Below are positions 1 to 64,000 of a stretch of 64,000 bases of DNA, in pieces. The first letter of the stretch is position 1, and every line of letters begins with the position of its first letter. The notes under the pieces were generated by a model. It was not told the DNA's origin. It saw only the letters and a list, made by a program, of their open reading frames with translations, and did not search any database. The translations under genes and the position numbers were made by a program. The DNA is from a virus, in the IMG/VR virus record IMGVR_UViG_3300037805_000525, positions 1-64,000 of that record; one strand, given 5' to 3'.

Positions 1-1731
1 GTACGCCCCCTGCTTCAGGGGTGAACGCGAAGTGATCGGCTGGGTGGTGACTGCTCGGGCAGAGGTGCCGGAAAGCGTACCTGACGCAATAGTCGCGGTG
101 ACCGTGTGCGCCTCCTGTGCGCTGAGCACGTTCTCCTGGTCGGACACATCGACACTGAAGTCGTAGTGCAACCACTTCCGGTGAATCACTGGCGAGGCTT
201 CCTGGATGAACTGCGCGGCATCCAGCTGCCATGCCTGCAGCAGCTCGGCGCCGATGACCTGTGCGGCCGCTGACCAGAACTCGGTGACGGGCTCCTTGTC
301 GCCAACGATGTCCCAGAAATCACCGATGTACTTGAAGATGTAGTCGGTGTTCGGGACCCCGCCGAGCAGCTGGTCTGACTTGGCGGCCAGGTATGTTGCC
401 GTCTGCGTGGTGCTCCACAAGTAGCCGTTGTACACGCGAAGCTGCAGCACGTACATCCCGGGCGTTTGTACGAGCAGCACGGGCGACTGCGTGGTCGACG
501 CGGCGCCTCCGCCAAGCGTGTACGTCGCCACGGTAGGTGTGCCGGACAGATCGGTGGTCGCGTCCACGTTCGTTGCGATGAACAGGTTCGTGATGTCGTA
601 GTCTCCGCCTGCCGCGGCCGGGGACTCAAACGCGGCGAGTACTTCGGCTGACGTGATGGAGACGGCACCTGCGCCGTCCACCGGCAGCGCGAACGTGACT
701 CGCTTGCCCGACAGGTCTACCTCGGAGGTGAGTACGCCACCGACGCGCGACTGCTTCACAAACACGAGCTCCCACCCGTTACCTTCTGCGCTCTGTGCGC
801 GGAGTGACACGCGGATCTCGGTATTGGTCGCGGAGGTCCCGATAACCACGTAGCTGTTCGCACCCGCGCCCATCCGGGGCAGCGCAGATCCCGCCGGTCG
901 CTGGATGACGTCCCATTCGTAGGTCAGCGGCAGGCCGATAGGATCAGCCGCCTCGGCGAAGAATCTGGGGGCCTCGTCCAGCGTCCCTGTGGCTGGCCCA
1001 ACGATCTGGCAGGTCGGCAGCAGCGTTGGTGTTCTCTGTGAGGCGGACAGGCGAATGGACTCGAACTGGGCCACAACCTCAGCGCCAGCAGGCGCGTACG
1101 TCTGTATGTCTAGGATTGAGGCCGCGACATCTGCCTGCGGGAGGACTGTCTGCGCGACGATCGACGCGGATATAAGGTCTGGTGTGGCTGCGTAACCTGC
1201 GCCGTCGTTGGAGGTGTAGACGCGCAGCGTTGAGGACGCTGCGTCGAAGACCGTGCGTATCGTGGTCGTCTCACGCGCAGCGCCGCTGTCCCCGAACAAC
1301 GCTGGGCGAGTACCTGGGATTATGCGCGGCGCCGGATCGTTGATCCCGTCGGCAATCGCGATGCCGTGCGTTGTGAGTAGGAGCCCCGTGCGCACCAGCC
1401 CGATCACCGAGAGTGCGACAAACGTACGCGCTTGGGCGGATATCGCTCCGAGTTCGGTGAGCATGCTCACCGTGAACTCGAGTGTGTAGTCACTTGTCAG
1501 GCCGGGTACGGGCAGGCGCAAACGCGCGAGCGCGGCGTGCGACGAATCCGCAGCAAGTGCCGCCACGGCTACGCCATCGCTTACGCCGAGAATGCCCGGC
1601 CCGACGTCTGATCCGAGCACCAGCCCGTTCACGCTGTCAGTGATCGAGGCTGCGCCGACCTCAGTCATGTCCGCGTGTCGTGGGTTCCAGTCGCCGAGCT
1701 CAAATGTGGTTGTAGTGGGGGTCGTGTACAC
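1..1731 (-). CDS. virion structural protein, probable baseplate wedge with PKD/Ig-like segment (partial, runs off left edge)
   Basis: Not in ORF track. Open frame from GTG 1731 to position 1, directly after the baseplate-J-like stop. Contains a PKD-like segment (AADPIGLPLTYEWDVIQRP...PGMYVLQLRVYNG) and a wedge-like segment (YIGDFWDIVGDKEPVTEFWSAAAQV). Confidence 0.6.
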   Translation of the reverse strand, partial: MYTTPTTTTFELGDWNPRHADMTEVGAASITDSVNGLVLGSDVGPGILGVSDGVAVAALAADSSHAALARLRLPVPGLTSDYTLEFTVSMLTELGAISAQARTFVALSVIGLVRTGLLLTTHGIAIADGINDPAPRIIPGTRPALFGDSGAARETTTIRTVFDAASSTLRVYTSNDGAGYAATPDLISASIVAQTVLPQADVAASILDIQTYAPAGAEVVAQFESIRLSASQRTPTLLPTCQIVGPATGTLDEAPRFFAEAADPIGLPLTYEWDVIQRPAGSALPRMGAGANSYVVIGTSATNTEIRVSLRAQSAEGNGWELVFVKQSRVGGVLTSEVDLSGKRVTFALPVDGAGAVSITSAEVLAAFESPAAAGGDYDITNLFIATNVDATTDLSGTPTVATYTLGGGAASTTQSPVLLVQTPGMYVLQLRVYNGYLWSTTQTATYLAAKSDQLLGGVPNTDYIFKYIGDFWDIVGDKEPVTEFWSAAAQVIGAELLQAWQLDAAQFIQEASPVIHRKWLHYDFSVDVSDQENVLSAQEAHTVTATIASGTLSGTSARAVTTQPITSRSPLKQGAY

Positions 1732-1735
1732 AGAC

Positions 1736-4700
1736 TTACTCCGCGGCCTCGATGGTAACCATGCTCATATCAGCGACCGTAACATGGGTACCGCTGTCGA
1801 GGAGGAGCCGACTCTCCGTGCGGAAAAGGCTCAGCCTACGGTCGCGGCCCATGATGAGGAACCCGGCGCGCATCGGCAGCGTGGCGTAAGTCACACCGAT
1901 GTTGGCTAGGGCACGAAGTAGGTCGAACACCTCAAACACGCGGCTCGGGTACACGGTCTTCATGTACTCGGCCGTTGCGAGTCGAATGGCGTCTAGCGAG
2001 GCGGTACCTGCCACCTTGAGCGTAACTGCCGGGTACGCTGGCGCGAAATGCTTGACCAGCACGTTATGGCAGATCGCCCGCGTGTCTTCCCGAAGAAGGA
2101 ACTCTTGTACGTCCCCGACCTCCGCGCAGGTCTCAACCTGCGCAGATAGCGTGCTATCGGACAAGACGATGGCCGGCTGCAGCGACCGTGCCCCTGGCAG
2201 CAAGAGTGTGGGCGTGACGCTGACGGCGAAATCCTCCAAGACGGAAAGCGCATAAGAGTCCTCCGCCTGTACGTAGTCGTACCCGAGCGTTGTGTAGCCC
2301 GCGATGGTCATGGCCTCGAAGCCGCCCAGGTTCCCGTCCTGTGGGTCCTGGGAGACGATCTTCACGTTCGCGTAGAAGAATGCGCCGTCCGCAATCATCT
2401 GGTCCGGGTACACGACCTGGGCGGCAGCCCGGTTGACCTCGACGGAGTAGCGCGCGCCGTTCCCCCAGGTACGCTCGGGCAAGACGATGTAGGAGGTATC
2501 AGTGACGGAATCGTAGTCAAGCGACGCCACCGTGTACGTCTTAAAGTATGTCGACAGACCAGGCTTGTTGTTGGTGATCGCCAGGGATCCGTTGAACCCG
2601 AGCGTGTCCAGGATCCCGGGAGTACCCGCGTCTGCGACGTACACATGCTGCGCGCTGTGGATGCGCAGGCGATCTGCGTCCACGTCGGCTAGCATGTACG
2701 CTCCGAGCTGCGCGTTGATAGCCGACGCGACCTCGTCAAATCCGACCACACCAACGTCCTGGAAGGTCACGGCGAATTGTGCGTCGTCCACCGAGAACAC
2801 AAGGCGCTGTCCGGTGATCGAGAACGCAGGCGACACATTCACCTCGGTGAGTATGTCCGTCGACACCACCACCAGCTCGTCGCCTGCCCGAATGCCTGCG
2901 GCGAACAGGTTGAAGTCGAACGCGAGCCGTGCACCAACCAGGGCGCCTTCCAGCTCCGACACGCACGACGGCGTACTGTCCGCGCTGGAGAAGATCTCGG
3001 CCTCCTCATCCTGCGACGGGCGGAACGTGCGCGAGGCGCCGTCCGCGCTGTCTGCGGTAAGAACCGTGGTCTGATCCACGTACAGGTACGTACGGTCCTT
3101 GAAGTACACCTTCGCGGTTGCGAGTGCTGGGCGACCGACCGTGAAGCCTACGCCAGACACGTTCGTCGAGCCGACAACGCGATCTAGCGTGAGTGTGGAC
3201 GCCGTCAAGGAGGCCACATAGAAGTGCCGAAGGCCCGCGTCCTGCAGATCGAGTCGCACGGCATCGTTAACGCGTACGCCCTCCACAGCCCAGTCGAACC
3301 CGCCGGCGGTTACTGTAAGCGTCGCGGGGCCCACTGCGTCACACGCCAGTGTGGCATTTTGGCCGACGAGGTCATCCGTTACGGGGTCATCGTTGAAGGA
3401 GGACACCACGGGCGGCGCCACCTCAAGCGGGTGCCTGTAAGGCACGGGAAGTGTCCCGTCAGTGGTCGCTACCTCGAGTGACCGCAGTCGAGTCGCCACA
3501 CCCGTGTACACTTCGGAATCCTGCACGAAGAAGACTCGGTACGCGGCAGCGGCGACACTTGCCAAGATCGGCTCAGTCAGCGTGAGCGTGAATGCACCTT
3601 TGGCACTCACGCGGTACACGCCTTTCGCAGCACCCTCAGTGATCTCCATGTACACGACGTAACTGCTGGGGTCGGCAGTGAACACAATCCCGGTGGGGAC
3701 ACGTACGGTGTACGTACCTGCCGTAGTGATCATGTTCTCGCCGTGCTGTACGAGTACCTTCGGTTCCGCGACACCTGTGGTCGCTGAGCGCACAAGCTGC
3801 CAGCGCAGCCCGACCACCGGGCCAGACAGCCCGTCGAACGTACCTGCGATCTTCACGCCACCTGCGACGTTGTTCAGTGGGCGGAAGGAGGTAATCGACA
3901 GCACACTCGGTGGCTCGAGAATGATTACTGACAGGCTAGAGCCATCTGGTAGCGCGCCAACATACTTGTACTCGCCTGAGCTTAGAGCGTGCACACCTGC
4001 GAGGTAGGACGCAAGCGCGGGGCTGAAGAACGACGAGTCGGACGCCGCCGGATCGACACGCCCATCTCCGCCTTCTGCAACGATGTCGCCCCATGCGGTG
4101 TTCTCAGGCGAGGACACGTAGGACACACCAGTAACCGGGTAGTCGCTGGCGCTGAGGTACACATCCACCAAGCCCCCCATGTGGACTTCGTTCGCGTTGA
4201 ACTGCATCCCGGCGCCGTACTGCTCCGGGAACGGGACGCTACCAGGCATGCCCGTGACGGTGAGCTCTGTCCCGGTGTCCACTGACGCATCCGAAGCGCC
4301 GTAGACCTGCAGCACCTGGTTGTAGAGGCTCGTCCCGAGCGCTGCGGCCCACGTAGGCTCGTCGATGAGCGTGTGTGGGCCGCACGGGTGTGGGAGAAGT
4401 CGACCAGACAATGCGGCTGGGTTGGGTTCCGGGGCTGCCCACCCGACACTGCTTCCGTCTGCGGCTACCTGCGTTTGTCCGCCCACAGCAGGCAGTAGCG
4501 TGGGGGCGTACACGGTCGGGCGCACCACGCCCGACTGCACTTCACGGTCGGCCCAGGTCGGGTACAGCAACTTGAGCAGGTCGGTCTTGTGCGTGAGCGA
4601 CATGTCCAAGTCAACCAGCGTGGCCGCCCAGGCGCGGCCTACTGCGGAATCTGCGCGGAGCTCTTCCGCGAAGTGCTCCTCTAGGCGTACAACAAAGGCC

Positions 4701-6979
4701 CGATGCGACGGGGCGCTCTGGTCGATGGCGGTGTTCTCTGTCGACAGCACGTCCGAGTACAGCCCGTCATCCTTGTACGTGGAGCGCCAAGGGGGCTCAA
4801 TGTCCCCGGCCGCGCCTGCCTTCGCGTACGCCGGGAGGAACTCAAAGTTGTCGTAGGACACGAACTCCGCACCATCGGGCGACACCTGGGCGCGAGTGCC
4901 GCCGTACAACGTCCACAGAAGCCTATACACGCCTCCGTGCGTAGGATCGAACGTGCCGGACGGCCAATCGAATGCGGCGGTCTCAGACGCACTCATTGTG
5001 TCCAGCGGGTATGTGGCCAGGCCTTCCACGCGCAGCGTGTGGTCGGAGGGGATCTCAACGATGCGGCCCCACGCGTGCCACAACACACTCGCGGGCTCCT
5101 GCGCTAGCGTCCCGTCGAAGTACGCACCACCAACGCCGGTAACGTCGTCGTCGACGGACACGGCAACGGAAATGTAGTCGCCTATGGACGCCCCGCGAGA
5201 CTGCCAGCTAGGTGTCGTGGGCTCGAGAGAAATCTCGGCGCGGTTCGAGTCTGTCCCGAGCCCGCCTGACCACACGACCCAGCTTGTGGGGTCCTTCAGC
5301 TGCAGAGTTGCTCCCGCGTTTCGTGTCCAGTCGGACTTCGTGACGCCATCGTAGCGTGTCACAGCCGCGGACTCGCCATAGGCTGGACTGCCGAAGCCCT
5401 TCACATCGACGCCCAGGTGGAAGCTCAGCGAGTCGTCAGTTTCTGGGTACTCGTACAGGCTGCCCACTACGCCCGTACGCTCCTGGTCCGACATGAACGC
5501 GGAGCGCCGCGCCACACGCAGGTAGTTGTCCGTGGGTGAGAGCGCCGCGATCGGATGCATACTCACCGAATCGTGGATGTCGAAGCCCGCACGCGCCTGA
5601 ATACCTGCGCTTGCGAGTACCAAGAAGTCGCGACCCTGCGCGGCTGTCGCAGGCAGCCCAGGAAGCCCTGCGTAGTTTGCGGTGTCCGTGAACGGCAGCG
5701 GTGCGCCACGGAGGTATGTCGTCCCGCTGTAGTCGGTCAGCATCGACCAATAGGTGCCCCGCGCGGGGCTCGGGTTGTACGACACGCCGCCTGCAGCGGT
5801 GTCGATCGTCCCGCCACTCGATGCGGCCAGATCGCTAGCGGGCGCTGGGTACACTGTGAAGTCTGCGAGTACGAGGACTACGTCCGTGCCGTTTGCTACG
5901 GCGCGCGTGACTCGACGCAGGCGACCGAACTCTGCGTCAGCGTAATGCCCGTTGCCGTCGACGACGCGTACATACCGCGCGTTAAGGATGGTCGCCTGTT
6001 GGTCAGCGGTGATGTCACGCACGACCAACCTGTTCGTGAACGGGAACTCTGCGCCGGCGTCCAAGCTGACTACGCGGTCGGACCTGAAGCGGCTCGTTGT
6101 CATCAGTAGGTCACCCACGCCGGCATCAGCCGAGGGGAGCTCCACGGAGAGTATGTCGCGCGTCATCTCCGGTTCTCCGAACCCGACTGCGCGCACAACC
6201 TCCACTGTGCTGAAGTACGGGAGGATGAGCGCCTCTATGCCACGTACGGTCGTTGGGCTGCGCTCGGACACCATGCGTACGGCACGGTCCAGGAAGTCCG
6301 CGTTGGACTCACGCTCTGAGCCTGCGCGAAGCTGGGAGATGTTCGTGACCTTGACCACGCCCTCGACGCCACTCACAGAAGTAAGCAGCCCAGGGGCTAC
6401 TGAGACCGAGGTGGGCTCAAGGGACCGCACCTCAATGTCGATGTAGTACAGCGCGCCACTGCGGCGAAGGTCCTCCTCGCGCACCAGTACGGCGATGTCG
6501 GGGACGTACTGCAGGCCGCGCGCAGTAGAGAATACGGTTGATTGGTCGAAGCCTACGCTGCGGGGTGTGTCGAAGAATACGCGAGCGTACCCGACGCCGT
6601 AGTTCCCTTGGTCACGCGTAACGAACAGGTTGGACAGCTTCCGGTCCACCTCGTCGTCCGACAGCGCTTCTGGGTCATCCGTGGCGTTGGCCGCGGTCAT
6701 CCGGCCGATCTCAATGCGGTACGGCTCAAGCAGCGCCATCAGCGGGTTTACAAACAAGTCTGTGAAGTTCGAGCCCGCGGTCACATCGATCTCTGGGAAG
6801 GTCTCCCGGATGCGCTCGGTGACGAACGCAGCGATGTCTACGACGCGGGCGTCGGTACCCATCCGACGAATCATGGGGTCGATGACGACGGTGTGCATCC
6901 GCGCGCCAGGTGAGGTGCTCAGCGTTGGATCCAACACACTCAACCGAGTGGTCAGGAAGTCGCGGATGTCGTCGTACAT
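1736..6979 (-). CDS. giant baseplate J-like / baseplate wedge protein (1747 aa)
   Basis: N-terminal ~270 aa has baseplate-J hallmarks (GSNFTDLFVNP, LSNLFVTR..G..G.GYARVFF, GSERESNADFLDRA..SERSPTTVRGIEA), followed by a long beta-rich region. Confidence 0.75.
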   Translation of the reverse strand: MYDDIRDFLTTRLSVLDPTLSTSPGARMHTVVIDPMIRRMGTDARVVDIAAFVTERIRETFPEIDVTAGSNFTDLFVNPLMALLEPYRIEIGRMTAANATDDPEALSDDEVDRKLSNLFVTRDQGNYGVGYARVFFDTPRSVGFDQSTVFSTARGLQYVPDIAVLVREEDLRRSGALYYIDIEVRSLEPTSVSVAPGLLTSVSGVEGVVKVTNISQLRAGSERESNADFLDRAVRMVSERSPTTVRGIEALILPYFSTVEVVRAVGFGEPEMTRDILSVELPSADAGVGDLLMTTSRFRSDRVVSLDAGAEFPFTNRLVVRDITADQQATILNARYVRVVDGNGHYADAEFGRLRRVTRAVANGTDVVLVLADFTVYPAPASDLAASSGGTIDTAAGGVSYNPSPARGTYWSMLTDYSGTTYLRGAPLPFTDTANYAGLPGLPATAAQGRDFLVLASAGIQARAGFDIHDSVSMHPIAALSPTDNYLRVARRSAFMSDQERTGVVGSLYEYPETDDSLSFHLGVDVKGFGSPAYGESAAVTRYDGVTKSDWTRNAGATLQLKDPTSWVVWSGGLGTDSNRAEISLEPTTPSWQSRGASIGDYISVAVSVDDDVTGVGGAYFDGTLAQEPASVLWHAWGRIVEIPSDHTLRVEGLATYPLDTMSASETAAFDWPSGTFDPTHGGVYRLLWTLYGGTRAQVSPDGAEFVSYDNFEFLPAYAKAGAAGDIEPPWRSTYKDDGLYSDVLSTENTAIDQSAPSHRAFVVRLEEHFAEELRADSAVGRAWAATLVDLDMSLTHKTDLLKLLYPTWADREVQSGVVRPTVYAPTLLPAVGGQTQVAADGSSVGWAAPEPNPAALSGRLLPHPCGPHTLIDEPTWAAALGTSLYNQVLQVYGASDASVDTGTELTVTGMPGSVPFPEQYGAGMQFNANEVHMGGLVDVYLSASDYPVTGVSYVSSPENTAWGDIVAEGGDGRVDPAASDSSFFSPALASYLAGVHALSSGEYKYVGALPDGSSLSVIILEPPSVLSITSFRPLNNVAGGVKIAGTFDGLSGPVVGLRWQLVRSATTGVAEPKVLVQHGENMITTAGTYTVRVPTGIVFTADPSSYVVYMEITEGAAKGVYRVSAKGAFTLTLTEPILASVAAAAYRVFFVQDSEVYTGVATRLRSLEVATTDGTLPVPYRHPLEVAPPVVSSFNDDPVTDDLVGQNATLACDAVGPATLTVTAGGFDWAVEGVRVNDAVRLDLQDAGLRHFYVASLTASTLTLDRVVGSTNVSGVGFTVGRPALATAKVYFKDRTYLYVDQTTVLTADSADGASRTFRPSQDEEAEIFSSADSTPSCVSELEGALVGARLAFDFNLFAAGIRAGDELVVVSTDILTEVNVSPAFSITGQRLVFSVDDAQFAVTFQDVGVVGFDEVASAINAQLGAYMLADVDADRLRIHSAQHVYVADAGTPGILDTLGFNGSLAITNNKPGLSTYFKTYTVASLDYDSVTDTSYIVLPERTWGNGARYSVEVNRAAAQVVYPDQMIADGAFFYANVKIVSQDPQDGNLGGFEAMTIAGYTTLGYDYVQAEDSYALSVLEDFAVSVTPTLLLPGARSLQPAIVLSDSTLSAQVETCAEVGDVQEFLLREDTRAICHNVLVKHFAPAYPAVTLKVAGTASLDAIRLATAEYMKTVYPSRVFEVFDLLRALANIGVTYATLPMRAGFLIMGRDRRLSLFRTESRLLLDSGTHVTVADMSMVTIEAAE

Positions 6980-7034
6980 GTGCTGCCTCGGAATGGTTCC
7001 AAGGCATTATACTCCGCGACGGGCGTCTCCGGAC

Positions 7035-7355
7035 TTACTCTCCGGTGGAAAGGGACTGCACGTAGTTGCTGGGCAGTCGCTTCTCTCGGGCAGGTCGTAG
7101 GGCGGCGGTGCGTGCCTGGAAGGCGTCCGACACCGCGCGCATCTTCTCGCCGTGCGTGATGATCGTGTCGTCGGCGAACACGAGGCCGCCCTCTGTGTCG
7201 TCATCCTGTGTGACGCGGAGGTACGGGCGAGACTCCGGGTCATTCGGTGCGATGATCTCCAGCGAGTACCCCGCTGGGTGCAGGAGGATTCGGTTCGCCT
7301 CCACGAGGATTCCGGCTTTCCGAATCTGGTCGAGCGTCATTTCTTGGCGGGCCAT
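7035..7355 (-). CDS. conserved phage hypothetical protein (E.NR..LHP.GY.L motif)
   Basis: ORF with AGGAG RBS; paralogous to a domain in 21102..22442. Confidence 0.75.
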   Translation of the reverse strand: MARQEMTLDQIRKAGILVEANRILLHPAGYSLEIIAPNDPESRPYLRVTQDDDTEGGLVFADDTIITHGEKMRAVSDAFQARTAALRPAREKRLPSNYVQSLSTGE

Positions 7356-7416
7356 ATGAAAACTCCTGCGCGCGGTTACCGGCGTTTATTCGTCGGTTCG
7401 TTGTGGGAGTATACGG

Positions 7417-7701
7417 TCAATTATCACACTGTGATAATTGTTTCTTACTGCGCACCTCTCTGCGTATGGCGTCTAGGCAGTTCCGTTCTGCGTCACGCAA
7501 CATCGCCCATAGCAGCGTGAGTTCGTCCGGCTCGAGCTTGCGCGTGTAGCAATCAATCCATGGTCCGCCCAGGCTTACCTGCCCTACGACATCGCACGCG
7601 AATACGTCCGTGTCGCGCGTCCCCACCCGGTAGTGTATGCCAAACATGCACTGGCTCAGGCGGATGGACGTGAGCATCTTCGCGGATCGGGTGATAGTCA
7701 T
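7417..7701 (-). CDS. hypothetical protein
   Basis: GGGAG RBS before ATG 7701; the 3' end overlaps the palindrome. Confidence 0.45.
   Translation of the reverse strand: MTITRSAKMLTSIRLSQCMFGIHYRVGTRDTDVFACDVVGQVSLGGPWIDCYTRKLEPDELTLLWAMLRDAERNCLDAIRREVRSKKQLSQCDN
7421..7437. repeat. 17-bp palindrome copy 1 (centre ACT)
   Basis: TTATCACACTGTGATAA, extended CAA..TTG. Confidence 0.95.
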
Positions 7702-7738
7702 GTGCGCTCCCTGTGCGTGGTACACCACTCTACCGCCC

Positions 7739-7774
7739 GCAGCCACGTGCGCTTATCTGGCATAAGAGTTTTGC
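7739..7774 (+). promoter_or_regulatory. phage promoter motif
   Basis: GCAGC-N15-GGCATAAG. Confidence 0.7.
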
Positions 7775-7805
7775 GAAGCACCCACAGCTTACGCAGGAGG
7801 ATTCA

Positions 7806-8318
7806 ATGAAGACACACAAGATGTTGGACTGCGACGTCCCAGCGCCCACCAACTGCGTTCAGGCCGCGCACGCACGTGCTAAGCGCGACCCATCACTCAA
7901 AGCTGGCGTATGGACGCTGGGCATTTGTAAGCCGCTTGTTGAGCACCCATACGCCATGCGTGCGGTGATCGCGGGCTCCGGAGATCTGTACGCGGCGATT
8001 GAGGTCTACGACGACAAGTACGGCGGGTTCGCGGACTACATCGAGTACACAGGCATCGACCTGGCAATCGAGGCGTTTGAAATCGAGCCTCCCACCGCAG
8101 CGTTGTTCCTCTGGTCCGGCTGCCTGAACGGGTACAGCGCGGTCGACCGTGAAGGTAACCACGAGAGCGATACTTGGCTCACGGGCGTCTCCCGTGAGCT
8201 GACACAGGCGGAGTGGGGGCGCGCTATGCGTGGCGAACAAATCTACATCGAGCTGACGTGCGCGTTCTCATACGCTACGCCGGCCACAACATGCATCAAC
8301 TCGGAGGTACGGCTATGA
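7806..8318 (+). CDS. hypothetical protein
   Basis: AGGAGG RBS, ATG 7806, first gene after promoter motif. Confidence 0.75.
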   Translation: MKTHKMLDCDVPAPTNCVQAAHARAKRDPSLKAGVWTLGICKPLVEHPYAMRAVIAGSGDLYAAIEVYDDKYGGFADYIEYTGIDLAIEAFEIEPPTAALFLWSGCLNGYSAVDREGNHESDTWLTGVSRELTQAEWGRAMRGEQIYIELTCAFSYATPATTCINSEVRL

Positions 8319-8668
8319 GTACGGATTGGAACGGGCACCAGCAATACGAGGAGCTCCTAATGAAAGTCGTCCTCGGGGTCCTGGCCGGGGCGGTCATTGC
8401 GTTCTGCGCGTACATGTCCGCCATGGAGGGTGCCAACGAGCGCGCTGTGATCGACTGTGCGCGTGCCGCGGGCGTTACGCTGATCGACGGGCCGGTGACC
8501 GCGGACGACAGCAGCGTATGGGTTGTCGTCCGCACACCTGATGAGGACATGCAGGCGAAGGTCGACCCAACCACCTGCGCGATTCACAAGTCCGCTGGGT
8601 ACGTACGGTTCCGTGCCGCAGAGCTGCAGGCTTTTAAGCGTTCGCAGACGTCTAGTTACGACTACTGA
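8315..8668 (+). CDS. membrane-anchored hypothetical protein
   Basis: GGAGG RBS, ATGA overlap, one hydrophobic helix. Confidence 0.7.
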   Translation: MSTDWNGHQQYEELLMKVVLGVLAGAVIAFCAYMSAMEGANERAVIDCARAAGVTLIDGPVTADDSSVWVVVRTPDEDMQAKVDPTTCAIHKSAGYVRFRAAELQAFKRSQTSSYDY

Positions 8669-8732
8669 CCAACAAAGGAACTTCGATGATTAATAAACTG
8701 CATAGCCGTAACGCGCGCGTGGGGCTCAGCTG

Positions 8733-9083
8733 ATGACAACTCTCGAACGAAATGCGTTTGTCACCGCGTGCCTTGCAGCGGCGGAGGTGGCACGCAACGC
8801 CTCCGGAACTGTGGACAGCCTTGGCGTAGATATTGAGCTGCGCGACACTGAGCTGCTGGTCGTTCGCTGGAGGCGCAGGTACCCCACACACGTGGGTGTG
8901 TGCCCGCCGGATATTGCACGCGGAAATAGCGATGAGCGCGCCATGGCGCTCTACACGCACCAGCAAGTACTCGACCTCCGCCACTGCGCCCGAATGCATG
9001 GGCGTCAGCGCGAGGTGATCATTTCGTTCACCGCTGGCGTATGGAACTACCTGCAGGACTACCTGCACGATCTGGGCGCGTAA
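8733..9083 (+). CDS. hypothetical protein
   Basis: ORF in operon; TGATG-coupled to a 15-codon upstream ORF. Confidence 0.6.
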   Translation: MTTLERNAFVTACLAAAEVARNASGTVDSLGVDIELRDTELLVVRWRRRYPTHVGVCPPDIARGNSDERAMALYTHQQVLDLRHCARMHGRQREVIISFTAGVWNYLQDYLHDLGA

Positions 9084-9140
9084 TTTTCTGCGCCGCAGGT
9101 GATCCTGCCATGGCAACAACACACGACTACTTGAGGTACC

Positions 9141-10571
9141 ATGCCCGACGAAGTGCGAGCGCCACTCACACAATTTGTGGTGTCTAGAGAAGATGGACGA
9201 GACCTACCAGGCGGTGACCTGGAGGGTGCCGAGTACATTGTGCTCGACATCACAAACAACCGCTACGCAACTACCGGCGTACACGCGTACGCCCGGTCAA
9301 TCGCGCGTAAATTCCCAGAGCTTGCAGAGTCGCTGCGCGCAGCGGCGCACGCGGCCACTGCTGTGCGTAAGGCAGAGCGTGACGGAGACAAGCCCATAAG
9401 TGCGTACAGCGACGCTGACATCGTCGCTGAGTACGAGAAGCGCGGGTCGCTCGAAGCAGCGGCAGCGAGCCTGAAGGTGACCAGGTACGTGTTCACCAAG
9501 CGCGCACGGGCTGCAGGGGTCGAGCCTTACGAGGCGCCCAGCGCTGCCGCCATACGTGCGGCGTACGATAAGTGTGGATCCGTGCGGCAGGTGGCCGAGG
9601 ATCTCAGTACGTCGATGACCCGGGTGTACGGCTTCGTCGACGTACCCAGGCCCCCAAACACGACTAAGTCCCAGGTACTGAAAGCGTTCCAGGTGCACGG
9701 ATCTCACGCAGCCGCTGCTGCTTCGCTTGGTCTCAAGGAGCACACCTACAAAGATCGTTTCAGAGACGCGGGTGGGTACGGGCGGCGCACCCTGAACCGG
9801 GCGCGTATCGTCGCGTCGTGGCGCAGGGGAAACAGCATACGAGACGTGGCGCGGCAGAACAGCGCGAGCACTTCGTCTGTGCGACGCATTCTAAGTGAGG
9901 AAGGTGTGCGGAAGGCGCAGCCCGTTCTTGGGCCCAGCGTCCCGCACTCGACCTTCATGGCTATGTACGAGCGCTGGCCAACGTCAAACACGACAGCTAG
10001 CGCGGCGCTTGGGATGGCCGCGTCATCGTATCGGTCGCGCGTTGCCCGTGCGCGTAAGCGCCCCGAATACGTCAAGCCGTGCCCGCGCAGGGCGGCCAGC
10101 AGATTGCTGCGTTGCCCGGATGTGTCTCTGACCGATTCGCTCGCTGGGCGCCTGACTGCGGAGGTCTATGTCTCCTTGGCGCGCGAGGAGCGCCTTCACG
10201 TCAGATGCTTCGGCGGTGACCAGTTCAGCGAGCTGATCCTGCGCGCAGACGCCGCACAGGCTGTGTCGGAGCAGCTACGTGGGTTTGCGCTGCTAGGCAC
10301 GCTCCCCGCTCAGCCAGGACCTATTCCACGCTACGCGTTCTTGGACGAGCTTAGCAACGAGGGCGCTCTCTACAACAGCGCGTACGTTGCCGAGCCCAGT
10401 TGCTGGTTTGGGGCTTGCGTCGCGAGGACCAAAGTATCCAGCACCAACTCAGTGCGAGGCGCCATGATACAACTCACGGCAGCAATGGCAACAGAGGTTG
10501 CCGGGGCGCTTGACCGATTCATTGAGTGGGAGCGTACGAATGAACCCTTGGAATCGAGACTGGGACCCTGA
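9141..10571 (+). CDS. multi-HTH DNA-binding protein (about 5 tandem HTH units)
   Basis: Repeated I..AY...GS...AA..LG.S....Y.R units; GAGG RBS. Confidence 0.7.
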   Translation: MPDEVRAPLTQFVVSREDGRDLPGGDLEGAEYIVLDITNNRYATTGVHAYARSIARKFPELAESLRAAAHAATAVRKAERDGDKPISAYSDADIVAEYEKRGSLEAAAASLKVTRYVFTKRARAAGVEPYEAPSAAAIRAAYDKCGSVRQVAEDLSTSMTRVYGFVDVPRPPNTTKSQVLKAFQVHGSHAAAAASLGLKEHTYKDRFRDAGGYGRRTLNRARIVASWRRGNSIRDVARQNSASTSSVRRILSEEGVRKAQPVLGPSVPHSTFMAMYERWPTSNTTASAALGMAASSYRSRVARARKRPEYVKPCPRRAASRLLRCPDVSLTDSLAGRLTAEVYVSLAREERLHVRCFGGDQFSELILRADAAQAVSEQLRGFALLGTLPAQPGPIPRYAFLDELSNEGALYNSAYVAEPSCWFGACVARTKVSSTNSVRGAMIQLTAAMATEVAGALDRFIEWERTNEPLESRLGP

Positions 10572-10887
10572 CTGGATCGACGACGTTGAGCCATACGCGT
10601 ACCACGACTACCTACGCAGCTGCGAGCCTACGCGATGGGAGATCCTCGGCGAGCTGCTCGCGTTCATCGTAGGCATCCCGATTAGCCTACTCACCCACAC
10701 TAGGTGCTGCGGGCCGGTGCGCAGAGTGCGGGTTCCGATAAGTGGGCCGCAGACGATGGAAGATGCGCGCCAGGAACGTGCGGTACTCGCGCAGAGGTCC
10801 GCATGTATGCGTAGCGGCAGGTCCGACCGGAACTGGGGTGCGCGCACAGCTCACAGGTCCAGGTCTAGAAAGCGCTGGCGCGCGTAG
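10540..10887 (+). CDS. hypothetical protein, one TM segment
   Basis: GGGAG RBS before ATG 10540; ends at terminator. Confidence 0.5.
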   Translation: MNPWNRDWDPDWIDDVEPYAYHDYLRSCEPTRWEILGELLAFIVGIPISLLTHTRCCGPVRRVRVPISGPQTMEDARQERAVLAQRSACMRSGRSDRNWGARTAHRSRSRKRWRA

Positions 10888-10889
10888 CT

Positions 10890-10929
10890 GCGGGGGGGGT
10901 GCTTTGTCACCCCCCGCCGTATTTTTAGC
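10890..10929 (+). terminator. hairpin + TTTTTAG tail
   Basis: GC-rich stem after the last cassette gene. Confidence 0.7.
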
Positions 10930-11836
10930 CTGCGAACGCCTGCGCCGCCTGCGCGATGAAGTCAAACGCGATGCGCTGTCGGCTGGCAAACAGGACCTCC
11001 AGCGTTACGCCTATGCGGTTTGTGTCGCCACGCTGTTCGGCCACTTTCAGCGGTGTCACCGCAATGATGCGCTCAGACGAGTCATTGTCCGAGGAACTCT
11101 GCCGGGCAATGAGTAGCGCGGCCGCGGCCTGTATCCGACCAACTACCACCGCCACCACGCTTGCCGAGTCTTTACCGTTCGAGTTGATTCCACTGATCGT
11201 ACGCAAGCCTGCGGCAGGGGCGCGCTTGTCGAATACGTTTGTGCCTGGGGTTGCGAGAAGCACCTTAATGAGCTGCCCGACCGCCTTGAGCTCGCCGCTC
11301 ACCGCACGCGGCCCTTTTGACGACAGGGAGTAATCGAACCCAGACTTCGTAGAGAACTGTGTGGCTGCACCAATCAGCGTGACCGCGGCCACCGCGCTGT
11401 CTGTAGCTGTGAGCGCCACGTAGGCGGTCGTGCGCGACAGCGTGGAGAACGGGCGCGACAGCCCGTTGACAACGATCTCCTCGACCTTGTCCATGTCGTT
11501 TGCGTGCACGCGTATCGCGGTGTCCACTATCCGAACGTCCCCAGCCACTGTGGCTTCTGTGCCCGGCGGGAGTGCCGCCTTCACCTCAGACGCAATGTAG
11601 TCCCCGCTGTCGTCGGTGTACTCGAGACGTACGGCAGGCGTGGTCGCCCCCGCGAGTAGCGTCGGGAACACGAGCACAGTCCCGTCGCCCACGTCTACGA
11701 ACGGGACGTCAACACCGGCCACCTTCGCGGCTGCAACCGTGTGCGGCTTCCCTGGGATCAGCCGAAGTACAGACACGTAGTCGTACTGCCGCACGGGCAG
11801 AACCTTTCGGAGGCGGACGGCTTGTATGTCACTCAT
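10925..11836 (-). CDS. baseplate wedge gp25/GPW-like domain protein
   Basis: C-terminal VSGELKAVGQLIKVLLATPGTNVF...Q.......SERIIAV...IGVTLEV resembles gp25-like sheath initiators. Start reassigned to ATG 11836 (GAGG RBS). Confidence 0.55.
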   Translation of the reverse strand: MSDIQAVRLRKVLPVRQYDYVSVLRLIPGKPHTVAAAKVAGVDVPFVDVGDGTVLVFPTLLAGATTPAVRLEYTDDSGDYIASEVKAALPPGTEATVAGDVRIVDTAIRVHANDMDKVEEIVVNGLSRPFSTLSRTTAYVALTATDSAVAAVTLIGAATQFSTKSGFDYSLSSKGPRAVSGELKAVGQLIKVLLATPGTNVFDKRAPAAGLRTISGINSNGKDSASVVAVVVGRIQAAAALLIARQSSSDNDSSERIIAVTPLKVAEQRGDTNRIGVTLEVLFASRQRIAFDFIAQAAQAFAG

Positions 11837-11867
11837 GGCGGGACCTCTCGTAACGAACACAACACCA

Positions 11868-11884
11868 TTATCACACTGTGATAT
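11868..11884. repeat. 17-bp palindrome copy 2 (ACT)
   Basis: TTATCACACTGTGATAT. Confidence 0.95.
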
Positions 11885-11902
11885 CTGCGGCGGCGTGGGA
11901 GA

Positions 11903-11938
11903 ACAAATATTGCGGCGTACTAGGTATAAGAGGTTTAG
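11903..11938 (+). promoter_or_regulatory. phage promoter motif
   Basis: ACAAA-N15-GGTATAAG-N5-TAG. Confidence 0.8.
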
Positions 11939-11955
11939 ACCGTAGGGAGGCACAC

Positions 11956-12639
11956 ATGGGATATATCGACGTTGAAAATGCACGAGAGGTGGTCTCGTCT
12001 ATGGCCAACAGCACTCCGTGCGAGTTCGACATGGACGCACTACTTGACTGGCTTGACGAGGAGGGCGAGCAGTTTATCTGTGCCGATCTGATCCTGCGTC
12101 TCGCTAAGGATCGCGTAGTAGACACGGGGTGGTTCCTGGAACGGCTTGTGGATCCTGAGCTGCTGCACGATGTCACGCTGTCAGGAGATAAGACGCTGCT
12201 GTACAGGATCGCGTACAACAAATGTGCGGCACACAAGACGTTGCTGTACCTCGCTACGCACGACAACGAGGACGTGCGAGAACGCGTTGCGCACCGCGCG
12301 CCTGCGTCTCTTCAGACGCTACTTGTGAGTGACCCCTCTGCGCACGTGCGCCGGGCGCTTGCAGGGAACACACTGTTGTCCGCCGACGTGCAAGAAGTTC
12401 TAGTGACCTGCTTGGATCGAAAGACCGCGTGGGCCATCGTCTGGAACACGGGCGCTACGGAGGACTCGCTCCGCGCAGTGCACGCCTTCGCCTGTGCGGG
12501 GGGACCGTTCGACAACTACGACATGCGTGCCGTCCGCTCGTCAATCGCAGAGCACCGAGCATGCTCGGCCGAGTTTGAACGGCAGATGGACGAAGAACTT
12601 GACGAGCTTTGGGTAGAAATACGTAAGGAGTCCACATGA
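11956..12639 (+). CDS. HEAT/leucine-rich-variant (LRV) repeat protein
   Basis: Repeats LATHDNEDVRERVA and LVSDPSAHVRRALAGN; GGGAGG RBS. Confidence 0.75.
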   Translation: MGYIDVENAREVVSSMANSTPCEFDMDALLDWLDEEGEQFICADLILRLAKDRVVDTGWFLERLVDPELLHDVTLSGDKTLLYRIAYNKCAAHKTLLYLATHDNEDVRERVAHRAPASLQTLLVSDPSAHVRRALAGNTLLSADVQEVLVTCLDRKTAWAIVWNTGATEDSLRAVHAFACAGGPFDNYDMRAVRSSIAEHRACSAEFERQMDEELDELWVEIRKEST

Positions 12640-13247
12640 AGTCAGCCATCCAGGGATACGTGATCGCTCTACCAGGCAGCGTACACGCGGGCCTGCTTTA
12701 CGCATTTGGCGAGTCGCTCGCCGAATGCGTCACCGCAGAGAACGCAACAACCATTGGGGTCCGCCTATTGGCGTGGGCGTCCCTCGGCGACGAGTACGGC
12801 TTTCGTAACGATGTCGCCGAGGCGGTTGCTCAGGAGCCTGCGGGGCTCACCGTAGACGCGGACTACGAACCCTTCGAGCCGGAGAGCGCGCCAGAAGATC
12901 CGGTTACTGCAGCCTGTGTGTTGAAGCACGAGCTTCGCCTGCTGAAGCTGCGCATCCGCGATGCCTGCCGGCTGCTCCAGTACGGCATCCAGTACAACGT
13001 GCGTGGTCGCCGAGTGTACGCGTACGCCATACCGAACACACACGACTCGAACGACGTGCTTGACGCGTACGCGCGCGTCTTCAACTCTGAACTGCTGCAC
13101 ATCCACCGCGCTAGGCACCTACACCTCGACGGGTGCGCCGGGTACGGCTGTACAAAGAAGACCTTCCAGGGCAACGAAGTGTACGCATGTGCGATCGTCG
13201 ACACAGAGCACGGCGCACAGATCATCCAACACGGGTACGAACACTAG
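12636..13247 (+). CDS. hypothetical protein, paralog of 13259..13858
   Basis: AAGGAG RBS, ATGA overlap. Confidence 0.75.
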   Translation: MKSAIQGYVIALPGSVHAGLLYAFGESLAECVTAENATTIGVRLLAWASLGDEYGFRNDVAEAVAQEPAGLTVDADYEPFEPESAPEDPVTAACVLKHELRLLKLRIRDACRLLQYGIQYNVRGRRVYAYAIPNTHDSNDVLDAYARVFNSELLHIHRARHLHLDGCAGYGCTKKTFQGNEVYACAIVDTEHGAQIIQHGYEH

Positions 13248-13258
13248 AAAGGCAACAC

Positions 13259-13858
13259 ATGTCAGTGTCCCAACTCGGTATCCTGCTCATGCTCCCATCA
13301 GGGACGCCTGAGGGGGAACTTCCTGCGCTGGCAAAGGAACTCTGCCAGCTCATCACTGCGGAGGGCGCCCCGCACATTGCGGCGCAGCTCGACAAGTTCG
13401 ACTACATCGAAACAATGGACGCGTCAGTTGAGGTGCTCACCCGACTCAGCAAAGAGGGCACCGCATTCGACGAAGACACTATGGAGGCGTACCAGGCGTT
13501 CCTGCCTGAGACGTACCCAGAAGACGCCGGCCTCGAGGACGCCGTGCGGCGCCATGAGGTTGACCTACTCCGTGAGTTCCTCACTGCGGCGGTTCTCGGC
13601 CTACAGGGTGTGCTGCACGCAGAGGTGCGCGGACGCACAGCGTACTGGCGGTCAGAGGACAGCTACGGCGACTGCACCGACAAACTGACGAGCATGCTTA
13701 ACCTCACCGTGTCACGCGTACTGGCCCTCCACTTCGCCGTGCACGAGCACATGCCGGACTGCGACGGGTTCTGCGACCACGTGGAACATTGGGGGATCGG
13801 CGTAAACTCCTGCGGCTTGACCAAGGACGGCGCGCTAGGCGACGGGTACTACGCATGA
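13259..13858 (+). CDS. hypothetical protein, paralog of 12636..13247
   Basis: Collinear similarity with the upstream gene. Confidence 0.75.
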   Translation: MSVSQLGILLMLPSGTPEGELPALAKELCQLITAEGAPHIAAQLDKFDYIETMDASVEVLTRLSKEGTAFDEDTMEAYQAFLPETYPEDAGLEDAVRRHEVDLLREFLTAAVLGLQGVLHAEVRGRTAYWRSEDSYGDCTDKLTSMLNLTVSRVLALHFAVHEHMPDCDGFCDHVEHWGIGVNSCGLTKDGALGDGYYA

Positions 13859-14334
13859 CCGAAAAACTACACAACGACGAGGAGTTCGAGCTGGAGATTG
13901 ACCTCTTCCTCGCGCGCTCGGCCAACCAACTGCTGCTCGATGACATCCGTACTCTACGCAAGATCCGGTCGCTGATCGTGGAACACATGCTTTCGCTCAC
14001 CCCTGAACGGGACTACGACGAGCCGTCGAGGCTGGTTGGTGGAATCACTCGGCTGGCGACTAGCCTCTGTGGACGTCACGCGCGTGTGTACGGGTACGTG
14101 AAGATCGCCGAAGACAGCGGGACGTCCGACGCGTGGCAACGCGCACGAGACCCGATCGGGCGGTACATACACAGCCTGGTGGATCGCAGTGCGCGCATTC
14201 GTGAGGGGATCACGGAGATGGCCACCAAGCTGCGCGCCATGCGCCACACGATCCCACCGCTGCACGAGCGCGACCCGAACGAGAACCCGCCAAACGTGCA
14301 GTGCTCGAAGATGTCGGTGCACCACCCGAAGTAG
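13855..14334 (+). CDS. hypothetical protein
   Basis: ATGA overlap. Confidence 0.65.
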   Translation: MTEKLHNDEEFELEIDLFLARSANQLLLDDIRTLRKIRSLIVEHMLSLTPERDYDEPSRLVGGITRLATSLCGRHARVYGYVKIAEDSGTSDAWQRARDPIGRYIHSLVDRSARIREGITEMATKLRAMRHTIPPLHERDPNENPPNVQCSKMSVHHPK

Positions 14335-14379
14335 GTGCGCAGATAGATCCCGCCCAATCTACATGGAAGGCACATCAAC

Positions 14380-14805
14380 ATGAAGAGTACTGACCCATTT
14401 GAGTCCCTGTGCGCCTGCTGCGGAAAGGTCATGCCTGGTCCGGCGCCAGAGGAGTTCACGACGCTGACGAGGTCTCCTGGGAATGCCATTGAAGTTCCGT
14501 GGTGCACTCGGTGCTTCGGGCGCGTTGACGGCGAGGACGGTGGAATCGTCGTAATCGAAACGAAAGTCAACGAAGACGGCTCTGCGGCACGTCGCGGCGT
14601 TGGGCTTATCGGCCCAGAGCTGCTGGACGAGCTGTTCGGCTGTCCCGAGGCACGTGCGCGCTTCGACAGTGACACCGTAGACAAGGTGGTCGCGGACGCG
14701 AAGGAGTGTCGCGTTCTGCGCCTTGGCGTTGAGGCGTTCGCCGCAATCATGGGTGGCGCCGCGCGCGTTACACACGAAGAGATCGACGCTGGGAGGCGCC
14801 AATGA
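14380..14805 (+). CDS. hypothetical protein with CxxC...CxxC zinc motif
   Basis: CACC and CTRC pairs; GGAAGG RBS. Confidence 0.7.
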   Translation: MKSTDPFESLCACCGKVMPGPAPEEFTTLTRSPGNAIEVPWCTRCFGRVDGEDGGIVVIETKVNEDGSAARRGVGLIGPELLDELFGCPEARARFDSDTVDKVVADAKECRVLRLGVEAFAAIMGGAARVTHEEIDAGRRQ

Positions 14806-14961
14806 ATGGTCCGGTGGATGGCCCGCTCGAGCTCAGTGCGGACCCGAAAGACTACGTAACGGACGACTGAGTGTCGCACACGATCTCGTCCGACGCAGTG
14901 CGTGGGCCGTACGTGTTCGAGCCGAGTTAGCTCGTCAGCGCGGCCCACGTCTGGGACTGGA

Positions 14962-14978
14962 TTATCACACTGTGATAG
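14962..14978. repeat. 17-bp palindrome copy 3 (ACT)
   Basis: TTATCACACTGTGATAG. Confidence 0.95.
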
Positions 14979-14996
14979 TCCTTTCTTACCTGTGGG

Positions 14997-15032
14997 GCAA
15001 GAACGGCTGCGGCACGGGTATAAGAGCCATAG
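14997..15032 (+). promoter_or_regulatory. phage promoter motif
   Basis: GCAAG-N15-GGTATAAG-N5-TAG. Confidence 0.8.
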
Positions 15033-15063
15033 GTGGCCAGACAACTACCTAGGAGGAAGACCA

Positions 15064-15213
15064 ATGCCCGTGCAAGAAATGAAGTTGGCCGAAATGCGCA
15101 TGCAGGACTGGTTCTGGGAAGGGCTGGGAGAATTCGTCGAGCGATCGGGCGCCAGTGCGGACCACGAAGCCTGGGAGACCCCAAAAACAAACAGCCATGA
15201 GGAGTCGACATGA
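15064..15213 (+). CDS. small hypothetical protein
   Basis: AGGAGG RBS after promoter; ATGA overlap with next gene. Confidence 0.6.
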   Translation: MPVQEMKLAEMRMQDWFWEGLGEFVERSGASADHEAWETPKTNSHEEST

Positions 15214-15659
15214 GCATGGTGAGCATCCCTGACCCGGACGAGGTGTTCGGCGTAGACAACACGCTCGAGTTGCTTGAGAAGCGCATTGGCGGCGGCATCA
15301 TCGAGCAACTACTGCTGCGGCAGAAGGCTACCGCAGAGCGCGAGGATACGGACGATCCTGTGGAGCAGTCCGTGTACTACTTCGAGCCGCGAACGCGCTG
15401 GTGTGGCGCGTCGTTCGACAAGCACATCACGCGGGCCGCGCAAGGTGTCGTGTACAGATTCACACAGGCGGGGTATAAGGTGACCACGTACAACCAGGAT
15501 CTCGACACTAGCACGCAGGAGGGGCAGCACTTCCGCCTGCGGCGCAAGCCGCCTGTGGTTATGCGTAAAGACCCTGTGGCGCTGACGGGGGCGCGAATTC
15601 GCGAGAAGAACGTGGCTAATGGGCGCACACTCCACAACCCGTCTGTTGCGCCCAAATGA
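15210..15659 (+). CDS. hypothetical protein
   Basis: GAGGAG RBS, coupled overlaps. Confidence 0.7.
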   Translation: MSMVSIPDPDEVFGVDNTLELLEKRIGGGIIEQLLLRQKATAEREDTDDPVEQSVYYFEPRTRWCGASFDKHITRAAQGVVYRFTQAGYKVTTYNQDLDTSTQEGQHFRLRRKPPVVMRKDPVALTGARIREKNVANGRTLHNPSVAPK

Positions 15660-16414
15660 CACACGCAGACTTGACTCAACACCTCGCCTCGCAAGACGTA
15701 TACACGGCTATCCGGGAGTCGCTGGGGGCCGGGCTCGACGGGGTGCCATACACGCTCACCGCGAAAGAGATCAGGCTCGTACTCGAGTCCCTCCCTCAGG
15801 TCGCTCGCCCGGTTAAGCTATTTCTGTACAGGGCGCAAACTCGTACAAGCTTTGAGGCGCGTGCGGCACGGCTGGGCAAATTCGCCGACGGTGTGCCCGT
15901 TCGCGTTCGAGTGGAGCTTCGGTTCTCAGAACTCGCAGAGTTCGGCCACCGTGTTGCCGACAGTGGCCATGCCGACGACATCAGGTTCAGCACCTCACCG
16001 AAGAGTACGAGTGCAATGTCGCTCATCCAGGTGAGTTCCGCCGAAGCCCTGTCGAGGCTCATCGTGCTGTGTGCACCAAGGTACACCGGGCTGGCGTTCG
16101 TCGCGCAGGCCTTACTGCGCGAGCTTGGGTACGTCTGGGTGCCGGAGCTCGTCCTGCTACAGAGCTTTGGGGCCGCTACGGCAGCCCTAGTACCTGTCGG
16201 ACAGGTGGTGGTGTCGGACACGATCGGCGCCAATCCGCTCACGTACGCGCTTGAAGGGAACATGCGTACGGAAGCCCTTCAAGTGTTCAGGAACTGGTCT
16301 GCTGGAACGATCCACCGGCATACCTTCTGGCGCGTCACGGGTGACCCTGGCGAAGAGAAGGCGGCGGAGATTACGGTTCCGAACCAGGTGGACTGGGCGG
16401 GGTTCAGTCCATGA
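15656..16414 (+). CDS. hypothetical protein
   Basis: ATGA overlaps at both ends. Confidence 0.7.
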   Translation: MTHADLTQHLASQDVYTAIRESLGAGLDGVPYTLTAKEIRLVLESLPQVARPVKLFLYRAQTRTSFEARAARLGKFADGVPVRVRVELRFSELAEFGHRVADSGHADDIRFSTSPKSTSAMSLIQVSSAEALSRLIVLCAPRYTGLAFVAQALLRELGYVWVPELVLLQSFGAATAALVPVGQVVVSDTIGANPLTYALEGNMRTEALQVFRNWSAGTIHRHTFWRVTGDPGEEKAAEITVPNQVDWAGFSP

Positions 16415-16860
16415 CTACCGACAAACTGTGCGAGGAGACGGAGGCAGGTGTCGTGGCGGAGCAGTCCCCGATCGAGAAGCTGCGGACGTACTTTGCCGAT
16501 CAGCTGCCAAACCACCTCAACGCCATCGGCGTGCACCCGCACATTGCGCTCGTATTCAACGACGAGCAGCTCACGGTACTCGCTGTAGACCTACCGCCTA
16601 CGCGGCTGCGGCGCGCCGTAGAGGATGCGATGTACGACAACGCAACCGCGGCGGTCTTCGGCATGGACATTTCGTGCCGCCCCAACCAGGGCACCACGCT
16701 TGCGGACATGATCGCGCTGTTCGAGTGGCTCCCTGGTACAGGTTGGTACTTCGGCGGTGTAATCGAGTACCAGCACGAGCCGCGTATCGTGAGGCCGCTT
16801 GCATTTAACGCGTACTGGGACGAGGCATTCAGTGGCTACGTCTCCCGGATCAACTCATGA
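16411..16860 (+). CDS. hypothetical protein
   Basis: ATGA overlaps. Confidence 0.7.
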   Translation: MTTDKLCEETEAGVVAEQSPIEKLRTYFADQLPNHLNAIGVHPHIALVFNDEQLTVLAVDLPPTRLRRAVEDAMYDNATAAVFGMDISCRPNQGTTLADMIALFEWLPGTGWYFGGVIEYQHEPRIVRPLAFNAYWDEAFSGYVSRINS

Positions 16861-17222
16861 TCATCAACCGCAAGCGCTTTGAGCGCGTACATACTCTGAA
16901 GAAGCGTGGCGCGCGGCACTACGTCATGACGTTGGAGTTCGAGGGCGTCGGGTGGATCATCGACACCCCCGTGGAGGTGGACCACTTAGAGCCCCTCACT
17001 CTGCGATGGCACTACTGCTCCATCGTGGCGCAGCCTGTGGAGCCTGATGTTGTCGAGGGGCGCATGCACGCAGACGAGACCTGGTACGAGGTTTCGTGGC
17101 GCCTGGTTCCCCCGGGATGGCGTAAGTTCTTCCTGCGCGGGTTCGAAGACTGGCAGTGGCCAGAAATCATCGCCGCAATCAAGGCGACTCTCGAAGTCGA
17201 GGCGGCGGACGATGCCGCGTAA
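16857..17222 (+). CDS. hypothetical protein
   Basis: ATGA overlap. Confidence 0.7.
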   Translation: MIINRKRFERVHTLKKRGARHYVMTLEFEGVGWIIDTPVEVDHLEPLTLRWHYCSIVAQPVEPDVVEGRMHADETWYEVSWRLVPPGWRKFFLRGFEDWQWPEIIAAIKATLEVEAADDAA

Positions 17223-17364
17223 GAAGCGGCTGAAGATGTTCACTCGTAGGTGTCATAGGTGTACACGCACCTGGGGCGCGTACACCTGGTCAGACTCATG
17301 CCCGCACTGTAACGGCGGGCGTCCCTGGGCCTTCGGCCCGTATTGTTCAACGAACGTCGCGTAG
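17212..17364 (+). CDS. small zinc-ribbon protein
   Basis: CHRC...CPHC in a basic 50-aa ORF. Confidence 0.55.
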   Translation: MPRKKRLKMFTRRCHRCTRTWGAYTWSDSCPHCNGGRPWAFGPYCSTNVA

Positions 17365-17387
17365 CGGCGAGAAATGGAAGTGCCCTC

Positions 17388-17591
17388 GTGGAAGATCTCA
17401 TTATGTTGGTTGTCCTTGGCGGACTGCTCATCGGCTTCTTGTGGCTCGGCCACTACATCGGCGCCACCAAGGGCCGCGGTGGACTGGGCGTGCTCTTGGC
17501 GTTCCTGCTTGGGCCCATTGGGCTGCTCATCGTCGCGGTGATGCCGCCCACAGATGAGAAGCGTCGCCAGGACGCTGCCCGCCTTGACTGA
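17388..17591 (+). CDS. small membrane protein
   Basis: Two hydrophobic segments, KGR...LLGPIGLLIVAVMP. Confidence 0.65.
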   Translation: MEDLIMLVVLGGLLIGFLWLGHYIGATKGRGGLGVLLAFLLGPIGLLIVAVMPPTDEKRRQDAARLD

Positions 17592-17643
17592 CCGCGAAGA
17601 CGCCGCGCGCGGCTACAACTAGGCGGTGACGTCTGGGACTGGA

Positions 17644-17660
17644 TTATCACGTTGTGATAA
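17644..17660. repeat. 17-bp palindrome copy 4 (GTT)
   Basis: TTATCACGTTGTGATAA. Confidence 0.95.
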
Positions 17661-17687
17661 TCCTTTTCTTAGCTATGACGTACCGGC

Positions 17688-17723
17688 GCAAAACCCACAC
17701 TGCCTACGGCATAAGCACCCTAG
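17688..17723 (+). promoter_or_regulatory. phage promoter motif
   Basis: GCAAA-N15-GGCATAAG-N5-TAG. Confidence 0.85.
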
Positions 17724-17750
17724 TAGACACTTCACTACGGAGGGCTGTTC

Positions 17751-18317
17751 GTGTACGAGACATCACCACCTAACCCACTATGGGTAATCTGCGGGAAGCA
17801 GCTCGGGCGGCCCAAAAAGGGTGACCGCGCGTACAAGGCGTATACGCACGACGTGTGCGGCGGAATCTACCACTACACCTGCAATGGGTACGTTGGGGTA
17901 TCGCCCATCTGGCTCCGCCCACGGATGCCCGCGGACCTTACAGATCCGCATCCAGGGAGCGCGCACTGCGAGTTGGGTCATCGCGAAGAGGTCGGGCTGA
18001 GCCTAACCGCCGCAGCTGCTGCGTTGAGGCTTTACGCCCTGTGCTCCAACCACGAGCGCCACAGCGTAGTGCGGCTTCTCCAGGTATTCGTGTGCGCGCG
18101 CGGTGTGCGCTACCCGTACTTCGACCTGTGCCCAACGTGCGTGGAGCGCGGTGAGTACTACGTGGAGAACGACGAGAACCCATACGACGAAGAGGCAGAC
18201 TGGTTGTTTGCGTGGGCCAGCGCCCGACAGGATCCGGAGAATTACATCCGCGACTCAGATGTAGAGTACCCAACCCCAACGCTTGGACAAGGCGTATGCC
18301 AGGAGGCACCCAGATGA
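17751..18317 (+). CDS. hypothetical Cys/His-rich protein
   Basis: GGAGG RBS after promoter. Confidence 0.65.
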   Translation: MYETSPPNPLWVICGKQLGRPKKGDRAYKAYTHDVCGGIYHYTCNGYVGVSPIWLRPRMPADLTDPHPGSAHCELGHREEVGLSLTAAAAALRLYALCSNHERHSVVRLLQVFVCARGVRYPYFDLCPTCVERGEYYVENDENPYDEEADWLFAWASARQDPENYIRDSDVEYPTPTLGQGVCQEAPR

Positions 18318-19261
18318 AAAAGAGCCGTGACCTACCCTTCCCCGCACAAGTCGTAGCTGACGGCGCAGTGCGGTTGATCGAACACACCGAGTGGGACACC
18401 TCAGGAAACAACTACTACAACTACGATAACGTTGCGGTGTTTCGCGGAAAATCTATCGGATCACTACGTACGGCAGTTACCGCGCGCTTCGTCACCAAAC
18501 ACACAGTGGTGCTGACCCGGTGCGCGCACGACTACCCGATCGGCAGCAGAACGCACGAAACGTACATTAACCGCCGACATAACCTACTCCACGACGCTGG
18601 GCGCAACCACGTAATCAACATGCTTGCCGACTATTGCATCCAGGACGTACGCAGCATGCTGCTAGGCGACTCGGAAGACGGTAGGTGCGAGGCCCGCGCA
18701 CACCTCCAAGACACATGGGAAATGCTCGGCGAAGAGTGGCACATGGTGCACCCCTCGACAGCCTACGCTAAGGGCCCAGAGAACGCGTACGTACGGTCGG
18801 CGGTGGCGATAACCTGCCGCGTAGGTGGGTACGCTCTTACGCGCGTCGCCAGCCCTCAGAGCAGCGAGGCTGCTCCGTTCCCTGCTTCCAAGGACACTCA
18901 CCCGACGGTCATGGCCATCGCCGAGTCCGTCGCAAGCGAGATCAATCTCGACGACGCGGCGTACGCGCTGCTTGATTGCGGCGTCGAGCTCGTGTGCGCG
19001 CACGAGTCAGAAGCTGACGACCCGTGCGGGGTCGAGGTCGAGGACACGGATGATCGCGTGGCACCCGTCGCACGCGGCTGGTGGAGCGTCTACCGGCAGC
19101 TCGACCTGTTCCTCGAAGGCACCACCGCGGGGGACCTACTCCGGGAGCACAGGTTCACTGCGGCTGCTGCCGAGTCGAGTAATCGTTACGTGGAGGGGCT
19201 CCTCGCACTACTGAAGGTGACCTATGTCGCGTACGTAGGCAAGGAGCCTACCGGTGAGTAA
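18314..19261 (+). CDS. hypothetical protein
   Basis: AGGAGG RBS, ATGA overlap. Confidence 0.7.
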   Translation: MKKSRDLPFPAQVVADGAVRLIEHTEWDTSGNNYYNYDNVAVFRGKSIGSLRTAVTARFVTKHTVVLTRCAHDYPIGSRTHETYINRRHNLLHDAGRNHVINMLADYCIQDVRSMLLGDSEDGRCEARAHLQDTWEMLGEEWHMVHPSTAYAKGPENAYVRSAVAITCRVGGYALTRVASPQSSEAAPFPASKDTHPTVMAIAESVASEINLDDAAYALLDCGVELVCAHESEADDPCGVEVEDTDDRVAPVARGWWSVYRQLDLFLEGTTAGDLLREHRFTAAAAESSNRYVEGLLALLKVTYVAYVGKEPTGE

Positions 19262-19643
19262 CAAACCTTCGTACAAAACCAACGACCCGCGAGGTTGGTG
19301 CGGTGACATCTCGAGGGGCGCGGCACTTGGGCGCCCGAGCATACAAGGCACGCTAGGCGGCAAGCTGTACCTCCAACGCGTCTACCTATGCAATGGAGGC
19401 TACGACAAGAACGGTACATACTTCGGACACGGAGATCCTCTGTACTGGGCCTCGTCATCGGACGGTGAGGTCGACTTCATGCTGCGAGGGGAAGACCGAG
19501 ACGCTGCGAAACGCAGGGTTCTGCACGATTACCCAGACGCGCGGTTCTTCGACGGACCGCCCAAAGAGGAGAAAGAATGGACACGCGACCTACGCAATCC
19601 CCACACGACCGCGAGCCTGACACGGAAATCCTCAACACGCTGA
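19254..19643 (+). CDS. conserved phage hypothetical protein (RV.L.NGGYD..G.Y.G.G.PLYW)
   Basis: AAGGAG RBS; motif recalled from phage hypothetical proteins. Confidence 0.7.
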   Translation: MSNKPSYKTNDPRGWCGDISRGAALGRPSIQGTLGGKLYLQRVYLCNGGYDKNGTYFGHGDPLYWASSSDGEVDFMLRGEDRDAAKRRVLHDYPDARFFDGPPKEEKEWTRDLRNPHTTASLTRKSSTR

Positions 19644-19834
19644 AGCTGAGCACGGACGAGGCGGACATCATATGGCAGTGCATGTACAGCGTTCGTGCAA
19701 GTCACCTCGCGGGCAACAGGTCTGAGTCTCCGGCTGGGTACACGGACAAGCTCACTGCGATCATGCGCAAGCTCTCGGTCGCAGCCGCGTCGTCTGTCCC
19801 GCGACATGACGCGGGGACGCACAATGGCGAGTAG
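19577..19834 (+). CDS. hypothetical protein
   Basis: GAGGAG RBS. Confidence 0.5.
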   Translation: MDTRPTQSPHDREPDTEILNTLKLSTDEADIIWQCMYSVRASHLAGNRSESPAGYTDKLTAIMRKLSVAAASSVPRHDAGTHNGE

Positions 19835-20213
19835 CGCACCGTTAACGACCTTCATGGATCTGTGCGCCGAGATCACCGACTTCGTTGGCAATCTCGGCGT
19901 GGCTGACGCGTCCACCGGCTACGTGATCCTACGGGCGACCCTGCTAATGCTCGCGCAGCTCCCAGAGCTTTCCGGCGTCGAGTTGAGTGGTGGATCGTCT
20001 GGTGCCACCGGCGCTAGCGTTGAGGTCGAATACAATGGTCGTAGCGTGTGGATCATAGCATTCACCTCAGCTGGTGGGTTCTTCTACCGCACGCGAGTTG
20101 AGGGAGATCCGGACGTGCGCGAGGCCGAGCGGCTACACACAGACCGCCTGGTTACCAAGGCTACGGAGCTTGGGCAATGGCTGCGTGGCGAGGGCAAGGA
20201 GGACGTGTCGTGA
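19824..20213 (+). CDS. hypothetical protein
   Basis: Operon position. Confidence 0.6.
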   Translation: MASSAPLTTFMDLCAEITDFVGNLGVADASTGYVILRATLLMLAQLPELSGVELSGGSSGATGASVEVEYNGRSVWIIAFTSAGGFFYRTRVEGDPDVREAERLHTDRLVTKATELGQWLRGEGKEDVS

Positions 20214-20422
20214 AGGTGGCCGCAATCGAACAGAATCGTGAAGCGGGAGAGCGTCGCGCCATGTCGGCGCAGGAACAGGAGGCTTTTCTCAATGCTGCCT
20301 CAGAGGCGTACCACGCGCACCCATCGCACACCACCGCCTGCAGCGTCTACCAGGAGTTCTATGGCACAGGGTGCCCCTGCGAGAAGGCCGCCGAAGCCGC
20401 GCTCAGAGCGGCAGGGTACTGA
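20210..20422 (+). CDS. small His/Cys metal-binding protein, paralog of 39778..39999
   Basis: AYHA...H...C.....YG..CxCEKA; AGGAGG RBS. Confidence 0.7.
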   Translation: MKVAAIEQNREAGERRAMSAQEQEAFLNAASEAYHAHPSHTTACSVYQEFYGTGCPCEKAAEAALRAAGY

Positions 20423-20424
20423 CG

Positions 20425-20658
20425 GTGGCGCGCCTCGAGATTTTACTTCTCATGACGTTCGTACTCGCTTGCGGGATGGGCATCGGCGCCCAACTGGCGT
20501 CTGCGTCGCCAAGCTATGTCGCGCACGTCACCGTAGTCAGAGGGGAAATCCCTGCGGGTGTGCTAGTCGTATACTGCGCTCTCTCGGCTGTGTTCGCGCT
20601 TGTGCGTGTGAGTCACATCTTGCGCGGCCTGGAGAAGGGTTGCGCGCGTAAGCGGTAG
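20425..20658 (+). CDS. small membrane protein
   Basis: Two hydrophobic segments; ends at terminator. Confidence 0.5.
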   Translation: MARLEILLLMTFVLACGMGIGAQLASASPSYVAHVTVVRGEIPAGVLVVYCALSAVFALVRVSHILRGLEKGCARKR

Positions 20659-20667
20659 GTGCGGATG

Positions 20668-20703
20668 CGGGCGGGGGACAACCACCTCGCCCGTTTTCTT
20701 AGC
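20668..20703 (+). terminator. hairpin + TTCTTAG tail
   Basis: CGGGCGGGG/CCTCGCCCG stem. Confidence 0.7.
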
Positions 20704-20713
20704 TCCGGCCCGA

Positions 20714-20730
20714 TTATCACGCTGTGATAA
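20714..20730. repeat. 17-bp palindrome copy 5 (GCT), between convergent genes
   Basis: TTATCACGCTGTGATAA. Confidence 0.95.
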
Positions 20731-21105
20731 TTACCACCCGTCAAGCCGGCGGTCCGCCGCTTTGGCGCGCCACACCTCGATAAAGAACCCACACACGTAT
20801 AGCCCGTAATGGCCTTCTACTGTGTGCGCTACGTACGGGTACCACTTGAGCGGAGTGTCCTCATCCCACCCCCACCCGATCAGACACATCAGCGTACGTT
20901 TCCAGGGGCGGAGTCCCGTTGCGAGAAAGACTGCGGCAAAGCTGTCGGGACCTGACAGGAACCACCCGGCTTCGGTCTGAACCGCGCACGTTGTCTTCAG
21001 TGCTCGGATCCTCAGCGACAGGAGCGGGCCATTGGTTATGTTCGCTTCGGTGCCGCAGAACATTGCGCGCACGCCAGACCACACGGTGCGCAGTGCGTCT
21101 CTCAC
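20731..21105 (-). CDS. hypothetical protein
   Basis: GTGA overlap with upstream gene; Trp-rich C-terminus. Confidence 0.5.
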   Translation of the reverse strand: MRDALRTVWSGVRAMFCGTEANITNGPLLSLRIRALKTTCAVQTEAGWFLSGPDSFAAVFLATGLRPWKRTLMCLIGWGWDEDTPLKWYPYVAHTVEGHYGLYVCGFFIEVWRAKAADRRLDGW

Positions 21106-22442
21106 GACTTCTCTACCTTTTCCGCGTTGTACACGTCGCCGAAGGGGTTCTCCGCAGTGCGTGTACACACGGGGATGTACCCCACGGGATGATTTGGATC
21201 ATCGAGTGAGTAGACCGGGATGGTGCCCCGCGGCCGTGTCTTGCGTTCGGAATCCTCCTGTGCTGCGAGCGCGCCGAACGCACGGATGGTGTCCTGGGCG
21301 TCGGTTGTACGGATCAGTGGCCGCTTGGGTTCCTGAGCCGCTTGCGCGGGCTGCACAATGAACCCTGGGTCCACATCTCGCCCAGAGCGCGCCGCCTTCG
21401 CCACCTGCGCCGCACGCAGTTTGGTTGCCGCATCCGCGAAGTGGCTCGGCTTGAACGCAGCGCGATCGAACCAGATGCCCTTGGGATCGTCGGTTCGCCA
21501 CATGAACATCGCCTCGGCGTCCTCGTTGATACCGAGCGCGTACCCGAGCGGGTGCAGGACGTTGCGGTTGATCTCTGCGAGCGCGCCAGTCGACCAGATT
21601 TCCGTGTAGTCCGCCGTCGTCGCGTGCGCGTACTGGTTCTTGGGTAGGTGGAACTGCGTGTTCGCTGCGCCGGCTAAGCGGTTCGTCTGCCGGAGTACCT
21701 CTGCGATGACCTCCTGAGCGAGCGGACCCATCCCCGCGAGGTCCTCTGGCTGGCAGTACCGGCACAGTGCGTTGGTGATGCGCCACGCGAGCTTCTTGGT
21801 GTTCTCGGTTACTGCGTACGCGTCGTCTTTCAGGGACTCATCACGCGTGGCGGGGTAGCCCTCCATAGCTGATCGGAAGGTGCTGTCAGCCGGGATGGGC
21901 TCAGTTGTACAACCCATGCTGTAGGGCACTGGCTTGCCAGACTCTAGCCGCGCTGCTAGATCCCCCGCGTACGCCTCCCACCCTGGCCCGCGAGAGGCGT
22001 CGACCGCGCGCCTTGACTCGGAGGATAAGTGGCGCACGCCCGGCGCCTCTGCAATGGGTACGGGCATGCCTGGAATAGCTGGTGCTGGTCCGGAGATGAA
22101 GACGTCACCATTTGCGTTGACCTCTGTGCGTTGCGGGACATGCGCGACGGTTAGCGAGCACCGGTGCTTCTCGGCATCCTCGTCACTGAGTTCCGCAATG
22201 ACGAGGACGTCCGCCTTCTCCAAGATGAGGTGGGTCACCCCAGCAATGCTGATCTCAGTCCCGGCACCCTCCGCAAAGAAGACGTGGTTGCCCTCTTTGA
22301 TCGCCTCGAACGCGTACAGGTTGTCAGCCAGCTGGGACAGTCCTGGGTGCACAACTACGCCGTGGGGGGACGTGCTGTGCGGGTGCTCCAGCCTGTCTAG
22401 GCGTTTAACAAGAATTGTGCCGGTGGGTGTGAACAGCTTCAT
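21102..22442 (-). CDS. GroES/Cpn10-like domain fused to a long C-terminal region
   Basis: ILVKR...GVVVHPG...IKEGNHVFFAEGAGTEISIAGVTHLILEKADVLVI matches the Cpn10 pattern; GGAGG RBS at ATG 22442. Confidence 0.7.
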   Translation of the reverse strand: MKLFTPTGTILVKRLDRLEHPHSTSPHGVVVHPGLSQLADNLYAFEAIKEGNHVFFAEGAGTEISIAGVTHLILEKADVLVIAELSDEDAEKHRCSLTVAHVPQRTEVNANGDVFISGPAPAIPGMPVPIAEAPGVRHLSSESRRAVDASRGPGWEAYAGDLAARLESGKPVPYSMGCTTEPIPADSTFRSAMEGYPATRDESLKDDAYAVTENTKKLAWRITNALCRYCQPEDLAGMGPLAQEVIAEVLRQTNRLAGAANTQFHLPKNQYAHATTADYTEIWSTGALAEINRNVLHPLGYALGINEDAEAMFMWRTDDPKGIWFDRAAFKPSHFADAATKLRAAQVAKAARSGRDVDPGFIVQPAQAAQEPKRPLIRTTDAQDTIRAFGALAAQEDSERKTRPRGTIPVYSLDDPNHPVGYIPVCTRTAENPFGDVYNAEKVEKS

Positions 22443-22471
22443 GCGCGCCTCCGTGTTGAGTGCGCAATGTA

Positions 22472-22867
22472 CTACACCTGCGCTACAGGCTCCGCAGAAT
22501 TGATCCGAAGCCATACGGCGGGGAACGCAGCTTCCGCGTCTGCACACGCATCCACGAAGCTGAGCGAGGGTGTTGGGAGGAAGAACGTGGTGCTGCTGGC
22601 GTAGCGCGTGTCACCTGTCCGGTCCCACATACCAAGAATCGTCCAGTACGCTACGTGCGTGAGCAGCGCCCGGCTCTGCTTCTGCATTGACCTGCGGTGG
22701 GACACAGTGTTTGTGCCCGGTGCATACGTGCCGTCTGGCGTAAGCGGCAGCCCTTGCTCGCGCAGCATTGTGTACGACGGGTGGTGGCCAGCCGCTGTGT
22801 AGTACCGGTGCCCTACGGCACCCCACACACCAAACATTACTGGGGCGCGCTCTACGGTTTCGGCCAC
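22472..22867 (-). CDS. hypothetical protein
   Basis: GAGG RBS; GVWGAVGHRYY...WDRTGDTRYASSTTF. Confidence 0.65.
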   Translation of the reverse strand: MAETVERAPVMFGVWGAVGHRYYTAAGHHPSYTMLREQGLPLTPDGTYAPGTNTVSHRRSMQKQSRALLTHVAYWTILGMWDRTGDTRYASSTTFFLPTPSLSFVDACADAEAAFPAVWLRINSAEPVAQV

Positions 22868-22903
22868 GGGAACCTCACTGCCTTCTAAGTGTCCCCCCCA
22901 AGA

Positions 22904-22920
22904 TTATCACACTGTGATAA
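22904..22920. repeat. 17-bp palindrome copy 6 (ACT)
   Basis: TTATCACACTGTGATAA. Confidence 0.95.
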
Positions 22921-22949
22921 TGGCCTACTTCTTGGCATAAGACATTTAG
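22914..22949 (+). promoter_or_regulatory. phage promoter motif; upstream element position occupied by the palindrome
   Basis: GGCATAAG-N5-TAG at 22934. Confidence 0.75.
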
Positions 22950-23025
22950 TGGGCGGGCAGCACACACGCCTCGACCCTGATGGGGAGTTCCCATCGACGC
23001 ACGTAGACATTCCTGAGGAGAGTTC

Positions 23026-23592
23026 ATGGATCTTCGAAGTTTCACGTCCCTTCTGTGCAACGGCGCCAATCTGCTTGCTGTTGAACAGCGCTACGCCTCC
23101 ATAGACTTCTCTTCGTACGGGCACCGTTTCGTCACGATCCAGTACGCGGGTGTGCACGTTGCGGCGCTCGCGCTACCTGACAAGTTCGTGAAGGCGATCT
23201 CCCGTGCACACGCTAGCGCCAGCGCTACTACGCCGCTGGTCCAGCTGTTCATGTACTGCTGCTACGACAACCTGGCAGCTGCGGCGGCCGCATCCACCGA
23301 TTACACACTCACCACGCCTCGTGGGCGCGTCCCGCACCGGGAGCTCGCTCTAGCGGCCATCCTCAGCGTTATGGGCAGCTGCTGGGTGAGCCAACACATC
23401 GGGCGGCTCCGCACCAGCGCACACGATTCCTGGGGCATGACTGGATTCTCGGAAACGCTGAAGCCTGTGACAGCGGACCACAAGACTAAGTTGCACGCGC
23501 TGGCGAAGCGCGCGTTCCCGCAGTTGGAAGAGTTTGCAGCAACGGCTGCGATGTTCGGGCACCTGCCCGAGGAGGGAAGTGAGTATGCGTGA
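23026..23592 (+). CDS. hypothetical protein
   Basis: GAGGAG RBS after promoter. Confidence 0.7.
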   Translation: MDLRSFTSLLCNGANLLAVEQRYASIDFSSYGHRFVTIQYAGVHVAALALPDKFVKAISRAHASASATTPLVQLFMYCCYDNLAAAAAASTDYTLTTPRGRVPHRELALAAILSVMGSCWVSQHIGRLRTSAHDSWGMTGFSETLKPVTADHKTKLHALAKRAFPQLEEFAATAAMFGHLPEEGSEYA

Positions 23593-24058
23593 TCGTTATG
23601 AAGGGCTACGGCAAAAACTCGAGGGCGCGATGAGTACGTGCGGTGGCGACGTGTTCGACCCCGACGAGTGCGCGGTGTTGGCAAGCTTCGTCCCTGATCG
23701 GCTTACGCGCGTGGTTGGGCCGCGGTACATCGTGCCGCCGGCGGACACTTTTATGGACCGTGTGTACGCACTCGGGTGGTTTGAGGACGACGACGGCGAC
23801 GCGCTTCGGTGGATGGTGGAGCTCACGAAAGCTGAGGCGGACACGCTACAGTACATCGACGAGGTGTACCCAGATCGAGACGGCCTGCAGCCGATACGTT
23901 TCACACGGAAGGGGTTAGTATTCGCACTCCACGACTGGTGCGTGCTCTACGAGATCATCGAGCGCTGCGTCCTCGTATGTCAGCCGGCTGAACTGGCGTT
24001 CGCAGAGCGCCTGCTTGGTCTGATGGGCTTCGACTGGGCGCCTAAGGTCGATGTGTGA
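23585..24058 (+). CDS. hypothetical protein
   Basis: GGAGG RBS. Confidence 0.7.
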   Translation: MRDRYEGLRQKLEGAMSTCGGDVFDPDECAVLASFVPDRLTRVVGPRYIVPPADTFMDRVYALGWFEDDDGDALRWMVELTKAEADTLQYIDEVYPDRDGLQPIRFTRKGLVFALHDWCVLYEIIERCVLVCQPAELAFAERLLGLMGFDWAPKVDV

Positions 24059-24180
24059 GGGCACTCTTTATTCGCGCTGTGCACCACGCACTTCTGGCGG
24101 TGCAGAGGTGGTTCGATGAAGGCCTTGTCTGGCCTGCTGTGGCAATGGTCGTGGTGATCATGTCGCTGCCCTCCTGCTGA
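24055..24180 (+). CDS. small membrane peptide (41 aa)
   Basis: GTGA overlap, C-terminal TM, ends before terminator; below the ORF-track cutoff. Confidence 0.45.
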   Translation: MRALFIRAVHHALLAVQRWFDEGLVWPAVAMVVVIMSLPSC

Positions 24181-24190
24181 CGCGATTTGT

Positions 24191-24217
24191 GGGGACCGCA
24201 CGGTCCCCTGTTTTTAG
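24191..24217 (+). terminator. hairpin + TTTTTAG tail
   Basis: GGGGACCG/CGGTCCCC stem. Confidence 0.75.
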
Positions 24218-24227
24218 ATAACGAGAA

Positions 24228-24244
24228 ATATCACACTGTGATAA
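24228..24244. repeat. 17-bp palindrome copy 7 (ACT)
   Basis: ATATCACACTGTGATAA. Confidence 0.95.
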
Positions 24245-24250
24245 TCGCAG

Positions 24251-24286
24251 GCAAACCTGCGGCCGTAGGCGGCATAAGAGGTTTAG
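24251..24286 (+). promoter_or_regulatory. phage promoter motif
   Basis: GCAAA-N15-GGCATAAG-N5-TAG. Confidence 0.85.
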
Positions 24287-24321
24287 TACTACAGGTCATC
24301 AACTGCCTTGGGAGGCACTCA

Positions 24322-24702
24322 GTGAACAAGGAACTACGATCCGTACGCAAAGGACTCGACGCGCAGGTCAGGAAGATCGAAACCGCGAGAATCGACGCAC
24401 ACAGCGCGCTCGCAATGGGCGCGTTCAACAACTTCATCCGCCCGTGGTGTGAACTTAACAAGGTCGACTTCCGGGCCGGCATGGGCACCTGGTCCATGCG
24501 CGTGGCTGGTGGTGCGGGCCACGATGTCTGGGCGCGCTGGGTCAACGACCCGTGCAGGGGAGAGGCCGACAGCGACAGGCCGCCCCTTGGTTTTGCGGAC
24601 ATAGCGGACATTCTGGAGGTTGCCGTAGACGGCTACCCACTTGGCTCCTTAATGCCTGACGCGCTGTACGGGCCTGGAAAGCCTACGAGGACATATGACT
24701 GA
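24322..24702 (+). CDS. hypothetical protein
   Basis: GGGAGG RBS after promoter. Confidence 0.7.
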   Translation: MNKELRSVRKGLDAQVRKIETARIDAHSALAMGAFNNFIRPWCELNKVDFRAGMGTWSMRVAGGAGHDVWARWVNDPCRGEADSDRPPLGFADIADILEVAVDGYPLGSLMPDALYGPGKPTRTYD

Positions 24703-24907
24703 CTTTGACCAAGCCGCGTTCACTGCCTGGCTCACAGAGGTCGACGAGTGGATCGACGAACTGACGAACGGGAGTGGTTGTACGCAATCCGACTTCGCAG
24801 ATTGGAATTCGCGTGACGCGTTTGATTCCGAGTGTGACCCGAAGGACGCTGCGATACAGTGCCTAGAGAACGATGACATCGGTGAGATGTACCTACAGCT
24901 CACCTAG
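24695..24907 (+). CDS. small highly acidic protein
   Basis: 18 D/E versus 2 K/R in 70 aa; GAGGA RBS. Confidence 0.75.
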   Translation: MTDFDQAAFTAWLTEVDEWIDELTNGSGCTQSDFADWNSRDAFDSECDPKDAAIQCLENDDIGEMYLQLT

Positions 24908-24929
24908 TAGCAAATTGGAGCCTTGTGAC

Positions 24930-25529
24930 ATGAAGCCATTCGAAGGACAACTCGATCGCCGCCCCATCACACACAACACAATTTGGTACATGCGCGTACG
25001 TGGCGTACCTGGCGCGCGTGCGCCCAGGGTGGATGAGTTGGGCACGGACGCGATCAAGGTAGCGTACGCCGTGCGCTTCATCCACGACGAGTACCATGTG
25101 ATTTTCAGCACTGACCCAGACAGCGAGGCGGAAGCACTTCGAGCGCAGGCCATCGAGCGTGCGGCAGAATACAAGACCACGCCCATCGAGGTGAAGTACG
25201 TCGTGGACCCGATGGAAAGCCCACAGCACCTGTTGCAGCACGACGAGCTGATCGTCGAGGGCCCCAAAGAAACCGCCGCGGGGTTCCTTACCGCGATCAC
25301 CGAGCGGCTTAGGGCGACGCTCGGACTTGCAGAGACGCCGACCCTGCGACCGGTAGTTGGCGAATCCTTCGTTGACTCCGAGTCAGGCACCCAAGGCATG
25401 TCCGGGGTTGACGCAAAGGCGATCATGGACGGTTTCTTGAACGCCAAGGGGATCCCCCACGAGTTCTACTACGGGACCTCTCAAGAGGATCCCAAGTCTG
25501 ATGATGCTAGCGGCAAGGAGGATGAATGA
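24930..25529 (+). CDS. hypothetical protein
   Basis: GGAG RBS. Confidence 0.7.
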   Translation: MKPFEGQLDRRPITHNTIWYMRVRGVPGARAPRVDELGTDAIKVAYAVRFIHDEYHVIFSTDPDSEAEALRAQAIERAAEYKTTPIEVKYVVDPMESPQHLLQHDELIVEGPKETAAGFLTAITERLRATLGLAETPTLRPVVGESFVDSESGTQGMSGVDAKAIMDGFLNAKGIPHEFYYGTSQEDPKSDDASGKEDE

Positions 25530-26119
25530 CACCCGTAGACACTCTCAGGTACTCATTCGTGAAGACGCACCTGTTCGGAATCCGTCACGGTGAGTGCTTC
25601 CCGGGCATAAGCCTCGTGGACGCGGACAAGTCGGAGTGTATGCAGCTCGGCACGGCACAGGGGTGGCTGCGCACAGCACTTCAGGGATATCCCGTGGTGA
25701 TTCGTCGAGAAGACGCGCTGAAGTTGCGAATCTGGTGCATGACCACTGACGACGCCTACGGTGACCTCCCGATCGCCGTAGCATTGGACACGCTTGCGTA
25801 CCTGAAGTACGTCAGCGAACTCCCGCCGGAACGCGCGACGGGTGTTGAGCAGACGCGTCGTAACGATCACGTTCGGGCGTTGCGTGAGATGCCTTTCCTC
25901 GTGGTCACTGAGCGCCTGAAGTCGCGTACGAAGCTGAACCCGGTAGGCACGTCCTACTGCAATCACCCACACGACTTGTCGACAGGTCGCCCGATTGGTC
26001 ACGAGTGCTACGTGTTGCCGCCGAAGGCCCTCGTTGCGGAGCGTGCCGGGAACGTTGAGTTGAGCATCGAACTCATCCACCAGGCCAAGCCGCTGAAGCA
26101 CCACATGGGTGCACGATGA
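25526..26119 (+). CDS. hypothetical protein with C-terminal CxH...HxC motif
   Basis: AGGAGG RBS, ATGA overlap. Confidence 0.7.
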   Translation: MTPVDTLRYSFVKTHLFGIRHGECFPGISLVDADKSECMQLGTAQGWLRTALQGYPVVIRREDALKLRIWCMTTDDAYGDLPIAVALDTLAYLKYVSELPPERATGVEQTRRNDHVRALREMPFLVVTERLKSRTKLNPVGTSYCNHPHDLSTGRPIGHECYVLPPKALVAERAGNVELSIELIHQAKPLKHHMGAR

Positions 26120-26670
26120 TTGAGATCATCGCAGCAATGGACAAGCGTAGGCTCATCGGCAAGGACGGCGGACTCCCATGGAGCGCCCCCGCAGACCTCC
26201 GCAGGTTCGCCGAGTACACGAAGGGTGGGACGCTCCTGATGGGGCGCAAGACCTTCGAGAGCATCGGGCGGCCGCTGCGCGGGCGGCGCAATGTGGTGGT
26301 ATCTCGCAACCCTGACTGGCGCCCGAAGGGTGTCAGCCTGTTCGGTAGCCTGGAGGCCGCGCTCAGCTCTATGGAGGGCGGTGAGCATGTGTACGTCATC
26401 GGTGGAGCGAGTCTCTACAAGTCCACGATCCCATTCGCGGCGCGCATGCGCCTCACCCTGGTCCACGGCGAGTATCAAGGTGACACGTACTTTCCTCGAC
26501 TCGGAGGAGCGGACGATGAGCCTGTGGGGTGTCGCCGCTGGCAGGTGACCCAATCCAGGCACTACCCCGCAGACGCCAACAACCCGCCAACAACCGACTA
26601 CACCCTAAACGTGGGGCACGGGCGCTGGCCTGACGCCATTAGGTTGTGGTCCGCAGACGAGGAGTTCTGA
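26116..26670 (+). CDS. folA: dihydrofolate reductase
   Basis: IAAM...LIGKDGGLPW..PADL..F...T.G..LLMGRKTFESIGRPL.GRRNVVVSR, YVIGG.SLY, GDTYFP. Confidence 0.96.
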   Translation: MIEIIAAMDKRRLIGKDGGLPWSAPADLRRFAEYTKGGTLLMGRKTFESIGRPLRGRRNVVVSRNPDWRPKGVSLFGSLEAALSSMEGGEHVYVIGGASLYKSTIPFAARMRLTLVHGEYQGDTYFPRLGGADDEPVGCRRWQVTQSRHYPADANNPPTTDYTLNVGHGRWPDAIRLWSADEEF

Positions 26671-27065
26671 TGAAGGACATCTACTTTAGGGATATGGACG
26701 AGCACGCACTCCGGGTGTTCGCACTCAACCACTACACCGGAGAGATGCATGTCAAAGTCTTCGGCGACATGCACGCTCGCGTGGATAACCCCGTACAAGC
26801 CCTCCAGGCGCTTGCTCGCTACGCTAACGCCCTACTGGCGTTCCGTACTTCCAGCGAGGACATCCCGCACCATGTACGCCAACAGCTGGCGTACGCATGT
26901 TACTGGGCATACCACCACTTCTGGCGCTGCGCTGGTCGCGAAGGCGCAGGGAAGTACCCGATCCTGTTCGGGCTCCGTGCGCGCCCAACGGGGATGCGCA
27001 CCTATCATGAGGAGAGTGTCTCCCTGATGCAGGTTCCTGAGGTGTACGCCGATGCCGGCGCGTAA
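26670..27065 (+). CDS. hypothetical protein, paralog of 27052..27429
   Basis: GAGGAG RBS, TGATG overlap. Confidence 0.7.
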   Translation: MKDIYFRDMDEHALRVFALNHYTGEMHVKVFGDMHARVDNPVQALQALARYANALLAFRTSSEDIPHHVRQQLAYACYWAYHHFWRCAGREGAGKYPILFGLRARPTGMRTYHEESVSLMQVPEVYADAGA

Positions 27066-27429
27066 GGCGCAGAAGGTCAGCTTCTCCCCGATGTCGCTGG
27101 ACGAGGCGCGCGCCTTCTCGTCCTCACTCGTAAACCCTGGCATGCGGCTGGCGCGTGAGTTCTTCGGCGACTCGATTGGGTCCGTCTACCACCCAATACT
27201 CGCAATGCGCGCACTGGGAAGGTACGCGAGCGCGTACCAGGCATATCTGTGCTGCAAAGGGCTCGTCCCTGCCGACAAGTCGGGTGTCAGGGTCTACCAG
27301 CACCAGTGCTACATGGCGATGTGGGACTTCATACACCACTGCGGCGGAGGGTACATCCTAGAGAACATTCGTTGGGGCGTGTACCGCCGACCGCGGGGCA
27401 CGCACCAGAGCCCCCACGACCCCTACTAA
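27052..27429 (+). CDS. hypothetical protein, paralog of 26670..27065
   Basis: Shared FGD....V..P..A..AL.RYA.A...CY.A motif. Confidence 0.7.
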   Translation: MPARKAQKVSFSPMSLDEARAFSSSLVNPGMRLAREFFGDSIGSVYHPILAMRALGRYASAYQAYLCCKGLVPADKSGVRVYQHQCYMAMWDFIHHCGGGYILENIRWGVYRRPRGTHQSPHDPY

Positions 27430-27452
27430 AACCAACGACTACGAGGTACGCG

Positions 27453-27746
27453 ATGAAGAACGAACAGACAGAGCAAGCCAACACGTCCAAAGATGATGAG
27501 GTGCGTATGAGCGTGCCTGTCGTCATGCCTGCGAAGCCGACCTTCGAGCAGGCGCTGCGAGCGCTGATCAACCGGTACTCGATGGAGAACGGCTCCGGGA
27601 CCCCCGACTACATGCTTGCCGCGTTCCTGATGGGTTGCCTCGACAGCTTCAACGAGGCGGTCAACCGACGTGACGTTTGGTGCGGGTTTGGCGAGGATAC
27701 CGAAGACCTCGAAGAACTCGCTGGGGGTCAACCAAATGCCTCATGA
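27453..27746 (+). CDS. conserved phage hypothetical protein (INRYSMENGSGTPDYMLA motif)
   Basis: GAGG RBS; motif recalled from phage hypothetical proteins. Confidence 0.75.
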   Translation: MKNEQTEQANTSKDDEVRMSVPVVMPAKPTFEQALRALINRYSMENGSGTPDYMLAAFLMGCLDSFNEAVNRRDVWCGFGEDTEDLEELAGGQPNAS

Positions 27747-28344
27747 AGAAGTCATTACTGAAGCTGAGAAGGCGACCATCGATCAGGCGGTCAGTGATTG
27801 GAACAACGAGGAGGCTGACGCGACAGTCAAAGCGTTCCTGGAGCTCACGCACGCGGGGCAGCAGGCGCTTTTCCGCCGAGTCGGGCTCCTCCCCGTTAGC
27901 GGCGTGTCCGAATTCGTAGAGAGCGTGTACCAGGCTGGGCGCGCACACGGACGTAAGGCGGCCACCGCAGAGCTTACCGCAGCGGCGGTGGCTGAGGTAC
28001 GCCCCATAGACACCCTCGACGATGAGTGCCCCGCGTGGCCGATCAAGCACCTGCTGTTTGACGCAGACGCGATCGGGAGCTCCGAATGGCGCCTCGTTCA
28101 CGACTTCGTAGTCGACATGATCGCAAACCAGTGCACCATCGGGGAGATCAGGTCGTGCCTGGGTGAGATACAGGACTGCGCGGAGTACACTATCCAGTCG
28201 ATCGAGCACCCCGAACGCGCGCTTGTGGACAAGGTTAGTCAGCAACTCTCCTACGGAGACACGCTCATGGAGCTTGAGGGCGAGCACCCGGACCTGGCAG
28301 AGCTGCTGAAGGCGCTCGTCGAGTCGGTACCGCCGATTAAATAA
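27736..28344 (+). CDS. hypothetical protein
   Basis: Operon position; acidic, helical. Confidence 0.7.
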   Translation: MPHEEVITEAEKATIDQAVSDWNNEEADATVKAFLELTHAGQQALFRRVGLLPVSGVSEFVESVYQAGRAHGRKAATAELTAAAVAEVRPIDTLDDECPAWPIKHLLFDADAIGSSEWRLVHDFVVDMIANQCTIGEIRSCLGEIQDCAEYTIQSIEHPERALVDKVSQQLSYGDTLMELEGEHPDLAELLKALVESVPPIK

Positions 28345-28379
28345 CTCGCTGGTGCGGGCAAGGCGCCCAGTCCGTAGGT

Positions 28380-28396
28380 TTATCACACTGTGATAA
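28380..28396. repeat. 17-bp palindrome copy 8 (ACT)
   Basis: TTATCACACTGTGATAA. Confidence 0.95.
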
Positions 28397-28410
28397 TCGG
28401 CTCATTTAGT

Positions 28411-28438
28411 GAGGACCTCCCGGTCCTCTGTTTTTAGC
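28411..28438 (+). terminator. hairpin + TTTTTAG tail
   Basis: GAGGACC/GGTCCTC stem. Confidence 0.75.
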
Positions 28439-28444
28439 TAGCGC

Positions 28445-28480
28445 GCAAAAGAACCGGCACACAAGGCATAAGACCCTCAG
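28445..28480 (+). promoter_or_regulatory. phage promoter motif
   Basis: GCAAA-N15-GGCATAAG-N5-CAG. Confidence 0.85.
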
Positions 28481-28507
28481 TACTACCGCCATCAGGAGGG
28501 GTCCAAG

Positions 28508-28864
28508 TTGAAGCAACGCTACATATACGTGCGCAGACCATACACCACGCGTACAGACGCAAACGGTGGAGCGCCGCATGTCACCTACGGCCCGCCTACC
28601 TGCTTCGTTTCGGGCGGGGAATACTCGTCAAACAGCTACCCCGGAGGAGGTACGCAGGTACTCCTTGTGGTAGGTCCGCTGGCGCCGACAGACTCGCAGA
28701 TCTTGGGGCGGTTCCTGAAGTGCTACCCAGAGCGTGCGTTGGAAGAGGCGATTCGGCGTGCGGCGTTCGAGAAGGCCTTGGGGCTGCTTCGTGAGCTGGA
28801 GACCGAGCAGCACCTGCGGTTCATCAGGGATGCGTTTGCAGCAGTCTCAAAAGGGGGTGGGTAA
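28508..28864 (+). CDS. hypothetical protein
   Basis: AGGAGG RBS, TTG start after promoter. Confidence 0.65.
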   Translation: MKQRYIYVRRPYTTRTDANGGAPHVTYGPPTCFVSGGEYSSNSYPGGGTQVLLVVGPLAPTDSQILGRFLKCYPERALEEAIRRAAFEKALGLLRELETEQHLRFIRDAFAAVSKGGG

Positions 28865-29283
28865 TGGCACTGTCTATATCGCGGCACGGGCGTGAATTGG
28901 AGAAGCGCCATCACGCCGGCGAAAGCCTGTTCTGCGCTTATGACTACGACGGCGACTGGGGGAAGCGCGTAAGAGGTTGGCGGTCAGACGGTGCAACCGC
29001 GAGTTGCCTTGAGGTCCTGAAGGAGCTCGTACAGGACCTACGTGCTCATCTGCCCCTGGTATCAAACGGCCACTACGACACACGGCACCAGCAGGTCCAA
29101 CTCACATGGACCGCGCGCCCGTCCGGCACAACCATCTTCGCAATCCTGGTTAAGGAGACCGCTGAGATCGAGTGGGCGTTCCGCAAACAAATAAGGGACG
29201 CCAAGACCTACACGGGTAATGGCGACGATTGGATACGGCACGCGCCATACATCGCCAAACTTGTGCGAAAGGGGAAGTTCTGA
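28864..29283 (+). CDS. hypothetical protein sharing a Trp-patterned domain with 29482..30762
   Basis: TAATG overlap. Confidence 0.7.
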   Translation: MALSISRHGRELEKRHHAGESLFCAYDYDGDWGKRVRGWRSDGATASCLEVLKELVQDLRAHLPLVSNGHYDTRHQQVQLTWTARPSGTTIFAILVKETAEIEWAFRKQIRDAKTYTGNGDDWIRHAPYIAKLVRKGKF

Positions 29284-29489
29284 TGCCGCATTACGTACAG
29301 ATGCTCTACGAAGGTAAGCGCGAGACCGTCGAAGAGGCCGACGATGTTCGAGAGGCTCGCCGTCTACGCGACGCCCACCAGCGCAGCAACCCCGCTGCGT
29401 ACTACTACACCTCAAATCGCGCGTGCAAGGCATGGCGCGACGAAGTAATAGCCGCACAGGCAGAAAAGGATGCACTCGCCAATGACTGA
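29283..29489 (+). CDS. conserved small phage protein (ETV.E......A...YY.S.RACK.W)
   Basis: TGATG overlap. Confidence 0.7.
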   Translation: MPHYVQMLYEGKRETVEEADDVREARRLRDAHQRSNPAAYYYTSNRACKAWRDEVIAAQAEKDALAND

Positions 29490-30762
29490 CAACGTGAACG
29501 ATTTCGAGAGCGCCGTTTGGGCCGTGTACCTCAAGTACGTGACCCGCCCGAGCGAAACAGTCCCACAGTACACGTGCCCGGAGATTGCAGTGTTCGCAGA
29601 TGGCGCCGCGCCGATGCCTGTGCCAGAGGCGTACGCCGCAGGCGGACTGCGCGCTGAGCACAAGCGCTACCTTGGCCACCTCACCATCTCCGAGGTGCGC
29701 CTCATCCTGCCGAAGTTAGATCCGGTGGCGGTGGCGGTGGAGATCTCTAGGCGTGATGCGCGACTCGAGCTCATCAGTTCGTTCGAGGCCAACGAGGAGA
29801 TCCGTGAACGGGATCTACGCTTCGCACTCGGTATCCCGCTGAGCGGTGAGTGCCGGAGTCGTGAGGTGGCTCCCTGGGAGGAGTGGTGGTTGCGCGGGTG
29901 GAGCAACCTTGCGTGCGCGTCCGTAGAGCTGGGCGCGGACCAGGAGCATGTCAACACACTCAGCCGCGCGGTCTACGTCACGATGCAAGCAGTTAAGCGG
30001 AACCCACGGCCGCTCTTGGACGTCGAGCGTACTGCTAAGAAGACGGGCGGTCACCAGCCTGCCGCGGTCATTTGGTCGCGCGGCCGTAACTGGCTGATGC
30101 TCGAAGTGTCGAAAGACGGCGTCCTCCACTGGGGTGCTGGGGAGGGATCTGTGCGGGAGGCGAACATGTCTGTCGCTAAGGGGGTTGACTGGCTGGAGCA
30201 CGCCCACCTTGTCGCCTGGGATATGGACGTCTCCGTCCCAGAGTACTGCGAAAACGCGTGGGTTGGGCGTTCGAGGGTCGTCTCGGCACTTGGCCTACGG
30301 GCCGCGAACCTGCCGCGCCCAAGCGAGCCTGAGTTCCTACAGAACCTGCAGCGCGGTGCGATCACGGGCCGCTACTCGGCGACCAAGGAGAACCGGGTGT
30401 CCGACACCATCTCCCCGGTTGAGGCGTGGTTGGCAAACGTGTGGAAGCCCGCATTGCACAAGTACCTGGTCGACGGGCACCTGTACGAGAACATCCAAGA
30501 GCTGAGCGACCACGTCGTAGACATGCTCACGCGGTCACCCGTTGTGCCGACGCTGAACGTCGAGGGGAACGTAGAGGGGAGCGAGAACCCGTACGTACGC
30601 GTTACGTGGACGAAGGGTGCAGTGAAGCTGGTTCTCTGGAAAGACGAGAACGACACCCTCTGGTGGAGCTGCACGGCGGATTCTAGGTGCCACAACAAGA
30701 AGTCGAAGCTTTACGTCACGCCCGACCGTAACTGGCTCGAGCACATGCTCCTGTTCCTGTAG
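29482..30762 (+). CDS. hypothetical protein with internal domain duplication
   Basis: AAGGA RBS; two copies of a domain ending in WLEH. Confidence 0.75.
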   Translation: MTDNVNDFESAVWAVYLKYVTRPSETVPQYTCPEIAVFADGAAPMPVPEAYAAGGLRAEHKRYLGHLTISEVRLILPKLDPVAVAVEISRRDARLELISSFEANEEIRERDLRFALGIPLSGECRSREVAPWEEWWLRGWSNLACASVELGADQEHVNTLSRAVYVTMQAVKRNPRPLLDVERTAKKTGGHQPAAVIWSRGRNWLMLEVSKDGVLHWGAGEGSVREANMSVAKGVDWLEHAHLVAWDMDVSVPEYCENAWVGRSRVVSALGLRAANLPRPSEPEFLQNLQRGAITGRYSATKENRVSDTISPVEAWLANVWKPALHKYLVDGHLYENIQELSDHVVDMLTRSPVVPTLNVEGNVEGSENPYVRVTWTKGAVKLVLWKDENDTLWWSCTADSRCHNKKSKLYVTPDRNWLEHMLLFL

Positions 30763-30791
30763 GGGGGGCCCCGAGCGCGTGACAGCGACCG

Positions 30792-30827
30792 TCGTATTGG
30801 GCAGCATTTCTGGCATAAGGAAACTAG
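30792..30827 (+). promoter_or_regulatory. phage promoter motif (weak upstream element)
   Basis: GGCATAAG-N5-TAG at 30812. Confidence 0.7.
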
Positions 30828-30895
30828 GTACCCAGGCACCGCACTCGTTCGGCGCAAGGTACGTTTTTCATTCGACATCATTGAGGAGGACGGCG

Positions 30896-31450
30896 ATGAG
30901 TGAAGCAGTCATGCACCTGATCGGGGCCGGCGGGGAGATTCTCGAGTCCCACGTGTACACCCCCGGCACGGTGTTCCTATTCTTCCTGTCTGCTGTCGGT
31001 GCCAAGGCGGGCATCGCGGTTGACGCAGCGTGGCACAAGAGCGCCACGCAGTGCATCGGACAAAGCCCGGATGTCCCGGAGTTCGTAAAGACTGCGATGC
31101 CCACGACCTACTGCGGGGGCGTCTACCGACGCGCTGACCTACTGGACCTGGCGGACGCCATGGACAGCTGCACGGTCGACTACCACTCCACCGACGTTGC
31201 GTGGCACATGGACAAGCAGGCAGCCCACCTGCGCGCAGCATGGGCAAACGAGGCCGTGCAGTATGTTGGGTTCCAAGGTACCTCGCTCGGGTACAACAAC
31301 TTTTCCGGAGAACAGGCGCACACCACGTGCCCTACGTGCCATCACGAAGAGTACACGGGACAAGACCCATTCAACCTTTTCACGGCGCTGAAGAACAAGC
31401 GCGTGTTCATGGTGACCCGACCACACGAGGAGAGTACGGACAGTGAGTAG
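30896..31450 (+). CDS. hypothetical protein with C-terminal CxxC
   Basis: GAGGAGG RBS after promoter. Confidence 0.7.
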   Translation: MSEAVMHLIGAGGEILESHVYTPGTVFLFFLSAVGAKAGIAVDAAWHKSATQCIGQSPDVPEFVKTAMPTTYCGGVYRRADLLDLADAMDSCTVDYHSTDVAWHMDKQAAHLRAAWANEAVQYVGFQGTSLGYNNFSGEQAHTTCPTCHHEEYTGQDPFNLFTALKNKRVFMVTRPHEESTDSE

Positions 31451-32111
31451 TCCCGAAGTAAAGATAACCAGGAACACGCTCGTGCTGCCCAACGGAAACG
31501 TTGTTGCGGTGCGGGCGTTCAGCCCTCGCCTTTTCTTACAGGCGTACGTCGCCACAGATTACAAAGATAAGCGCGTGTTCTGGGTAGACGGCGGCGGCAC
31601 CGCGAAGATCCCCGGGAACAACCCTGCGGTCATCGAGTACGCGCAGAGCAGCACGCGTCGCTTCAACTTGCCCAAGGTGACGAAGATTGGCCATAAAGAC
31701 GGTAACCCCGTCTATGCGCTTCCTGAGTATGCGTGCTCCCTGAAGAAGTCCAACAGCTACAGCGCGTGGTGCGATTACGTGGAAATCCGGGACACGTGGG
31801 ACCAGGTCAAACTGATGGACCGAGACCGCGGCCGAGGTGAGTGGGGGTACCAGCTGCGGGAGCGGCTACTTGACCGACTGAGGGAGCGCAACAAGCTCCC
31901 TAAGGGGCTGTACACGGCGCTCACAGAGCTATCCGAGGCGTGCGATGCGTTCGGTGAGGACTACTCGTTCCAGTTCATGCCGTCGACGTGTGCGACGGAT
32001 CACCTTGGACGGCTGATCCTGCTTGACGTGGTGTACAGCCCCCTGCTGGTGGAGAAGCACCTGCGTGCGCAGGCTGCCCGCAGGCAGAGCGCGCACCGCA
32101 GTGTCTGGTGA
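31443..32111 (+). CDS. hypothetical protein, possible degenerate kinase-like fold
   Basis: LPKV...Y.LPEY and C-terminal D..G.LILLD; weak match. Confidence 0.55.
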   Translation: MSSPEVKITRNTLVLPNGNVVAVRAFSPRLFLQAYVATDYKDKRVFWVDGGGTAKIPGNNPAVIEYAQSSTRRFNLPKVTKIGHKDGNPVYALPEYACSLKKSNSYSAWCDYVEIRDTWDQVKLMDRDRGRGEWGYQLRERLLDRLRERNKLPKGLYTALTELSEACDAFGEDYSFQFMPSTCATDHLGRLILLDVVYSPLLVEKHLRAQAARRQSAHRSVW

Positions 32112-32118
32112 CTCACTG

Positions 32119-32472
32119 ATGCGGTATGTCACCTGCTGCGTGGAGTCCACCGATGAGTTGATCAGCGACATGACCGCCTCGGAGACGGAGCTGACCTACG
32201 CCGAGTTCTGCGCCCTTGCGGACGGCGTTGACGAGTGGGCGGCGGCGCACGGGTACGACACGGACTTCCCGATCACGGCCGACGAGCATGTCTCGTACCA
32301 CAAGTCCACATACGGGGGAGCGCCGTGCGTGTACCTGCAGTGGTCCGGGATCGAATACATCTGGCTATGGCCTGAGCCAGGCACGGCAGAGGTGCCGCCG
32401 GATGACTGGGGCTACGGAACAGTCCCGCACACGACGCGCTTCGGTGCCACTAATTTCCTCGGGGAGCGTTGA
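32119..32472 (+). CDS. conserved phage hypothetical protein (Y.TCCV...VSY.KS.Y.G.PC.Y...S.IEY)
   Basis: Motif recalled from phage hypothetical proteins. Confidence 0.7.
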   Translation: MRYVTCCVESTDELISDMTASETELTYAEFCALADGVDEWAAAHGYDTDFPITADEHVSYHKSTYGGAPCVYLQWSGIEYIWLWPEPGTAEVPPDDWGYGTVPHTTRFGATNFLGER

Positions 32473-32475
32473 CCT

Positions 32476-32688
32476 ATGGCATCGCGAGAAGAGTTGATGA
32501 AGCTGTACACAGACAATGAGGCGGAGGCGACGCGGTTCAGCGACGCAGGGTACCCAGGGTGCTACGCCATGGGGTACGTACCCGGTGACACCCCCGGGCG
32601 TATACGCAAGGCAACCGCCTACGAACTCGAGGAGATCGAGGTGGTGCGCAAGACCTTGCCGCCGCCTAAACTCACCATCGTAGATTAG
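32476..32688 (+). CDS. small hypothetical protein
   Basis: GGGGAG RBS; ends at terminator. Confidence 0.65.
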   Translation: MASREELMKLYTDNEAEATRFSDAGYPGCYAMGYVPGDTPGRIRKATAYELEEIEVVRKTLPPPKLTIVD

Positions 32689-32708
32689 GCGCTGGCGCGC
32701 CTACGGTC

Positions 32709-32735
32709 CAAGGGCTCGCGCCCTTGTTCTTACCC
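32709..32735 (+). terminator. hairpin + TTCTTAC tail
   Basis: CAAGGGC/GCCCTTG stem. Confidence 0.7.
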
Positions 32736-32744
32736 GTCACTCGA

Positions 32745-32761
32745 TTATCACACTGTGATAA
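32745..32761. repeat. 17-bp palindrome copy 9 (ACT)
   Basis: TTATCACACTGTGATAA. Confidence 0.95.
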
Positions 32762-32763
32762 GC

Positions 32764-32799
32764 GCTAACTCCTCGCACTATCTGGCATAAGTATTTTAG
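32764..32799 (+). promoter_or_regulatory. phage promoter motif
   Basis: GCTAA-N15-GGCATAAG-N5-TAG. Confidence 0.8.
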
Positions 32800-32827
32800 A
32801 GGCTACACACAACGTTTAGGGGGCTAC

Positions 32828-33124
32828 ATGCCAGGTGTGCGAAAATACGAAGTTCTTCGGCTGCTCGCCCAAAATGGTATCTGGGTGCTGGGCACGGAGA
32901 AAATCGCTGACCGTGTCGAGCTACATGCTGCGTGGAATCATGCAGGCGCGGCGGCGCAGTACGTCAAGCACAACCACGCGACTGCTACGCGTTCTGGGCG
33001 TATCATCGGCATGTGCGAGTCGTTCGCCGTTCGCGCACCAGACGACAAGCGCTGGGTCCCGGTGGCGGTGCACATCGACTACGCCCCGCGCATCGTCGCC
33101 AAGCGTATGACGCGGCCCATGTAA
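32828..33124 (+). CDS. hypothetical protein
   Basis: First gene after promoter. Confidence 0.65.
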   Translation: MPGVRKYEVLRLLAQNGIWVLGTEKIADRVELHAAWNHAGAAAQYVKHNHATATRSGRIIGMCESFAVRAPDDKRWVPVAVHIDYAPRIVAKRMTRPM

Positions 33125-33266
33125 GAGATACGACGCATCGGAGAGTTGGCCCAGCACGAGCCACACATGGTGCCTCGCAGTAATAATTGGGAAGGGTGAA
33201 CATGTTCGTTCTGAAGGTTCTCCCGCCGAAATCAAGCAGCGCAATGCAGCGCGAAAGGTCGCTATC

Positions 33267-33473
33267 GTGTGTGAGCCTAAGCAACTGACTGATCTGGACT
33301 GGAAGCGTTTGAAAGAGTGTTACAGCGAGGCAATCTTCGAGTGTGCAAAGGATGGTCGGGAATATGAGGGTGAAGGGGTCATGACGTCCCTCGGTTATGT
33401 CGATCTTTGGCCTGACGGCGATGTCACGGCATTTGGTGCAGTGGTGGGATCGGCGAAAGCGCAACAAACGTGA
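33267..33473 (+). CDS. small hypothetical protein
   Basis: GTGA overlap with next gene. Confidence 0.5.
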   Translation: MCEPKQLTDLDWKRLKECYSEAIFECAKDGREYEGEGVMTSLGYVDLWPDGDVTAFGAVVGSAKAQQT

Positions 33474-33739
33474 AGGTGGTTCGTGACAGAAGCGTGCTGT
33501 GCAATTCACAGCACCCGAATGGTAAACCTATCCTCGCCGAGCCCGGCACATTCGTTGTCGCCCTGGCAGTCGAGGCGGAAGACCTCCTCATGGGTCGCAG
33601 CTTCGCAACCGAAGCCGAAGCTGCTGACTGCGTAAAGGCGCTGCGCGTTGGCTGGCCTGACGCCGACATTGGCATCATCACCCCAGAGAAGTGGAACGCC
33701 GCCTTCGTCGACACGCCCCAGTCGGAGATGGGTGGGTGA
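33470..33739 (+). CDS. WN-domain family protein
   Basis: AEPGTFVV...RSFATEAEA...ITPEKWNA. Confidence 0.7.
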   Translation: MKVVRDRSVLCNSQHPNGKPILAEPGTFVVALAVEAEDLLMGRSFATEAEAADCVKALRVGWPDADIGIITPEKWNAAFVDTPQSEMGG

Positions 33740-33760
33740 CATGTCACAGAAACGACCACG

Positions 33761-34048
33761 GTGGTGCAGAACGTAACTGCTCGCCGCGTTATGAGTATCC
33801 CAGCGGAGGCCGGGGAGTACGTGGTCGTGCAGTCGGTTGACACGGACATAGGGGACGGCGTCTCTGTACGCGCGCGCAGCTTCGCGAGCGCCGAGGACGC
33901 GACCACCCACCAGAAAGCCCTCGTGGCAAGTGGTGACCTCGAGGCGATCACACTGACAGCCAAAGAGTGGAATGCGCAGATGGTGGACCACCGAAGGCTG
34001 ACCAGCGAAGAGTGGGATTCCGAGCTTGGGACGGGTGAACACGGATGA
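33761..34048 (+). CDS. WN-domain family protein (in frame with upstream paralog)
   Basis: AEAGEYVVV...RSFASAEDA...LTAKEWNA; start uncertain. Confidence 0.65.
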   Translation: MVQNVTARRVMSIPAEAGEYVVVQSVDTDIGDGVSVRARSFASAEDATTHQKALVASGDLEAITLTAKEWNAQMVDHRRLTSEEWDSELGTGEHG

Positions 34049-34527
34049 TTAGGGACATGAAGATGAGTAACACACACCGTGCCGTCGCTGTGGCGGTAGG
34101 GCTGATGCTCACCGCAACGATCGTCTACTGGGATGGTACTACTGGTGTCGCGGGCGACACGTACCGCCTCCGGCACGTCGTGAAGCGCGCTACGACGATG
34201 GTCACCACAGATGACACCGTGGTCAAATCTATGCAGTGCGTCTACATCGACGACCAAGCTGTGGACGCGCAATGCCTTGCGACGCTCGTCGGCCGTGCGG
34301 GGAACACCTCCGTGCGCATCACGTGCAGTCACGGCGAGTTTGAAGTTGCGTGCTGGGTGGCTGACGCCGATCCAGCCGCTGATGGGGGGACATGGTGGGG
34401 CAGATACGTAGTACCGTCCTCGCACTCGCCGCAGACGCGGCCTTCGAAGAGGACCCGTCACGCAGAAGCGCGATACTTGCGCTGGTGGAGAAGGAAAACT
34501 TTATCCGTTACCTGCGCGGACACGTGA
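34045..34527 (+). CDS. secreted or membrane-anchored hypothetical protein
   Basis: N-terminal hydrophobic helix; ATGA overlap. Confidence 0.6.
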   Translation: MIRDMKMSNTHRAVAVAVGLMLTATIVYWDGTTGVAGDTYRLRHVVKRATTMVTTDDTVVKSMQCVYIDDQAVDAQCLATLVGRAGNTSVRITCSHGEFEVACWVADADPAADGGTWWGRYVVPSSHSPQTRPSKRTRHAEARYLRWWRRKTLSVTCADT

Positions 34528-35066
34528 GCCTGGGCCGCGCAATACTGAGCATGGGCGACGCGCGGTGCGCAATCATGAAAGAGCTGTACAGGCGTCGTGC
34601 CGAGCTCACGGACGCCGAGCTACCTGTCACGCCGTACACGCTCATCACAGTGCGCGAACTCGGTGAGCACGGCATGTACGCAGTGGCTATGGATGGCTCC
34701 ATCACGGATTTCCCCGTAGAAGACGCTATCGTGCACACAGGGTCGACACCCAGGACGGGACGACGCTGGTGGGAGTTCTGGAAGCGTGACGTGGTGCTCG
34801 TTGTGTGGAACGGGTGGCCGGATCGTGTGGTTGCAAACGTGAAACCACTGCGTGCGATCACGTCCGCTGGCCGCCCACTGCCCGTGTCGGAGGGTCGCTA
34901 CGTTGCGGTGTTCGATCAGGATGACGGTCGACGCGCGTACTCATTCCCGCTGCGCTCGGTAGCTGCGGCGTTCGTGGTCCGACAGGCCGAGAAGCATGGC
35001 AATTTCAACAAAGCGAATGTGCTGACCGCCGAGGGGTGGAACAGCAAGGAAGGATTGCGCAGGTGA
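34524..35066 (+). CDS. hypothetical protein with C-terminal WN domain
   Basis: EGRYVAVF...YSF...VLTAEGWNS; GTGA overlap. Confidence 0.7.
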   Translation: MSLGRAILSMGDARCAIMKELYRRRAELTDAELPVTPYTLITVRELGEHGMYAVAMDGSITDFPVEDAIVHTGSTPRTGRRWWEFWKRDVVLVVWNGWPDRVVANVKPLRAITSAGRPLPVSEGRYVAVFDQDDGRRAYSFPLRSVAAAFVVRQAEKHGNFNKANVLTAEGWNSKEGLRR

Positions 35067-35512
35067 GTTACCCCAAGATGCCCGAGCCCGAGCCACACAG
35101 TAGTCCGCGTGTGCGTGCGGCGCACAACATGCTGGAGCGGGCTAAGAACGTCCTCTCGGTAGCGGAGGCTGCAGATGAACTACACGTGCAACTGCAGGAC
35201 GCCCTGGACCGGTCAGTGGCTGACTTCATCTCAAAGATCGACCGCACGAAGCTGGCGTGGCTGCGGCTGAAGTACGACGGGTTGTACTCGGTCTACGCGG
35301 CAACGAGCACGTCGTCGGACGAGTACATGCGCCGCAAGGATCGTACCGACCGCGCGGAATACGTTTACCGTCGTGAGCAGATGCGTATTGACGAACTTGG
35401 GCACCGGGCACGCGCTATGCGCGTGCAGCACACGTCTGGGACGTTGGCCGCGCGTGACGCGCTTCACCACGCACAGGAGTCTTACGCCGAGGCCTTGGAG
35501 GCTGCCATATGA
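35063..35512 (+). CDS. helical hypothetical protein
   Basis: GTGA overlap. Confidence 0.65.
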   Translation: MSYPKMPEPEPHSSPRVRAAHNMLERAKNVLSVAEAADELHVQLQDALDRSVADFISKIDRTKLAWLRLKYDGLYSVYAATSTSSDEYMRRKDRTDRAEYVYRREQMRIDELGHRARAMRVQHTSGTLAARDALHHAQESYAEALEAAI

Positions 35513-35946
35513 CGTACGTGGACGAGGCAATCGAAATCGCGTGCCAGCGCTGGCCGTGGCAAAAGGAGATCTTCCAAGCACTCCGTCACCGTACGTCTGC
35601 GGCTGCTTGGCTTCTGTGCTTCAACGACCTGGACCGCGCGCACCACGACTTGCTGGTCGCACAGGAGCGCCTGCGCGCTGCGTTGGCGGTCGTGTTCCCG
35701 TGCGCCCCCGTATACTCGCGGGCGATCATGCCCATCTACGCTGTGCGTAGGCAGGCGGGCCTACGAATGGTGTGGGGTGCAGACAAGCTGCGGGACGCGT
35801 TCAGCAGTGTAGACGACGCGACGGACCGACTGGACGTACTCCGGCGCGGCCGGGCAGATACGTGGTTCACGCAGTCTGCGGTGGCGTTTACGTGGAGTGG
35901 CTGGCCTGTGCTGGCGCTCCAGGAGATGCCAGATGACGCGCCTTGA
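35509..35946 (+). CDS. hypothetical protein
   Basis: GGAGG RBS, ATGA overlap. Confidence 0.65.
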   Translation: MTYVDEAIEIACQRWPWQKEIFQALRHRTSAAAWLLCFNDLDRAHHDLLVAQERLRAALAVVFPCAPVYSRAIMPIYAVRRQAGLRMVWGADKLRDAFSSVDDATDRLDVLRRGRADTWFTQSAVAFTWSGWPVLALQEMPDDAP

Positions 35947-35972
35947 GTATCCGTAGGCGGTGAGCCGCCAAA

Positions 35973-35989
35973 TTATCACACTGTGATAA
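35973..35989. repeat. 17-bp palindrome copy 10 (ACT)
   Basis: TTATCACACTGTGATAA. Confidence 0.95.
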
Positions 35990-35992
35990 TCC

Positions 35993-36028
35993 GCAACATC
36001 GGGCACTACGCGGGCATAAGAGTTATAG
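35993..36028 (+). promoter_or_regulatory. phage promoter motif
   Basis: GCAAC-N15-GGCATAAG-N5-TAG. Confidence 0.8.
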
Positions 36029-36117
36029 CTGCCGAGAAGATGACGCGAATGCCGAGGTGGTACGCGGAATGCGGCGGCTTGGCCTGGACACACCTTACGA
36101 GGATACGGAGAGCTGAG

Positions 36118-36678
36118 ATGTCACACGAAATGGAACTCACACAGGCGGACGCGGAAACCTTGCAGCGCTGCAAGGTTGTCGTTGAGTGGTTTACCGGGGA
36201 CGGTATCGTTGCCATCGGTGAGTACGAAAAGCTCGACTTAGCTGGGAAGCGGCGCGTGCTTGGCACGCTTGGGTTCACGCGAACGGGGTTTACGGCGGTT
36301 CCTGCGCTCGTCCCAGGCGACCATCGGAATATCGACACCGTTGTGGACCTCATCCACAATGCTGCGGCGTGGGGGGCCGCACGCCGCGGGCGGGAGCTAG
36401 CGAGCGACGAGGAGGCGCGTCGGAGTTCCCTCGAGCAGCTCCGCGCAAAAGACGACCTCAAACACGTGGAGCCGTGTGCCCGCGTCGACTACGTGCACAC
36501 CCGTTGGCTGGATGGGCCGAAGATGTCCGCAGCGCGTCTGTTCCGCATGCTGAGCTCCGAGCGGCAGACTGAGTTCTGTGACTTGATTGGGAATCCGCGT
36601 TTGTGCGCAGAGCTCCTCCGCCTTGTGGTCGCCACCATCGACGAGGACCACCGTGCCCTCATCGCGCCCGTGCCCTGA
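36118..36678 (+). CDS. hypothetical protein (single-gene cassette)
   Basis: GGAG RBS; has its own promoter and terminator. Confidence 0.7.
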   Translation: MSHEMELTQADAETLQRCKVVVEWFTGDGIVAIGEYEKLDLAGKRRVLGTLGFTRTGFTAVPALVPGDHRNIDTVVDLIHNAAAWGAARRGRELASDEEARRSSLEQLRAKDDLKHVEPCARVDYVHTRWLDGPKMSAARLFRMLSSERQTEFCDLIGNPRLCAELLRLVVATIDEDHRALIAPVP

Positions 36679-36718
36679 AGGTCGTACGATTGCCTGCGGG
36701 TCAATACGCAGGTAGTCG

Positions 36719-36764
36719 GTGGCGTCCCGGATTCGTAGCGTTGCCGGGACGCCACATTTTTAGC
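36719..36764 (+). terminator. hairpin + TTTTTAG tail
   Basis: GTGGCGTCCCGG/CCGGGACGCCAC stem. Confidence 0.75.
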
Positions 36765-36771
36765 CGTTACC

Positions 36772-36807
36772 GCAAACACCTACCGACACATGGCATAAGA
36801 CCTATGT
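36772..36807 (+). promoter_or_regulatory. phage promoter motif
   Basis: GCAAA-N15-GGCATAAG. Confidence 0.85.
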
Positions 36808-36845
36808 AGGTGTGCATTCCGTACACCCGCATCTAGGAGGATGCA

Positions 36846-37349
36846 ATGAATATCATCGTTAAGCATGTCTGCCATGTGCGCGACGAGTGCGACTGCGAAG
36901 GTCCGACCACCGACGTGGTGGTCGTGTTGTCCGTGCAGGATATCGAGGTCACTAAGGCGGCGTTCGCCGACGCGCCGTGCGCCATCCACGGAGCGGGTAC
37001 GGTGGCCATCCTTGAAGAGGTTGGCGCGCCGCTTCGCGATCAAGTGAGTCGCGCGGAGATGTTTGCGACTGAACTGGGCGTGTTCCAGTCGCGGGAGACG
37101 GGGCGCGCCTACGGTCGCGTCGCAATCACGTACCCGGGTGCACACCGGGAGTTTGTGATCGGCGCGCTCGTCGCTATCAACCCGGACGGGGGATACGGCC
37201 AGGCTACGGCACTGTGCAGGCGTGCGCGACTGTTCGATTTCCCTGACGTGTTCGAGGGTGAACTCATTGAGTGTGCGCACGCCGCAGGACTTCTACGTGC
37301 TGCAGGCGCCACCACCGTCATCTACCAGACGCACGTGGTGGAAAAGTGA
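36846..37349 (+). CDS. hypothetical protein
   Basis: AGGAGG RBS after promoter. Confidence 0.7.
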   Translation: MNIIVKHVCHVRDECDCEGPTTDVVVVLSVQDIEVTKAAFADAPCAIHGAGTVAILEEVGAPLRDQVSRAEMFATELGVFQSRETGRAYGRVAITYPGAHREFVIGALVAINPDGGYGQATALCRRARLFDFPDVFEGELIECAHAAGLLRAAGATTVIYQTHVVEK

Positions 37350-37864
37350 GTCGCGTCATAAACAGCTGGGTGTCGGGTGGGGCCAAGTGGTTCGCAATCT
37401 GGGACACGTCTTCGGACCGTCCGGTGACGCCTGCGTACACGAAGTCCGAGATGAGTGCTTACCTGCACATGCTCGGACCGTACGAGCCCGAGTACAGCCA
37501 CGCACACCCGGCCAACAGGATAGCGCGCGCGGCCGATCACGGTTCGTCGTCGCTCGTGTCCCGCAGGTGCGATATGCGTAAGAAGCACAAGGCCCTCGCG
37601 TTGGAATACCGGACGGCGCGTAGACAGCCTGCGAGCCTCAACGGCGAGATCGTTACCATCCGTCAGTTCGCTGAGGCATGGCACGACTCGTTGGTGGGCG
37701 TGACCAACGTGCTACTCGAGGAGACGCTCCTGGAGGATAGCGCCGTAGGACGGGGGCTGTACCGCAAGTCGTGCGAGTACCTGGCGTTTCACGAAGGGTC
37801 TCCGTCGCCGGTGTGGTGGCGTACGTTCTTCGGCCCACTTGACCAAATACAGGAGAAGAGATGA
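37346..37864 (+). CDS. hypothetical protein
   Basis: GTGA overlap; FAIWDTSSDRPVT...RA...GSSS. Confidence 0.65.
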   Translation: MSRVINSWVSGGAKWFAIWDTSSDRPVTPAYTKSEMSAYLHMLGPYEPEYSHAHPANRIARAADHGSSSLVSRRCDMRKKHKALALEYRTARRQPASLNGEIVTIRQFAEAWHDSLVGVTNVLLEETLLEDSAVGRGLYRKSCEYLAFHEGSPSPVWWRTFFGPLDQIQEKR

Positions 37865-38355
37865 CTACGAAAGACCCGAAGTGCGGGCTCAGCCCCGAAG
37901 CGCGTACTGCAAGCCGGGCACACATCGTCGCCGTACAGGATGTGCGCATTGCGCGATCCGTCGAGAACCTCGTGAACGACGCAGATGCGCTCGTAGAGCG
38001 CTTGATCGATGAGTCTGTCCGCGCCATCGACACGTCCGTACTCCGTGCGCGGCACGCGGCCTGGAAGGACGCGCTGGCTGACCTCGTGAAGTTCACGGAT
38101 TCAACGCCGGGCTCGCCGTCCAGCATTGACTATGATTTTGCGAAGGCGCAGGAGCTCAGCGCTGAGGCCCGTTTCGCGTATGGCGTCTACATTCGTGAGC
38201 GGTACCACGTACAACGCCAGGCGGAAGCCATACGCGCCATTCGAGTGATTCCTGGGTCCATGAGTGTCGGTGCGGCGGAGTACGCCGCAGAAGCGACCAA
38301 GGCCGACTTCGCTCTCGCAAAGAAGGCATACCCGCGCACAAACGTCAATGCGTAG
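37861..38355 (+). CDS. hypothetical protein
   Basis: AGGAG RBS, ATGA overlap. Confidence 0.7.
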   Translation: MTTKDPKCGLSPEARTASRAHIVAVQDVRIARSVENLVNDADALVERLIDESVRAIDTSVLRARHAAWKDALADLVKFTDSTPGSPSSIDYDFAKAQELSAEARFAYGVYIRERYHVQRQAEAIRAIRVIPGSMSVGAAEYAAEATKADFALAKKAYPRTNVNA

Positions 38356-38602
38356 CGGGTGGGGCTGCGTGGCGAAGCCTGAGGAGCTTGAGACGTACCT
38401 TGAGCGCGACATCGTGAAGGACCCATACTCCGGCAGTATCTACATCGCCGACAAGGGGCACTCATACGGCTCGTTCGCCAACGTGGCGCACTGCAAGGCG
38501 TTCATCGACTGGATGGAGAAGCCTGATCGGAGTGTGCACGAATGGGCCGAGACCGAGAAGCAATTCCTTACAAAAAAAGGAGGCCAAGATGACCGAAGTT
38601 AA
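38348..38602 (+). CDS. small hypothetical protein
   Basis: Operon position. Confidence 0.55.
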   Translation: MRSGWGCVAKPEELETYLERDIVKDPYSGSIYIADKGHSYGSFANVAHCKAFIDWMEKPDRSVHEWAETEKQFLTKKGGQDDRS

Positions 38603-38915
38603 GGAGCCGACGCTGCGTCGGCGGTACGAAAAGTGCAAGCGGTTGATCGATGCGGTGCGCTGGGGGTCGACCATTGCGGCGCTCTGCGTGCTCGGCGGGA
38701 TGTACGCAGCTGATAGTGGCTGGCGCGACATCCTCATCGTTGGGTTTGCACTTGGCATCGTGGAGCTGATGATTCGCGCGGCGTTGTGGCGGAAGCTCGC
38801 CAAGGAGCTGCTCGACAACGCGGTCTCGCTAGAGGACGTGCAGGCCGCGGCACGCCTCCTGACGGTGGAGCTCGTCAACGGCTCACATGGCATTGGGGTG
38901 CTGAAACCAGACTAG
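38589..38915 (+). CDS. two-TM membrane protein
   Basis: AAGGAGG RBS; two hydrophobic helices. Confidence 0.7.
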   Translation: MTEVKEPTLRRRYEKCKRLIDAVRWGSTIAALCVLGGMYAADSGWRDILIVGFALGIVELMIRAALWRKLAKELLDNAVSLEDVQAAARLLTVELVNGSHGIGVLKPD

Positions 38916-38973
38916 CTGGCCACACGGATAGCGGTTGCACTCGAGAGGCCTTCGGGTCGATGCAGCCGCGGGT

Positions 38974-39028
38974 ACAGGAGGGGGATTCGCCTCTTCTGTT
39001 CTTAGCTGCGGCTGCCCTTTTCTTAGCC
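38974..39028 (+). terminator. hairpin + two TTCTTAG tails
   Basis: ACAGGAGGGG/CCTCTTCTGT stem. Confidence 0.65.
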
Positions 39029-39047
39029 ACAACCGACCCCAAATAGC

Positions 39048-39084
39048 GCAAAACGGGCCCCACCTATTGGCATAAGAACTATGT
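39048..39084 (+). promoter_or_regulatory. phage promoter motif
   Basis: GCAAA-N16-GGCATAAG. Confidence 0.8.
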
Positions 39085-39123
39085 AGCGGAGGCACTTCGC
39101 ACCCACAAAGACGTAAGGAGTCT

Positions 39124-39591
39124 ATGAGCACCCGAAGAGAAGTTCTCCACGGGGACACGCTGAACCTTGTAAAAGCCGGCGCCTGCTTGTTCGCCCCCGA
39201 CGCATCGGAAGTTGTGGTCGCGGCCCTGTACGAGGACGGGACAATCGTGGCGTGTGGGTGCGCAAAGCGCGAGCGCGGTGTTGAAATCCAAGCTCTGTGG
39301 GCCGAGGCGTACCCAGACGCAGAAGTCGTACTATCCCGCGCAGAGGTGTGGAATGGCGGCATTGAGATCGCAGAGATCAAGCACTGCCTTGGCGACTCAG
39401 TTAAGACCGGCGCTCCATTGGTCGGACCAGGGATGTTCGTACTGATCGTGCACGCGACGCGGTGGCGCGTCGGATTCATAAGCACCTTCGGAAGCCGGTG
39501 TGCCGTAGACGCGCTGCATGCCCAGTTGGAGGCGTTGCCGTTCTACGTCAACGTTGATGTCTTCAGCGCCGAGGATTGGAACGCGGCGTAA
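39124..39591 (+). CDS. tandem two-WN-domain protein
   Basis: SRAEVWNG and FSAEDWNA; AAGGAG RBS after promoter. Confidence 0.7.
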   Translation: MSTRREVLHGDTLNLVKAGACLFAPDASEVVVAALYEDGTIVACGCAKRERGVEIQALWAEAYPDAEVVLSRAEVWNGGIEIAEIKHCLGDSVKTGAPLVGPGMFVLIVHATRWRVGFISTFGSRCAVDALHAQLEALPFYVNVDVFSAEDWNAA

Positions 39592-39607
39592 CCCACGTGG
39601 AGGACGC

Positions 39608-39796
39608 ATGCTCATCATCATTGCGCTCGTTGGCGGCGCTATGCACGCCATGACCGGCCCCGGGTTCCTGAACGGCGTTGCTGAGGTCGTACTGACCCTG
39701 GGAGCGTTTCAGGCCGCAATTGACGCGGGTACCCAGGCACACATCTTTAACAAGTATCTCAACGACAAGGAGGCAACATGTTCGAGAAGCCAGTGA
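39608..39796 (+). CDS. small membrane protein
   Basis: GGAGG RBS; hydrophobic. Confidence 0.55.
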   Translation: MLIIIALVGGAMHAMTGPGFLNGVAEVVLTLGAFQAAIDAGTQAHIFNKYLNDKEATCSRSQ

Positions 39797-39999
39797 TTGA
39801 CCCAAGCCGGCACGCGGAAGGCAAAAACCCGATGACTGTCGAGGAGCAGGAGAATTTCGTAGACGACGCGTCCACTGCCTACCACGCGTACGGCGCGCAC
39901 ACATCTGACTGCCAGGCGTTTCAGAGCCATTACGGCCGGCGGTGCGACTGCGAGAAGGCTGGGTACGCAGCCCTGCGCCTCGCCGGCTACCCGGGGTAG
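39778..39999 (+). CDS. small His/Cys metal-binding protein, paralog of 20210..20422
   Basis: AAGGAGG RBS. Confidence 0.75.
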   Translation: MFEKPVIDPSRHAEGKNPMTVEEQENFVDDASTAYHAYGAHTSDCQAFQSHYGRRCDCEKAGYAALRLAGYPG

Positions 40000-40003
40000 C
40001 CGG

Positions 40004-40588
40004 GTGCCAATCGAAGACTACAGCGAGGAAGTGCAGGAAGCACTCTCGAAGATCCATGCGGACGCACGCAACGTCCTCGTTCTTGCGATGGACCTTGGGT
40101 TGCAGCGTGGCATCAGCCTTGAATATTTGGAGCGGGGGGCCATTAATATGGCAAACACGTGCATCGTAGCGGAGCCGTGGTCGGAGCCCGAACTGAATGC
40201 CTACTGTGGGGTTGGCGCAGTGCCTTCACGAGGCCGCATCGCCGGCGAAACACGACGCCTGAACGCGCTGCACGACGAAGCGCACCGTGAAATCGCAAAT
40301 GCCGCACAGTCGCACGCCGAGTACATCGCGCAACTACGCCGCACACTATGGGCAACGAAAGGGAACAGTGTGCAGGTGCTCGCGCGTGAACGCGGCGTCT
40401 CTGGGCTCGGCCCTAAGTGGAAGATCATCGCGCGACTTTGTGCAGGGGCACCATTTGAGATGACTCTGCGTCGAGAAAGGTACCGCGTCACCACCGATGT
40501 AGGTGACCCGCCGAAGTGGGCGGTGCCGTACGTGGGCGATGTCCCCGCCGATGCGTGCGGCGCTCAGCCGTACGGCCGTGGACGATGA
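40004..40588 (+). CDS. hypothetical protein
   Basis: Operon position; ends before terminator. Confidence 0.65.
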   Translation: MPIEDYSEEVQEALSKIHADARNVLVLAMDLGLQRGISLEYLERGAINMANTCIVAEPWSEPELNAYCGVGAVPSRGRIAGETRRLNALHDEAHREIANAAQSHAEYIAQLRRTLWATKGNSVQVLARERGVSGLGPKWKIIARLCAGAPFEMTLRRERYRVTTDVGDPPKWAVPYVGDVPADACGAQPYGRGR

Positions 40589-40630
40589 CATGGCGTGGTT
40601 GATGAGCTACTCGGACGAGTAGCCGTGGAG

Positions 40631-40660
40631 GGAGGCGCCGAGGCGCCTCCTATTCTTAGC
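40631..40660 (+). terminator. hairpin + TTCTTAG tail between convergent genes
   Basis: GGAGGCGCC/GGCGCCTCC stem. Confidence 0.75.
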
Positions 40661-40671
40661 TAGCGGCGGGG

Positions 40672-41493
40672 CTAAGGGGTTAACTCCTTCTCCATCGGAC
40701 CAACCTTCGACATCTGAACAGCCACCTCCTGGGTGTAGCCCTGCTTCATGGTGTCGTTGCCGTCTATGACGCGCCAGACTGCGCCGTTAGCGTTTCCAAG
40801 CCTGAGGAGTAGATCAAACGCGTCCTCGCGCGTTTCGCCAGCCACCCTCATTTGCAGCTGGCACGTGAACATTTTCAGGTCTGGGGTGTCGTGCGCAGCG
40901 GTTGCAGCGACGAAGCCTGCATCACTCAGCGCATCCTTCGTGCCCACGGTGCCGTCAGGATGGATGTCGACGAGCTCGCCATCCTTGCTGTCAAGCAGTT
41001 GCTCCAACTCAGAGCACGTAGGACGCTCCTGGTCGTCTGTGAGATCTGCGGCCTCCATGGCGTGGCGATCCGCGTCAGCGGTCGACATTGCCACCCACCC
41101 ATTGTTGGGCAGCTTCTTGAACTCGTGGAATGGGTCGCCCTCGGCCCAACGCCCAGACTCCATAAACTCCGTTGCGTCCGTGGCGCCGATAACGCCCTCA
41201 CCCTTCCATGACTCGACTAGGGCGTGTCCGATCGGCCGGTTGTCCGGATCCGGGCGCCACTCGCCGGCCACCCAGCACCGCGCTCCGTCGATGATCGCAG
41301 TTGCGAACACAATGTCGGAGCCGACCCTGTGCTGGACGCTTGAGCCCGGGGCGTTCGCAACATTGACGTACTCACGCAGCGCGTCAGGGGAGCGGTCGAG
41401 CGGAGCAGTGAACGCTGCGTGCGCTGCACTAGTGGCCCACCCATCCTTGTCGATGGTCATGACCTTGAGCAGCTTAGCTTCTTCCGGGATCAT
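40672..41493 (-). CDS. hypothetical protein
   Basis: GGAG RBS at ATG 41493. Confidence 0.65.
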   Translation of the reverse strand: MIPEEAKLLKVMTIDKDGWATSAAHAAFTAPLDRSPDALREYVNVANAPGSSVQHRVGSDIVFATAIIDGARCWVAGEWRPDPDNRPIGHALVESWKGEGVIGATDATEFMESGRWAEGDPFHEFKKLPNNGWVAMSTADADRHAMEAADLTDDQERPTCSELEQLLDSKDGELVDIHPDGTVGTKDALSDAGFVAATAAHDTPDLKMFTCQLQMRVAGETREDAFDLLLRLGNANGAVWRVIDGNDTMKQGYTQEVAVQMSKVGPMEKELTP

Positions 41494-41524
41494 TGTGCTT
41501 CTCCAGTGTGTAGTTGTGCTGGCG

Positions 41525-41935
41525 TTAGAAGTCTGACTGCTCGATACGGTAGCCGTCAGGTGAGTCGCCCTCAGAGACCCCGAACTTGGCGCATAGCTCA
41601 GGAAGCCAGGTGTCCAGGATGGACTCGCGCCATTCGAACATGAACCCGACCTCCTCGTAGAGCGCACGTGGGTCAGCCACCATGAACCGTGTGGGCACGC
41701 GTTCGCAGGCAACGATCACACAGTCCTTAATGATCACGCAGTGGCGCTCGCGGATGACCTTATCCGGGTCGGCGCCCAATGCGTCAGGCTCGGTACCGCT
41801 GCAGCCCATGTACCACCCGTCGCTTGGCGCGTTGTCCATGGTGTCGCCCACTTGGTGATCATCGTGAAAGTCATTCCCGGTACTGAACTGTGCGTCGACG
41901 AATTCGTCGTTGGTGCGCACCGTGCTGTAGCTCAT
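41525..41935 (-). CDS. hypothetical protein (QF.TG......VGD motif)
   Basis: GGGGGA RBS at ATG 41935. Confidence 0.65.
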   Translation of the reverse strand: MSYSTVRTNDEFVDAQFSTGNDFHDDHQVGDTMDNAPSDGWYMGCSGTEPDALGADPDKVIRERHCVIIKDCVIVACERVPTRFMVADPRALYEEVGFMFEWRESILDTWLPELCAKFGVSEGDSPDGYRIEQSDF

Positions 41936-41979
41936 GTGCGTGTCCCCCCATCCATTGTATGGCGAAGCGTACCACGCAA

Positions 41980-41996
41980 TTATCACAGTGTGATAA
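41980..41996. repeat. 17-bp palindrome copy 11 (AGT, inverted polarity)
   Basis: TTATCACAGTGTGATAA. Confidence 0.95.
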
Positions 41997-42021
41997 TTGG
42001 CCGTACCTAGTTGAGTAGAGC

Positions 42022-42057
42022 GCAAAAGTGGGTTGGTGGCGGGCATAAGATACTTAG
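42022..42057 (+). promoter_or_regulatory. phage promoter motif
   Basis: GCAAA-N15-GGCATAAG-N5-TAG. Confidence 0.85.
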
Positions 42058-42090
42058 CGCCAGGCTTCTTGGTGCATGGAGGATTTGACA

Positions 42091-42339
42091 ATGGCTACGT
42101 ACGATTTCCACACAGCGGAAAACGCAGCGGTTGCGCACGTTGTTGTGTACCGCGCAAACCCCGACGGATCGCCGGAGGCGGTGATCGCGGACTTTTACAT
42201 GCTCCCTGGGGAGCCCGACATCCGGAACGCTGAGGAGCGCGCAGGACTGTTTCTGGAGGCCCTACGCCTGGTGGAGCGCGCCGCAGCTTCCAAACGTGCG
42301 TACGAGCGTGCACACGGAGGGGTTGAAGACCATGGATGA
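42091..42339 (+). CDS. small hypothetical protein
   Basis: GGAGG RBS after promoter. Confidence 0.7.
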   Translation: MATYDFHTAENAAVAHVVVYRANPDGSPEAVIADFYMLPGEPDIRNAEERAGLFLEALRLVERAAASKRAYERAHGGVEDHG

Positions 42340-43288
42340 CGCAAACAACATCGGTGTTTGGGGTGGCGGAGACCACGACTTGGTCACGCAGTTCAATCTT
42401 GACTCAGCACTCGAGCAGGCATGCCTGGGTACCCCGTGCGCTGATGGGGTGGACGCCGCGCGAGTGTGGCTGGGGGAGTACGGGTCCCGACGTATGGACC
42501 CGCAAGCAATCTTCGACCTGGAGGCGTACTGCAGGGATGAGTACGTCGATAGTGGTGGGGAGGAGCCAGAAGAGGACCTTCAGGTGGTCGACTGGTTCCT
42601 GGCCTCATGCCGCGCGCCATGCGAGTACCTTGAGTACGCCAAGGTGCACAAGGTACTCTCCTGGCTTCCTGGGCTGGCCGCTAACGAGGCGTTGCCGCTT
42701 GACGAGGCACACGCACTCCTGCAGCGTAGGGACTTGCTTCAATACGCGTTCGACGTGCGCCGGGCACTAGCAACACGCCCACTGCACCTGCACACGGCAA
42801 AGATCCTAGCTACTGACGGCGACGAGCATGTGCAGGCAGCGCTGGGGGTCTTCGATGGTACGCACGAGGAGGTTCTCCGTATTGTTAGTGAGAGCACAAG
42901 CAACTTCGCGGCTGCGTCAGTGCTACGAAACCGCAACACGCCTCCTGACGTGGTCGCACGGCTCACGCAGGGTTACCCGGAAGGGGTGGTTGTGCGTGCA
43001 TACCTCTGCCGTGCAGACTGCCGCGAAGACGCGCTGGCGCGCTGGGAGGGGCACACAAGCGCCCACGTACGTGTCTTGGTGGCGAGTACCTCGGGCAGGT
43101 CCGCGGAGTCGCTGATGCGGCTCGCGAAAGATCGAAGTGGTCGCGTCCGGCGCGCAGTCTTCTACAACCCAGAAGCGTCCAGTGAGATCCGCAGCGTTGC
43201 GTGGGACCTAACGCCAGAGCTTCAAGAGTACCGGGCGCGCCCGGTACCCGCTTCTCAAATGTACGTGGACGATGCGGAGCAGGTTTAG
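42332..43288 (+). CDS. HEAT/LRV repeat protein
   Basis: LATDGDEHVQAAL, LAKDRSGRVRRAVFYNP; GGAGG RBS. Confidence 0.75.
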   Translation: MDDANNIGVWGGGDHDLVTQFNLDSALEQACLGTPCADGVDAARVWLGEYGSRRMDPQAIFDLEAYCRDEYVDSGGEEPEEDLQVVDWFLASCRAPCEYLEYAKVHKVLSWLPGLAANEALPLDEAHALLQRRDLLQYAFDVRRALATRPLHLHTAKILATDGDEHVQAALGVFDGTHEEVLRIVSESTSNFAAASVLRNRNTPPDVVARLTQGYPEGVVVRAYLCRADCREDALARWEGHTSAHVRVLVASTSGRSAESLMRLAKDRSGRVRRAVFYNPEASSEIRSVAWDLTPELQEYRARPVPASQMYVDDAEQV

Positions 43289-43521
43289 TGGAAATCAAGG
43301 ACGCAGATAGCTGGGGCCCTCTCGGAGACCCTTACCCCGGCGATGACCAGCACCTCGCCAGGTACAAGGGCGCATCGGTGGTTGACCACAACGGGGATGG
43401 GTTCCTAGTTGCCAAGTGTGCGCGGTCAGATGACATGTACCTCGTTAAGTTAGCGACAGGCGACCTGGTGCACCACAGCACAGCAGCTTACCCCGTGTGG
43501 CTGACGCCAAATAGCTTCTAG
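43288..43521 (+). CDS. small hypothetical protein
   Basis: TAGTG overlap, GGAG RBS. Confidence 0.55.
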   Translation: MEIKDADSWGPLGDPYPGDDQHLARYKGASVVDHNGDGFLVAKCARSDDMYLVKLATGDLVHHSTAAYPVWLTPNSF

Positions 43522-43560
43522 GTAGGCACGCGCCACACATAACACATTCAGGGAGTACAC

Positions 43561-44544
43561 ATGACCACACAGATTGATCTACCAAAGTTCCACGACGGTC
43601 TGTCCGTCCGTACCGTGATTAGCGCGCATTGTGGGCGTAAGCCGTGCGACGAGGCAGTCGAACGGCTCGACACCTACCTCGCGTCCAGCAATGGGTATGG
43701 CAACCGCGCCGTTGAACTCAACGCAGAGTTCGTCGCCGGTTACATGGGCGCTGGCGATATGTTCGCTGACGAGAAAGGCTACTACGACCCAGACGATGAC
43801 GGCCCCGAAACAGACGTCGATTGGTTCCTGTAGCGCTGCCTGAACCCGACGCATTACCTCGAGGCGGACGAATGCAAAGGAAACCTGGTGTGGATGGCGG
43901 CGCTGGCACGGAACTCGCGGTGCAGTGCAGAAGAGTTGGACGCGCTCGTGGCGATAAGCGGCGAGCCGGAGTATGAGTACCAGCACGATGTCATCCTCGG
44001 TGTTGTCGGCAATGTGTGTACGTCGGCCACTACGATACAGCGCGTGCTGGACGCACCTGAGTGCCAGAGCCTATGGCGGTTCGTCGCGAGGGCCCCGAAC
44101 ATCACGCCGGAGCAGATCGAGCAGCTGTGGAACGCCGAGACTATGCATGTGACGGTCTTGGAGATCCTGGCCGGCAACGCGAGACTACCCGCGGACATCC
44201 GAGAGCAGGCCAGGACGCACGCCAACGCACACGTACGGCGCGCCTACATGCGCAACCCCTTGTTCACCAAGGAGGACTTGGTGGCCGCGTGCGCAGACGA
44301 GAACCCGTGCATTAGGTGCGCCGCGGTATACAACACGCGCATGACCGGTGAACTACTCGCAACCATGGCGGACGACTGTTCCACGATGGTTCTGCTGGGA
44401 ATTGTTGGGTCGGCGCATGTGCGCTCCGACACCCTGCGTTACATCGCCGACCGCCCTGACGTCACCCTCGAGGTCAGTTCTGCGGCAACCTCACGACTTG
44501 CAAACCTCAGCGTGCTCCAGGCGCATAAAGTGGTCACAAAATGA
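43561..44544 (+). pseudogene. HEAT/LRV repeat protein interrupted by an in-frame TAG at 43831-43833 (nonsense allele or readthrough)
   Basis: ORFs 43561..43833 and 43888..44544 share a frame; DWFL*RCLNP aligns to paralogs DWFLASCRAP and YWFLLRCPSP. Confidence 0.75.
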
Positions 44545-45542
44545 CGAAGCCCACATACGACGTTCCGCTACCTCCGCTCGCGTCTAGCCTCTCTGTTGAG
44601 GAGGTGTTGGAGATGTACTGCTCCGAGGAGCCGTGTTGGGAGGCTGTATCCCGTGTGACAGCCTTTTTGGAGGTCGTACACGCGTACAGACCTGTCGAAA
44701 TCAGCGCTGAGTTGCTGCGCAGCTACATCGACACCCAAATCGAACTGGAGGATGTGCGGTGCGGCAGCAACACTCGAGAAGGTGACGTGTACTGGTTCCT
44801 GCTCCGGTGTCCGTCCCCAGAGGCGTACAGCGGGGTAGTGATCGGACCGGGGGGGCCCAACGGGCTGTCCGAGGCTGTGGCGCGCAATCCGGGGTGCAGC
44901 CCAGATACGTTGCACGAGCTGCGCATGTACCCCAGGTGCATAGTGCACGTAGCGCACAACCTGTCGACACGCGAGGATACGCTTGAGGAGGTGGTGCAGA
45001 TAGCCACGCGAGGCGGGAATACGGAGGGCTGGCGAGGCGGGTTGGGTTTGGCGCCCTCGGGTGAGTGGCGGAATGTCTTGAATACGGCGATCATGAACCC
45101 GAACGTGCCCGAAAGTCTTCTCTGTAGGCTATGGGACGAGGGGGACGATGTCCTGCGCGCGGGGATTGTGCGCCACGCGAACGCGTCCGAAGCGCACCGC
45201 GAGTATGGTTACCGAAGCGCAGATCCGTACATGCGTGTGTCGGCCATGCTCAGCCCGCATGCCTCGAGCGAGTACCTGTACGCGTCGTGTACCGACCCCG
45301 CGGTTCGAGTGCGAAAACTGATGGCAGGCGATGACCGCGCAACCGCAGAGATGCTGGGCATCCTCGCGGAGGATATGGACCCCGACGTGTTGTGGCGCGT
45401 GGCGCAGCGCGACGACATTTCGGACGAGGTCCTCCTACGTGCATGGACACGCATGAAGAAGCTGGCGACGTGGTCGCGGCTTGGGTTCATGAACTCAAGG
45501 GCATCTTCTAGGCTGGCCGCGCTTCTTGAGGCGCGTCGCTAG
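44541..45542 (+). CDS. HEAT/LRV repeat protein
   Basis: AVARNPGCS, TDPAVRVRKLMA, LAEDMDPDVLWRVA. Confidence 0.75.
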   Translation: MTKPTYDVPLPPLASSLSVEEVLEMYCSEEPCWEAVSRVTAFLEVVHAYRPVEISAELLRSYIDTQIELEDVRCGSNTREGDVYWFLLRCPSPEAYSGVVIGPGGPNGLSEAVARNPGCSPDTLHELRMYPRCIVHVAHNLSTREDTLEEVVQIATRGGNTEGWRGGLGLAPSGEWRNVLNTAIMNPNVPESLLCRLWDEGDDVLRAGIVRHANASEAHREYGYRSADPYMRVSAMLSPHASSEYLYASCTDPAVRVRKLMAGDDRATAEMLGILAEDMDPDVLWRVAQRDDISDEVLLRAWTRMKKLATWSRLGFMNSRASSRLAALLEARR

Positions 45543-45554
45543 GCTCGCCGGGCG

Positions 45555-45582
45555 AAGAGGGCGCGAGCCCTCTTTTCTTACC
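45555..45582 (+). terminator. hairpin + TTCTTAC tail between convergent genes
   Basis: AAGAGGGC-GCGA-GCCCTCTT. Confidence 0.75.
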
Positions 45583-45995
45583 TATGGCTTGGCCGGGGCG
45601 GGTGCGGGTGCGGTGGCTTCGCGTAGCTGCTTGATCGTGGCGAGCACCTTGTACTTGAGCAGTGAGATCTTGGCCATCTCGGTGCGGCCGCCTGCGTACA
45701 TGGCGTCGGCGGTATTGAAGGGCAGCTCCACATCTGCCGAGTCAACCGGCTCAGGCAATGGCGGACCAATCTTGGCGATGCGTCGGTCCACCGACTCCAG
45801 AAGACTGAGCCCCGTGTAGAAGGAGTCGGCTCGAGTACTGCTCTCGATGAACTGCAGCGCCTCTTGTAATACTTCGTGGATCTTCTCTTGCTGCAGCTGC
45901 GTGGTCTTGGCTGCAGCAGGCACCTGGTAGGGCAGCGGTATGTTCGCTGGGCTCAGCAGGTTGTCTACGCCGAAGACAAATCGTTCATCAGGCAT
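45582..45995 (-). CDS. hypothetical late-region protein
   Basis: Overlaps upstream stop; GGAG RBS. Confidence 0.65.
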   Translation of the reverse strand: MPDERFVFGVDNLLSPANIPLPYQVPAAAKTTQLQQEKIHEVLQEALQFIESSTRADSFYTGLSLLESVDRRIAKIGPPLPEPVDSADVELPFNTADAMYAGGRTEMAKISLLKYKVLATIKQLREATAPAPAPAKP

Positions 45996-48471
45996 CGTCG
46001 ATCTCCGCGATGTAGTCAGACATGAGGGACGTGCCGAGCGAAGAACTCGCCGCAGGCTCGCTGCCGTATGTACGCATTGCTGCAGCGAGCAGTGCCTCTA
46101 CGGAGTCAGTGTCTGTGAGCGACGTGGGCTCCGTCAACCCGAACACGGACCACTCGAGCGCCATGAGTTTGGTGTGTACCCAGCTCAGGTTGGCTTGGTG
46201 GAGTGCGTTGGACAGGTCAGCGAGCTCCTGGGGTGCGGCGGCACTGTAGCTGGACGACGCGCTGGCTATGCCGTCGAAGATGAGCATGAGCGTGCTGCGT
46301 ACATACGCCCAGGCATCCGGAGACACGCCGTTGAGTGGATGCTGCAGACCAGGGGCGTAGCGTTGGTCTGCTAGTAGCTTGCGAACGGTACGCAGTGTGC
46401 CGCGTAGGTAGCTGGCGGTTACCGGTGTGGTCGTGGGGCCAGCACCATAGATTGCCGCGCCTGCTTCTGCGTAGGCTGCCAGGGTGACCACGCCGCCCAT
46501 GGACGAGCGAACCTCCGCCCATCCGCCGAGGGGGCCGACTGCGTAGTCGCCGGCGCGGATACGGTAGCGAGGACCCGACGCAGTGTATGAGTAGCGGGGC
46601 TGGGTGGCGAACGCCTCGTCGGGCAGTCCGAACTCAGGCCCAGGTCCTCCCCCGGGAACAAGCTCAAAGAGTTGGTTGGAGTCGATGACAAGCTCTGTGG
46701 TCTCCAGGGCGAAGGTGATGTCTACGCTGCCGGCCACGCCCAGTACGTCCAGAGGTAGGACGATAGGGGTGAGCAGCGTGACCTGGGTGGGGTTGGCGGA
46801 GACGACCTGGTGGTACCCGTCGTATGGGGTAAGGACGTGCAGGAACGCAGCTTGTGTTCCGTCGGCTACGTCAATGAGGCTCGCACCGGCTGCGGTGATG
46901 GTGGCTGCGGCAGGCGGGCTACGGTACTGCGTGTTCTGCGTAGGGACGATGTCTAGCGCAGCCGGGTTGGTAATGGTGAGGTCGTTGAACCATACGTCAA
47001 CGCCGTAGCCCTCTACAGGCACGGTGGTGAGTAGGTCATTGAGCGTGGTGGGTGGGGTGATCCAAGTGACGCCATCTACTGCAGTGCTGAGCACGGGAGT
47101 GGTACTGCCCATGGGGATACCCATACGAGCTGCAGAGCCTGCGGTGTCGTAGGTGAACAGCAGATTGCCGCCGGTGGTGTGCACACAGTCTACCGAAGCC
47201 GTAAAGTTCGAAATCTCGGTTGCGAGTTCGGACAGGTTGTACTTCACCGGAGGGGCAAATATCACAGTGTGATAAATCGAATTACCTGCTGCGACGGTGA
47301 CTGTGTAGAAGGGTGACTCGTCGGTTACGAGGTACTTGCGGTAGCTGAAGTGGAACTGCGTGCCGACGGGCAGTTCTTGATCGGTGCCTGGCACAGTGAG
47401 GTCAGCGTAGGCAATAGTGACCTTGCCGGACGTGTAGTCGATGCCGCTAGAAATGTCGAGCGGCCAACCACTTACGCTGACTAGGTTGCCGGTTCCGTCG
47501 TCCGTTATGTGGTCGTTGGCTACGTGCAGCACCAGGGAGCCCGGTACGACATGTTCTCGCAGCGTTCGAACGTACGGACCCTTCCCGCCAGGTGCGTTTA
47601 TCGAGTGGATCCCACTAAACGGGGCAGCCAGGTCCGCACCGTAGACAGAGGTAGTGGTAGCCATCGCCCGGATGGCTGCGGGGGAGGAGATGGTCACCGT
47701 ATTTCCCGGCTCGCCCGAATACTGCAACTCTGCGGAGTCGGTACTCAGGCTGTGGAGCGGAAACGTGCTCCCTTCCATCTTGAAGGGGCCGACCGCAACC
47801 AGGTCTGTGCCCTTTGGGGCGTCTAGGTCTATGTCGACCGCGCTCTCTTCGACAACAGAGGCGGACACAGCGGCTATTGCGGACAAATCCTTGGTTGCGG
47901 TGCCGTCCGGGCGCACGTTAGCTCGTACAGCGTCGTCTACGCTCTGTACAACACGTCTGCGCGTAGCAAAGGCGACGTCTGCCGCCTCCCAGGCTGTACG
48001 AGAGCGTGTAAGCGCGTTCAGTGCAGTCTCGAACTCTACTAGTGCAAGCTGGATCGAGCGCACAGCATTTATCACAATGTGATAATCCACCTCGCTGGAC
48101 GCGGCGGTGGACGAGGCGGACAGTTCGTTGAGAGCGCGCACTGCGCCGCTGCTGCCCTGGTCAAGGTGCAGCAGCGCGTTGTCCGCGGCGTCCACGCTCT
48201 CTGTTGTCAGGGTCTGCGTAGGCGCTCTGCGGGTGGATATGAGCGTAAGGAGGTGTTCCCGCGCTGTACTGGACTTGGCGGCGAGTGTACGAAGGTATGT
48301 GCCGTAGATGGCGTAGTACCCGCATTGGTCGTACTGGAGTGTGCGTGAGCAGAGGTCTAGTGCAACCTCCAGTATCTCCGCGGCTGTCTTGCCTCGCATC
48401 GTTCCGAGATCTACGCTCGGGGACAACCCCTGAGCTAGTCCCGCGATGTAGGCCTCAGAATATCGAGGCAT
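45988..48471 (-). CDS. virion structural protein (tail/baseplate-like)
   Basis: VVPGSLVL....ITDDGTGNLV.....GIDYTSGKVTI beta motif typical of tail/baseplate proteins; contains two palindromes. Confidence 0.65.
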   Translation of the reverse strand: MPRYSEAYIAGLAQGLSPSVDLGTMRGKTAAEILEVALDLCSRTLQYDQCGYYAIYGTYLRTLAAKSSTAREHLLTLISTRRAPTQTLTTESVDAADNALLHLDQGSSGAVRALNELSASSTAASSEVDYHIVINAVRSIQLALVEFETALNALTRSRTAWEAADVAFATRRRVVQSVDDAVRANVRPDGTATKDLSAIAAVSASVVEESAVDIDLDAPKGTDLVAVGPFKMEGSTFPLHSLSTDSAELQYSGEPGNTVTISSPAAIRAMATTTSVYGADLAAPFSGIHSINAPGGKGPYVRTLREHVVPGSLVLHVANDHITDDGTGNLVSVSGWPLDISSGIDYTSGKVTIAYADLTVPGTDQELPVGTQFHFSYRKYLVTDESPFYTVTVAAGNSIYHTVIFAPPVKYNLSELATEISNFTASVDCVHTTGGNLLFTYDTAGSAARMGIPMGSTTPVLSTAVDGVTWITPPTTLNDLLTTVPVEGYGVDVWFNDLTITNPAALDIVPTQNTQYRSPPAAATITAAGASLIDVADGTQAAFLHVLTPYDGYHQVVSANPTQVTLLTPIVLPLDVLGVAGSVDITFALETTELVIDSNQLFELVPGGGPGPEFGLPDEAFATQPRYSYTASGPRYRIRAGDYAVGPLGGWAEVRSSMGGVVTLAAYAEAGAAIYGAGPTTTPVTASYLRGTLRTVRKLLADQRYAPGLQHPLNGVSPDAWAYVRSTLMLIFDGIASASSSYSAAAPQELADLSNALHQANLSWVHTKLMALEWSVFGLTEPTSLTDTDSVEALLAAAMRTYGSEPAASSSLGTSLMSDYIAEIDDA
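47259..47275. repeat. 17-bp palindrome copy 12 (AGT), intragenic
   Basis: ATATCACAGTGTGATAA, encodes YHTVI. Confidence 0.95.
48069..48085. repeat. 17-bp palindrome copy 13 (AAT), intragenic
   Basis: TTATCACAATGTGATAA, encodes YHIVI. Confidence 0.95.
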
Positions 48472-48869
48472 TAGTCACAGCTTTCGGGGTTGGTTCCGCG
48501 CAGTCGGCGGATGCCTTGTGCGTCAGCAGTACGGGCCAGCTTACGGACCGTGTGCGGGGAAATGTTGAATGCACCGCATACCGACTCGAACGAGTAGATG
48601 TACGTGGCTGTCTTGAAGTCCGTGATCAGGTCAAATATCCACGACGCAGCATCAGCGCCTAGCTCACGCTTCTGCGCGTCTGGGCTGGACCGGTACAGTA
48701 CATAGTCAGAGACGCCACGACGTAGGACAGCCAACATGAGCTGTGCCGCCCCGGAATCAGCACCCTGATGCGCACGATCCAGTTTGAGGCACTCACACGT
48801 CTGTGGGTCGCAGAGGCCGAGCTGCTTGAGCGTGCACTCGTAGTTTGGATTGTGCTTATTCCTGCTCAC
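48471..48869 (-). CDS. conserved hypothetical protein, possible DNA-binding (LMLAVL..G..DY...A.WIF...SF..VC...NI.P..VR)
   Basis: Recognisable family pattern plus N-terminal Cys cluster. Confidence 0.7.
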   Translation of the reverse strand: MSRNKHNPNYECTLKQLGLCDPQTCECLKLDRAHQGADSGAAQLMLAVLRRGVSDYVLYRSSPDAQKRELGADAASWIFDLITDFKTATYIYSFESVCGAFNISPHTVRKLARTADAQGIRRLRGTNPESCD

Positions 48870-49783
48870 GCGACGGTGACCTCAATCGCGCCAACGAGCG
48901 CGCTCACCAGGTCTCCACCGAACCCAAACCCTTCGGGCAGCTCGACGGGGATTAGCGTAGGGGTGTAGGTGACCACGCCAGCGGCGAGGCCCGTGAACTC
49001 TACGGCCGTGCCTTCAAGAGCCAGGTCAGCCACGTCGGGCACATCCTCGCTCAAGTACACGCGCGAGTCGGTCAACAAGACACCGCTGGTGAGCAGTATC
49101 TTGTAGGTGAGCTCCTTGACCTCGGCTACAGCCAGCGCAAGGGCGGGTGCGGCTCGTGAGAGTTCCGCTGCGCCGTCGAACCAGACAATCCCCGCAACAA
49201 CCGGGAAGATGATGGACATCAGGTCGGCAGACGGAGCGTCTGGTACGTGTATGTACCAGCTGCCTAGCTGCGTGCCCAAGGCTACGCTGTACGTGCGCCC
49301 ACGCAGTAGCGAGACGGACATGCGCCCATCTTTGTCTGCCACGACATCCACCGGCGCTCGGTTGAGTCCGAGGAGGACACTGGATACGTCGCGAACAGAG
49401 TCCCCGCAGTGGATGGTGATTCGCGCGGTGAGATCACCAGACGGCGAGCCGTCCAGGTCCTCGAAGTACCCAGTGCATAGGCACCGTCCGGGGTCGGCCG
49501 ACTGCGGTAGGGTGGGCGACGCCACCAACACTGTAAACAGCACGGGGGCCGCTTGATCGGGCACCACGGCGGAGAACGTGTTGCCGGCGTGTGCGGTGAG
49601 CGGTTGCGGCCCGTGTACCCGCATGGAGTATGTTCCTGCGGGCTGGTCTCCGAGGAAGACGCGCCCCGCTACGTCGGTGTACCCACTGCCTACGAGCGCA
49701 AGCCCGGCGTCGTACATCGCGACGAACACATCCGCGCGGACATCGGCAGGGGTTGAGACCGCTTCAGCGAATACTTGTGGCAC
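48866..49783 (-). CDS. Ig/prealbumin-like fold structural protein
   Basis: Repeated TD..GR / AD.DGR...L..G.TY.V strands. Confidence 0.6.
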   Translation of the reverse strand: MPQVFAEAVSTPADVRADVFVAMYDAGLALVGSGYTDVAGRVFLGDQPAGTYSMRVHGPQPLTAHAGNTFSAVVPDQAAPVLFTVLVASPTLPQSADPGRCLCTGYFEDLDGSPSGDLTARITIHCGDSVRDVSSVLLGLNRAPVDVVADKDGRMSVSLLRGRTYSVALGTQLGSWYIHVPDAPSADLMSIIFPVVAGIVWFDGAAELSRAAPALALAVAEVKELTYKILLTSGVLLTDSRVYLSEDVPDVADLALEGTAVEFTGLAAGVVTYTPTLIPVELPEGFGFGGDLVSALVGAIEVTVA

Positions 49784-49786
49784 TGC

Positions 49787-50416
49787 TCAACTCCAGGCTT
49801 TGGGCATGAACGTGGTTTCGGGGTAAGTGTAGCCCCATTCTTCTGGATACAAGCTGCCTTCTTTTGAGACACACCACGCAACAAGCTGCGCGCTCGTCAC
49901 CACGCCGCCACTGCTGTTGAGCATCAGGACACGCTGGAGTAGTTCGGTGAACGTGTGCTCCCCGTAGCGATCCCCCCAGTTACCCGTGGCCCTGAACATC
50001 GTCTCGACGCCCAAGTACACACATATGGCGTGTCCGTGCAGCTTCCCGTCAGCGCCGATGTAGTTCAGCGACACAACACGGGCAAGCCGATCCGAAGGCA
50101 GTACGGCGGCGGCCCAGGATGCGAAGTCGTCGCAGTCCATTGCCATGCGCGGTGGCTGCGGTTTCCCTTCGGCGATGAGGTCCAACACGTACTGTGTGCG
50201 GCACGGGTGGCCGACGGCGTCCCACAACTCGCGCCAGCCGTCAGACCTGTACGTGAGTTTGTCCATCTCTGTGACCACGCGTGCCGGAGGCAGCTCACGT
50301 GGAAGATGCGCGCTCCACGGGCCGAACAGGCGGTAGAGGTTGGACCAGGCGGCTCGGATGTATCGGTGCGTGCTGTAAGCAGCTCGCCAGACCCACGTTC
50401 GGTAAATATTCATCAC
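49787..50416 (-). CDS. transglutaminase-like cysteine protease family protein
   Basis: MDCDDFA (Cys), GHAICVY (His), GNWG. Confidence 0.65.
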   Translation of the reverse strand: MMNIYRTWVWRAAYSTHRYIRAAWSNLYRLFGPWSAHLPRELPPARVVTEMDKLTYRSDGWRELWDAVGHPCRTQYVLDLIAEGKPQPPRMAMDCDDFASWAAAVLPSDRLARVVSLNYIGADGKLHGHAICVYLGVETMFRATGNWGDRYGEHTFTELLQRVLMLNSSGGVVTSAQLVAWCVSKEGSLYPEEWGYTYPETTFMPKAWS

Positions 50417-52107
50417 ATCGTGCTCTGCTGCCAGCGGTTGTACGGTTGGCGCGCGAAGTTGGCTGCGCCCTGTGCTGCGCCCTGTGCTGCGCCCTGTGCT
50501 GCGCGTGCACCACCGCCCAACGCGCCACGCGCTGTGCGGTATAGTTCGGGGCCAAACATCGCTGCGGGTAGGCCCCAGTTCTTGACGCCAGACCAGACCT
50601 TCTGGCCGGTGCTCTGCGGCATGACACCCTTCAGCGCAGAGACGACCGCCGGGAACATCGTGATCGCCTGCTGAAGCGGGAGCTCGTGTTTGATGCTGCC
50701 GTCTGCATTCAGCGTCCGCACTTTCCCGTTCGCGTACTGCATCTGCTGGTTGTTGATCACTCCGATGTCCACGGCTTGGTTCTTGTCCACCACCTGATCG
50801 GCGGGCCGAGGCTTGCGAGAGAGTGTGCCCCGTCCCGCGCGCTCCTGCCAGTTGGCTGCTGCGTTGTCGAGTCGTGGCTGCCGCGCCACGGCGGTTGCGT
50901 GCTCGTAGTTACGCGGCTGGATCCCTGCCGCGTGCGTGCGACCGGCTACGATGTCCGCCCTGTTGAGGGCCCCGTACTGGCGCTGTGGTGCGACCCAGTC
51001 CGCTGGCGCCTTCTTGGGGCGCTTGACCGCCTTTACCGGACCGATTCGAGGCGAAGCGTTGTACAGCTGGTCTGCGTCGTTCACCCGCCGCTTCACCTGC
51101 CCCGTACCCCAACTGCGCCAGCCGTGCTGGGTTAGCCCCGCGTCCACGTGGCGCGCGGCGTCGGCACCAGGACGCGGCCCAGCTATGTTGATCCGCCTAC
51201 CGAGCTCCTTGGCGCGGCGCGCATCTTCGTAGCCGAGCGAGCCCGCGTCGAGACGCTTACGCGACAACCCCTGAAGCTCGTCAGAGTAGCGAGTCAGGTC
51301 GCGCTGCGCGCCGATCCTCTTCTGGTTCGAGGCGACCACGCCAGCGGCGCGCTGCCGCCCATACCCGGGGATACTACGCCACGCGCCCGCACGTGAGCCG
51401 GCGCCCGCGCTACGTGCGATGGACGCCGCACCAAGGCCTCGGGCTGCATGGGCGCCACGTATGGCGCCCCCCGCTACGCGCAGGCCACCGCTAAGGGCCG
51501 CGCCTGACCCAATCGCGCTGTTACCGAACGGGTTGATTACGTTGAGCCCGGCGCGAACGTAGTTACCCTTCGCCCAGTTGTCTGCCGCGGGCTTACCGAA
51601 TATGGTCTGTCCAATCCGACGACCGATGCTCTGATTACTGTTCGTGCCGCGGAAGTTGTTAGCCATCTGGCCCGCGGCGGCAATGCCACCGAGTACGAGC
51701 GGCACCAACGCGGTCTTCTCCACACCAACAGGTATGTTGCGCATGTGCGCCGACTTCACCTTCATGTTGTCGTTGCCTGCGTTGCGCGGAAGCGACGGCG
51801 CCTTGTCAAACGAGCTTCCCGGGTTGATCGGCGCGACCCGGGCCTTTGGACCAGCTGCAAGGGAACCGCCCCCAGCAATTTGCATTGGCATCTGGTTCTG
51901 CGACTTGCGCTTCGGTGCAGGGGCAGGGATTGCGCGCGTCTGCGCGCTCATCGTTGTGGGCGCCCCCATCGACGCTGTGGGGGGTGGCGCAAAGATCCCG
52001 TCGGCGTTGCCATTCACAAAGCCAGGGTTCGCCAGCGCACCCTCCTTCAGGAGTCCTTGGGACATCACAAGCTCTGTGAACGCGCGTGCGCTCTCTGCCG
52101 TACTCAT
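50413..52107 (-). CDS. basic Gly/Ala/Arg-rich probable internal virion protein
   Basis: Low complexity; LKEGA, VKSA, EKTA motifs; AGGAG RBS. Confidence 0.6.
   Translation of the reverse strand: MSTAESARAFTELVMSQGLLKEGALANPGFVNGNADGIFAPPPTASMGAPTTMSAQTRAIPAPAPKRKSQNQMPMQIAGGGSLAAGPKARVAPINPGSSFDKAPSLPRNAGNDNMKVKSAHMRNIPVGVEKTALVPLVLGGIAAAGQMANNFRGTNSNQSIGRRIGQTIFGKPAADNWAKGNYVRAGLNVINPFGNSAIGSGAALSGGLRVAGGAIRGAHAARGLGAASIARSAGAGSRAGAWRSIPGYGRQRAAGVVASNQKRIGAQRDLTRYSDELQGLSRKRLDAGSLGYEDARRAKELGRRINIAGPRPGADAARHVDAGLTQHGWRSWGTGQVKRRVNDADQLYNASPRIGPVKAVKRPKKAPADWVAPQRQYGALNRADIVAGRTHAAGIQPRNYEHATAVARQPRLDNAAANWQERAGRGTLSRKPRPADQVVDKNQAVDIGVINNQQMQYANGKVRTLNADGSIKHELPLQQAITMFPAVVSALKGVMPQSTGQKVWSGVKNWGLPAAMFGPELYRTARGALGGGARAAQGAAQGAAQGAANFARQPYNRWQQSTM
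50462..50504 (-). repeat. 12-bp coding tandem repeat (about 3.5 copies, AQGA)
   Basis: GCTGCGCCCTGT units on the + strand. Confidence 0.8.
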
Positions 52108-53288
52108 AGGTCTCTCCTGAAAGCGGCGGTATTTGTTAGGACCAGCATATCAAACGCATCGTCCGCGGCCTGGGATAGAAGGCCGGCGAGGTCGATCGGG
52201 TCCTGCGCGTCCACTCCAGATGGCACCGTGATGGTCCGACTGAACCCCGCAATCGGCAGTCGTACTGCCAACTTCGCTCCCTGGATCGCCGTGAATTCTG
52301 TGTAGCCGTTCGAGTCCGTGTAGTACGTGTGCACTCGGTCAAGCACCGTAACGCCAGCCAGGAGTACACTCGACGCCAGCAACTCAACCTGCACTGGTGC
52401 GTTGACGTGTGGTGTGGCGTCCGAGCGCCACATGCGGATGTACAGCGTCGCCGCCTCCGGCGGAGGCACTGCCGGGCTGACCGTTGGCGTGAGCGTGTCT
52501 ACGAGTATGTTGACCGTATTGGTCTCGTTCTCGACCACCTCGAACGCGATATTGTTGTAGGAGAACACGTGGCCGTCGCGCAGCAGCGCCACGGTGTACG
52601 CACCTGGCTGAAGGTACCCGTGCGCCTCCCCAGATATGTTCGTGCGCAGCGTAAGCGTCGCAACGCCCTCGCGCATCACAACGAGTTGTGTGGCTGAGTG
52701 CGGCTCTGACGGAGCCGACGAGGTCAGGACCAGGAAGTTACACAGCTCCGTGCCCGCAGGCATGAACAGCGACAGCGTCTCCATGAACTGCGGGATCATG
52801 AACCCACCGACGTCCATTAGCCAGACGACGGTGTACAGGCCTTCCTCGACCAGAGTCAGTGGGTCGGAGACGTACGCACCCTTACCCGCGTCGAACACAA
52901 CTGGGAGCGCGCCGAGCGCGGAACTACCGTGCTGATCGAGGATGTCAAACGTCCACGAATCACCTGCCGGCTGCTCTAGCGGCAGCACGATCTCAGAGCC
53001 GACGAGCGCGTCGCCTGACGGCACTTGGGAACATACCGCTGGTTCAATCTCGACTGAGTCTCCGTCGTAGTCCCACTGAAGCAGGTACGACCCGACGGCG
53101 AGCAATGTGACAGCCTCCGATACGTACACGTTGGGTACCGCGGCGCTCTGCGTCATCGCAAGCGGTCCGACTACTACGACATCATCGCTGTCGGTTACGG
53201 TCAGCGTCAGCAGGGTAATGTCGAGGACGGCGCCGGCACTGTCTAGGTACCCTGCGCGGGTCGGAGTTCCTCTTCGGAAGACAATCAT
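52104..53288 (-). CDS. Ig-fold virion structural protein
   Basis: Repeated G.Y...W and TD.NG strands. Confidence 0.6.
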   Translation of the reverse strand: MIVFRRGTPTRAGYLDSAGAVLDITLLTLTVTDSDDVVVVGPLAMTQSAAVPNVYVSEAVTLLAVGSYLLQWDYDGDSVEIEPAVCSQVPSGDALVGSEIVLPLEQPAGDSWTFDILDQHGSSALGALPVVFDAGKGAYVSDPLTLVEEGLYTVVWLMDVGGFMIPQFMETLSLFMPAGTELCNFLVLTSSAPSEPHSATQLVVMREGVATLTLRTNISGEAHGYLQPGAYTVALLRDGHVFSYNNIAFEVVENETNTVNILVDTLTPTVSPAVPPPEAATLYIRMWRSDATPHVNAPVQVELLASSVLLAGVTVLDRVHTYYTDSNGYTEFTAIQGAKLAVRLPIAGFSRTITVPSGVDAQDPIDLAGLLSQAADDAFDMLVLTNTAAFRRDL

Positions 53289-53497
53289 CGTAGAGCTCCA
53301 AGCTGCGCAACAGCGTTGCGTACGGCGGACGAGGTCACCGTGTTGGAGTAGACACGTAGTGCAGCATCTGCGCCGGTGGCTTCGCGTACAGAGATGAGAA
53401 AGGCACGCTCACTCGTGAGCTGGGCCGCGCGCTTTGCGACGTGCGCAAGGAACGCGGACTCTAGCTCATCGAGCAGCGCATCATTTGGCGTAGGCAC
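53285..53497 (-). CDS. small hypothetical protein
   Basis: GGAGG RBS at GTG 53497; ATGA overlap. Confidence 0.65.
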   Translation of the reverse strand: MPTPNDALLDELESAFLAHVAKRAAQLTSERAFLISVREATGADAALRVYSNTVTSSAVRNAVAQLGALR

Positions 53498-53582
53498 GTT
53501 AAACCCTCCGTAGATCAATACCTTGAGTCTACCGACTAAACGTCCGCGGGGGGAGCGTGTGTTCGCGAACTTGCGCGGGACA

Positions 53583-53618
53583 CCAAGTGCGTGGCGTTTG
53601 GGGGTATAAGTACTCGAG
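53583..53618 (+). promoter_or_regulatory. phage promoter motif
   Basis: CCAAG-N15-GGTATAAG. Confidence 0.75.
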
Positions 53619-53637
53619 TGGCTAGGTAACAACGCGG

Positions 53638-53654
53638 ATATCACAGTGTGATAA
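53638..53654. repeat. 17-bp palindrome copy 14 (AGT), downstream of promoter
   Basis: ATATCACAGTGTGATAA. Confidence 0.95.
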
Positions 53655-53673
53655 TCCGCAGGGAGGCGAAGAT

Positions 53674-53970
53674 ATGACTATATCTGTGGGGTCTAAGAGG
53701 TACGACGCGCGCATCGTTGGTGACGCGGTCATAGTTGTGCAGTTCGTATGCACCGGTGTGCTGTCCACGCACACCACCTGGGAGCGTGTGGGGCGCGAGC
53801 CACAAGAGATGCAAGTGTCCGGTTCAGACGACCCGTGGTCACGCACCAAAACTGAAGCGGTTAGTCGCCTACGGTCCGAGTGCGAACGCGCAGTGCGCGC
53901 GGACACAGCGGCGTTAGCTATCGCGCGTGAGTCGCTGCGCAAGGTCACTCAGTATGCGCGCCGTCCGTAG
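53674..53970 (+). CDS. hypothetical protein (lone antisense early-type cassette)
   Basis: Own promoter motif, GGGAGG RBS. Confidence 0.7.
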   Translation: MTISVGSKRYDARIVGDAVIVVQFVCTGVLSTHTTWERVGREPQEMQVSGSDDPWSRTKTEAVSRLRSECERAVRADTAALAIARESLRKVTQYARRP

Positions 53971-53983
53971 GTTGGTGGGGGTG

Positions 53984-55327
53984 TCAGCTCGTGAGTAGGT
54001 AGCCGCCGCCAGCGACCCCTGCGGCCGGAAGGAGCCGCAGCATCTCGTTCTTGACGCGTTCTGCACGGATGCGGGCGGACAGCGCGGTGATTCCACGCGC
54101 TGTCCCAAGACCTGCCACAGAGCCCGCCAGCGCGCCAGGGACGGCCTTGCGTGCGAGCAGCGACCCGGCAACTGCGCCGAGCATCGGTAGGGACCGCAGA
54201 GCTGACGCGGACTTGACGTTGGCGCCAAGCAACTCACGTAGCTTGCGCACAGCAGCGCGTGCAGCCGCCGGCGGGTCCATACGTGTCTCTACTGATCGCA
54301 CAGGATTCAGAAGGTCATGCAGGTTACGGTTTGGCCGCACTCGGCCAAGGAGATCAAGGCGCCCACCCGCGGGGGCTCGCAGCTGGCTCCGCACCAGGCG
54401 CGACAGCTCACCGGGTACCGCAATCGCGCGCTGCAGGATTTCTCGGGCACCCGCGGTCTTCTCGTGAGACACCTTGGTGACCGGGGACCCTGCGCGCCAC
54501 AACGCTTGGTTGAACGCATCGTGGAACGGCGGATCGAACTTCCTACCTGCCGCGACCCGGTCGTAGCGTGCCTGTGCGGCTGCGACGTCGGCGGGCATTC
54601 CGCGTGCCTGCGCGGCTGCGCGTCGGTGCGTGGGGCTTGCTGCCCGGCGCGCACCCGCCATTGCCGGACGCATACGCATACGCAACCAGCTAAGCAGCCC
54701 AGGTACGGATTTCACGCCCCGGCCTGCCATCCGCGCACTACCTAGTAGGCCACGGCCTGCCAGCCGCGCCCCGCCCACTGCGCCCTTACCAAGAAGCCGA
54801 GCGCCGGCAACTGAACCAATGAGCGCGGCGCGGCTGGCTGGGTGGTTCATGGCCCTTGTGAGGCCATGGCCTAGGTCCCAAGCCATGTTGCTGCGCAGGT
54901 TGGAGAAGATCTTGCCGAACGGGATAGCCGCCTCTTTAACAGGGAGCTGATCCGCGGCGAGGTGTGCCGCGACAACGGCGTCTTCAGGTGTTTCGCCGGG
55001 GCGGCCTATTACGCTCCGTGTCTTGTCGCCGAGCATGTCGGCTAGTTCGTCACGGTTGTGGTACGCCAACAAGCCGGCGCCAGCGGCGGCCAGAGGCAGG
55101 TACGGGAACGACCGACGTGGCCGTACCGTGTGGCCAAGCAGCGCGGCCGCGGCAACAGGTGTCAGCGCACCGACTGCCGCGATTCCCGCATCGCGCGCAA
55201 ACGTGGTTTGCGCGCTGGACCTCTTCTCGCGAAGCTCGGCCATGACGCGGCTACGCACGCCGCGGCGCTCAGCGTGCGTAGCCGCACTGACGTGTATGGT
55301 AAGTCTTGGTGAGTCCATTATGCTCAT
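53984..55327 (-). CDS. basic Ala/Arg-rich probable internal virion protein
   Basis: KEAA, EKTA, VKSA motifs; Gly-zipper hydrophobic stretches. Confidence 0.6.
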   Translation of the reverse strand: MSIMDSPRLTIHVSAATHAERRGVRSRVMAELREKRSSAQTTFARDAGIAAVGALTPVAAAALLGHTVRPRRSFPYLPLAAAGAGLLAYHNRDELADMLGDKTRSVIGRPGETPEDAVVAAHLAADQLPVKEAAIPFGKIFSNLRSNMAWDLGHGLTRAMNHPASRAALIGSVAGARLLGKGAVGGARLAGRGLLGSARMAGRGVKSVPGLLSWLRMRMRPAMAGARRAASPTHRRAAAQARGMPADVAAAQARYDRVAAGRKFDPPFHDAFNQALWRAGSPVTKVSHEKTAGAREILQRAIAVPGELSRLVRSQLRAPAGGRLDLLGRVRPNRNLHDLLNPVRSVETRMDPPAAARAAVRKLRELLGANVKSASALRSLPMLGAVAGSLLARKAVPGALAGSVAGLGTARGITALSARIRAERVKNEMLRLLPAAGVAGGGYLLTS

Positions 55328-56223
55328 GGTGCCTCGTCCAGGTATCCGCGCAATCTCTTCGCGAGGTCCTTTTTTATACGTGATACTCGGTAGCTTTCGA
55401 TGCCGAGCTTTTCTGCGATCTCGCCGGTGCCCAGCATGGGGGCCCCGAGCCCTACAACGTGTCGGTAGACCTTCTCGTCTTCCCCGTCCAACTCGTACAC
55501 GAACATGCGCATGACCTCAGTCTCGCGCTCCGTGGTCATTGTGGTGGGGTCAACCTCAAAGTTCTGACTTACCAGGTCCCCACGTAGCTCAGTGTCCATC
55601 CGGGCGACTTCGGCCTCGGACCAGTCCAGGTGGTCCGCGAGCTCCGCGTCTGTCGGTGTGCGCTTGTGCTGCTCGGACAGTTCCGCGTGAGCGACGGAGT
55701 ATCCCTGAATCTTGTAAACACGGTTCTCTGGGATGCGCGCCACATTCTGGTGCGCGGCCACGTAGCGCTTCACCTTGTGTAGATGGTTCGCAATGTGGGT
55801 GTTGAGCTGTGTTCCACGTTCCGGGTCGTACGTGCGCAGTGCCTTGACCGTACTTAACTTGTACTGCGCCATCAGTGCCTTGTCCGGGATCATCCGTACG
55901 CGGCCCATGTGAATCTTGGCACGTGATTTGATGAACGGGGTCAGGCTCTTCATCAGCGGGGCGAGCTTCTCAGGATCTTCGCCAGAGTCCTTCCACGCCT
56001 GCCACATCGCCATCTCAGACTCACGTCGAGACAGCTTCATGGCGTCGGCAGCACGCTCTTTGACGCCATCACGCGTGTAGCGGGTGACGATGGTGAGCGC
56101 GCCGTCGCGCTTCTTGCGCAGGTGGGCCTTGACGTCGATGCGTCCGGCGGGTCCGGCGGGTGCGCGCTTCTTCTCGGCGAGCTTCAGAAACTCCCCGATA
56201 TGATCTTCACTCGAGGTCGTCAT
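55324..56223 (-). CDS. RNA polymerase sigma-70 family sigma factor (SigB/F/FliA-like regions 2-4)
   Basis: KALRTYDPERGTQLNTH (region 2), RIPE...LSEQHKRTPTDAELADHLDWSEAEV (region 3), GEIAEKLGIESYRVSRIK (region 4 HTH). Confidence 0.88.
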   Translation of the reverse strand: MTTSSEDHIGEFLKLAEKKRAPAGPAGRIDVKAHLRKKRDGALTIVTRYTRDGVKERAADAMKLSRRESEMAMWQAWKDSGEDPEKLAPLMKSLTPFIKSRAKIHMGRVRMIPDKALMAQYKLSTVKALRTYDPERGTQLNTHIANHLHKVKRYVAAHQNVARIPENRVYKIQGYSVAHAELSEQHKRTPTDAELADHLDWSEAEVARMDTELRGDLVSQNFEVDPTTMTTERETEVMRMFVYELDGEDEKVYRHVVGLGAPMLGTGEIAEKLGIESYRVSRIKKDLAKRLRGYLDEAP

Positions 56224-56271
56224 CAGTCACCTTTACGGAAGTTGGCGCACACGCCGGAGAGGGCGGTGCGA

Positions 56272-57042
56272 CTACTCCGACTCGGGGCGGAAGTTGAGCG
56301 TCTTGCCCTTGAGGATCGTGGCCGGCTTCTTGCCGAGATTTGCCTTGGCTGGGCCGGCGACGCTGGTGTTCAGCGCGGGGAGCTTGGCCGAGGCCGGGAC
56401 ACCGCCGCTCGGGGGCTTAGCACCACCAAGCCCACGAGCAGGCGTGGGTGCGTCGATCCCACCAGGTGATGTGGCGCCCATGACGCCGCTGCCGCCGCCA
56501 GGGATCTTCGCGTCCTTCGCGAACTTGTACATCTGCCGGATGCAGCGTGGGTCGAAGATGTTTACGAGGTTGTCGTCGGGGTGGCTCATATGGGCTCCTT
56601 GCGTGCTCGAGTTATCCGAGCTGTTTTTCATCATACCAAGTCCGGCGCCTGCCAAACCTGCATATAGCAGATGTTTCGGTGCGAGCCCTGGGCGAGTGGC
56701 TCCTGCGGCGGCACCATACATGTTTCGCAGGCGGCTGGCGCCCAGGCCAGCTTCAGCAAGCGTGTCGACCACGGCACCGCGCTGCGAGGCCGCCTGGTTT
56801 CTTATCAACGCCTCCATGCTACGCCTGCGGCGATCGAACTGCCACTTGCTAAGCAGTGGAATGTCCCCTTGCCCGCGCGCGAGTGCGGCCTCGAGACGTT
56901 GTGTGGTCACCTTCTTAGGAAGGCCGAAGAAGTGGTCCATCTTCGTCACAGGGCGCCCAAGTCCAGCGAGGCTGGTGGCGTCGTAGGGTAGGCGCTTTGC
57001 GCGGCGCCCCACTGCTTGTAGGAGTAGCTGCTTCAGGGACAT
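56272..57042 (-). CDS. basic low-complexity probable internal virion protein
   Basis: AGGAG RBS; MYKFA motif; Gly/Pro/Lys-rich. Confidence 0.55.
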   Translation of the reverse strand: MSLKQLLLQAVGRRAKRLPYDATSLAGLGRPVTKMDHFFGLPKKVTTQRLEAALARGQGDIPLLSKWQFDRRRRSMEALIRNQAASQRGAVVDTLAEAGLGASRLRNMYGAAAGATRPGLAPKHLLYAGLAGAGLGMMKNSSDNSSTQGAHMSHPDDNLVNIFDPRCIRQMYKFAKDAKIPGGGSGVMGATSPGGIDAPTPARGLGGAKPPSGGVPASAKLPALNTSVAGPAKANLGKKPATILKGKTLNFRPESE

Positions 57043-57102
57043 TGGTACGCTGCTCCTGCGTGGGGCGGTTAGCCTACATAGTACACGTGGTCTAGGGGCT
57101 AC

Positions 57103-57138
57103 CCAAATAACAGGTGCTGCGGGGTATAAGAACTACGT
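57103..57138 (+). promoter_or_regulatory. phage promoter motif
   Basis: CCAAA-N15-GGTATAAG. Confidence 0.8.
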
Positions 57139-57166
57139 GCGCGATGGTCGCGCGTAGGAGGTAGCT

Positions 57167-57976
57167 GTGCCGGATATTATTCACGTAGTCGCCATGTGTG
57201 TGTCAGACAAGTCGTGTGGGGTGCGTAAATACTTGGTCGGGCGCCGAGCACCCGGCCGTGACTACGAGGGTCTGTGGGAGTTCCCTGGTGGAAAGACGGA
57301 GGTCCACGAAACCTCGTACGATACTGGGCGCCGCGAGATGTTTGAGGAGCTCGGGCTGGCAGCAGAGGCAGATGAGCTAATCGCCTCCGTGCACGTCGAC
57401 CGCCAAGACGCCCCATGTTTTGTGGTGCATATCTACGAGGCCACCGAGGTGTCCAGCCTCGACTGGGACCTCGACTCCGCGCTACCCCTCTGTTCGATGG
57501 ATGGCAGCCACGACCTGATCGAAGCCAAGACGCTCGAGGAGATCGGGAACTTACCTTGCGTCCCATCCATGGACCCGCGGGTCCTGTGGCGCCTGTCGGC
57601 GCACTACGATGACAACTTCGTGAACCGTGCAAGTACGTTGGTGCACACGCGGCGAGCCCTGCAGTCTTCCGACGCTGCTGCTGAGTCCTTCCGCGCGCTA
57701 ACACGTGGGTGCGACCCCTCTAGGCTCTCCACTCACATGTACCGGGGAAGCGTTCGTCGGTGTAACGCCGCGGATTGGGCGGTGCTGCTGGCCTATCACC
57801 AAGACGTCGGTGATAAGGACGCTTACGAAATGTTGACGAGCGAGCTGCCGAGCGTCGGCATGCTCCGTACACTCAGAAGGGTTGTGGATGAATGGGTAAT
57901 CAAAACGAACCTGCTGCTCGATGCGGCTCCTGCGGCCTTGTCCGTCGACGAAAAGGAGACGCGGAGCGAAACCTAG
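57167..57976 (+). CDS. MutT-like Nudix hydrolase with C-terminal extension
   Basis: GLWEFPGGKTEVHETSYDTGRREMFEELGL is an intact Nudix box; AGGAGG RBS after promoter. Confidence 0.9.
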   Translation: MPDIIHVVAMCVSDKSCGVRKYLVGRRAPGRDYEGLWEFPGGKTEVHETSYDTGRREMFEELGLAAEADELIASVHVDRQDAPCFVVHIYEATEVSSLDWDLDSALPLCSMDGSHDLIEAKTLEEIGNLPCVPSMDPRVLWRLSAHYDDNFVNRASTLVHTRRALQSSDAAAESFRALTRGCDPSRLSTHMYRGSVRRCNAADWAVLLAYHQDVGDKDAYEMLTSELPSVGMLRTLRRVVDEWVIKTNLLLDAAPAALSVDEKETRSET

Positions 57977-58114
57977 CGATCATCCTCATGACCATCGCAT
58001 CCTCGCCTTCAGACGAGGACATCGAGCTCCCGCCAGATGATGTGTGCGACGTGTTGGCGAGATGCTGGAGGCCTGACGACGACTCGTGCCGGCGGCACCT
58101 AGCGCGCGGGGACG

Positions 58115-58152
58115 CGTAAGAATAGGGGGGCACGTGCCCCCCTATTCTTACG
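58115..58152. terminator. 38-bp perfect palindrome, bidirectional terminator with TTCTTAC on both strands
   Basis: CGTAAGAATAGGGGGGCAC/GTGCCCCCCTATTCTTACG. Confidence 0.75.
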
Positions 58153-58157
58153 TATCA

Positions 58158-58174
58158 ATATCACAGTGTGATAA
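58158..58174. repeat. 17-bp palindrome copy 15 (AGT), between convergent genes
   Basis: ATATCACAGTGTGATAA. Confidence 0.95.
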
Positions 58175-58357
58175 TTACTGTTTCTTGGATGAGCCGCCCG
58201 GGTCACAGATCTCGTTGAGCGACGTACGCCGAGCCACCTGTACTAATCGGAGGGTGCAGCATGCACGCTCTCCGGCCTCCCCTCGGGGGAACATGTCACG
58301 TACAGCCTGTTGCGCAGTGCGCGGCTCCTGGGCCTGTGTTCCGGGGCTATTCATCAT
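58175..58357 (-). CDS. small hypothetical protein
   Basis: Overlaps the stop of the hub gene. Confidence 0.35.
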   Translation of the reverse strand: MMNSPGTQAQEPRTAQQAVRDMFPRGEAGERACCTLRLVQVARRTSLNEICDPGGSSKKQ

Positions 58358-61300
58358 TTGTCGTCCGCCTCTTCAGCAATGCGCCCTGTAGTAGCTTGGC
58401 GCGTATGTAACGTTCTTCACGAACGTCGATGGTGGGCGAGACGGGCGTCTTGGCCGTCTCCCCGGGTGATGGTTTTATGAACTTGGGTATCAGTTCGCTG
58501 CCGTCCCACCGAAGTAGTGCGTTGGCGGGGATAGGTGCGCCGTCGCGAGAGTCGTAGTCAAGTGTGCCCCACACAGCCCGCGAGCGGCGCTCACCGCTGT
58601 AGAACGCCTCCGCATGGAAGCCGGACCGCTTCGGGTCCCACAGCAGCGCCTCCGCCTGGTCTCGGGTATTTATGTCGATGTCCAGGTTCGCGTTACCTGC
58701 GAACATATCGGCGAACCCGGCGTACTTGCGTGCGATGTACCCGGTTGTGTAGTAGGGGACGTCGCCGCCGGCGTTGCGGATTTCAACCCACGTGCGCGCC
58801 AAGTGCTCCGCCGCGTCGAGTATCGAGTGCTTCTTCTCGAAGAACGTGCGTGGTACCTCGAATGTCTGGTCGCTCGATGGATCCTCTACGTCGAGCTGGA
58901 CAGTGACGTTGACCGCCTCATCCACCAGGTTGCCCTCGCTGTCGAAGTCTCCCGCTCCGGATGGGTCCAGACTAAGGACATCTGAGCTTGTCACGTCGGC
59001 GACGCTGCGGGATGCGGTCGTCCGAACGCCGATCCCCTCAGTGGCCTCCGCACCACGCGCGTCCGTGAACGTACCTTCGTCGATTATGGACGGGCACCCA
59101 ACTACGATGTCGTAGTACTCCTTGCCGATGTTTGACGCATAGAACGACGCGTCAAACCAGGGTGGTGTCAGCAGGTCCTCATTGTCGTACGTGACGGTGA
59201 CCTCCTTAGAGGACGTGCCGCTCTCATAAATGTCGACCACCACACCACTATGTCCGGATAGGCTGGACTGTTTACCGTTAGGGCCGTCGGTGAGTACGTT
59301 GTACCTGTAGCTGACAAACCGCGCGCCTGACGGGTCGATCTCCTCCCCGCCGTACCCGAGTATCTCGCGGTCGCGCCCAACAAGTCCCTGCTCCGCATCC
59401 TGGTCGTTGTAGTTCTTCACGCTGGCCACATACTTGCGGCCCTTGACGCGAGCGTACTCACGCGCACCAGGCTTGAGCGCGAGTGGTGCGCCGTGGCCGA
59501 GAGGCCCGCCCGCGCGCCCGGTGAACCCGGTGCTGCCGGGTACGCGGGCTTCGGTCTTTATGTAGTCGCTGAGCGGTATCACGCCTACTGGTGTCCCAAC
59601 TGGCGTTCCGCTTAGTACATCCGCGCTCGGGCCGGTCGCGTTGTAGACCTGCTGGCTAACAGCTGTCGTGTGATCCTGGATCATGAACAGCTTGTCCAAC
59701 GCACCCAGCTTCCGCCGGATGCGCGCGTCACCCTTCTCGTTGAAGAGCGCGCCGTCCGCGTGCGGAACCACGAACTGGCCCCCGCCCGTGGGCGTAAGCT
59801 TCCTGCGGAACCTACGCATAACATCACGGCGGACCTGGCCCCTCTCCTGGAAGAGGTCTAGGTGCTCGTCGTGGTACCTGCATTTGGTCAGCTGCACCGT
59901 CGTACTCGTGTGGCCGTCGGCGAGGCCATGCGATACGGAGCTCACCATCCCTAGAATGTGCCGCGCGGTGTGTGGCGTTGCCGCGTCGTCAGCAAGTGCG
60001 TGGTCGAGGACCAGCGCAGGAAGGCCGGGCACCAGGTTAGGCATGTACTGCCCAGTGACGGTGCATTGTCTGGAGGCGAAGCGGCTCAGGTAGAAGTAGT
60101 AGTTCGCCGCACGCTGTAGGTAGTTGTTTTTTGTATGCGCTGTGCGGTTCTCGGCCTCCTTCTTACTCACGCGCTTGGACCGGATTGCGGCCTTCATGAT
60201 CCGCCCGAACGCGTCGTCCTCGTCTGCCGACCGGATGTCGGGGATGATGCCGGTGAACCGCTCGTGGTCCATGATGAACCGGTGGCCTTTTGTCACGGCC
60301 TCCTTCGCGGAAATGGTCGCAGATGTCTTGGACTTGGCCTTGAACCCGAGCATGTCGACATTCGGCGCGAAGTACATATTTTTCTTGTCACGCCCGCTGT
60401 TGTAGCGGGTGAACAGCCACAGGCGCGTTGTCTCTGTTAGCCACCGACGCGTAAGAGTGACTGATGTGATCTGGTTAGGGAATATGGTGTTGCACTTCGG
60501 CGGCGGCGCCATGTACAGGTCAGGCATGAGCAGGTACGCATGGAGGCGGTCTCCATACTCGGCATCGACCTCGGTGGTCTTGTATATGCCGTGCCTGCCT
60601 GTACGGAGGTGTTTCAGTGCCTCCGCGAGCAGCCCTCGTGCGGCGCGGAGATTCGGAAGGTTATGTTGGAGGTAGGCGCCCTGAGAGACGGCGACTAGCG
60701 CACTCAACGGGGCGCGCCACGCCGCGAGCAGTGCGTTTAGTCCGTTGCGCAACTTCTGCAGCTTGGACTTGGACCCCGCTACTGACTCCGCCTCCTTCTC
60801 GAACTGCGCCTCCAGCTTTTCGATACCACCTGCGGCGTAGAACGCGGGGAACCCGGTGCCTGTTATGCGCTTGTCAAACAGCGCGTGTTGCTTGCCTGCG
60901 GGCTCCAGCTTCGTGGCGCCTAGCTCGCTCTGCGCGGTGTCCCACCGTGATATGTCCACGCCGTCTGGCGCGGTACGCACCACCTTGATCGCGAAGTCTA
61001 GTCGCGTACGTACGATCTTCTCCATCTGGTCGACCATCTTGAACAGGCGGTCCGCCTCTGTGCCTGCGCCCACGGTTCCGATTCGTACACTTACCTTGCG
61101 CTTCCCGCGCTTGCTGTTGAGGGGCATGTACGGCGGCGCGAGCACCCCAGCAGTACCGTGGAACGTCTTGCCTAGTACTGCGTGTATGAGCTGAGACACG
61201 CTCGCCGTGGCGCGTATGGAGCTGCTAATCCTACGGAAGTGGCGCTTGAACGACGCGTCGTCGATGAACAACCTGGACGTCGTGTCTGAGAACGGGAGGC

Positions 61301-61997
61301 CCAGCATGTGGGTCAGATTCAGGCGGACACCATTGAACGTGAGGAAGTCGTTCAGCCCCTTCGCATACCTGAACACCTTCGCAGTGTTGGTCTTTACCTT
61401 GTTTCCGTGTGAGTTAGGCCCTCCCGGATAAGCCCCGACCGCCAACTCAATCAGGGATATGACGCTGCCGCTGACGCCGTTCAGATGCGGGGCCGAAGTT
61501 GGTTTGCGGCTTAGGATCATCGGAAGTTGGTTGTGCCCGGTGTTCTTCCCGATCTGCGTCGTGACGGCTCCCGCGAATGCGGTACGTCGCGTGTCGTGTG
61601 CGCTGAGGGATCGCGAACCCCAGTACAGCTTCGCGTGGTCCAGGTAGCTCCACATGCCCGTGCACGAGTACGCGACCACCTGCCCGGTAGGTGTGCTGCG
61701 GTACGAGTACGAGTCGATCTCGCCCACGAACAGTAGCTTCCACAGGGAAAGATCATGATGTGAGCTTGCGTGCGTAAGGACGCCGTCCGGTGCGACAGTC
61801 ATCCCATTGTGCGCCTCGAAGTACCACACGGTCACGTACGTGCGTGGCTTCAGTAGCGTCGCTTCACGCACGTATGGTACTGCGATCTGCGCCTGCGTCG
61901 GCGAGCCGATCCCGCCGGACACAGACACAGAGGAGACGGGGACCTCTACACCCTCAACGACCAGGCGTGTTACAACTTTGCCGCCGCTTACAGACAC
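58347..61997 (-). CDS. baseplate hub-like (gp27/GPD-type) structural protein, 1216 aa
   Basis: RLVVEGVEVPV...AQIAVP...LKPRTYV..WY...LLFVGEI...SC...SYLD; later C.VTG.Y.PNLVPGLPALVLD...G.VSSV.H. Confidence 0.65.
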   Translation of the reverse strand: MSVSGGKVVTRLVVEGVEVPVSSVSVSGGIGSPTQAQIAVPYVREATLLKPRTYVTVWYFEAHNGMTVAPDGVLTHASSHHDLSLWKLLFVGEIDSYSYRSTPTGQVVAYSCTGMWSYLDHAKLYWGSRSLSAHDTRRTAFAGAVTTQIGKNTGHNQLPMILSRKPTSAPHLNGVSGSVISLIELAVGAYPGGPNSHGNKVKTNTAKVFRYAKGLNDFLTFNGVRLNLTHMLGLPFSDTTSRLFIDDASFKRHFRRISSSIRATASVSQLIHAVLGKTFHGTAGVLAPPYMPLNSKRGKRKVSVRIGTVGAGTEADRLFKMVDQMEKIVRTRLDFAIKVVRTAPDGVDISRWDTAQSELGATKLEPAGKQHALFDKRITGTGFPAFYAAGGIEKLEAQFEKEAESVAGSKSKLQKLRNGLNALLAAWRAPLSALVAVSQGAYLQHNLPNLRAARGLLAEALKHLRTGRHGIYKTTEVDAEYGDRLHAYLLMPDLYMAPPPKCNTIFPNQITSVTLTRRWLTETTRLWLFTRYNSGRDKKNMYFAPNVDMLGFKAKSKTSATISAKEAVTKGHRFIMDHERFTGIIPDIRSADEDDAFGRIMKAAIRSKRVSKKEAENRTAHTKNNYLQRAANYYFYLSRFASRQCTVTGQYMPNLVPGLPALVLDHALADDAATPHTARHILGMVSSVSHGLADGHTSTTVQLTKCRYHDEHLDLFQERGQVRRDVMRRFRRKLTPTGGGQFVVPHADGALFNEKGDARIRRKLGALDKLFMIQDHTTAVSQQVYNATGPSADVLSGTPVGTPVGVIPLSDYIKTEARVPGSTGFTGRAGGPLGHGAPLALKPGAREYARVKGRKYVASVKNYNDQDAEQGLVGRDREILGYGGEEIDPSGARFVSYRYNVLTDGPNGKQSSLSGHSGVVVDIYESGTSSKEVTVTYDNEDLLTPPWFDASFYASNIGKEYYDIVVGCPSIIDEGTFTDARGAEATEGIGVRTTASRSVADVTSSDVLSLDPSGAGDFDSEGNLVDEAVNVTVQLDVEDPSSDQTFEVPRTFFEKKHSILDAAEHLARTWVEIRNAGGDVPYYTTGYIARKYAGFADMFAGNANLDIDINTRDQAEALLWDPKRSGFHAEAFYSGERRSRAVWGTLDYDSRDGAPIPANALLRWDGSELIPKFIKPSPGETAKTPVSPTIDVREERYIRAKLLQGALLKRRTTNDE

Positions 61998-62074
61998 AGC
62001 ACCACCCTCAGGTAGTCATCTTCGTGAACTTCGATGTTACTACAGATGCGCAGCGGCGGCACAGCAGTGCTTGA

Positions 62075-62091
62075 TTATCACAGTGTGATAT
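62075..62091. repeat. 17-bp palindrome copy 16 (AGT), between co-directional late genes
   Basis: TTATCACAGTGTGATAT. Confidence 0.95.
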
Positions 62092-62100
62092 TGGCGCGCG

Positions 62101-63552
62101 CTACAGGAACTGCATACCCTGCGCGCCGCGATTGTCGTACGCCGGCGGCTTCCAGGTGGCAATCACATCAGGCGACTTGCCTGTTACAGTGCCGCGCAGC
62201 GTGGTGGCTACCGCGGGTACGATGGCGTACGCCATCTTGTCCACAATCTGCTCAACGCTGCCCTCGGTGAAGTACGGAGCAGGGACGCCGCGTGCGGCAA
62301 TTGCGCTACTCCCCCAACCTACACCAGCTGCGAGCGAGCTCGTTATCGTACCGAGATAGCCGAACCAAGCGTTCACCTCACCACGCTGAACGCCCATGTT
62401 GGATTCGAAGTCGCCAGTCTTGGAGACGCCGAGGGCGGTTTCGACCTCGAGCACCGCCGCGGTAGCGCCTGCGTGCAGCACTGAGCGAAGTGATTGCACC
62501 GCTGTCGCCTGCAGGTAGTTCGCGAAGTTGGCTGGGCCACTCAACGCGGCGAATGCCCCGCGCCGTACGGCGGCCAGCGACTCGCCCACGAACTTCTGTG
62601 TGAACGCGTCCGGCGAGGCGCCTGGTACATCCGACTCAGCTGCGGCTGCTGCTGTGGCAGTGATCCACTTATCGCCGAGCACAGGCAACCAGTCGATAAT
62701 CGACTTACGCGTCGAGTTCATATACCTCCCTGGCCTGATCTGCGCGGTGGCCTCCACCTGGTTGTAGTAGTTCCCCTTCCCGGAGAGGAACCCCTTCGTG
62801 CTGGACAGGTCGACGTACCGCGTAACCAAGAACGACATACTGAACGGGAGTAGAGTGTCGGTCTGCGCGTTCTGGCTTGCGGACGCGTTGAGCGGGTACC
62901 CTTCGATCAACACGTCGTCAAACACCAAGTACATCCGCGCATCCATGGCCAGTAGGCGGGACGCACGAAAGAAGTTGTCGTAGTTCTTCCAGAAGACCGC
63001 ACGCCAGTTGAACTCAACTGTGTTGAACAGCTGCCCCGTCAGGTTCAGTACAACCGGCTTCTGGCCGTACGCGTACAGGAAGTTTCCGGAGAACGTCTCG
63101 AGGAGCTGCGTTTTTTCGACGCGCTGTTCCTGGATCCCGGTGAGCGACCAGTCGGTCCATGCGTAGGAGTTCGGCTTGTCGAGCCGCGCCTTGTTGCGTG
63201 CTTGGTCAACGTCAGGCTGTGCGGGTAGTCCGGCGGAGTTCACACGCAGTCGGACGTTGTCCGCACTAACGTCGATATCGCTTAGATTGCTGTACAGCTC
63301 TACGGGCGTGCCATCCGACCGAACAACCTGTGCGAATGCGAAGCTATCTGGCTTCGTGGAGTGCCCGACGTACGGCCGGGACACACGTGTGGTGTCCGTG
63401 ACGTGCCGGCTGATCCCTGCGCGCTGCTCTGGCGCCCCGTCGTACAGGCCAGGGTGCTCAAGTCGTGACTTGATCGAGGGGATGTACGACGCGCGCGTCG
63501 ACGCTGCGGTGAGGAACGGATCGGGCGTAATCATGAACGTTGGGTGGGCCAT
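62101..63552 (-). CDS. tail-tube-fold baseplate protein (tube initiator-like)
   Basis: QEQRVEKTQLLETF...YAYGQKP..L..TG.L.N...NW...Y..FFR.S......RMYL.FDD..IEGY; GGAGG RBS. Confidence 0.6.
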   Translation of the reverse strand: MAHPTFMITPDPFLTAASTRASYIPSIKSRLEHPGLYDGAPEQRAGISRHVTDTTRVSRPYVGHSTKPDSFAFAQVVRSDGTPVELYSNLSDIDVSADNVRLRVNSAGLPAQPDVDQARNKARLDKPNSYAWTDWSLTGIQEQRVEKTQLLETFSGNFLYAYGQKPVVLNLTGQLFNTVEFNWRAVFWKNYDNFFRASRLLAMDARMYLVFDDVLIEGYPLNASASQNAQTDTLLPFSMSFLVTRYVDLSSTKGFLSGKGNYYNQVEATAQIRPGRYMNSTRKSIIDWLPVLGDKWITATAAAAAESDVPGASPDAFTQKFVGESLAAVRRGAFAALSGPANFANYLQATAVQSLRSVLHAGATAAVLEVETALGVSKTGDFESNMGVQRGEVNAWFGYLGTITSSLAAGVGWGSSAIAARGVPAPYFTEGSVEQIVDKMAYAIVPAVATTLRGTVTGKSPDVIATWKPPAYDNRGAQGMQFL

Positions 63553-63603
63553 GTGCGCGCCTCCAGCAGGTCTGGCGGTTGCCCGCGGTTGGGGATCTTA
63601 CGC

Positions 63604-63747
63604 CTATTTGGGGGGGACCGGAATGGTGCGTCGGGGCACTGTAGGCGCGAGGGCTGCCTTCTGTGCGCGGCTTGTGGTCCGCACTGCCTGTTGGATGCGG
63701 TGCTTCGCCAGGAGCAGCTGCTTGAGTGTCATCGAGACCATGCGCAT
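63604..63747 (-). CDS. small basic protein (47 aa)
   Basis: GGAG RBS; MTLKQLLLAK; below the ORF-track cutoff. Confidence 0.45.
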   Translation of the reverse strand: MRMVSMTLKQLLLAKHRIQQAVRTTSRAQKAALAPTVPRRTIPVPPK

Positions 63748-63759
63748 GTAGCACTCCGA

Positions 63760-64000
63760 TCAGTAGCGCGGCACGAGCTGCGCGATGGTTGTTAGCGGTA
63801 CGGGCGTGATTGGCACGCCGTCGCGCATCTTGAGGTTGAACAAGTACACGCCGGACTGGTGCAGGAGAACCATTTCGGGCGAAAGTTTGTCTACAAGACG
63901 TACACGGTGCGCACCTGTTGGCGACCTCACAACTGTAGATGTTTCGTTTCCGGGCGTGCCAGAGACGAGCTGCGATTCGTCGGTCACGGGCGCCTCCAAG
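63760..64000 (-). CDS. 3' end of a late-region gene (partial)
   Basis: Open frame entering from the right edge. Confidence 0.5.
   Translation of the reverse strand, partial: LEAPVTDESQLVSGTPGNETSTVVRSPTGAHRVRLVDKLSPEMVLLHQSGVYLFNLKMRDGVPITPVPLTTIAQLVPRY

Follow-up and report, generated by a model that had tools for sequence, protein, structure and literature searches.

Results and Discussion

The window, a stretch of 64,000 nucleotides from an uncultured virus record, carries 16 exact copies of the palindrome TATCAC-N3-GTGATA (Table 1), whereas none is expected: 100 dinucleotide-preserving shuffles gave no match. Adjacent copies are separated by 810 to 6007 bp with a mean of about 3.6 kb. 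The number of copies and their spacing agree with a previous sequence-only reading of this DNA, whose positions referred to the first base of the 17-mer and are therefore one lower than those of the cores. Independent gene calls also reproduced the placement given there, with ten copies near promoters, two between convergent genes, one between co-directional genes and two inside a coding sequence.

Table 1. Palindrome copies (15-bp cores) and selected genes in window numbering, with placement according to gene calls made anew.
Feature	Position	Strand	Remarks
copy 1	7422..7436		ACT centre; divergent intergenic region; followed by TTTCTTAC tail
copy 2	11869..11883		GGYATAAG promoter-like motif 54 bp downstream
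copy 3	14963..14977		promoter-like motif downstream; 16-bp upstream flank in common with copy 4
copy 4	17645..17659		GTT centre
copy 5	20715..20729		GCT centre; between convergent genes
copy 6	22905..22919		divergent region; 29 bp 5' of promoter-like motif
copy 7	24229..24243		terminator-like hairpin on one side, promoter-like motif on the other
copy 8	28381..28395		
copy 9	32746..32760		
copy 10	35974..35988		
copy 11	41981..41995		AGT centre; divergent region
copy 12	47260..47274		within 827-aa minus-strand CDS 45988-48471
copy 13	48070..48084		AAT centre; within the same 827-aa CDS 45988-48471 (-)
copy 14	53639..53653		
copy 15	58159..58173		between convergent genes; adjoins bidirectional terminator-like hairpin
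copy 16	62076..62090		between two co-directional minus-strand genes
HTH_58-domain protein, 476 aa	9141..10571	+	generic HTH_58 match; alternative candidate binder
phage sigma-factor-like gene	55324..56223	-	Sigma70 region 3; outside the array

According to the sequence logo the complete site is a 21-bp palindrome, R-AT-TATCACA-C-TGTGATA-AT-Y. Conservation ends there, and since none is seen beyond the 21 bp the copies are independent, protein-sized sites and not parts of a mobile element. No copy of the core with one mismatch was found, and allowing two mismatches yielded only two additional, chance-like hits in the window. Lone half-sites are depleted, with 15 TATCAC observed (25-39 expected) and 0 TATCACA (5-8 expected). 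An assignment as lambdoid cI/Cro operator, a 17-bp site clustered at the immunity region, was rejected, as the palindrome occurs with N3 spacing only (N5-spaced TATCAC palindromes are absent), its copies are scattered along 160 kb, and the families returned by the Pfam scans did not include cI/Cro. The likeness of TATCAC to the lambda operator is coincidental.

The sequence-only reading had proposed to scan the full genome, to examine the regularity of spacing and to look for the motif in the host. The array indeed continues past the window, with 24 copies in the whole 109,093-bp virus record and nine more on an adjoining 50.7-kb contig that continues the phage genome. This adds up to 33 exact cores in the about 160 kb examined, which comprise contigs of an incomplete genome, or one palindrome per about 4-5 kb. 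The spacing is significantly more even than chance, with CV values of 0.40 (P about 2e-4) and 0.29 on the two contigs. In the bacterial genomes of the species collection the exact 17-mer occurs only as 44 single hits, about as many as expected by chance, and nowhere as an array. The source phage is large, marine, virulent-looking and myovirus-like.

Most copies are located near promoters or terminators. A plus-strand GGYATAAG promoter-like motif follows nine of the 16 window copies at a distance of 29-84 bp; one further copy is located downstream of such a motif. The sigma-factor-like gene (Table 1) provides a context for these non-canonical promoters, and the phage also encodes its own fused beta-beta' RNA polymerase.

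Two genes of the window and, more generally, ParB or HTH genes elsewhere had been suggested as source of the binding protein. The best candidate is of the latter kind, a gene of the ParB/Noc/KorB family that occupies record positions 79386-80636 and is located 15 kb past the window. Both in-window genes proved weaker: 9141-10571 exhibits a generic HTH_58 match only, and 48471-48869 gave no Pfam match at E <= 0.001 when scanned together with 95 other proteins (eight families returned). Besides the ParB-type protein, one generic HTH protein and the sigma factor were the DNA binders recognised among 96 small and medium proteins.

In the ParB-type protein, P0001, an N-domain with arginine patch is accompanied by an HTH of the ParB type and a domain predicted to mediate dimerisation, and the basic tail resembles histone H1. 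A profile of P0001 and 12 homologues matches Spo0J (E 9e-19) and Noc (E 8e-18) over N-domain and HTH, the HTH part reaching domain E-values of 6e-13 and 1e-10, respectively. In a Foldseek search with the AlphaFold model of P0001 the best matches were Noc, KorB and ParB, each with probability 1.00; Noc is the top structural and the second-best sequence-profile match. Another family member (P0005) matches Pfam HTH_ParB above the cut-off. In the 13-sequence alignment G98 and R101 of the GxxRxxA arginine patch (DGQRRLAA in P0001) are invariant, as are N183 and R186 of the ENxxR box. The glutamate of the catalytic E-N pair of ParB is replaced by I/L in P0001-P0003, so that CTP hydrolysis may differ in these proteins.

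A symmetric homodimer of P0001 was modelled via residues 274-327 with a score of 0.42, compared to 0.00 for the best control; since ParB-family dimers have already been solved, the score may stem from resemblance to these. The mark applied to the score was reached by 20 of 30 solved one-chain pairs and one of 23 solved single chains. Individual runs share at least 82% of the contacts, with a partner pLDDT of at least 76. Known ParB C-domains gave no sequence match in the C-terminal region. The N-terminal 35 residues comprise 13 D/E and no K/R, with pLDDT below 50. With respect to GC3, parB ranks third among 113 genes, alongside the capsid genes, and this capsid-like codon usage suggests an abundant protein. 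An AAA-ATPase gene with a homologue in phage Catdawg adjoins parB. No ParA (CbiA, PF01656) turned up in the 160 kb of this phage or in the search of G000, G001 and G002, in which each of the 14 control genomes gave a match, and none of 14 family members contains an LG[KR]GL-type ParA-binding motif.

To compare related phages, array-bearing relatives were sampled through ParB homologues and hence among ParB-encoding genomes only. Two distant relatives contain palindromes that are likewise AT-rich and odd, yet unlike the TATCAC type: 17 copies of ATTAAC-S-GTTAAT in 42.5 kb of G002 (CV 0.48, P 0.001) and 16 copies of TATTA-N5-TAATA in 20.7 kb of L100. The recognition helices differ as well, reading ITQ..[IV]SQY.TV in G002 and L100 versus RAQAWVSGAVSV in P0001, and this difference parallels that of the half-sites. 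In each of the three phages parB is preceded by a palindrome at a distance of 72-159 bp, and in two of them another one follows its stop codon after 4-10 bp. The positions of the sites turn over among the relatives. Three terminase relatives without this ParB family, two of them fragments and one a genome of 175 kb that is 98% complete, contain no AT-rich palindrome array; these array-negative genomes are distant or fragmentary.

In the sequence-only reading the palindrome was taken as putative target of a phage protein that binds as a dimer and would mark the genome as a whole instead of controlling individual promoters. This view gains support from the extension over the whole genome, the even spacing, the invariant cores, the depleted half-sites, the copies inside genes and the turnover of positions. 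We consider it probable that the palindromes are genome-wide loading sites of the phage's own ParB clamp. The proposed pairing of P0001 with the palindrome is correlative and derives from co-occurrence and co-variation in three phage lineages. Dimers of P0001 would use their HTH domains to recognise the 21-bp palindrome and then, by analogy to ParB, KorB and Noc, may bind CTP, close as a clamp and slide onto the flanking DNA. From sites every 4-5 kb, clamps and H1-like basic tails could together coat the entire phage chromosome, which measures at least 160 kb. Due to the absence of ParA, partition is unlikely as the purpose; the array would more likely serve genome-wide marking or compaction of the phage DNA and/or a KorB-like long-range damping, whose targets would be the many promoters 30-85 bp from palindromes.

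A further-reaching version is viral "chromatin", in which an abundant late CTP clamp with H1-like tail coats only the phage chromosome. Such a coat might distinguish self from host DNA and thereby shield the phage DNA against nucleases or defence systems; alternatively it might guide the phage RNA polymerase and sigma factor to their own DNA or condense the DNA for packaging. We regard this version as rather unlikely. If true, virulent phages would widely employ the ParB fold in a way not yet described, and the repeats of Cluster O mycobacteriophages would be explained as well.

Since most phage proteins lack a recognisable family, the actual binder may be a different, unrecognised dimeric protein of phage or host, with ParB being incidental. 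The HTH of the 9141-10571 protein would make it one such candidate, but it has no homologue in the examined parts of G002 and L100. A host protein is disfavoured by the lack of 17-mer arrays in the bacterial species collection. Moreover, the ParB family is the class known to recognise dispersed arrays of 13-16-bp palindromes; three diverged lineages combine ParB with an array and with sites flanking parB, and their recognition helices change along with the site. A different binder is clearly improbable. The palindromes could also be targets of a DNA-acting enzyme, i.e. for nicking or cleavage as in T5-like nicks or packaging cuts, as modification mark, or as hot spot of cassette recombination. 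Recognition sites of enzymes typically have an invariant core and no degenerate copies, as is the case here, the palindromes often border gene cassettes, and one contig end of run X4 joins the copy at 24229 to the sequence after 28381, which may be a short-repeat alignment artefact. However, 21 bp is far above the usual site length of methylases and nickases, and neither the even spacing nor the co-varying ParB is predicted by an enzyme target, for which we see only a very small probability. A Tet/JBP domain was not found either, with the control genomes being equally silent.

The surroundings of the palindromes deserve closer attention, as mostly intergenic copies close to promoters and terminators leave room for a role in transcription. 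Here the palindromes would act as terminator, RNA-processing hairpin, unit boundary or extended -10 promoter, the latter suggested by the likeness of TGTGATAAT to an extended -10 element. In total 27 of the 33 copies are intergenic, typically 4-57 bp past a stop codon, with convergent genes on either side of four of them. T-rich tails of the TTTCTTAC type, similar to nearby terminators, follow three of the 16 window copies (7422, 14963 and 17645), and as RNA the palindrome can form a hairpin of -6.1 kcal/mol with an AT-rich stem. In the record the central base follows the local gene strand (15:2, P 0.002), a co-orientation that is unexplained by a symmetric dimer. This polarity is, however, absent on the continuation contig (2:3) and in G002 (8:8). 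About half of the copies in G002 and L100 lie inside well-supported genes, their sites fold weakly (L100, -3.2 kcal/mol) or cannot fold (G002, 0 kcal/mol), and the -10 likeness is lost. The distance to the promoters is variable, and a generic terminator would not need an invariant AT-only stem; GC-rich ordinary terminators adjoin several copies. A function in transcription or RNA has only a very small probability. Intrinsic terminators in particular were rejected owing to the AT-rich stem, the few T-rich tails and the poorly folding, often intragenic sites of the relatives.

For the ParB loading sites, comparison with known systems is instructive. CTP clamps of the ParB family have known roles in the partition of chromosomes and plasmids, in nucleoid occlusion and in the silencing of plasmid genes. 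ParABS systems, including the N15 plasmid prophage with its dispersed centromeres, employ a ParB-family HTH protein on a palindromic centromere-like site. In contrast to the single cluster or handful of sites there, tens of even sites occur here, with no ParA or LG[KR]GL motif found. Closer is Noc of Bacillus subtilis, a cellular, ParA-less ParB paralogue that spreads from many dispersed palindromic NBS; like the present array, these extend over the whole replicon. Noc anchors DNA to the membrane by an N-terminal amphipathic helix, whereas the N-terminus of P0001 is strongly acidic. In the IncP plasmid RK2, 12 unevenly spaced OB operators of KorB are found on 60 kb, compared to at least 33 evenly spaced sites in a large virulent-looking phage.

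KorB, among the top structural matches of P0001, consists of an N-terminal CTPase fold, HTH and dimerisation domain; its OB is an odd palindrome with C/G centre, and the clamp silences promoters by sliding over distances of up to about 1.5 kb (PMC11790492). Similar to the phage, RK2 carries one palindrome around the whole replicon in promoter-proximal and distal copies (PMC11790492). Differences are the H1-like basic tail and acidic N-terminus of P0001 and the marginal sequence likeness of KorB to the ParB-family profile (E 0.03-0.04). KorB further has two partners, ParA (IncC) and KorA, the latter locking the clamp. Neither turned up in the phage, the KORA family being absent at E <= 0.001 from the Pfam scan of 96 proteins.

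The stoperators of Cluster A mycobacteriophages resemble the array in that a single short site is dispersed in tens of copies over the phage genome, many of them away from promoters. Each stoperator is an asymmetric site that follows the direction of transcription and is recognised by the immunity repressor of a temperate phage (PMC4351075). A stoperator reading was rejected because the site is a true 21-bp palindrome with inconsistent centre orientation and no repressor/integrase module was found; neither integrase nor repressor was among the families returned by the Pfam scans.

A partner-less ParB with evenly distributed loading sites over the whole genome of a virulent-type phage would, if true, constitute a new use of the CTP-clamp switch. 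It raises the question of how large phages mark, organise and protect their DNA without a modified base or nucleus-like shell. The clade offers natural diverged pairs of ParB and palindrome suited to specificity swaps and orthogonal DNA-labelling tools. ParB loading sites would also readily account for a decade-old puzzle in Cluster O mycobacteriophages. Corndog and Catdawg contain more than 30 palindromes with invariant 7-bp arms and 3-bp centre; about a third of these 17-bp dyad repeats lie in genes, and the phages have no ParA, integrase or lysogeny (PMC4351075). The repeat was left without assigned function and was not tied to the ParB-like protein by the authors (PMC4351075). Cluster O thus shares with the present phage more than 30 invariant-arm palindromes phage-wide and a ParB-like gene without ParA. 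The repeat sequence, TGTTCGG-N3-CCGAACA, is unrelated, and its copies crowd to the right genome end whereas the spacing is even here; Cluster O phages are siphoviruses of another host phylum, in contrast to the myovirus-like phage. Our recount gave 34 exact copies of the dyad repeat in Catdawg, and its ParB-like gp90 aligns by hhalign (probability 96%) with both the N-domain and the HTH of the phage ParB family.

Extent and anatomy of the array

The repeated palindrome TATCAC-N3-GTGATA forms a real and highly non-random array, and its most probable binder is an orphan ParB (P0001) encoded outside the window. All 16 copies that the sequence-only reading had located in the window were recovered, compared to none in 100 dinucleotide-preserving shuffles. 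Allowing up to two mismatches added only two chance-like matches and no single-mismatch copy. A scan beyond the window revealed that the array continues, with 24 copies in the whole 109,093-bp IMG/VR record (estimated completeness 61%), whose first 64 kb make up the window. An exact 15-mer scan of IMG/VR returned one other many-copy contig, of 50,656 bp with nine copies. Its start overlaps the end of the record with 100% identity, and the synteny of a relative crosses from the end of the record into the start of this contig. Both are therefore pieces of one genome, with a joint total of 33 palindromes in approximately 160 kb; the assembly break between them is probably due to a repeat of about 136 bp.

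The 33 aligned copies constitute the 21-bp palindrome R-AT-TATCACA-C-TGTGATA-AT-Y with 12 invariant core bases. Because conservation stops at 21 bp, a mobile element or MITE was ruled out, and the copies are independent, protein-sized sites. Lone half-sites are rarer than expected from Markov models: TATCAC occurs 15 times outside palindromes (expected 25–39), the 7-mer TATCACA not at all (expected 5–8). Gap CVs of 0.40 for the record (P ~2e-4) and 0.29 for the second contig show that the copies are spaced far more evenly than by random placement, also when the intergenic/coding split is preserved. According to our own gene calls, 27 of the 33 copies are intergenic, while the non-coding share of the DNA is about 10–13%. 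These typically lie 4–57 bp past a stop codon, and four copies are found between convergent genes; five or six copies fall within solid genes of the record and second contig. In the window, nine copies occur 29–84 bp upstream of the promoter-like plus-strand motif GGYATAAG and one downstream. The register over these motifs is thus variable, in accordance with the earlier statement that no fixed distance to promoters is kept.

Arrays in related phages

Searches of GenBank phages and IMG/VR turned up no close relative. A 12-kb piece of the window had no megablast match among GenBank phages, and tblastn with the ParB gave none at E ≤ 1e-3 and just scraps of the N-domain at E ≤ 10. A search for related loci by ParB in viral and metagenome contigs found none, and a word-indexed protein search returned the query alone, probably due to its low-complexity tail. 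Relatives could be traced to contigs solely via the ParB homologues P0026 and P0009, the latter encoded on a 179-kb contig. These are a 42.5-kb IMG/VR contig (G002, ParB 25% identical by BLASTP) and 20.7 kb of a metagenome contig (L100, ParB 28% identical), both sharing a syntenic structural module with the phage at 30–55% amino-acid identity.

Both relatives carry an array of their own. G002 contains ATTAAC-S-GTTAAT 17 times, one per 2.5 kb (CV 0.48, P 0.001), with seven or eight copies inside well-supported genes, and its motif was found again on more contigs, both from that sample and from others. L100 contains TATTA-N5-TAATA 16 times, one per 1.3 kb. The layout is common to all three phages, an AT-rich, odd-length palindrome with C/G centre that tiles the genome; the word differs, and the second helix of the helix-turn-helix (HTH) varies in parallel with it (RAQAWVSGAVSV in P0001 vs ITQSLISQYNTV and ITQGAVSQYKTV in the two relatives). 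A site is located 72–159 bp upstream of parB in all three phages, and a second one 4–10 bp past the parB stop in G002 and L100. Sites do not keep their places with respect to orthologous genes, and from this comparison density and spacing seem to be maintained rather than particular promoters. An array of this kind is absent from a terminase relative (175 kb, 98% complete) and from two fragments, none of which has this ParB family; ordinary GC-rich hairpins are all that they show. The relatives traced by ParB are the strongest evidence for the proposed link between ParB and array. Together with the array statistics they support the inference of the sequence-only reading that the site marks the genome for a dimeric phage protein. 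As to whether host genomes carry the motif, the exact 17-mer gave 44 single matches, scattered over unrelated taxa, in 185,579 species genomes; this is about chance level, so neither a host array nor a prophage form is indicated.

The ParB-family protein

P0001 alone had no family match in Pfam and only weak ParB matches in PHROGs. An exhaustive HMMER search revealed 23 homologues, and a profile from 13 full-length ones matches Thermus Spo0J (E 9e-19), Noc (8e-18) and further ParBs across the N-terminal and helix-turn-helix domains. In the AlphaFold model (pLDDT 74) residues 30–270 are mostly above 85, and the top structural matches are Noc, KorB and ParB. The family conserves its arginine patch (DGQRRLAA in P0001) as well as N and R of the ENxxR box, whose glutamate is replaced by I/L in P0001 and its two closest homologues, P0002 and P0003; the recognition helix of these two, R-x-Q-x-W-V-S-G/F, is close to that of P0001. 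The homodimer model shows a symmetric interface of residues 274–327 with at least 82% contact agreement between runs and a partner pLDDT of at least 76. Its score is 0.42 (best control 0.00), a mark reached by 20 of 30 proteins solved as one-chain pairs and by 1 of 23 single-chain structures, and it may reflect mere likeness, since ParB dimers are among the solved structures. The N-terminus is acidic, whereas the last 70 residues form a PKKAA-type basic tail with 27 K/R; basic tails occur throughout the family. By GC3 parB ranks third of 113 genes, with the capsid genes as its neighbours in that ranking, which suggests an abundant protein.

Alternative readings

A lambda-type operator is ruled out by spacing and distribution of the sites. 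The palindrome could also act as an RNA hairpin, terminator or promoter, for which the intergenic bias and T-rich tails after three copies speak. In the record, furthermore, the asymmetric centre (RYT vs its complement) follows the strand of the genes around it, with 15 copies co-oriented and 2 opposed (P 0.002), an observation for which a symmetric dimer does not account; within the window the contrast is between copies 7422–35974 and 41981–62076. This co-orientation is, however, lost in the second contig (2:3) and G002 (8:8), half of the relatives' sites are intragenic, and these sites hardly fold (0 and −3.2 kcal/mol vs −6.1 in this phage).

Binding by a protein other than ParB is conceivable because most phage genes have no family; among 96 further proteins, Pfam recognised only a generic HTH protein and a sigma factor as other DNA binders. 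The sites might instead be enzymatic targets for nicks, cuts or modification. A search for Tet/JBP dioxygenases, suggested by the thymine dioxygenases that phage ParBs activate (PMC13229309), gave no match here, with control genomes equally silent; unlike P0001, those ParBs have no DNA-binding domain.

Comparison with known systems

With ParB as the probable binder, the system would function most like KorB and the OB operators of plasmid RK2. There, a CTP clamp of the ParB family is loaded at an odd palindrome present in repeated copies and silences promoters by sliding as far as about 1.5 kb (PMC11790492). The array also resembles the dispersed NBS sites of Noc, although the phage protein lacks the membrane helix of Noc proper. 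ParABS partition differs, as a ParA-binding motif is absent from every family member examined and no ParA (CbiA family) was found in the 160 kb and one relative, whereas control genomes matched in 14 of 14 cases.

Among described phage cases, Cluster O mycobacteriophages come nearest: their 17-bp dyad repeat has more than 30 invariant copies and a function that the authors left unknown; these phages have no integrase or parAB, and no lysogens were recovered (PMC4351075). We counted 34 copies in the Cluster O phage Catdawg. Its ParB-like gp90 aligns with the present family across N-domain and HTH, and the AAA-ATPase adjoining parB has a homologue in Catdawg. A literature search found no paper linking such arrays to a phage ParB.

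Further genes and local observations

Coordinates of the features discussed
Feature	Location	Strand	Remarks
Generic HTH protein	window 9141-10571
Copies 3 and 4	upstream of the copies, window 14943-14962 and 17625-17644		common 16-bp upstream flank ACGTCTGGGACTGGAT and T-rich tail
446-aa protein	window 21102-22442	-	GroES/Cpn10-like segment, E 2e-4
Junction in runs X4, X5	window 24247 / 28399
Sigma-factor-like protein	window 55324-56223	-	Sigma70 region 3, E 5e-8
Copies between convergent genes	record 20715, 58159, 66762; second contig 21028
parB (P0001)	record 79386-80636
AAA+ ATPase	record 80724-82409 (L005:16724-18409)	+	phrog_8638, E 3e-113
~136-bp repeat	record (G000) 107330-107465, 108978-109093; second contig (G001) 1-136
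2470-aa single ORF	G001 21048-28460 (L093:1048-8460)	-	Rpb2 domains 2, 3, 6, 7 (beta); Rpb1 domains 1, 2, 5 (beta-prime); LAGLIDADG-like insert

Both relatives show synteny for the AAA+ ATPase directly downstream of parB. Its homologues occur in phages of Rhizobium, Rhodobacter and Pseudomonas as well as in Cluster O mycobacteriophages, and it may be a functional partner of ParB. The shared flank and tail of copies 3 and 4 suggest that a terminator-like module containing the palindrome was duplicated locally.

The public runs containing the phage are all seawater DNA, present as contigs, with no RNA run listed among them; they are nearly clonal (2 differences in 20 kb). Runs X4 (255 letters) and X5 (10 letters) each have a contig end in which the 24229 copy (…GTGATAATCG) continues with the sequence that comes after the 28381 copy. 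This is either a 4.15-kb cassette-deletion variant via inter-palindrome recombination or an artefact of aligning the 19-mer that both places share.

With beta and beta-prime domains joined in one ORF, the RNA polymerase encoded by the phage is a fused one of the multisubunit type. The sigma-like protein may act with it in reading the non-canonical GGYATAAG...TTTAG promoters, which occur on the plus strand only, about 45 bp ahead of plus-strand genes. Small genes of the record include DHFR (Pfam E 1e-46), a NUDIX protein and a RecA-like protein.
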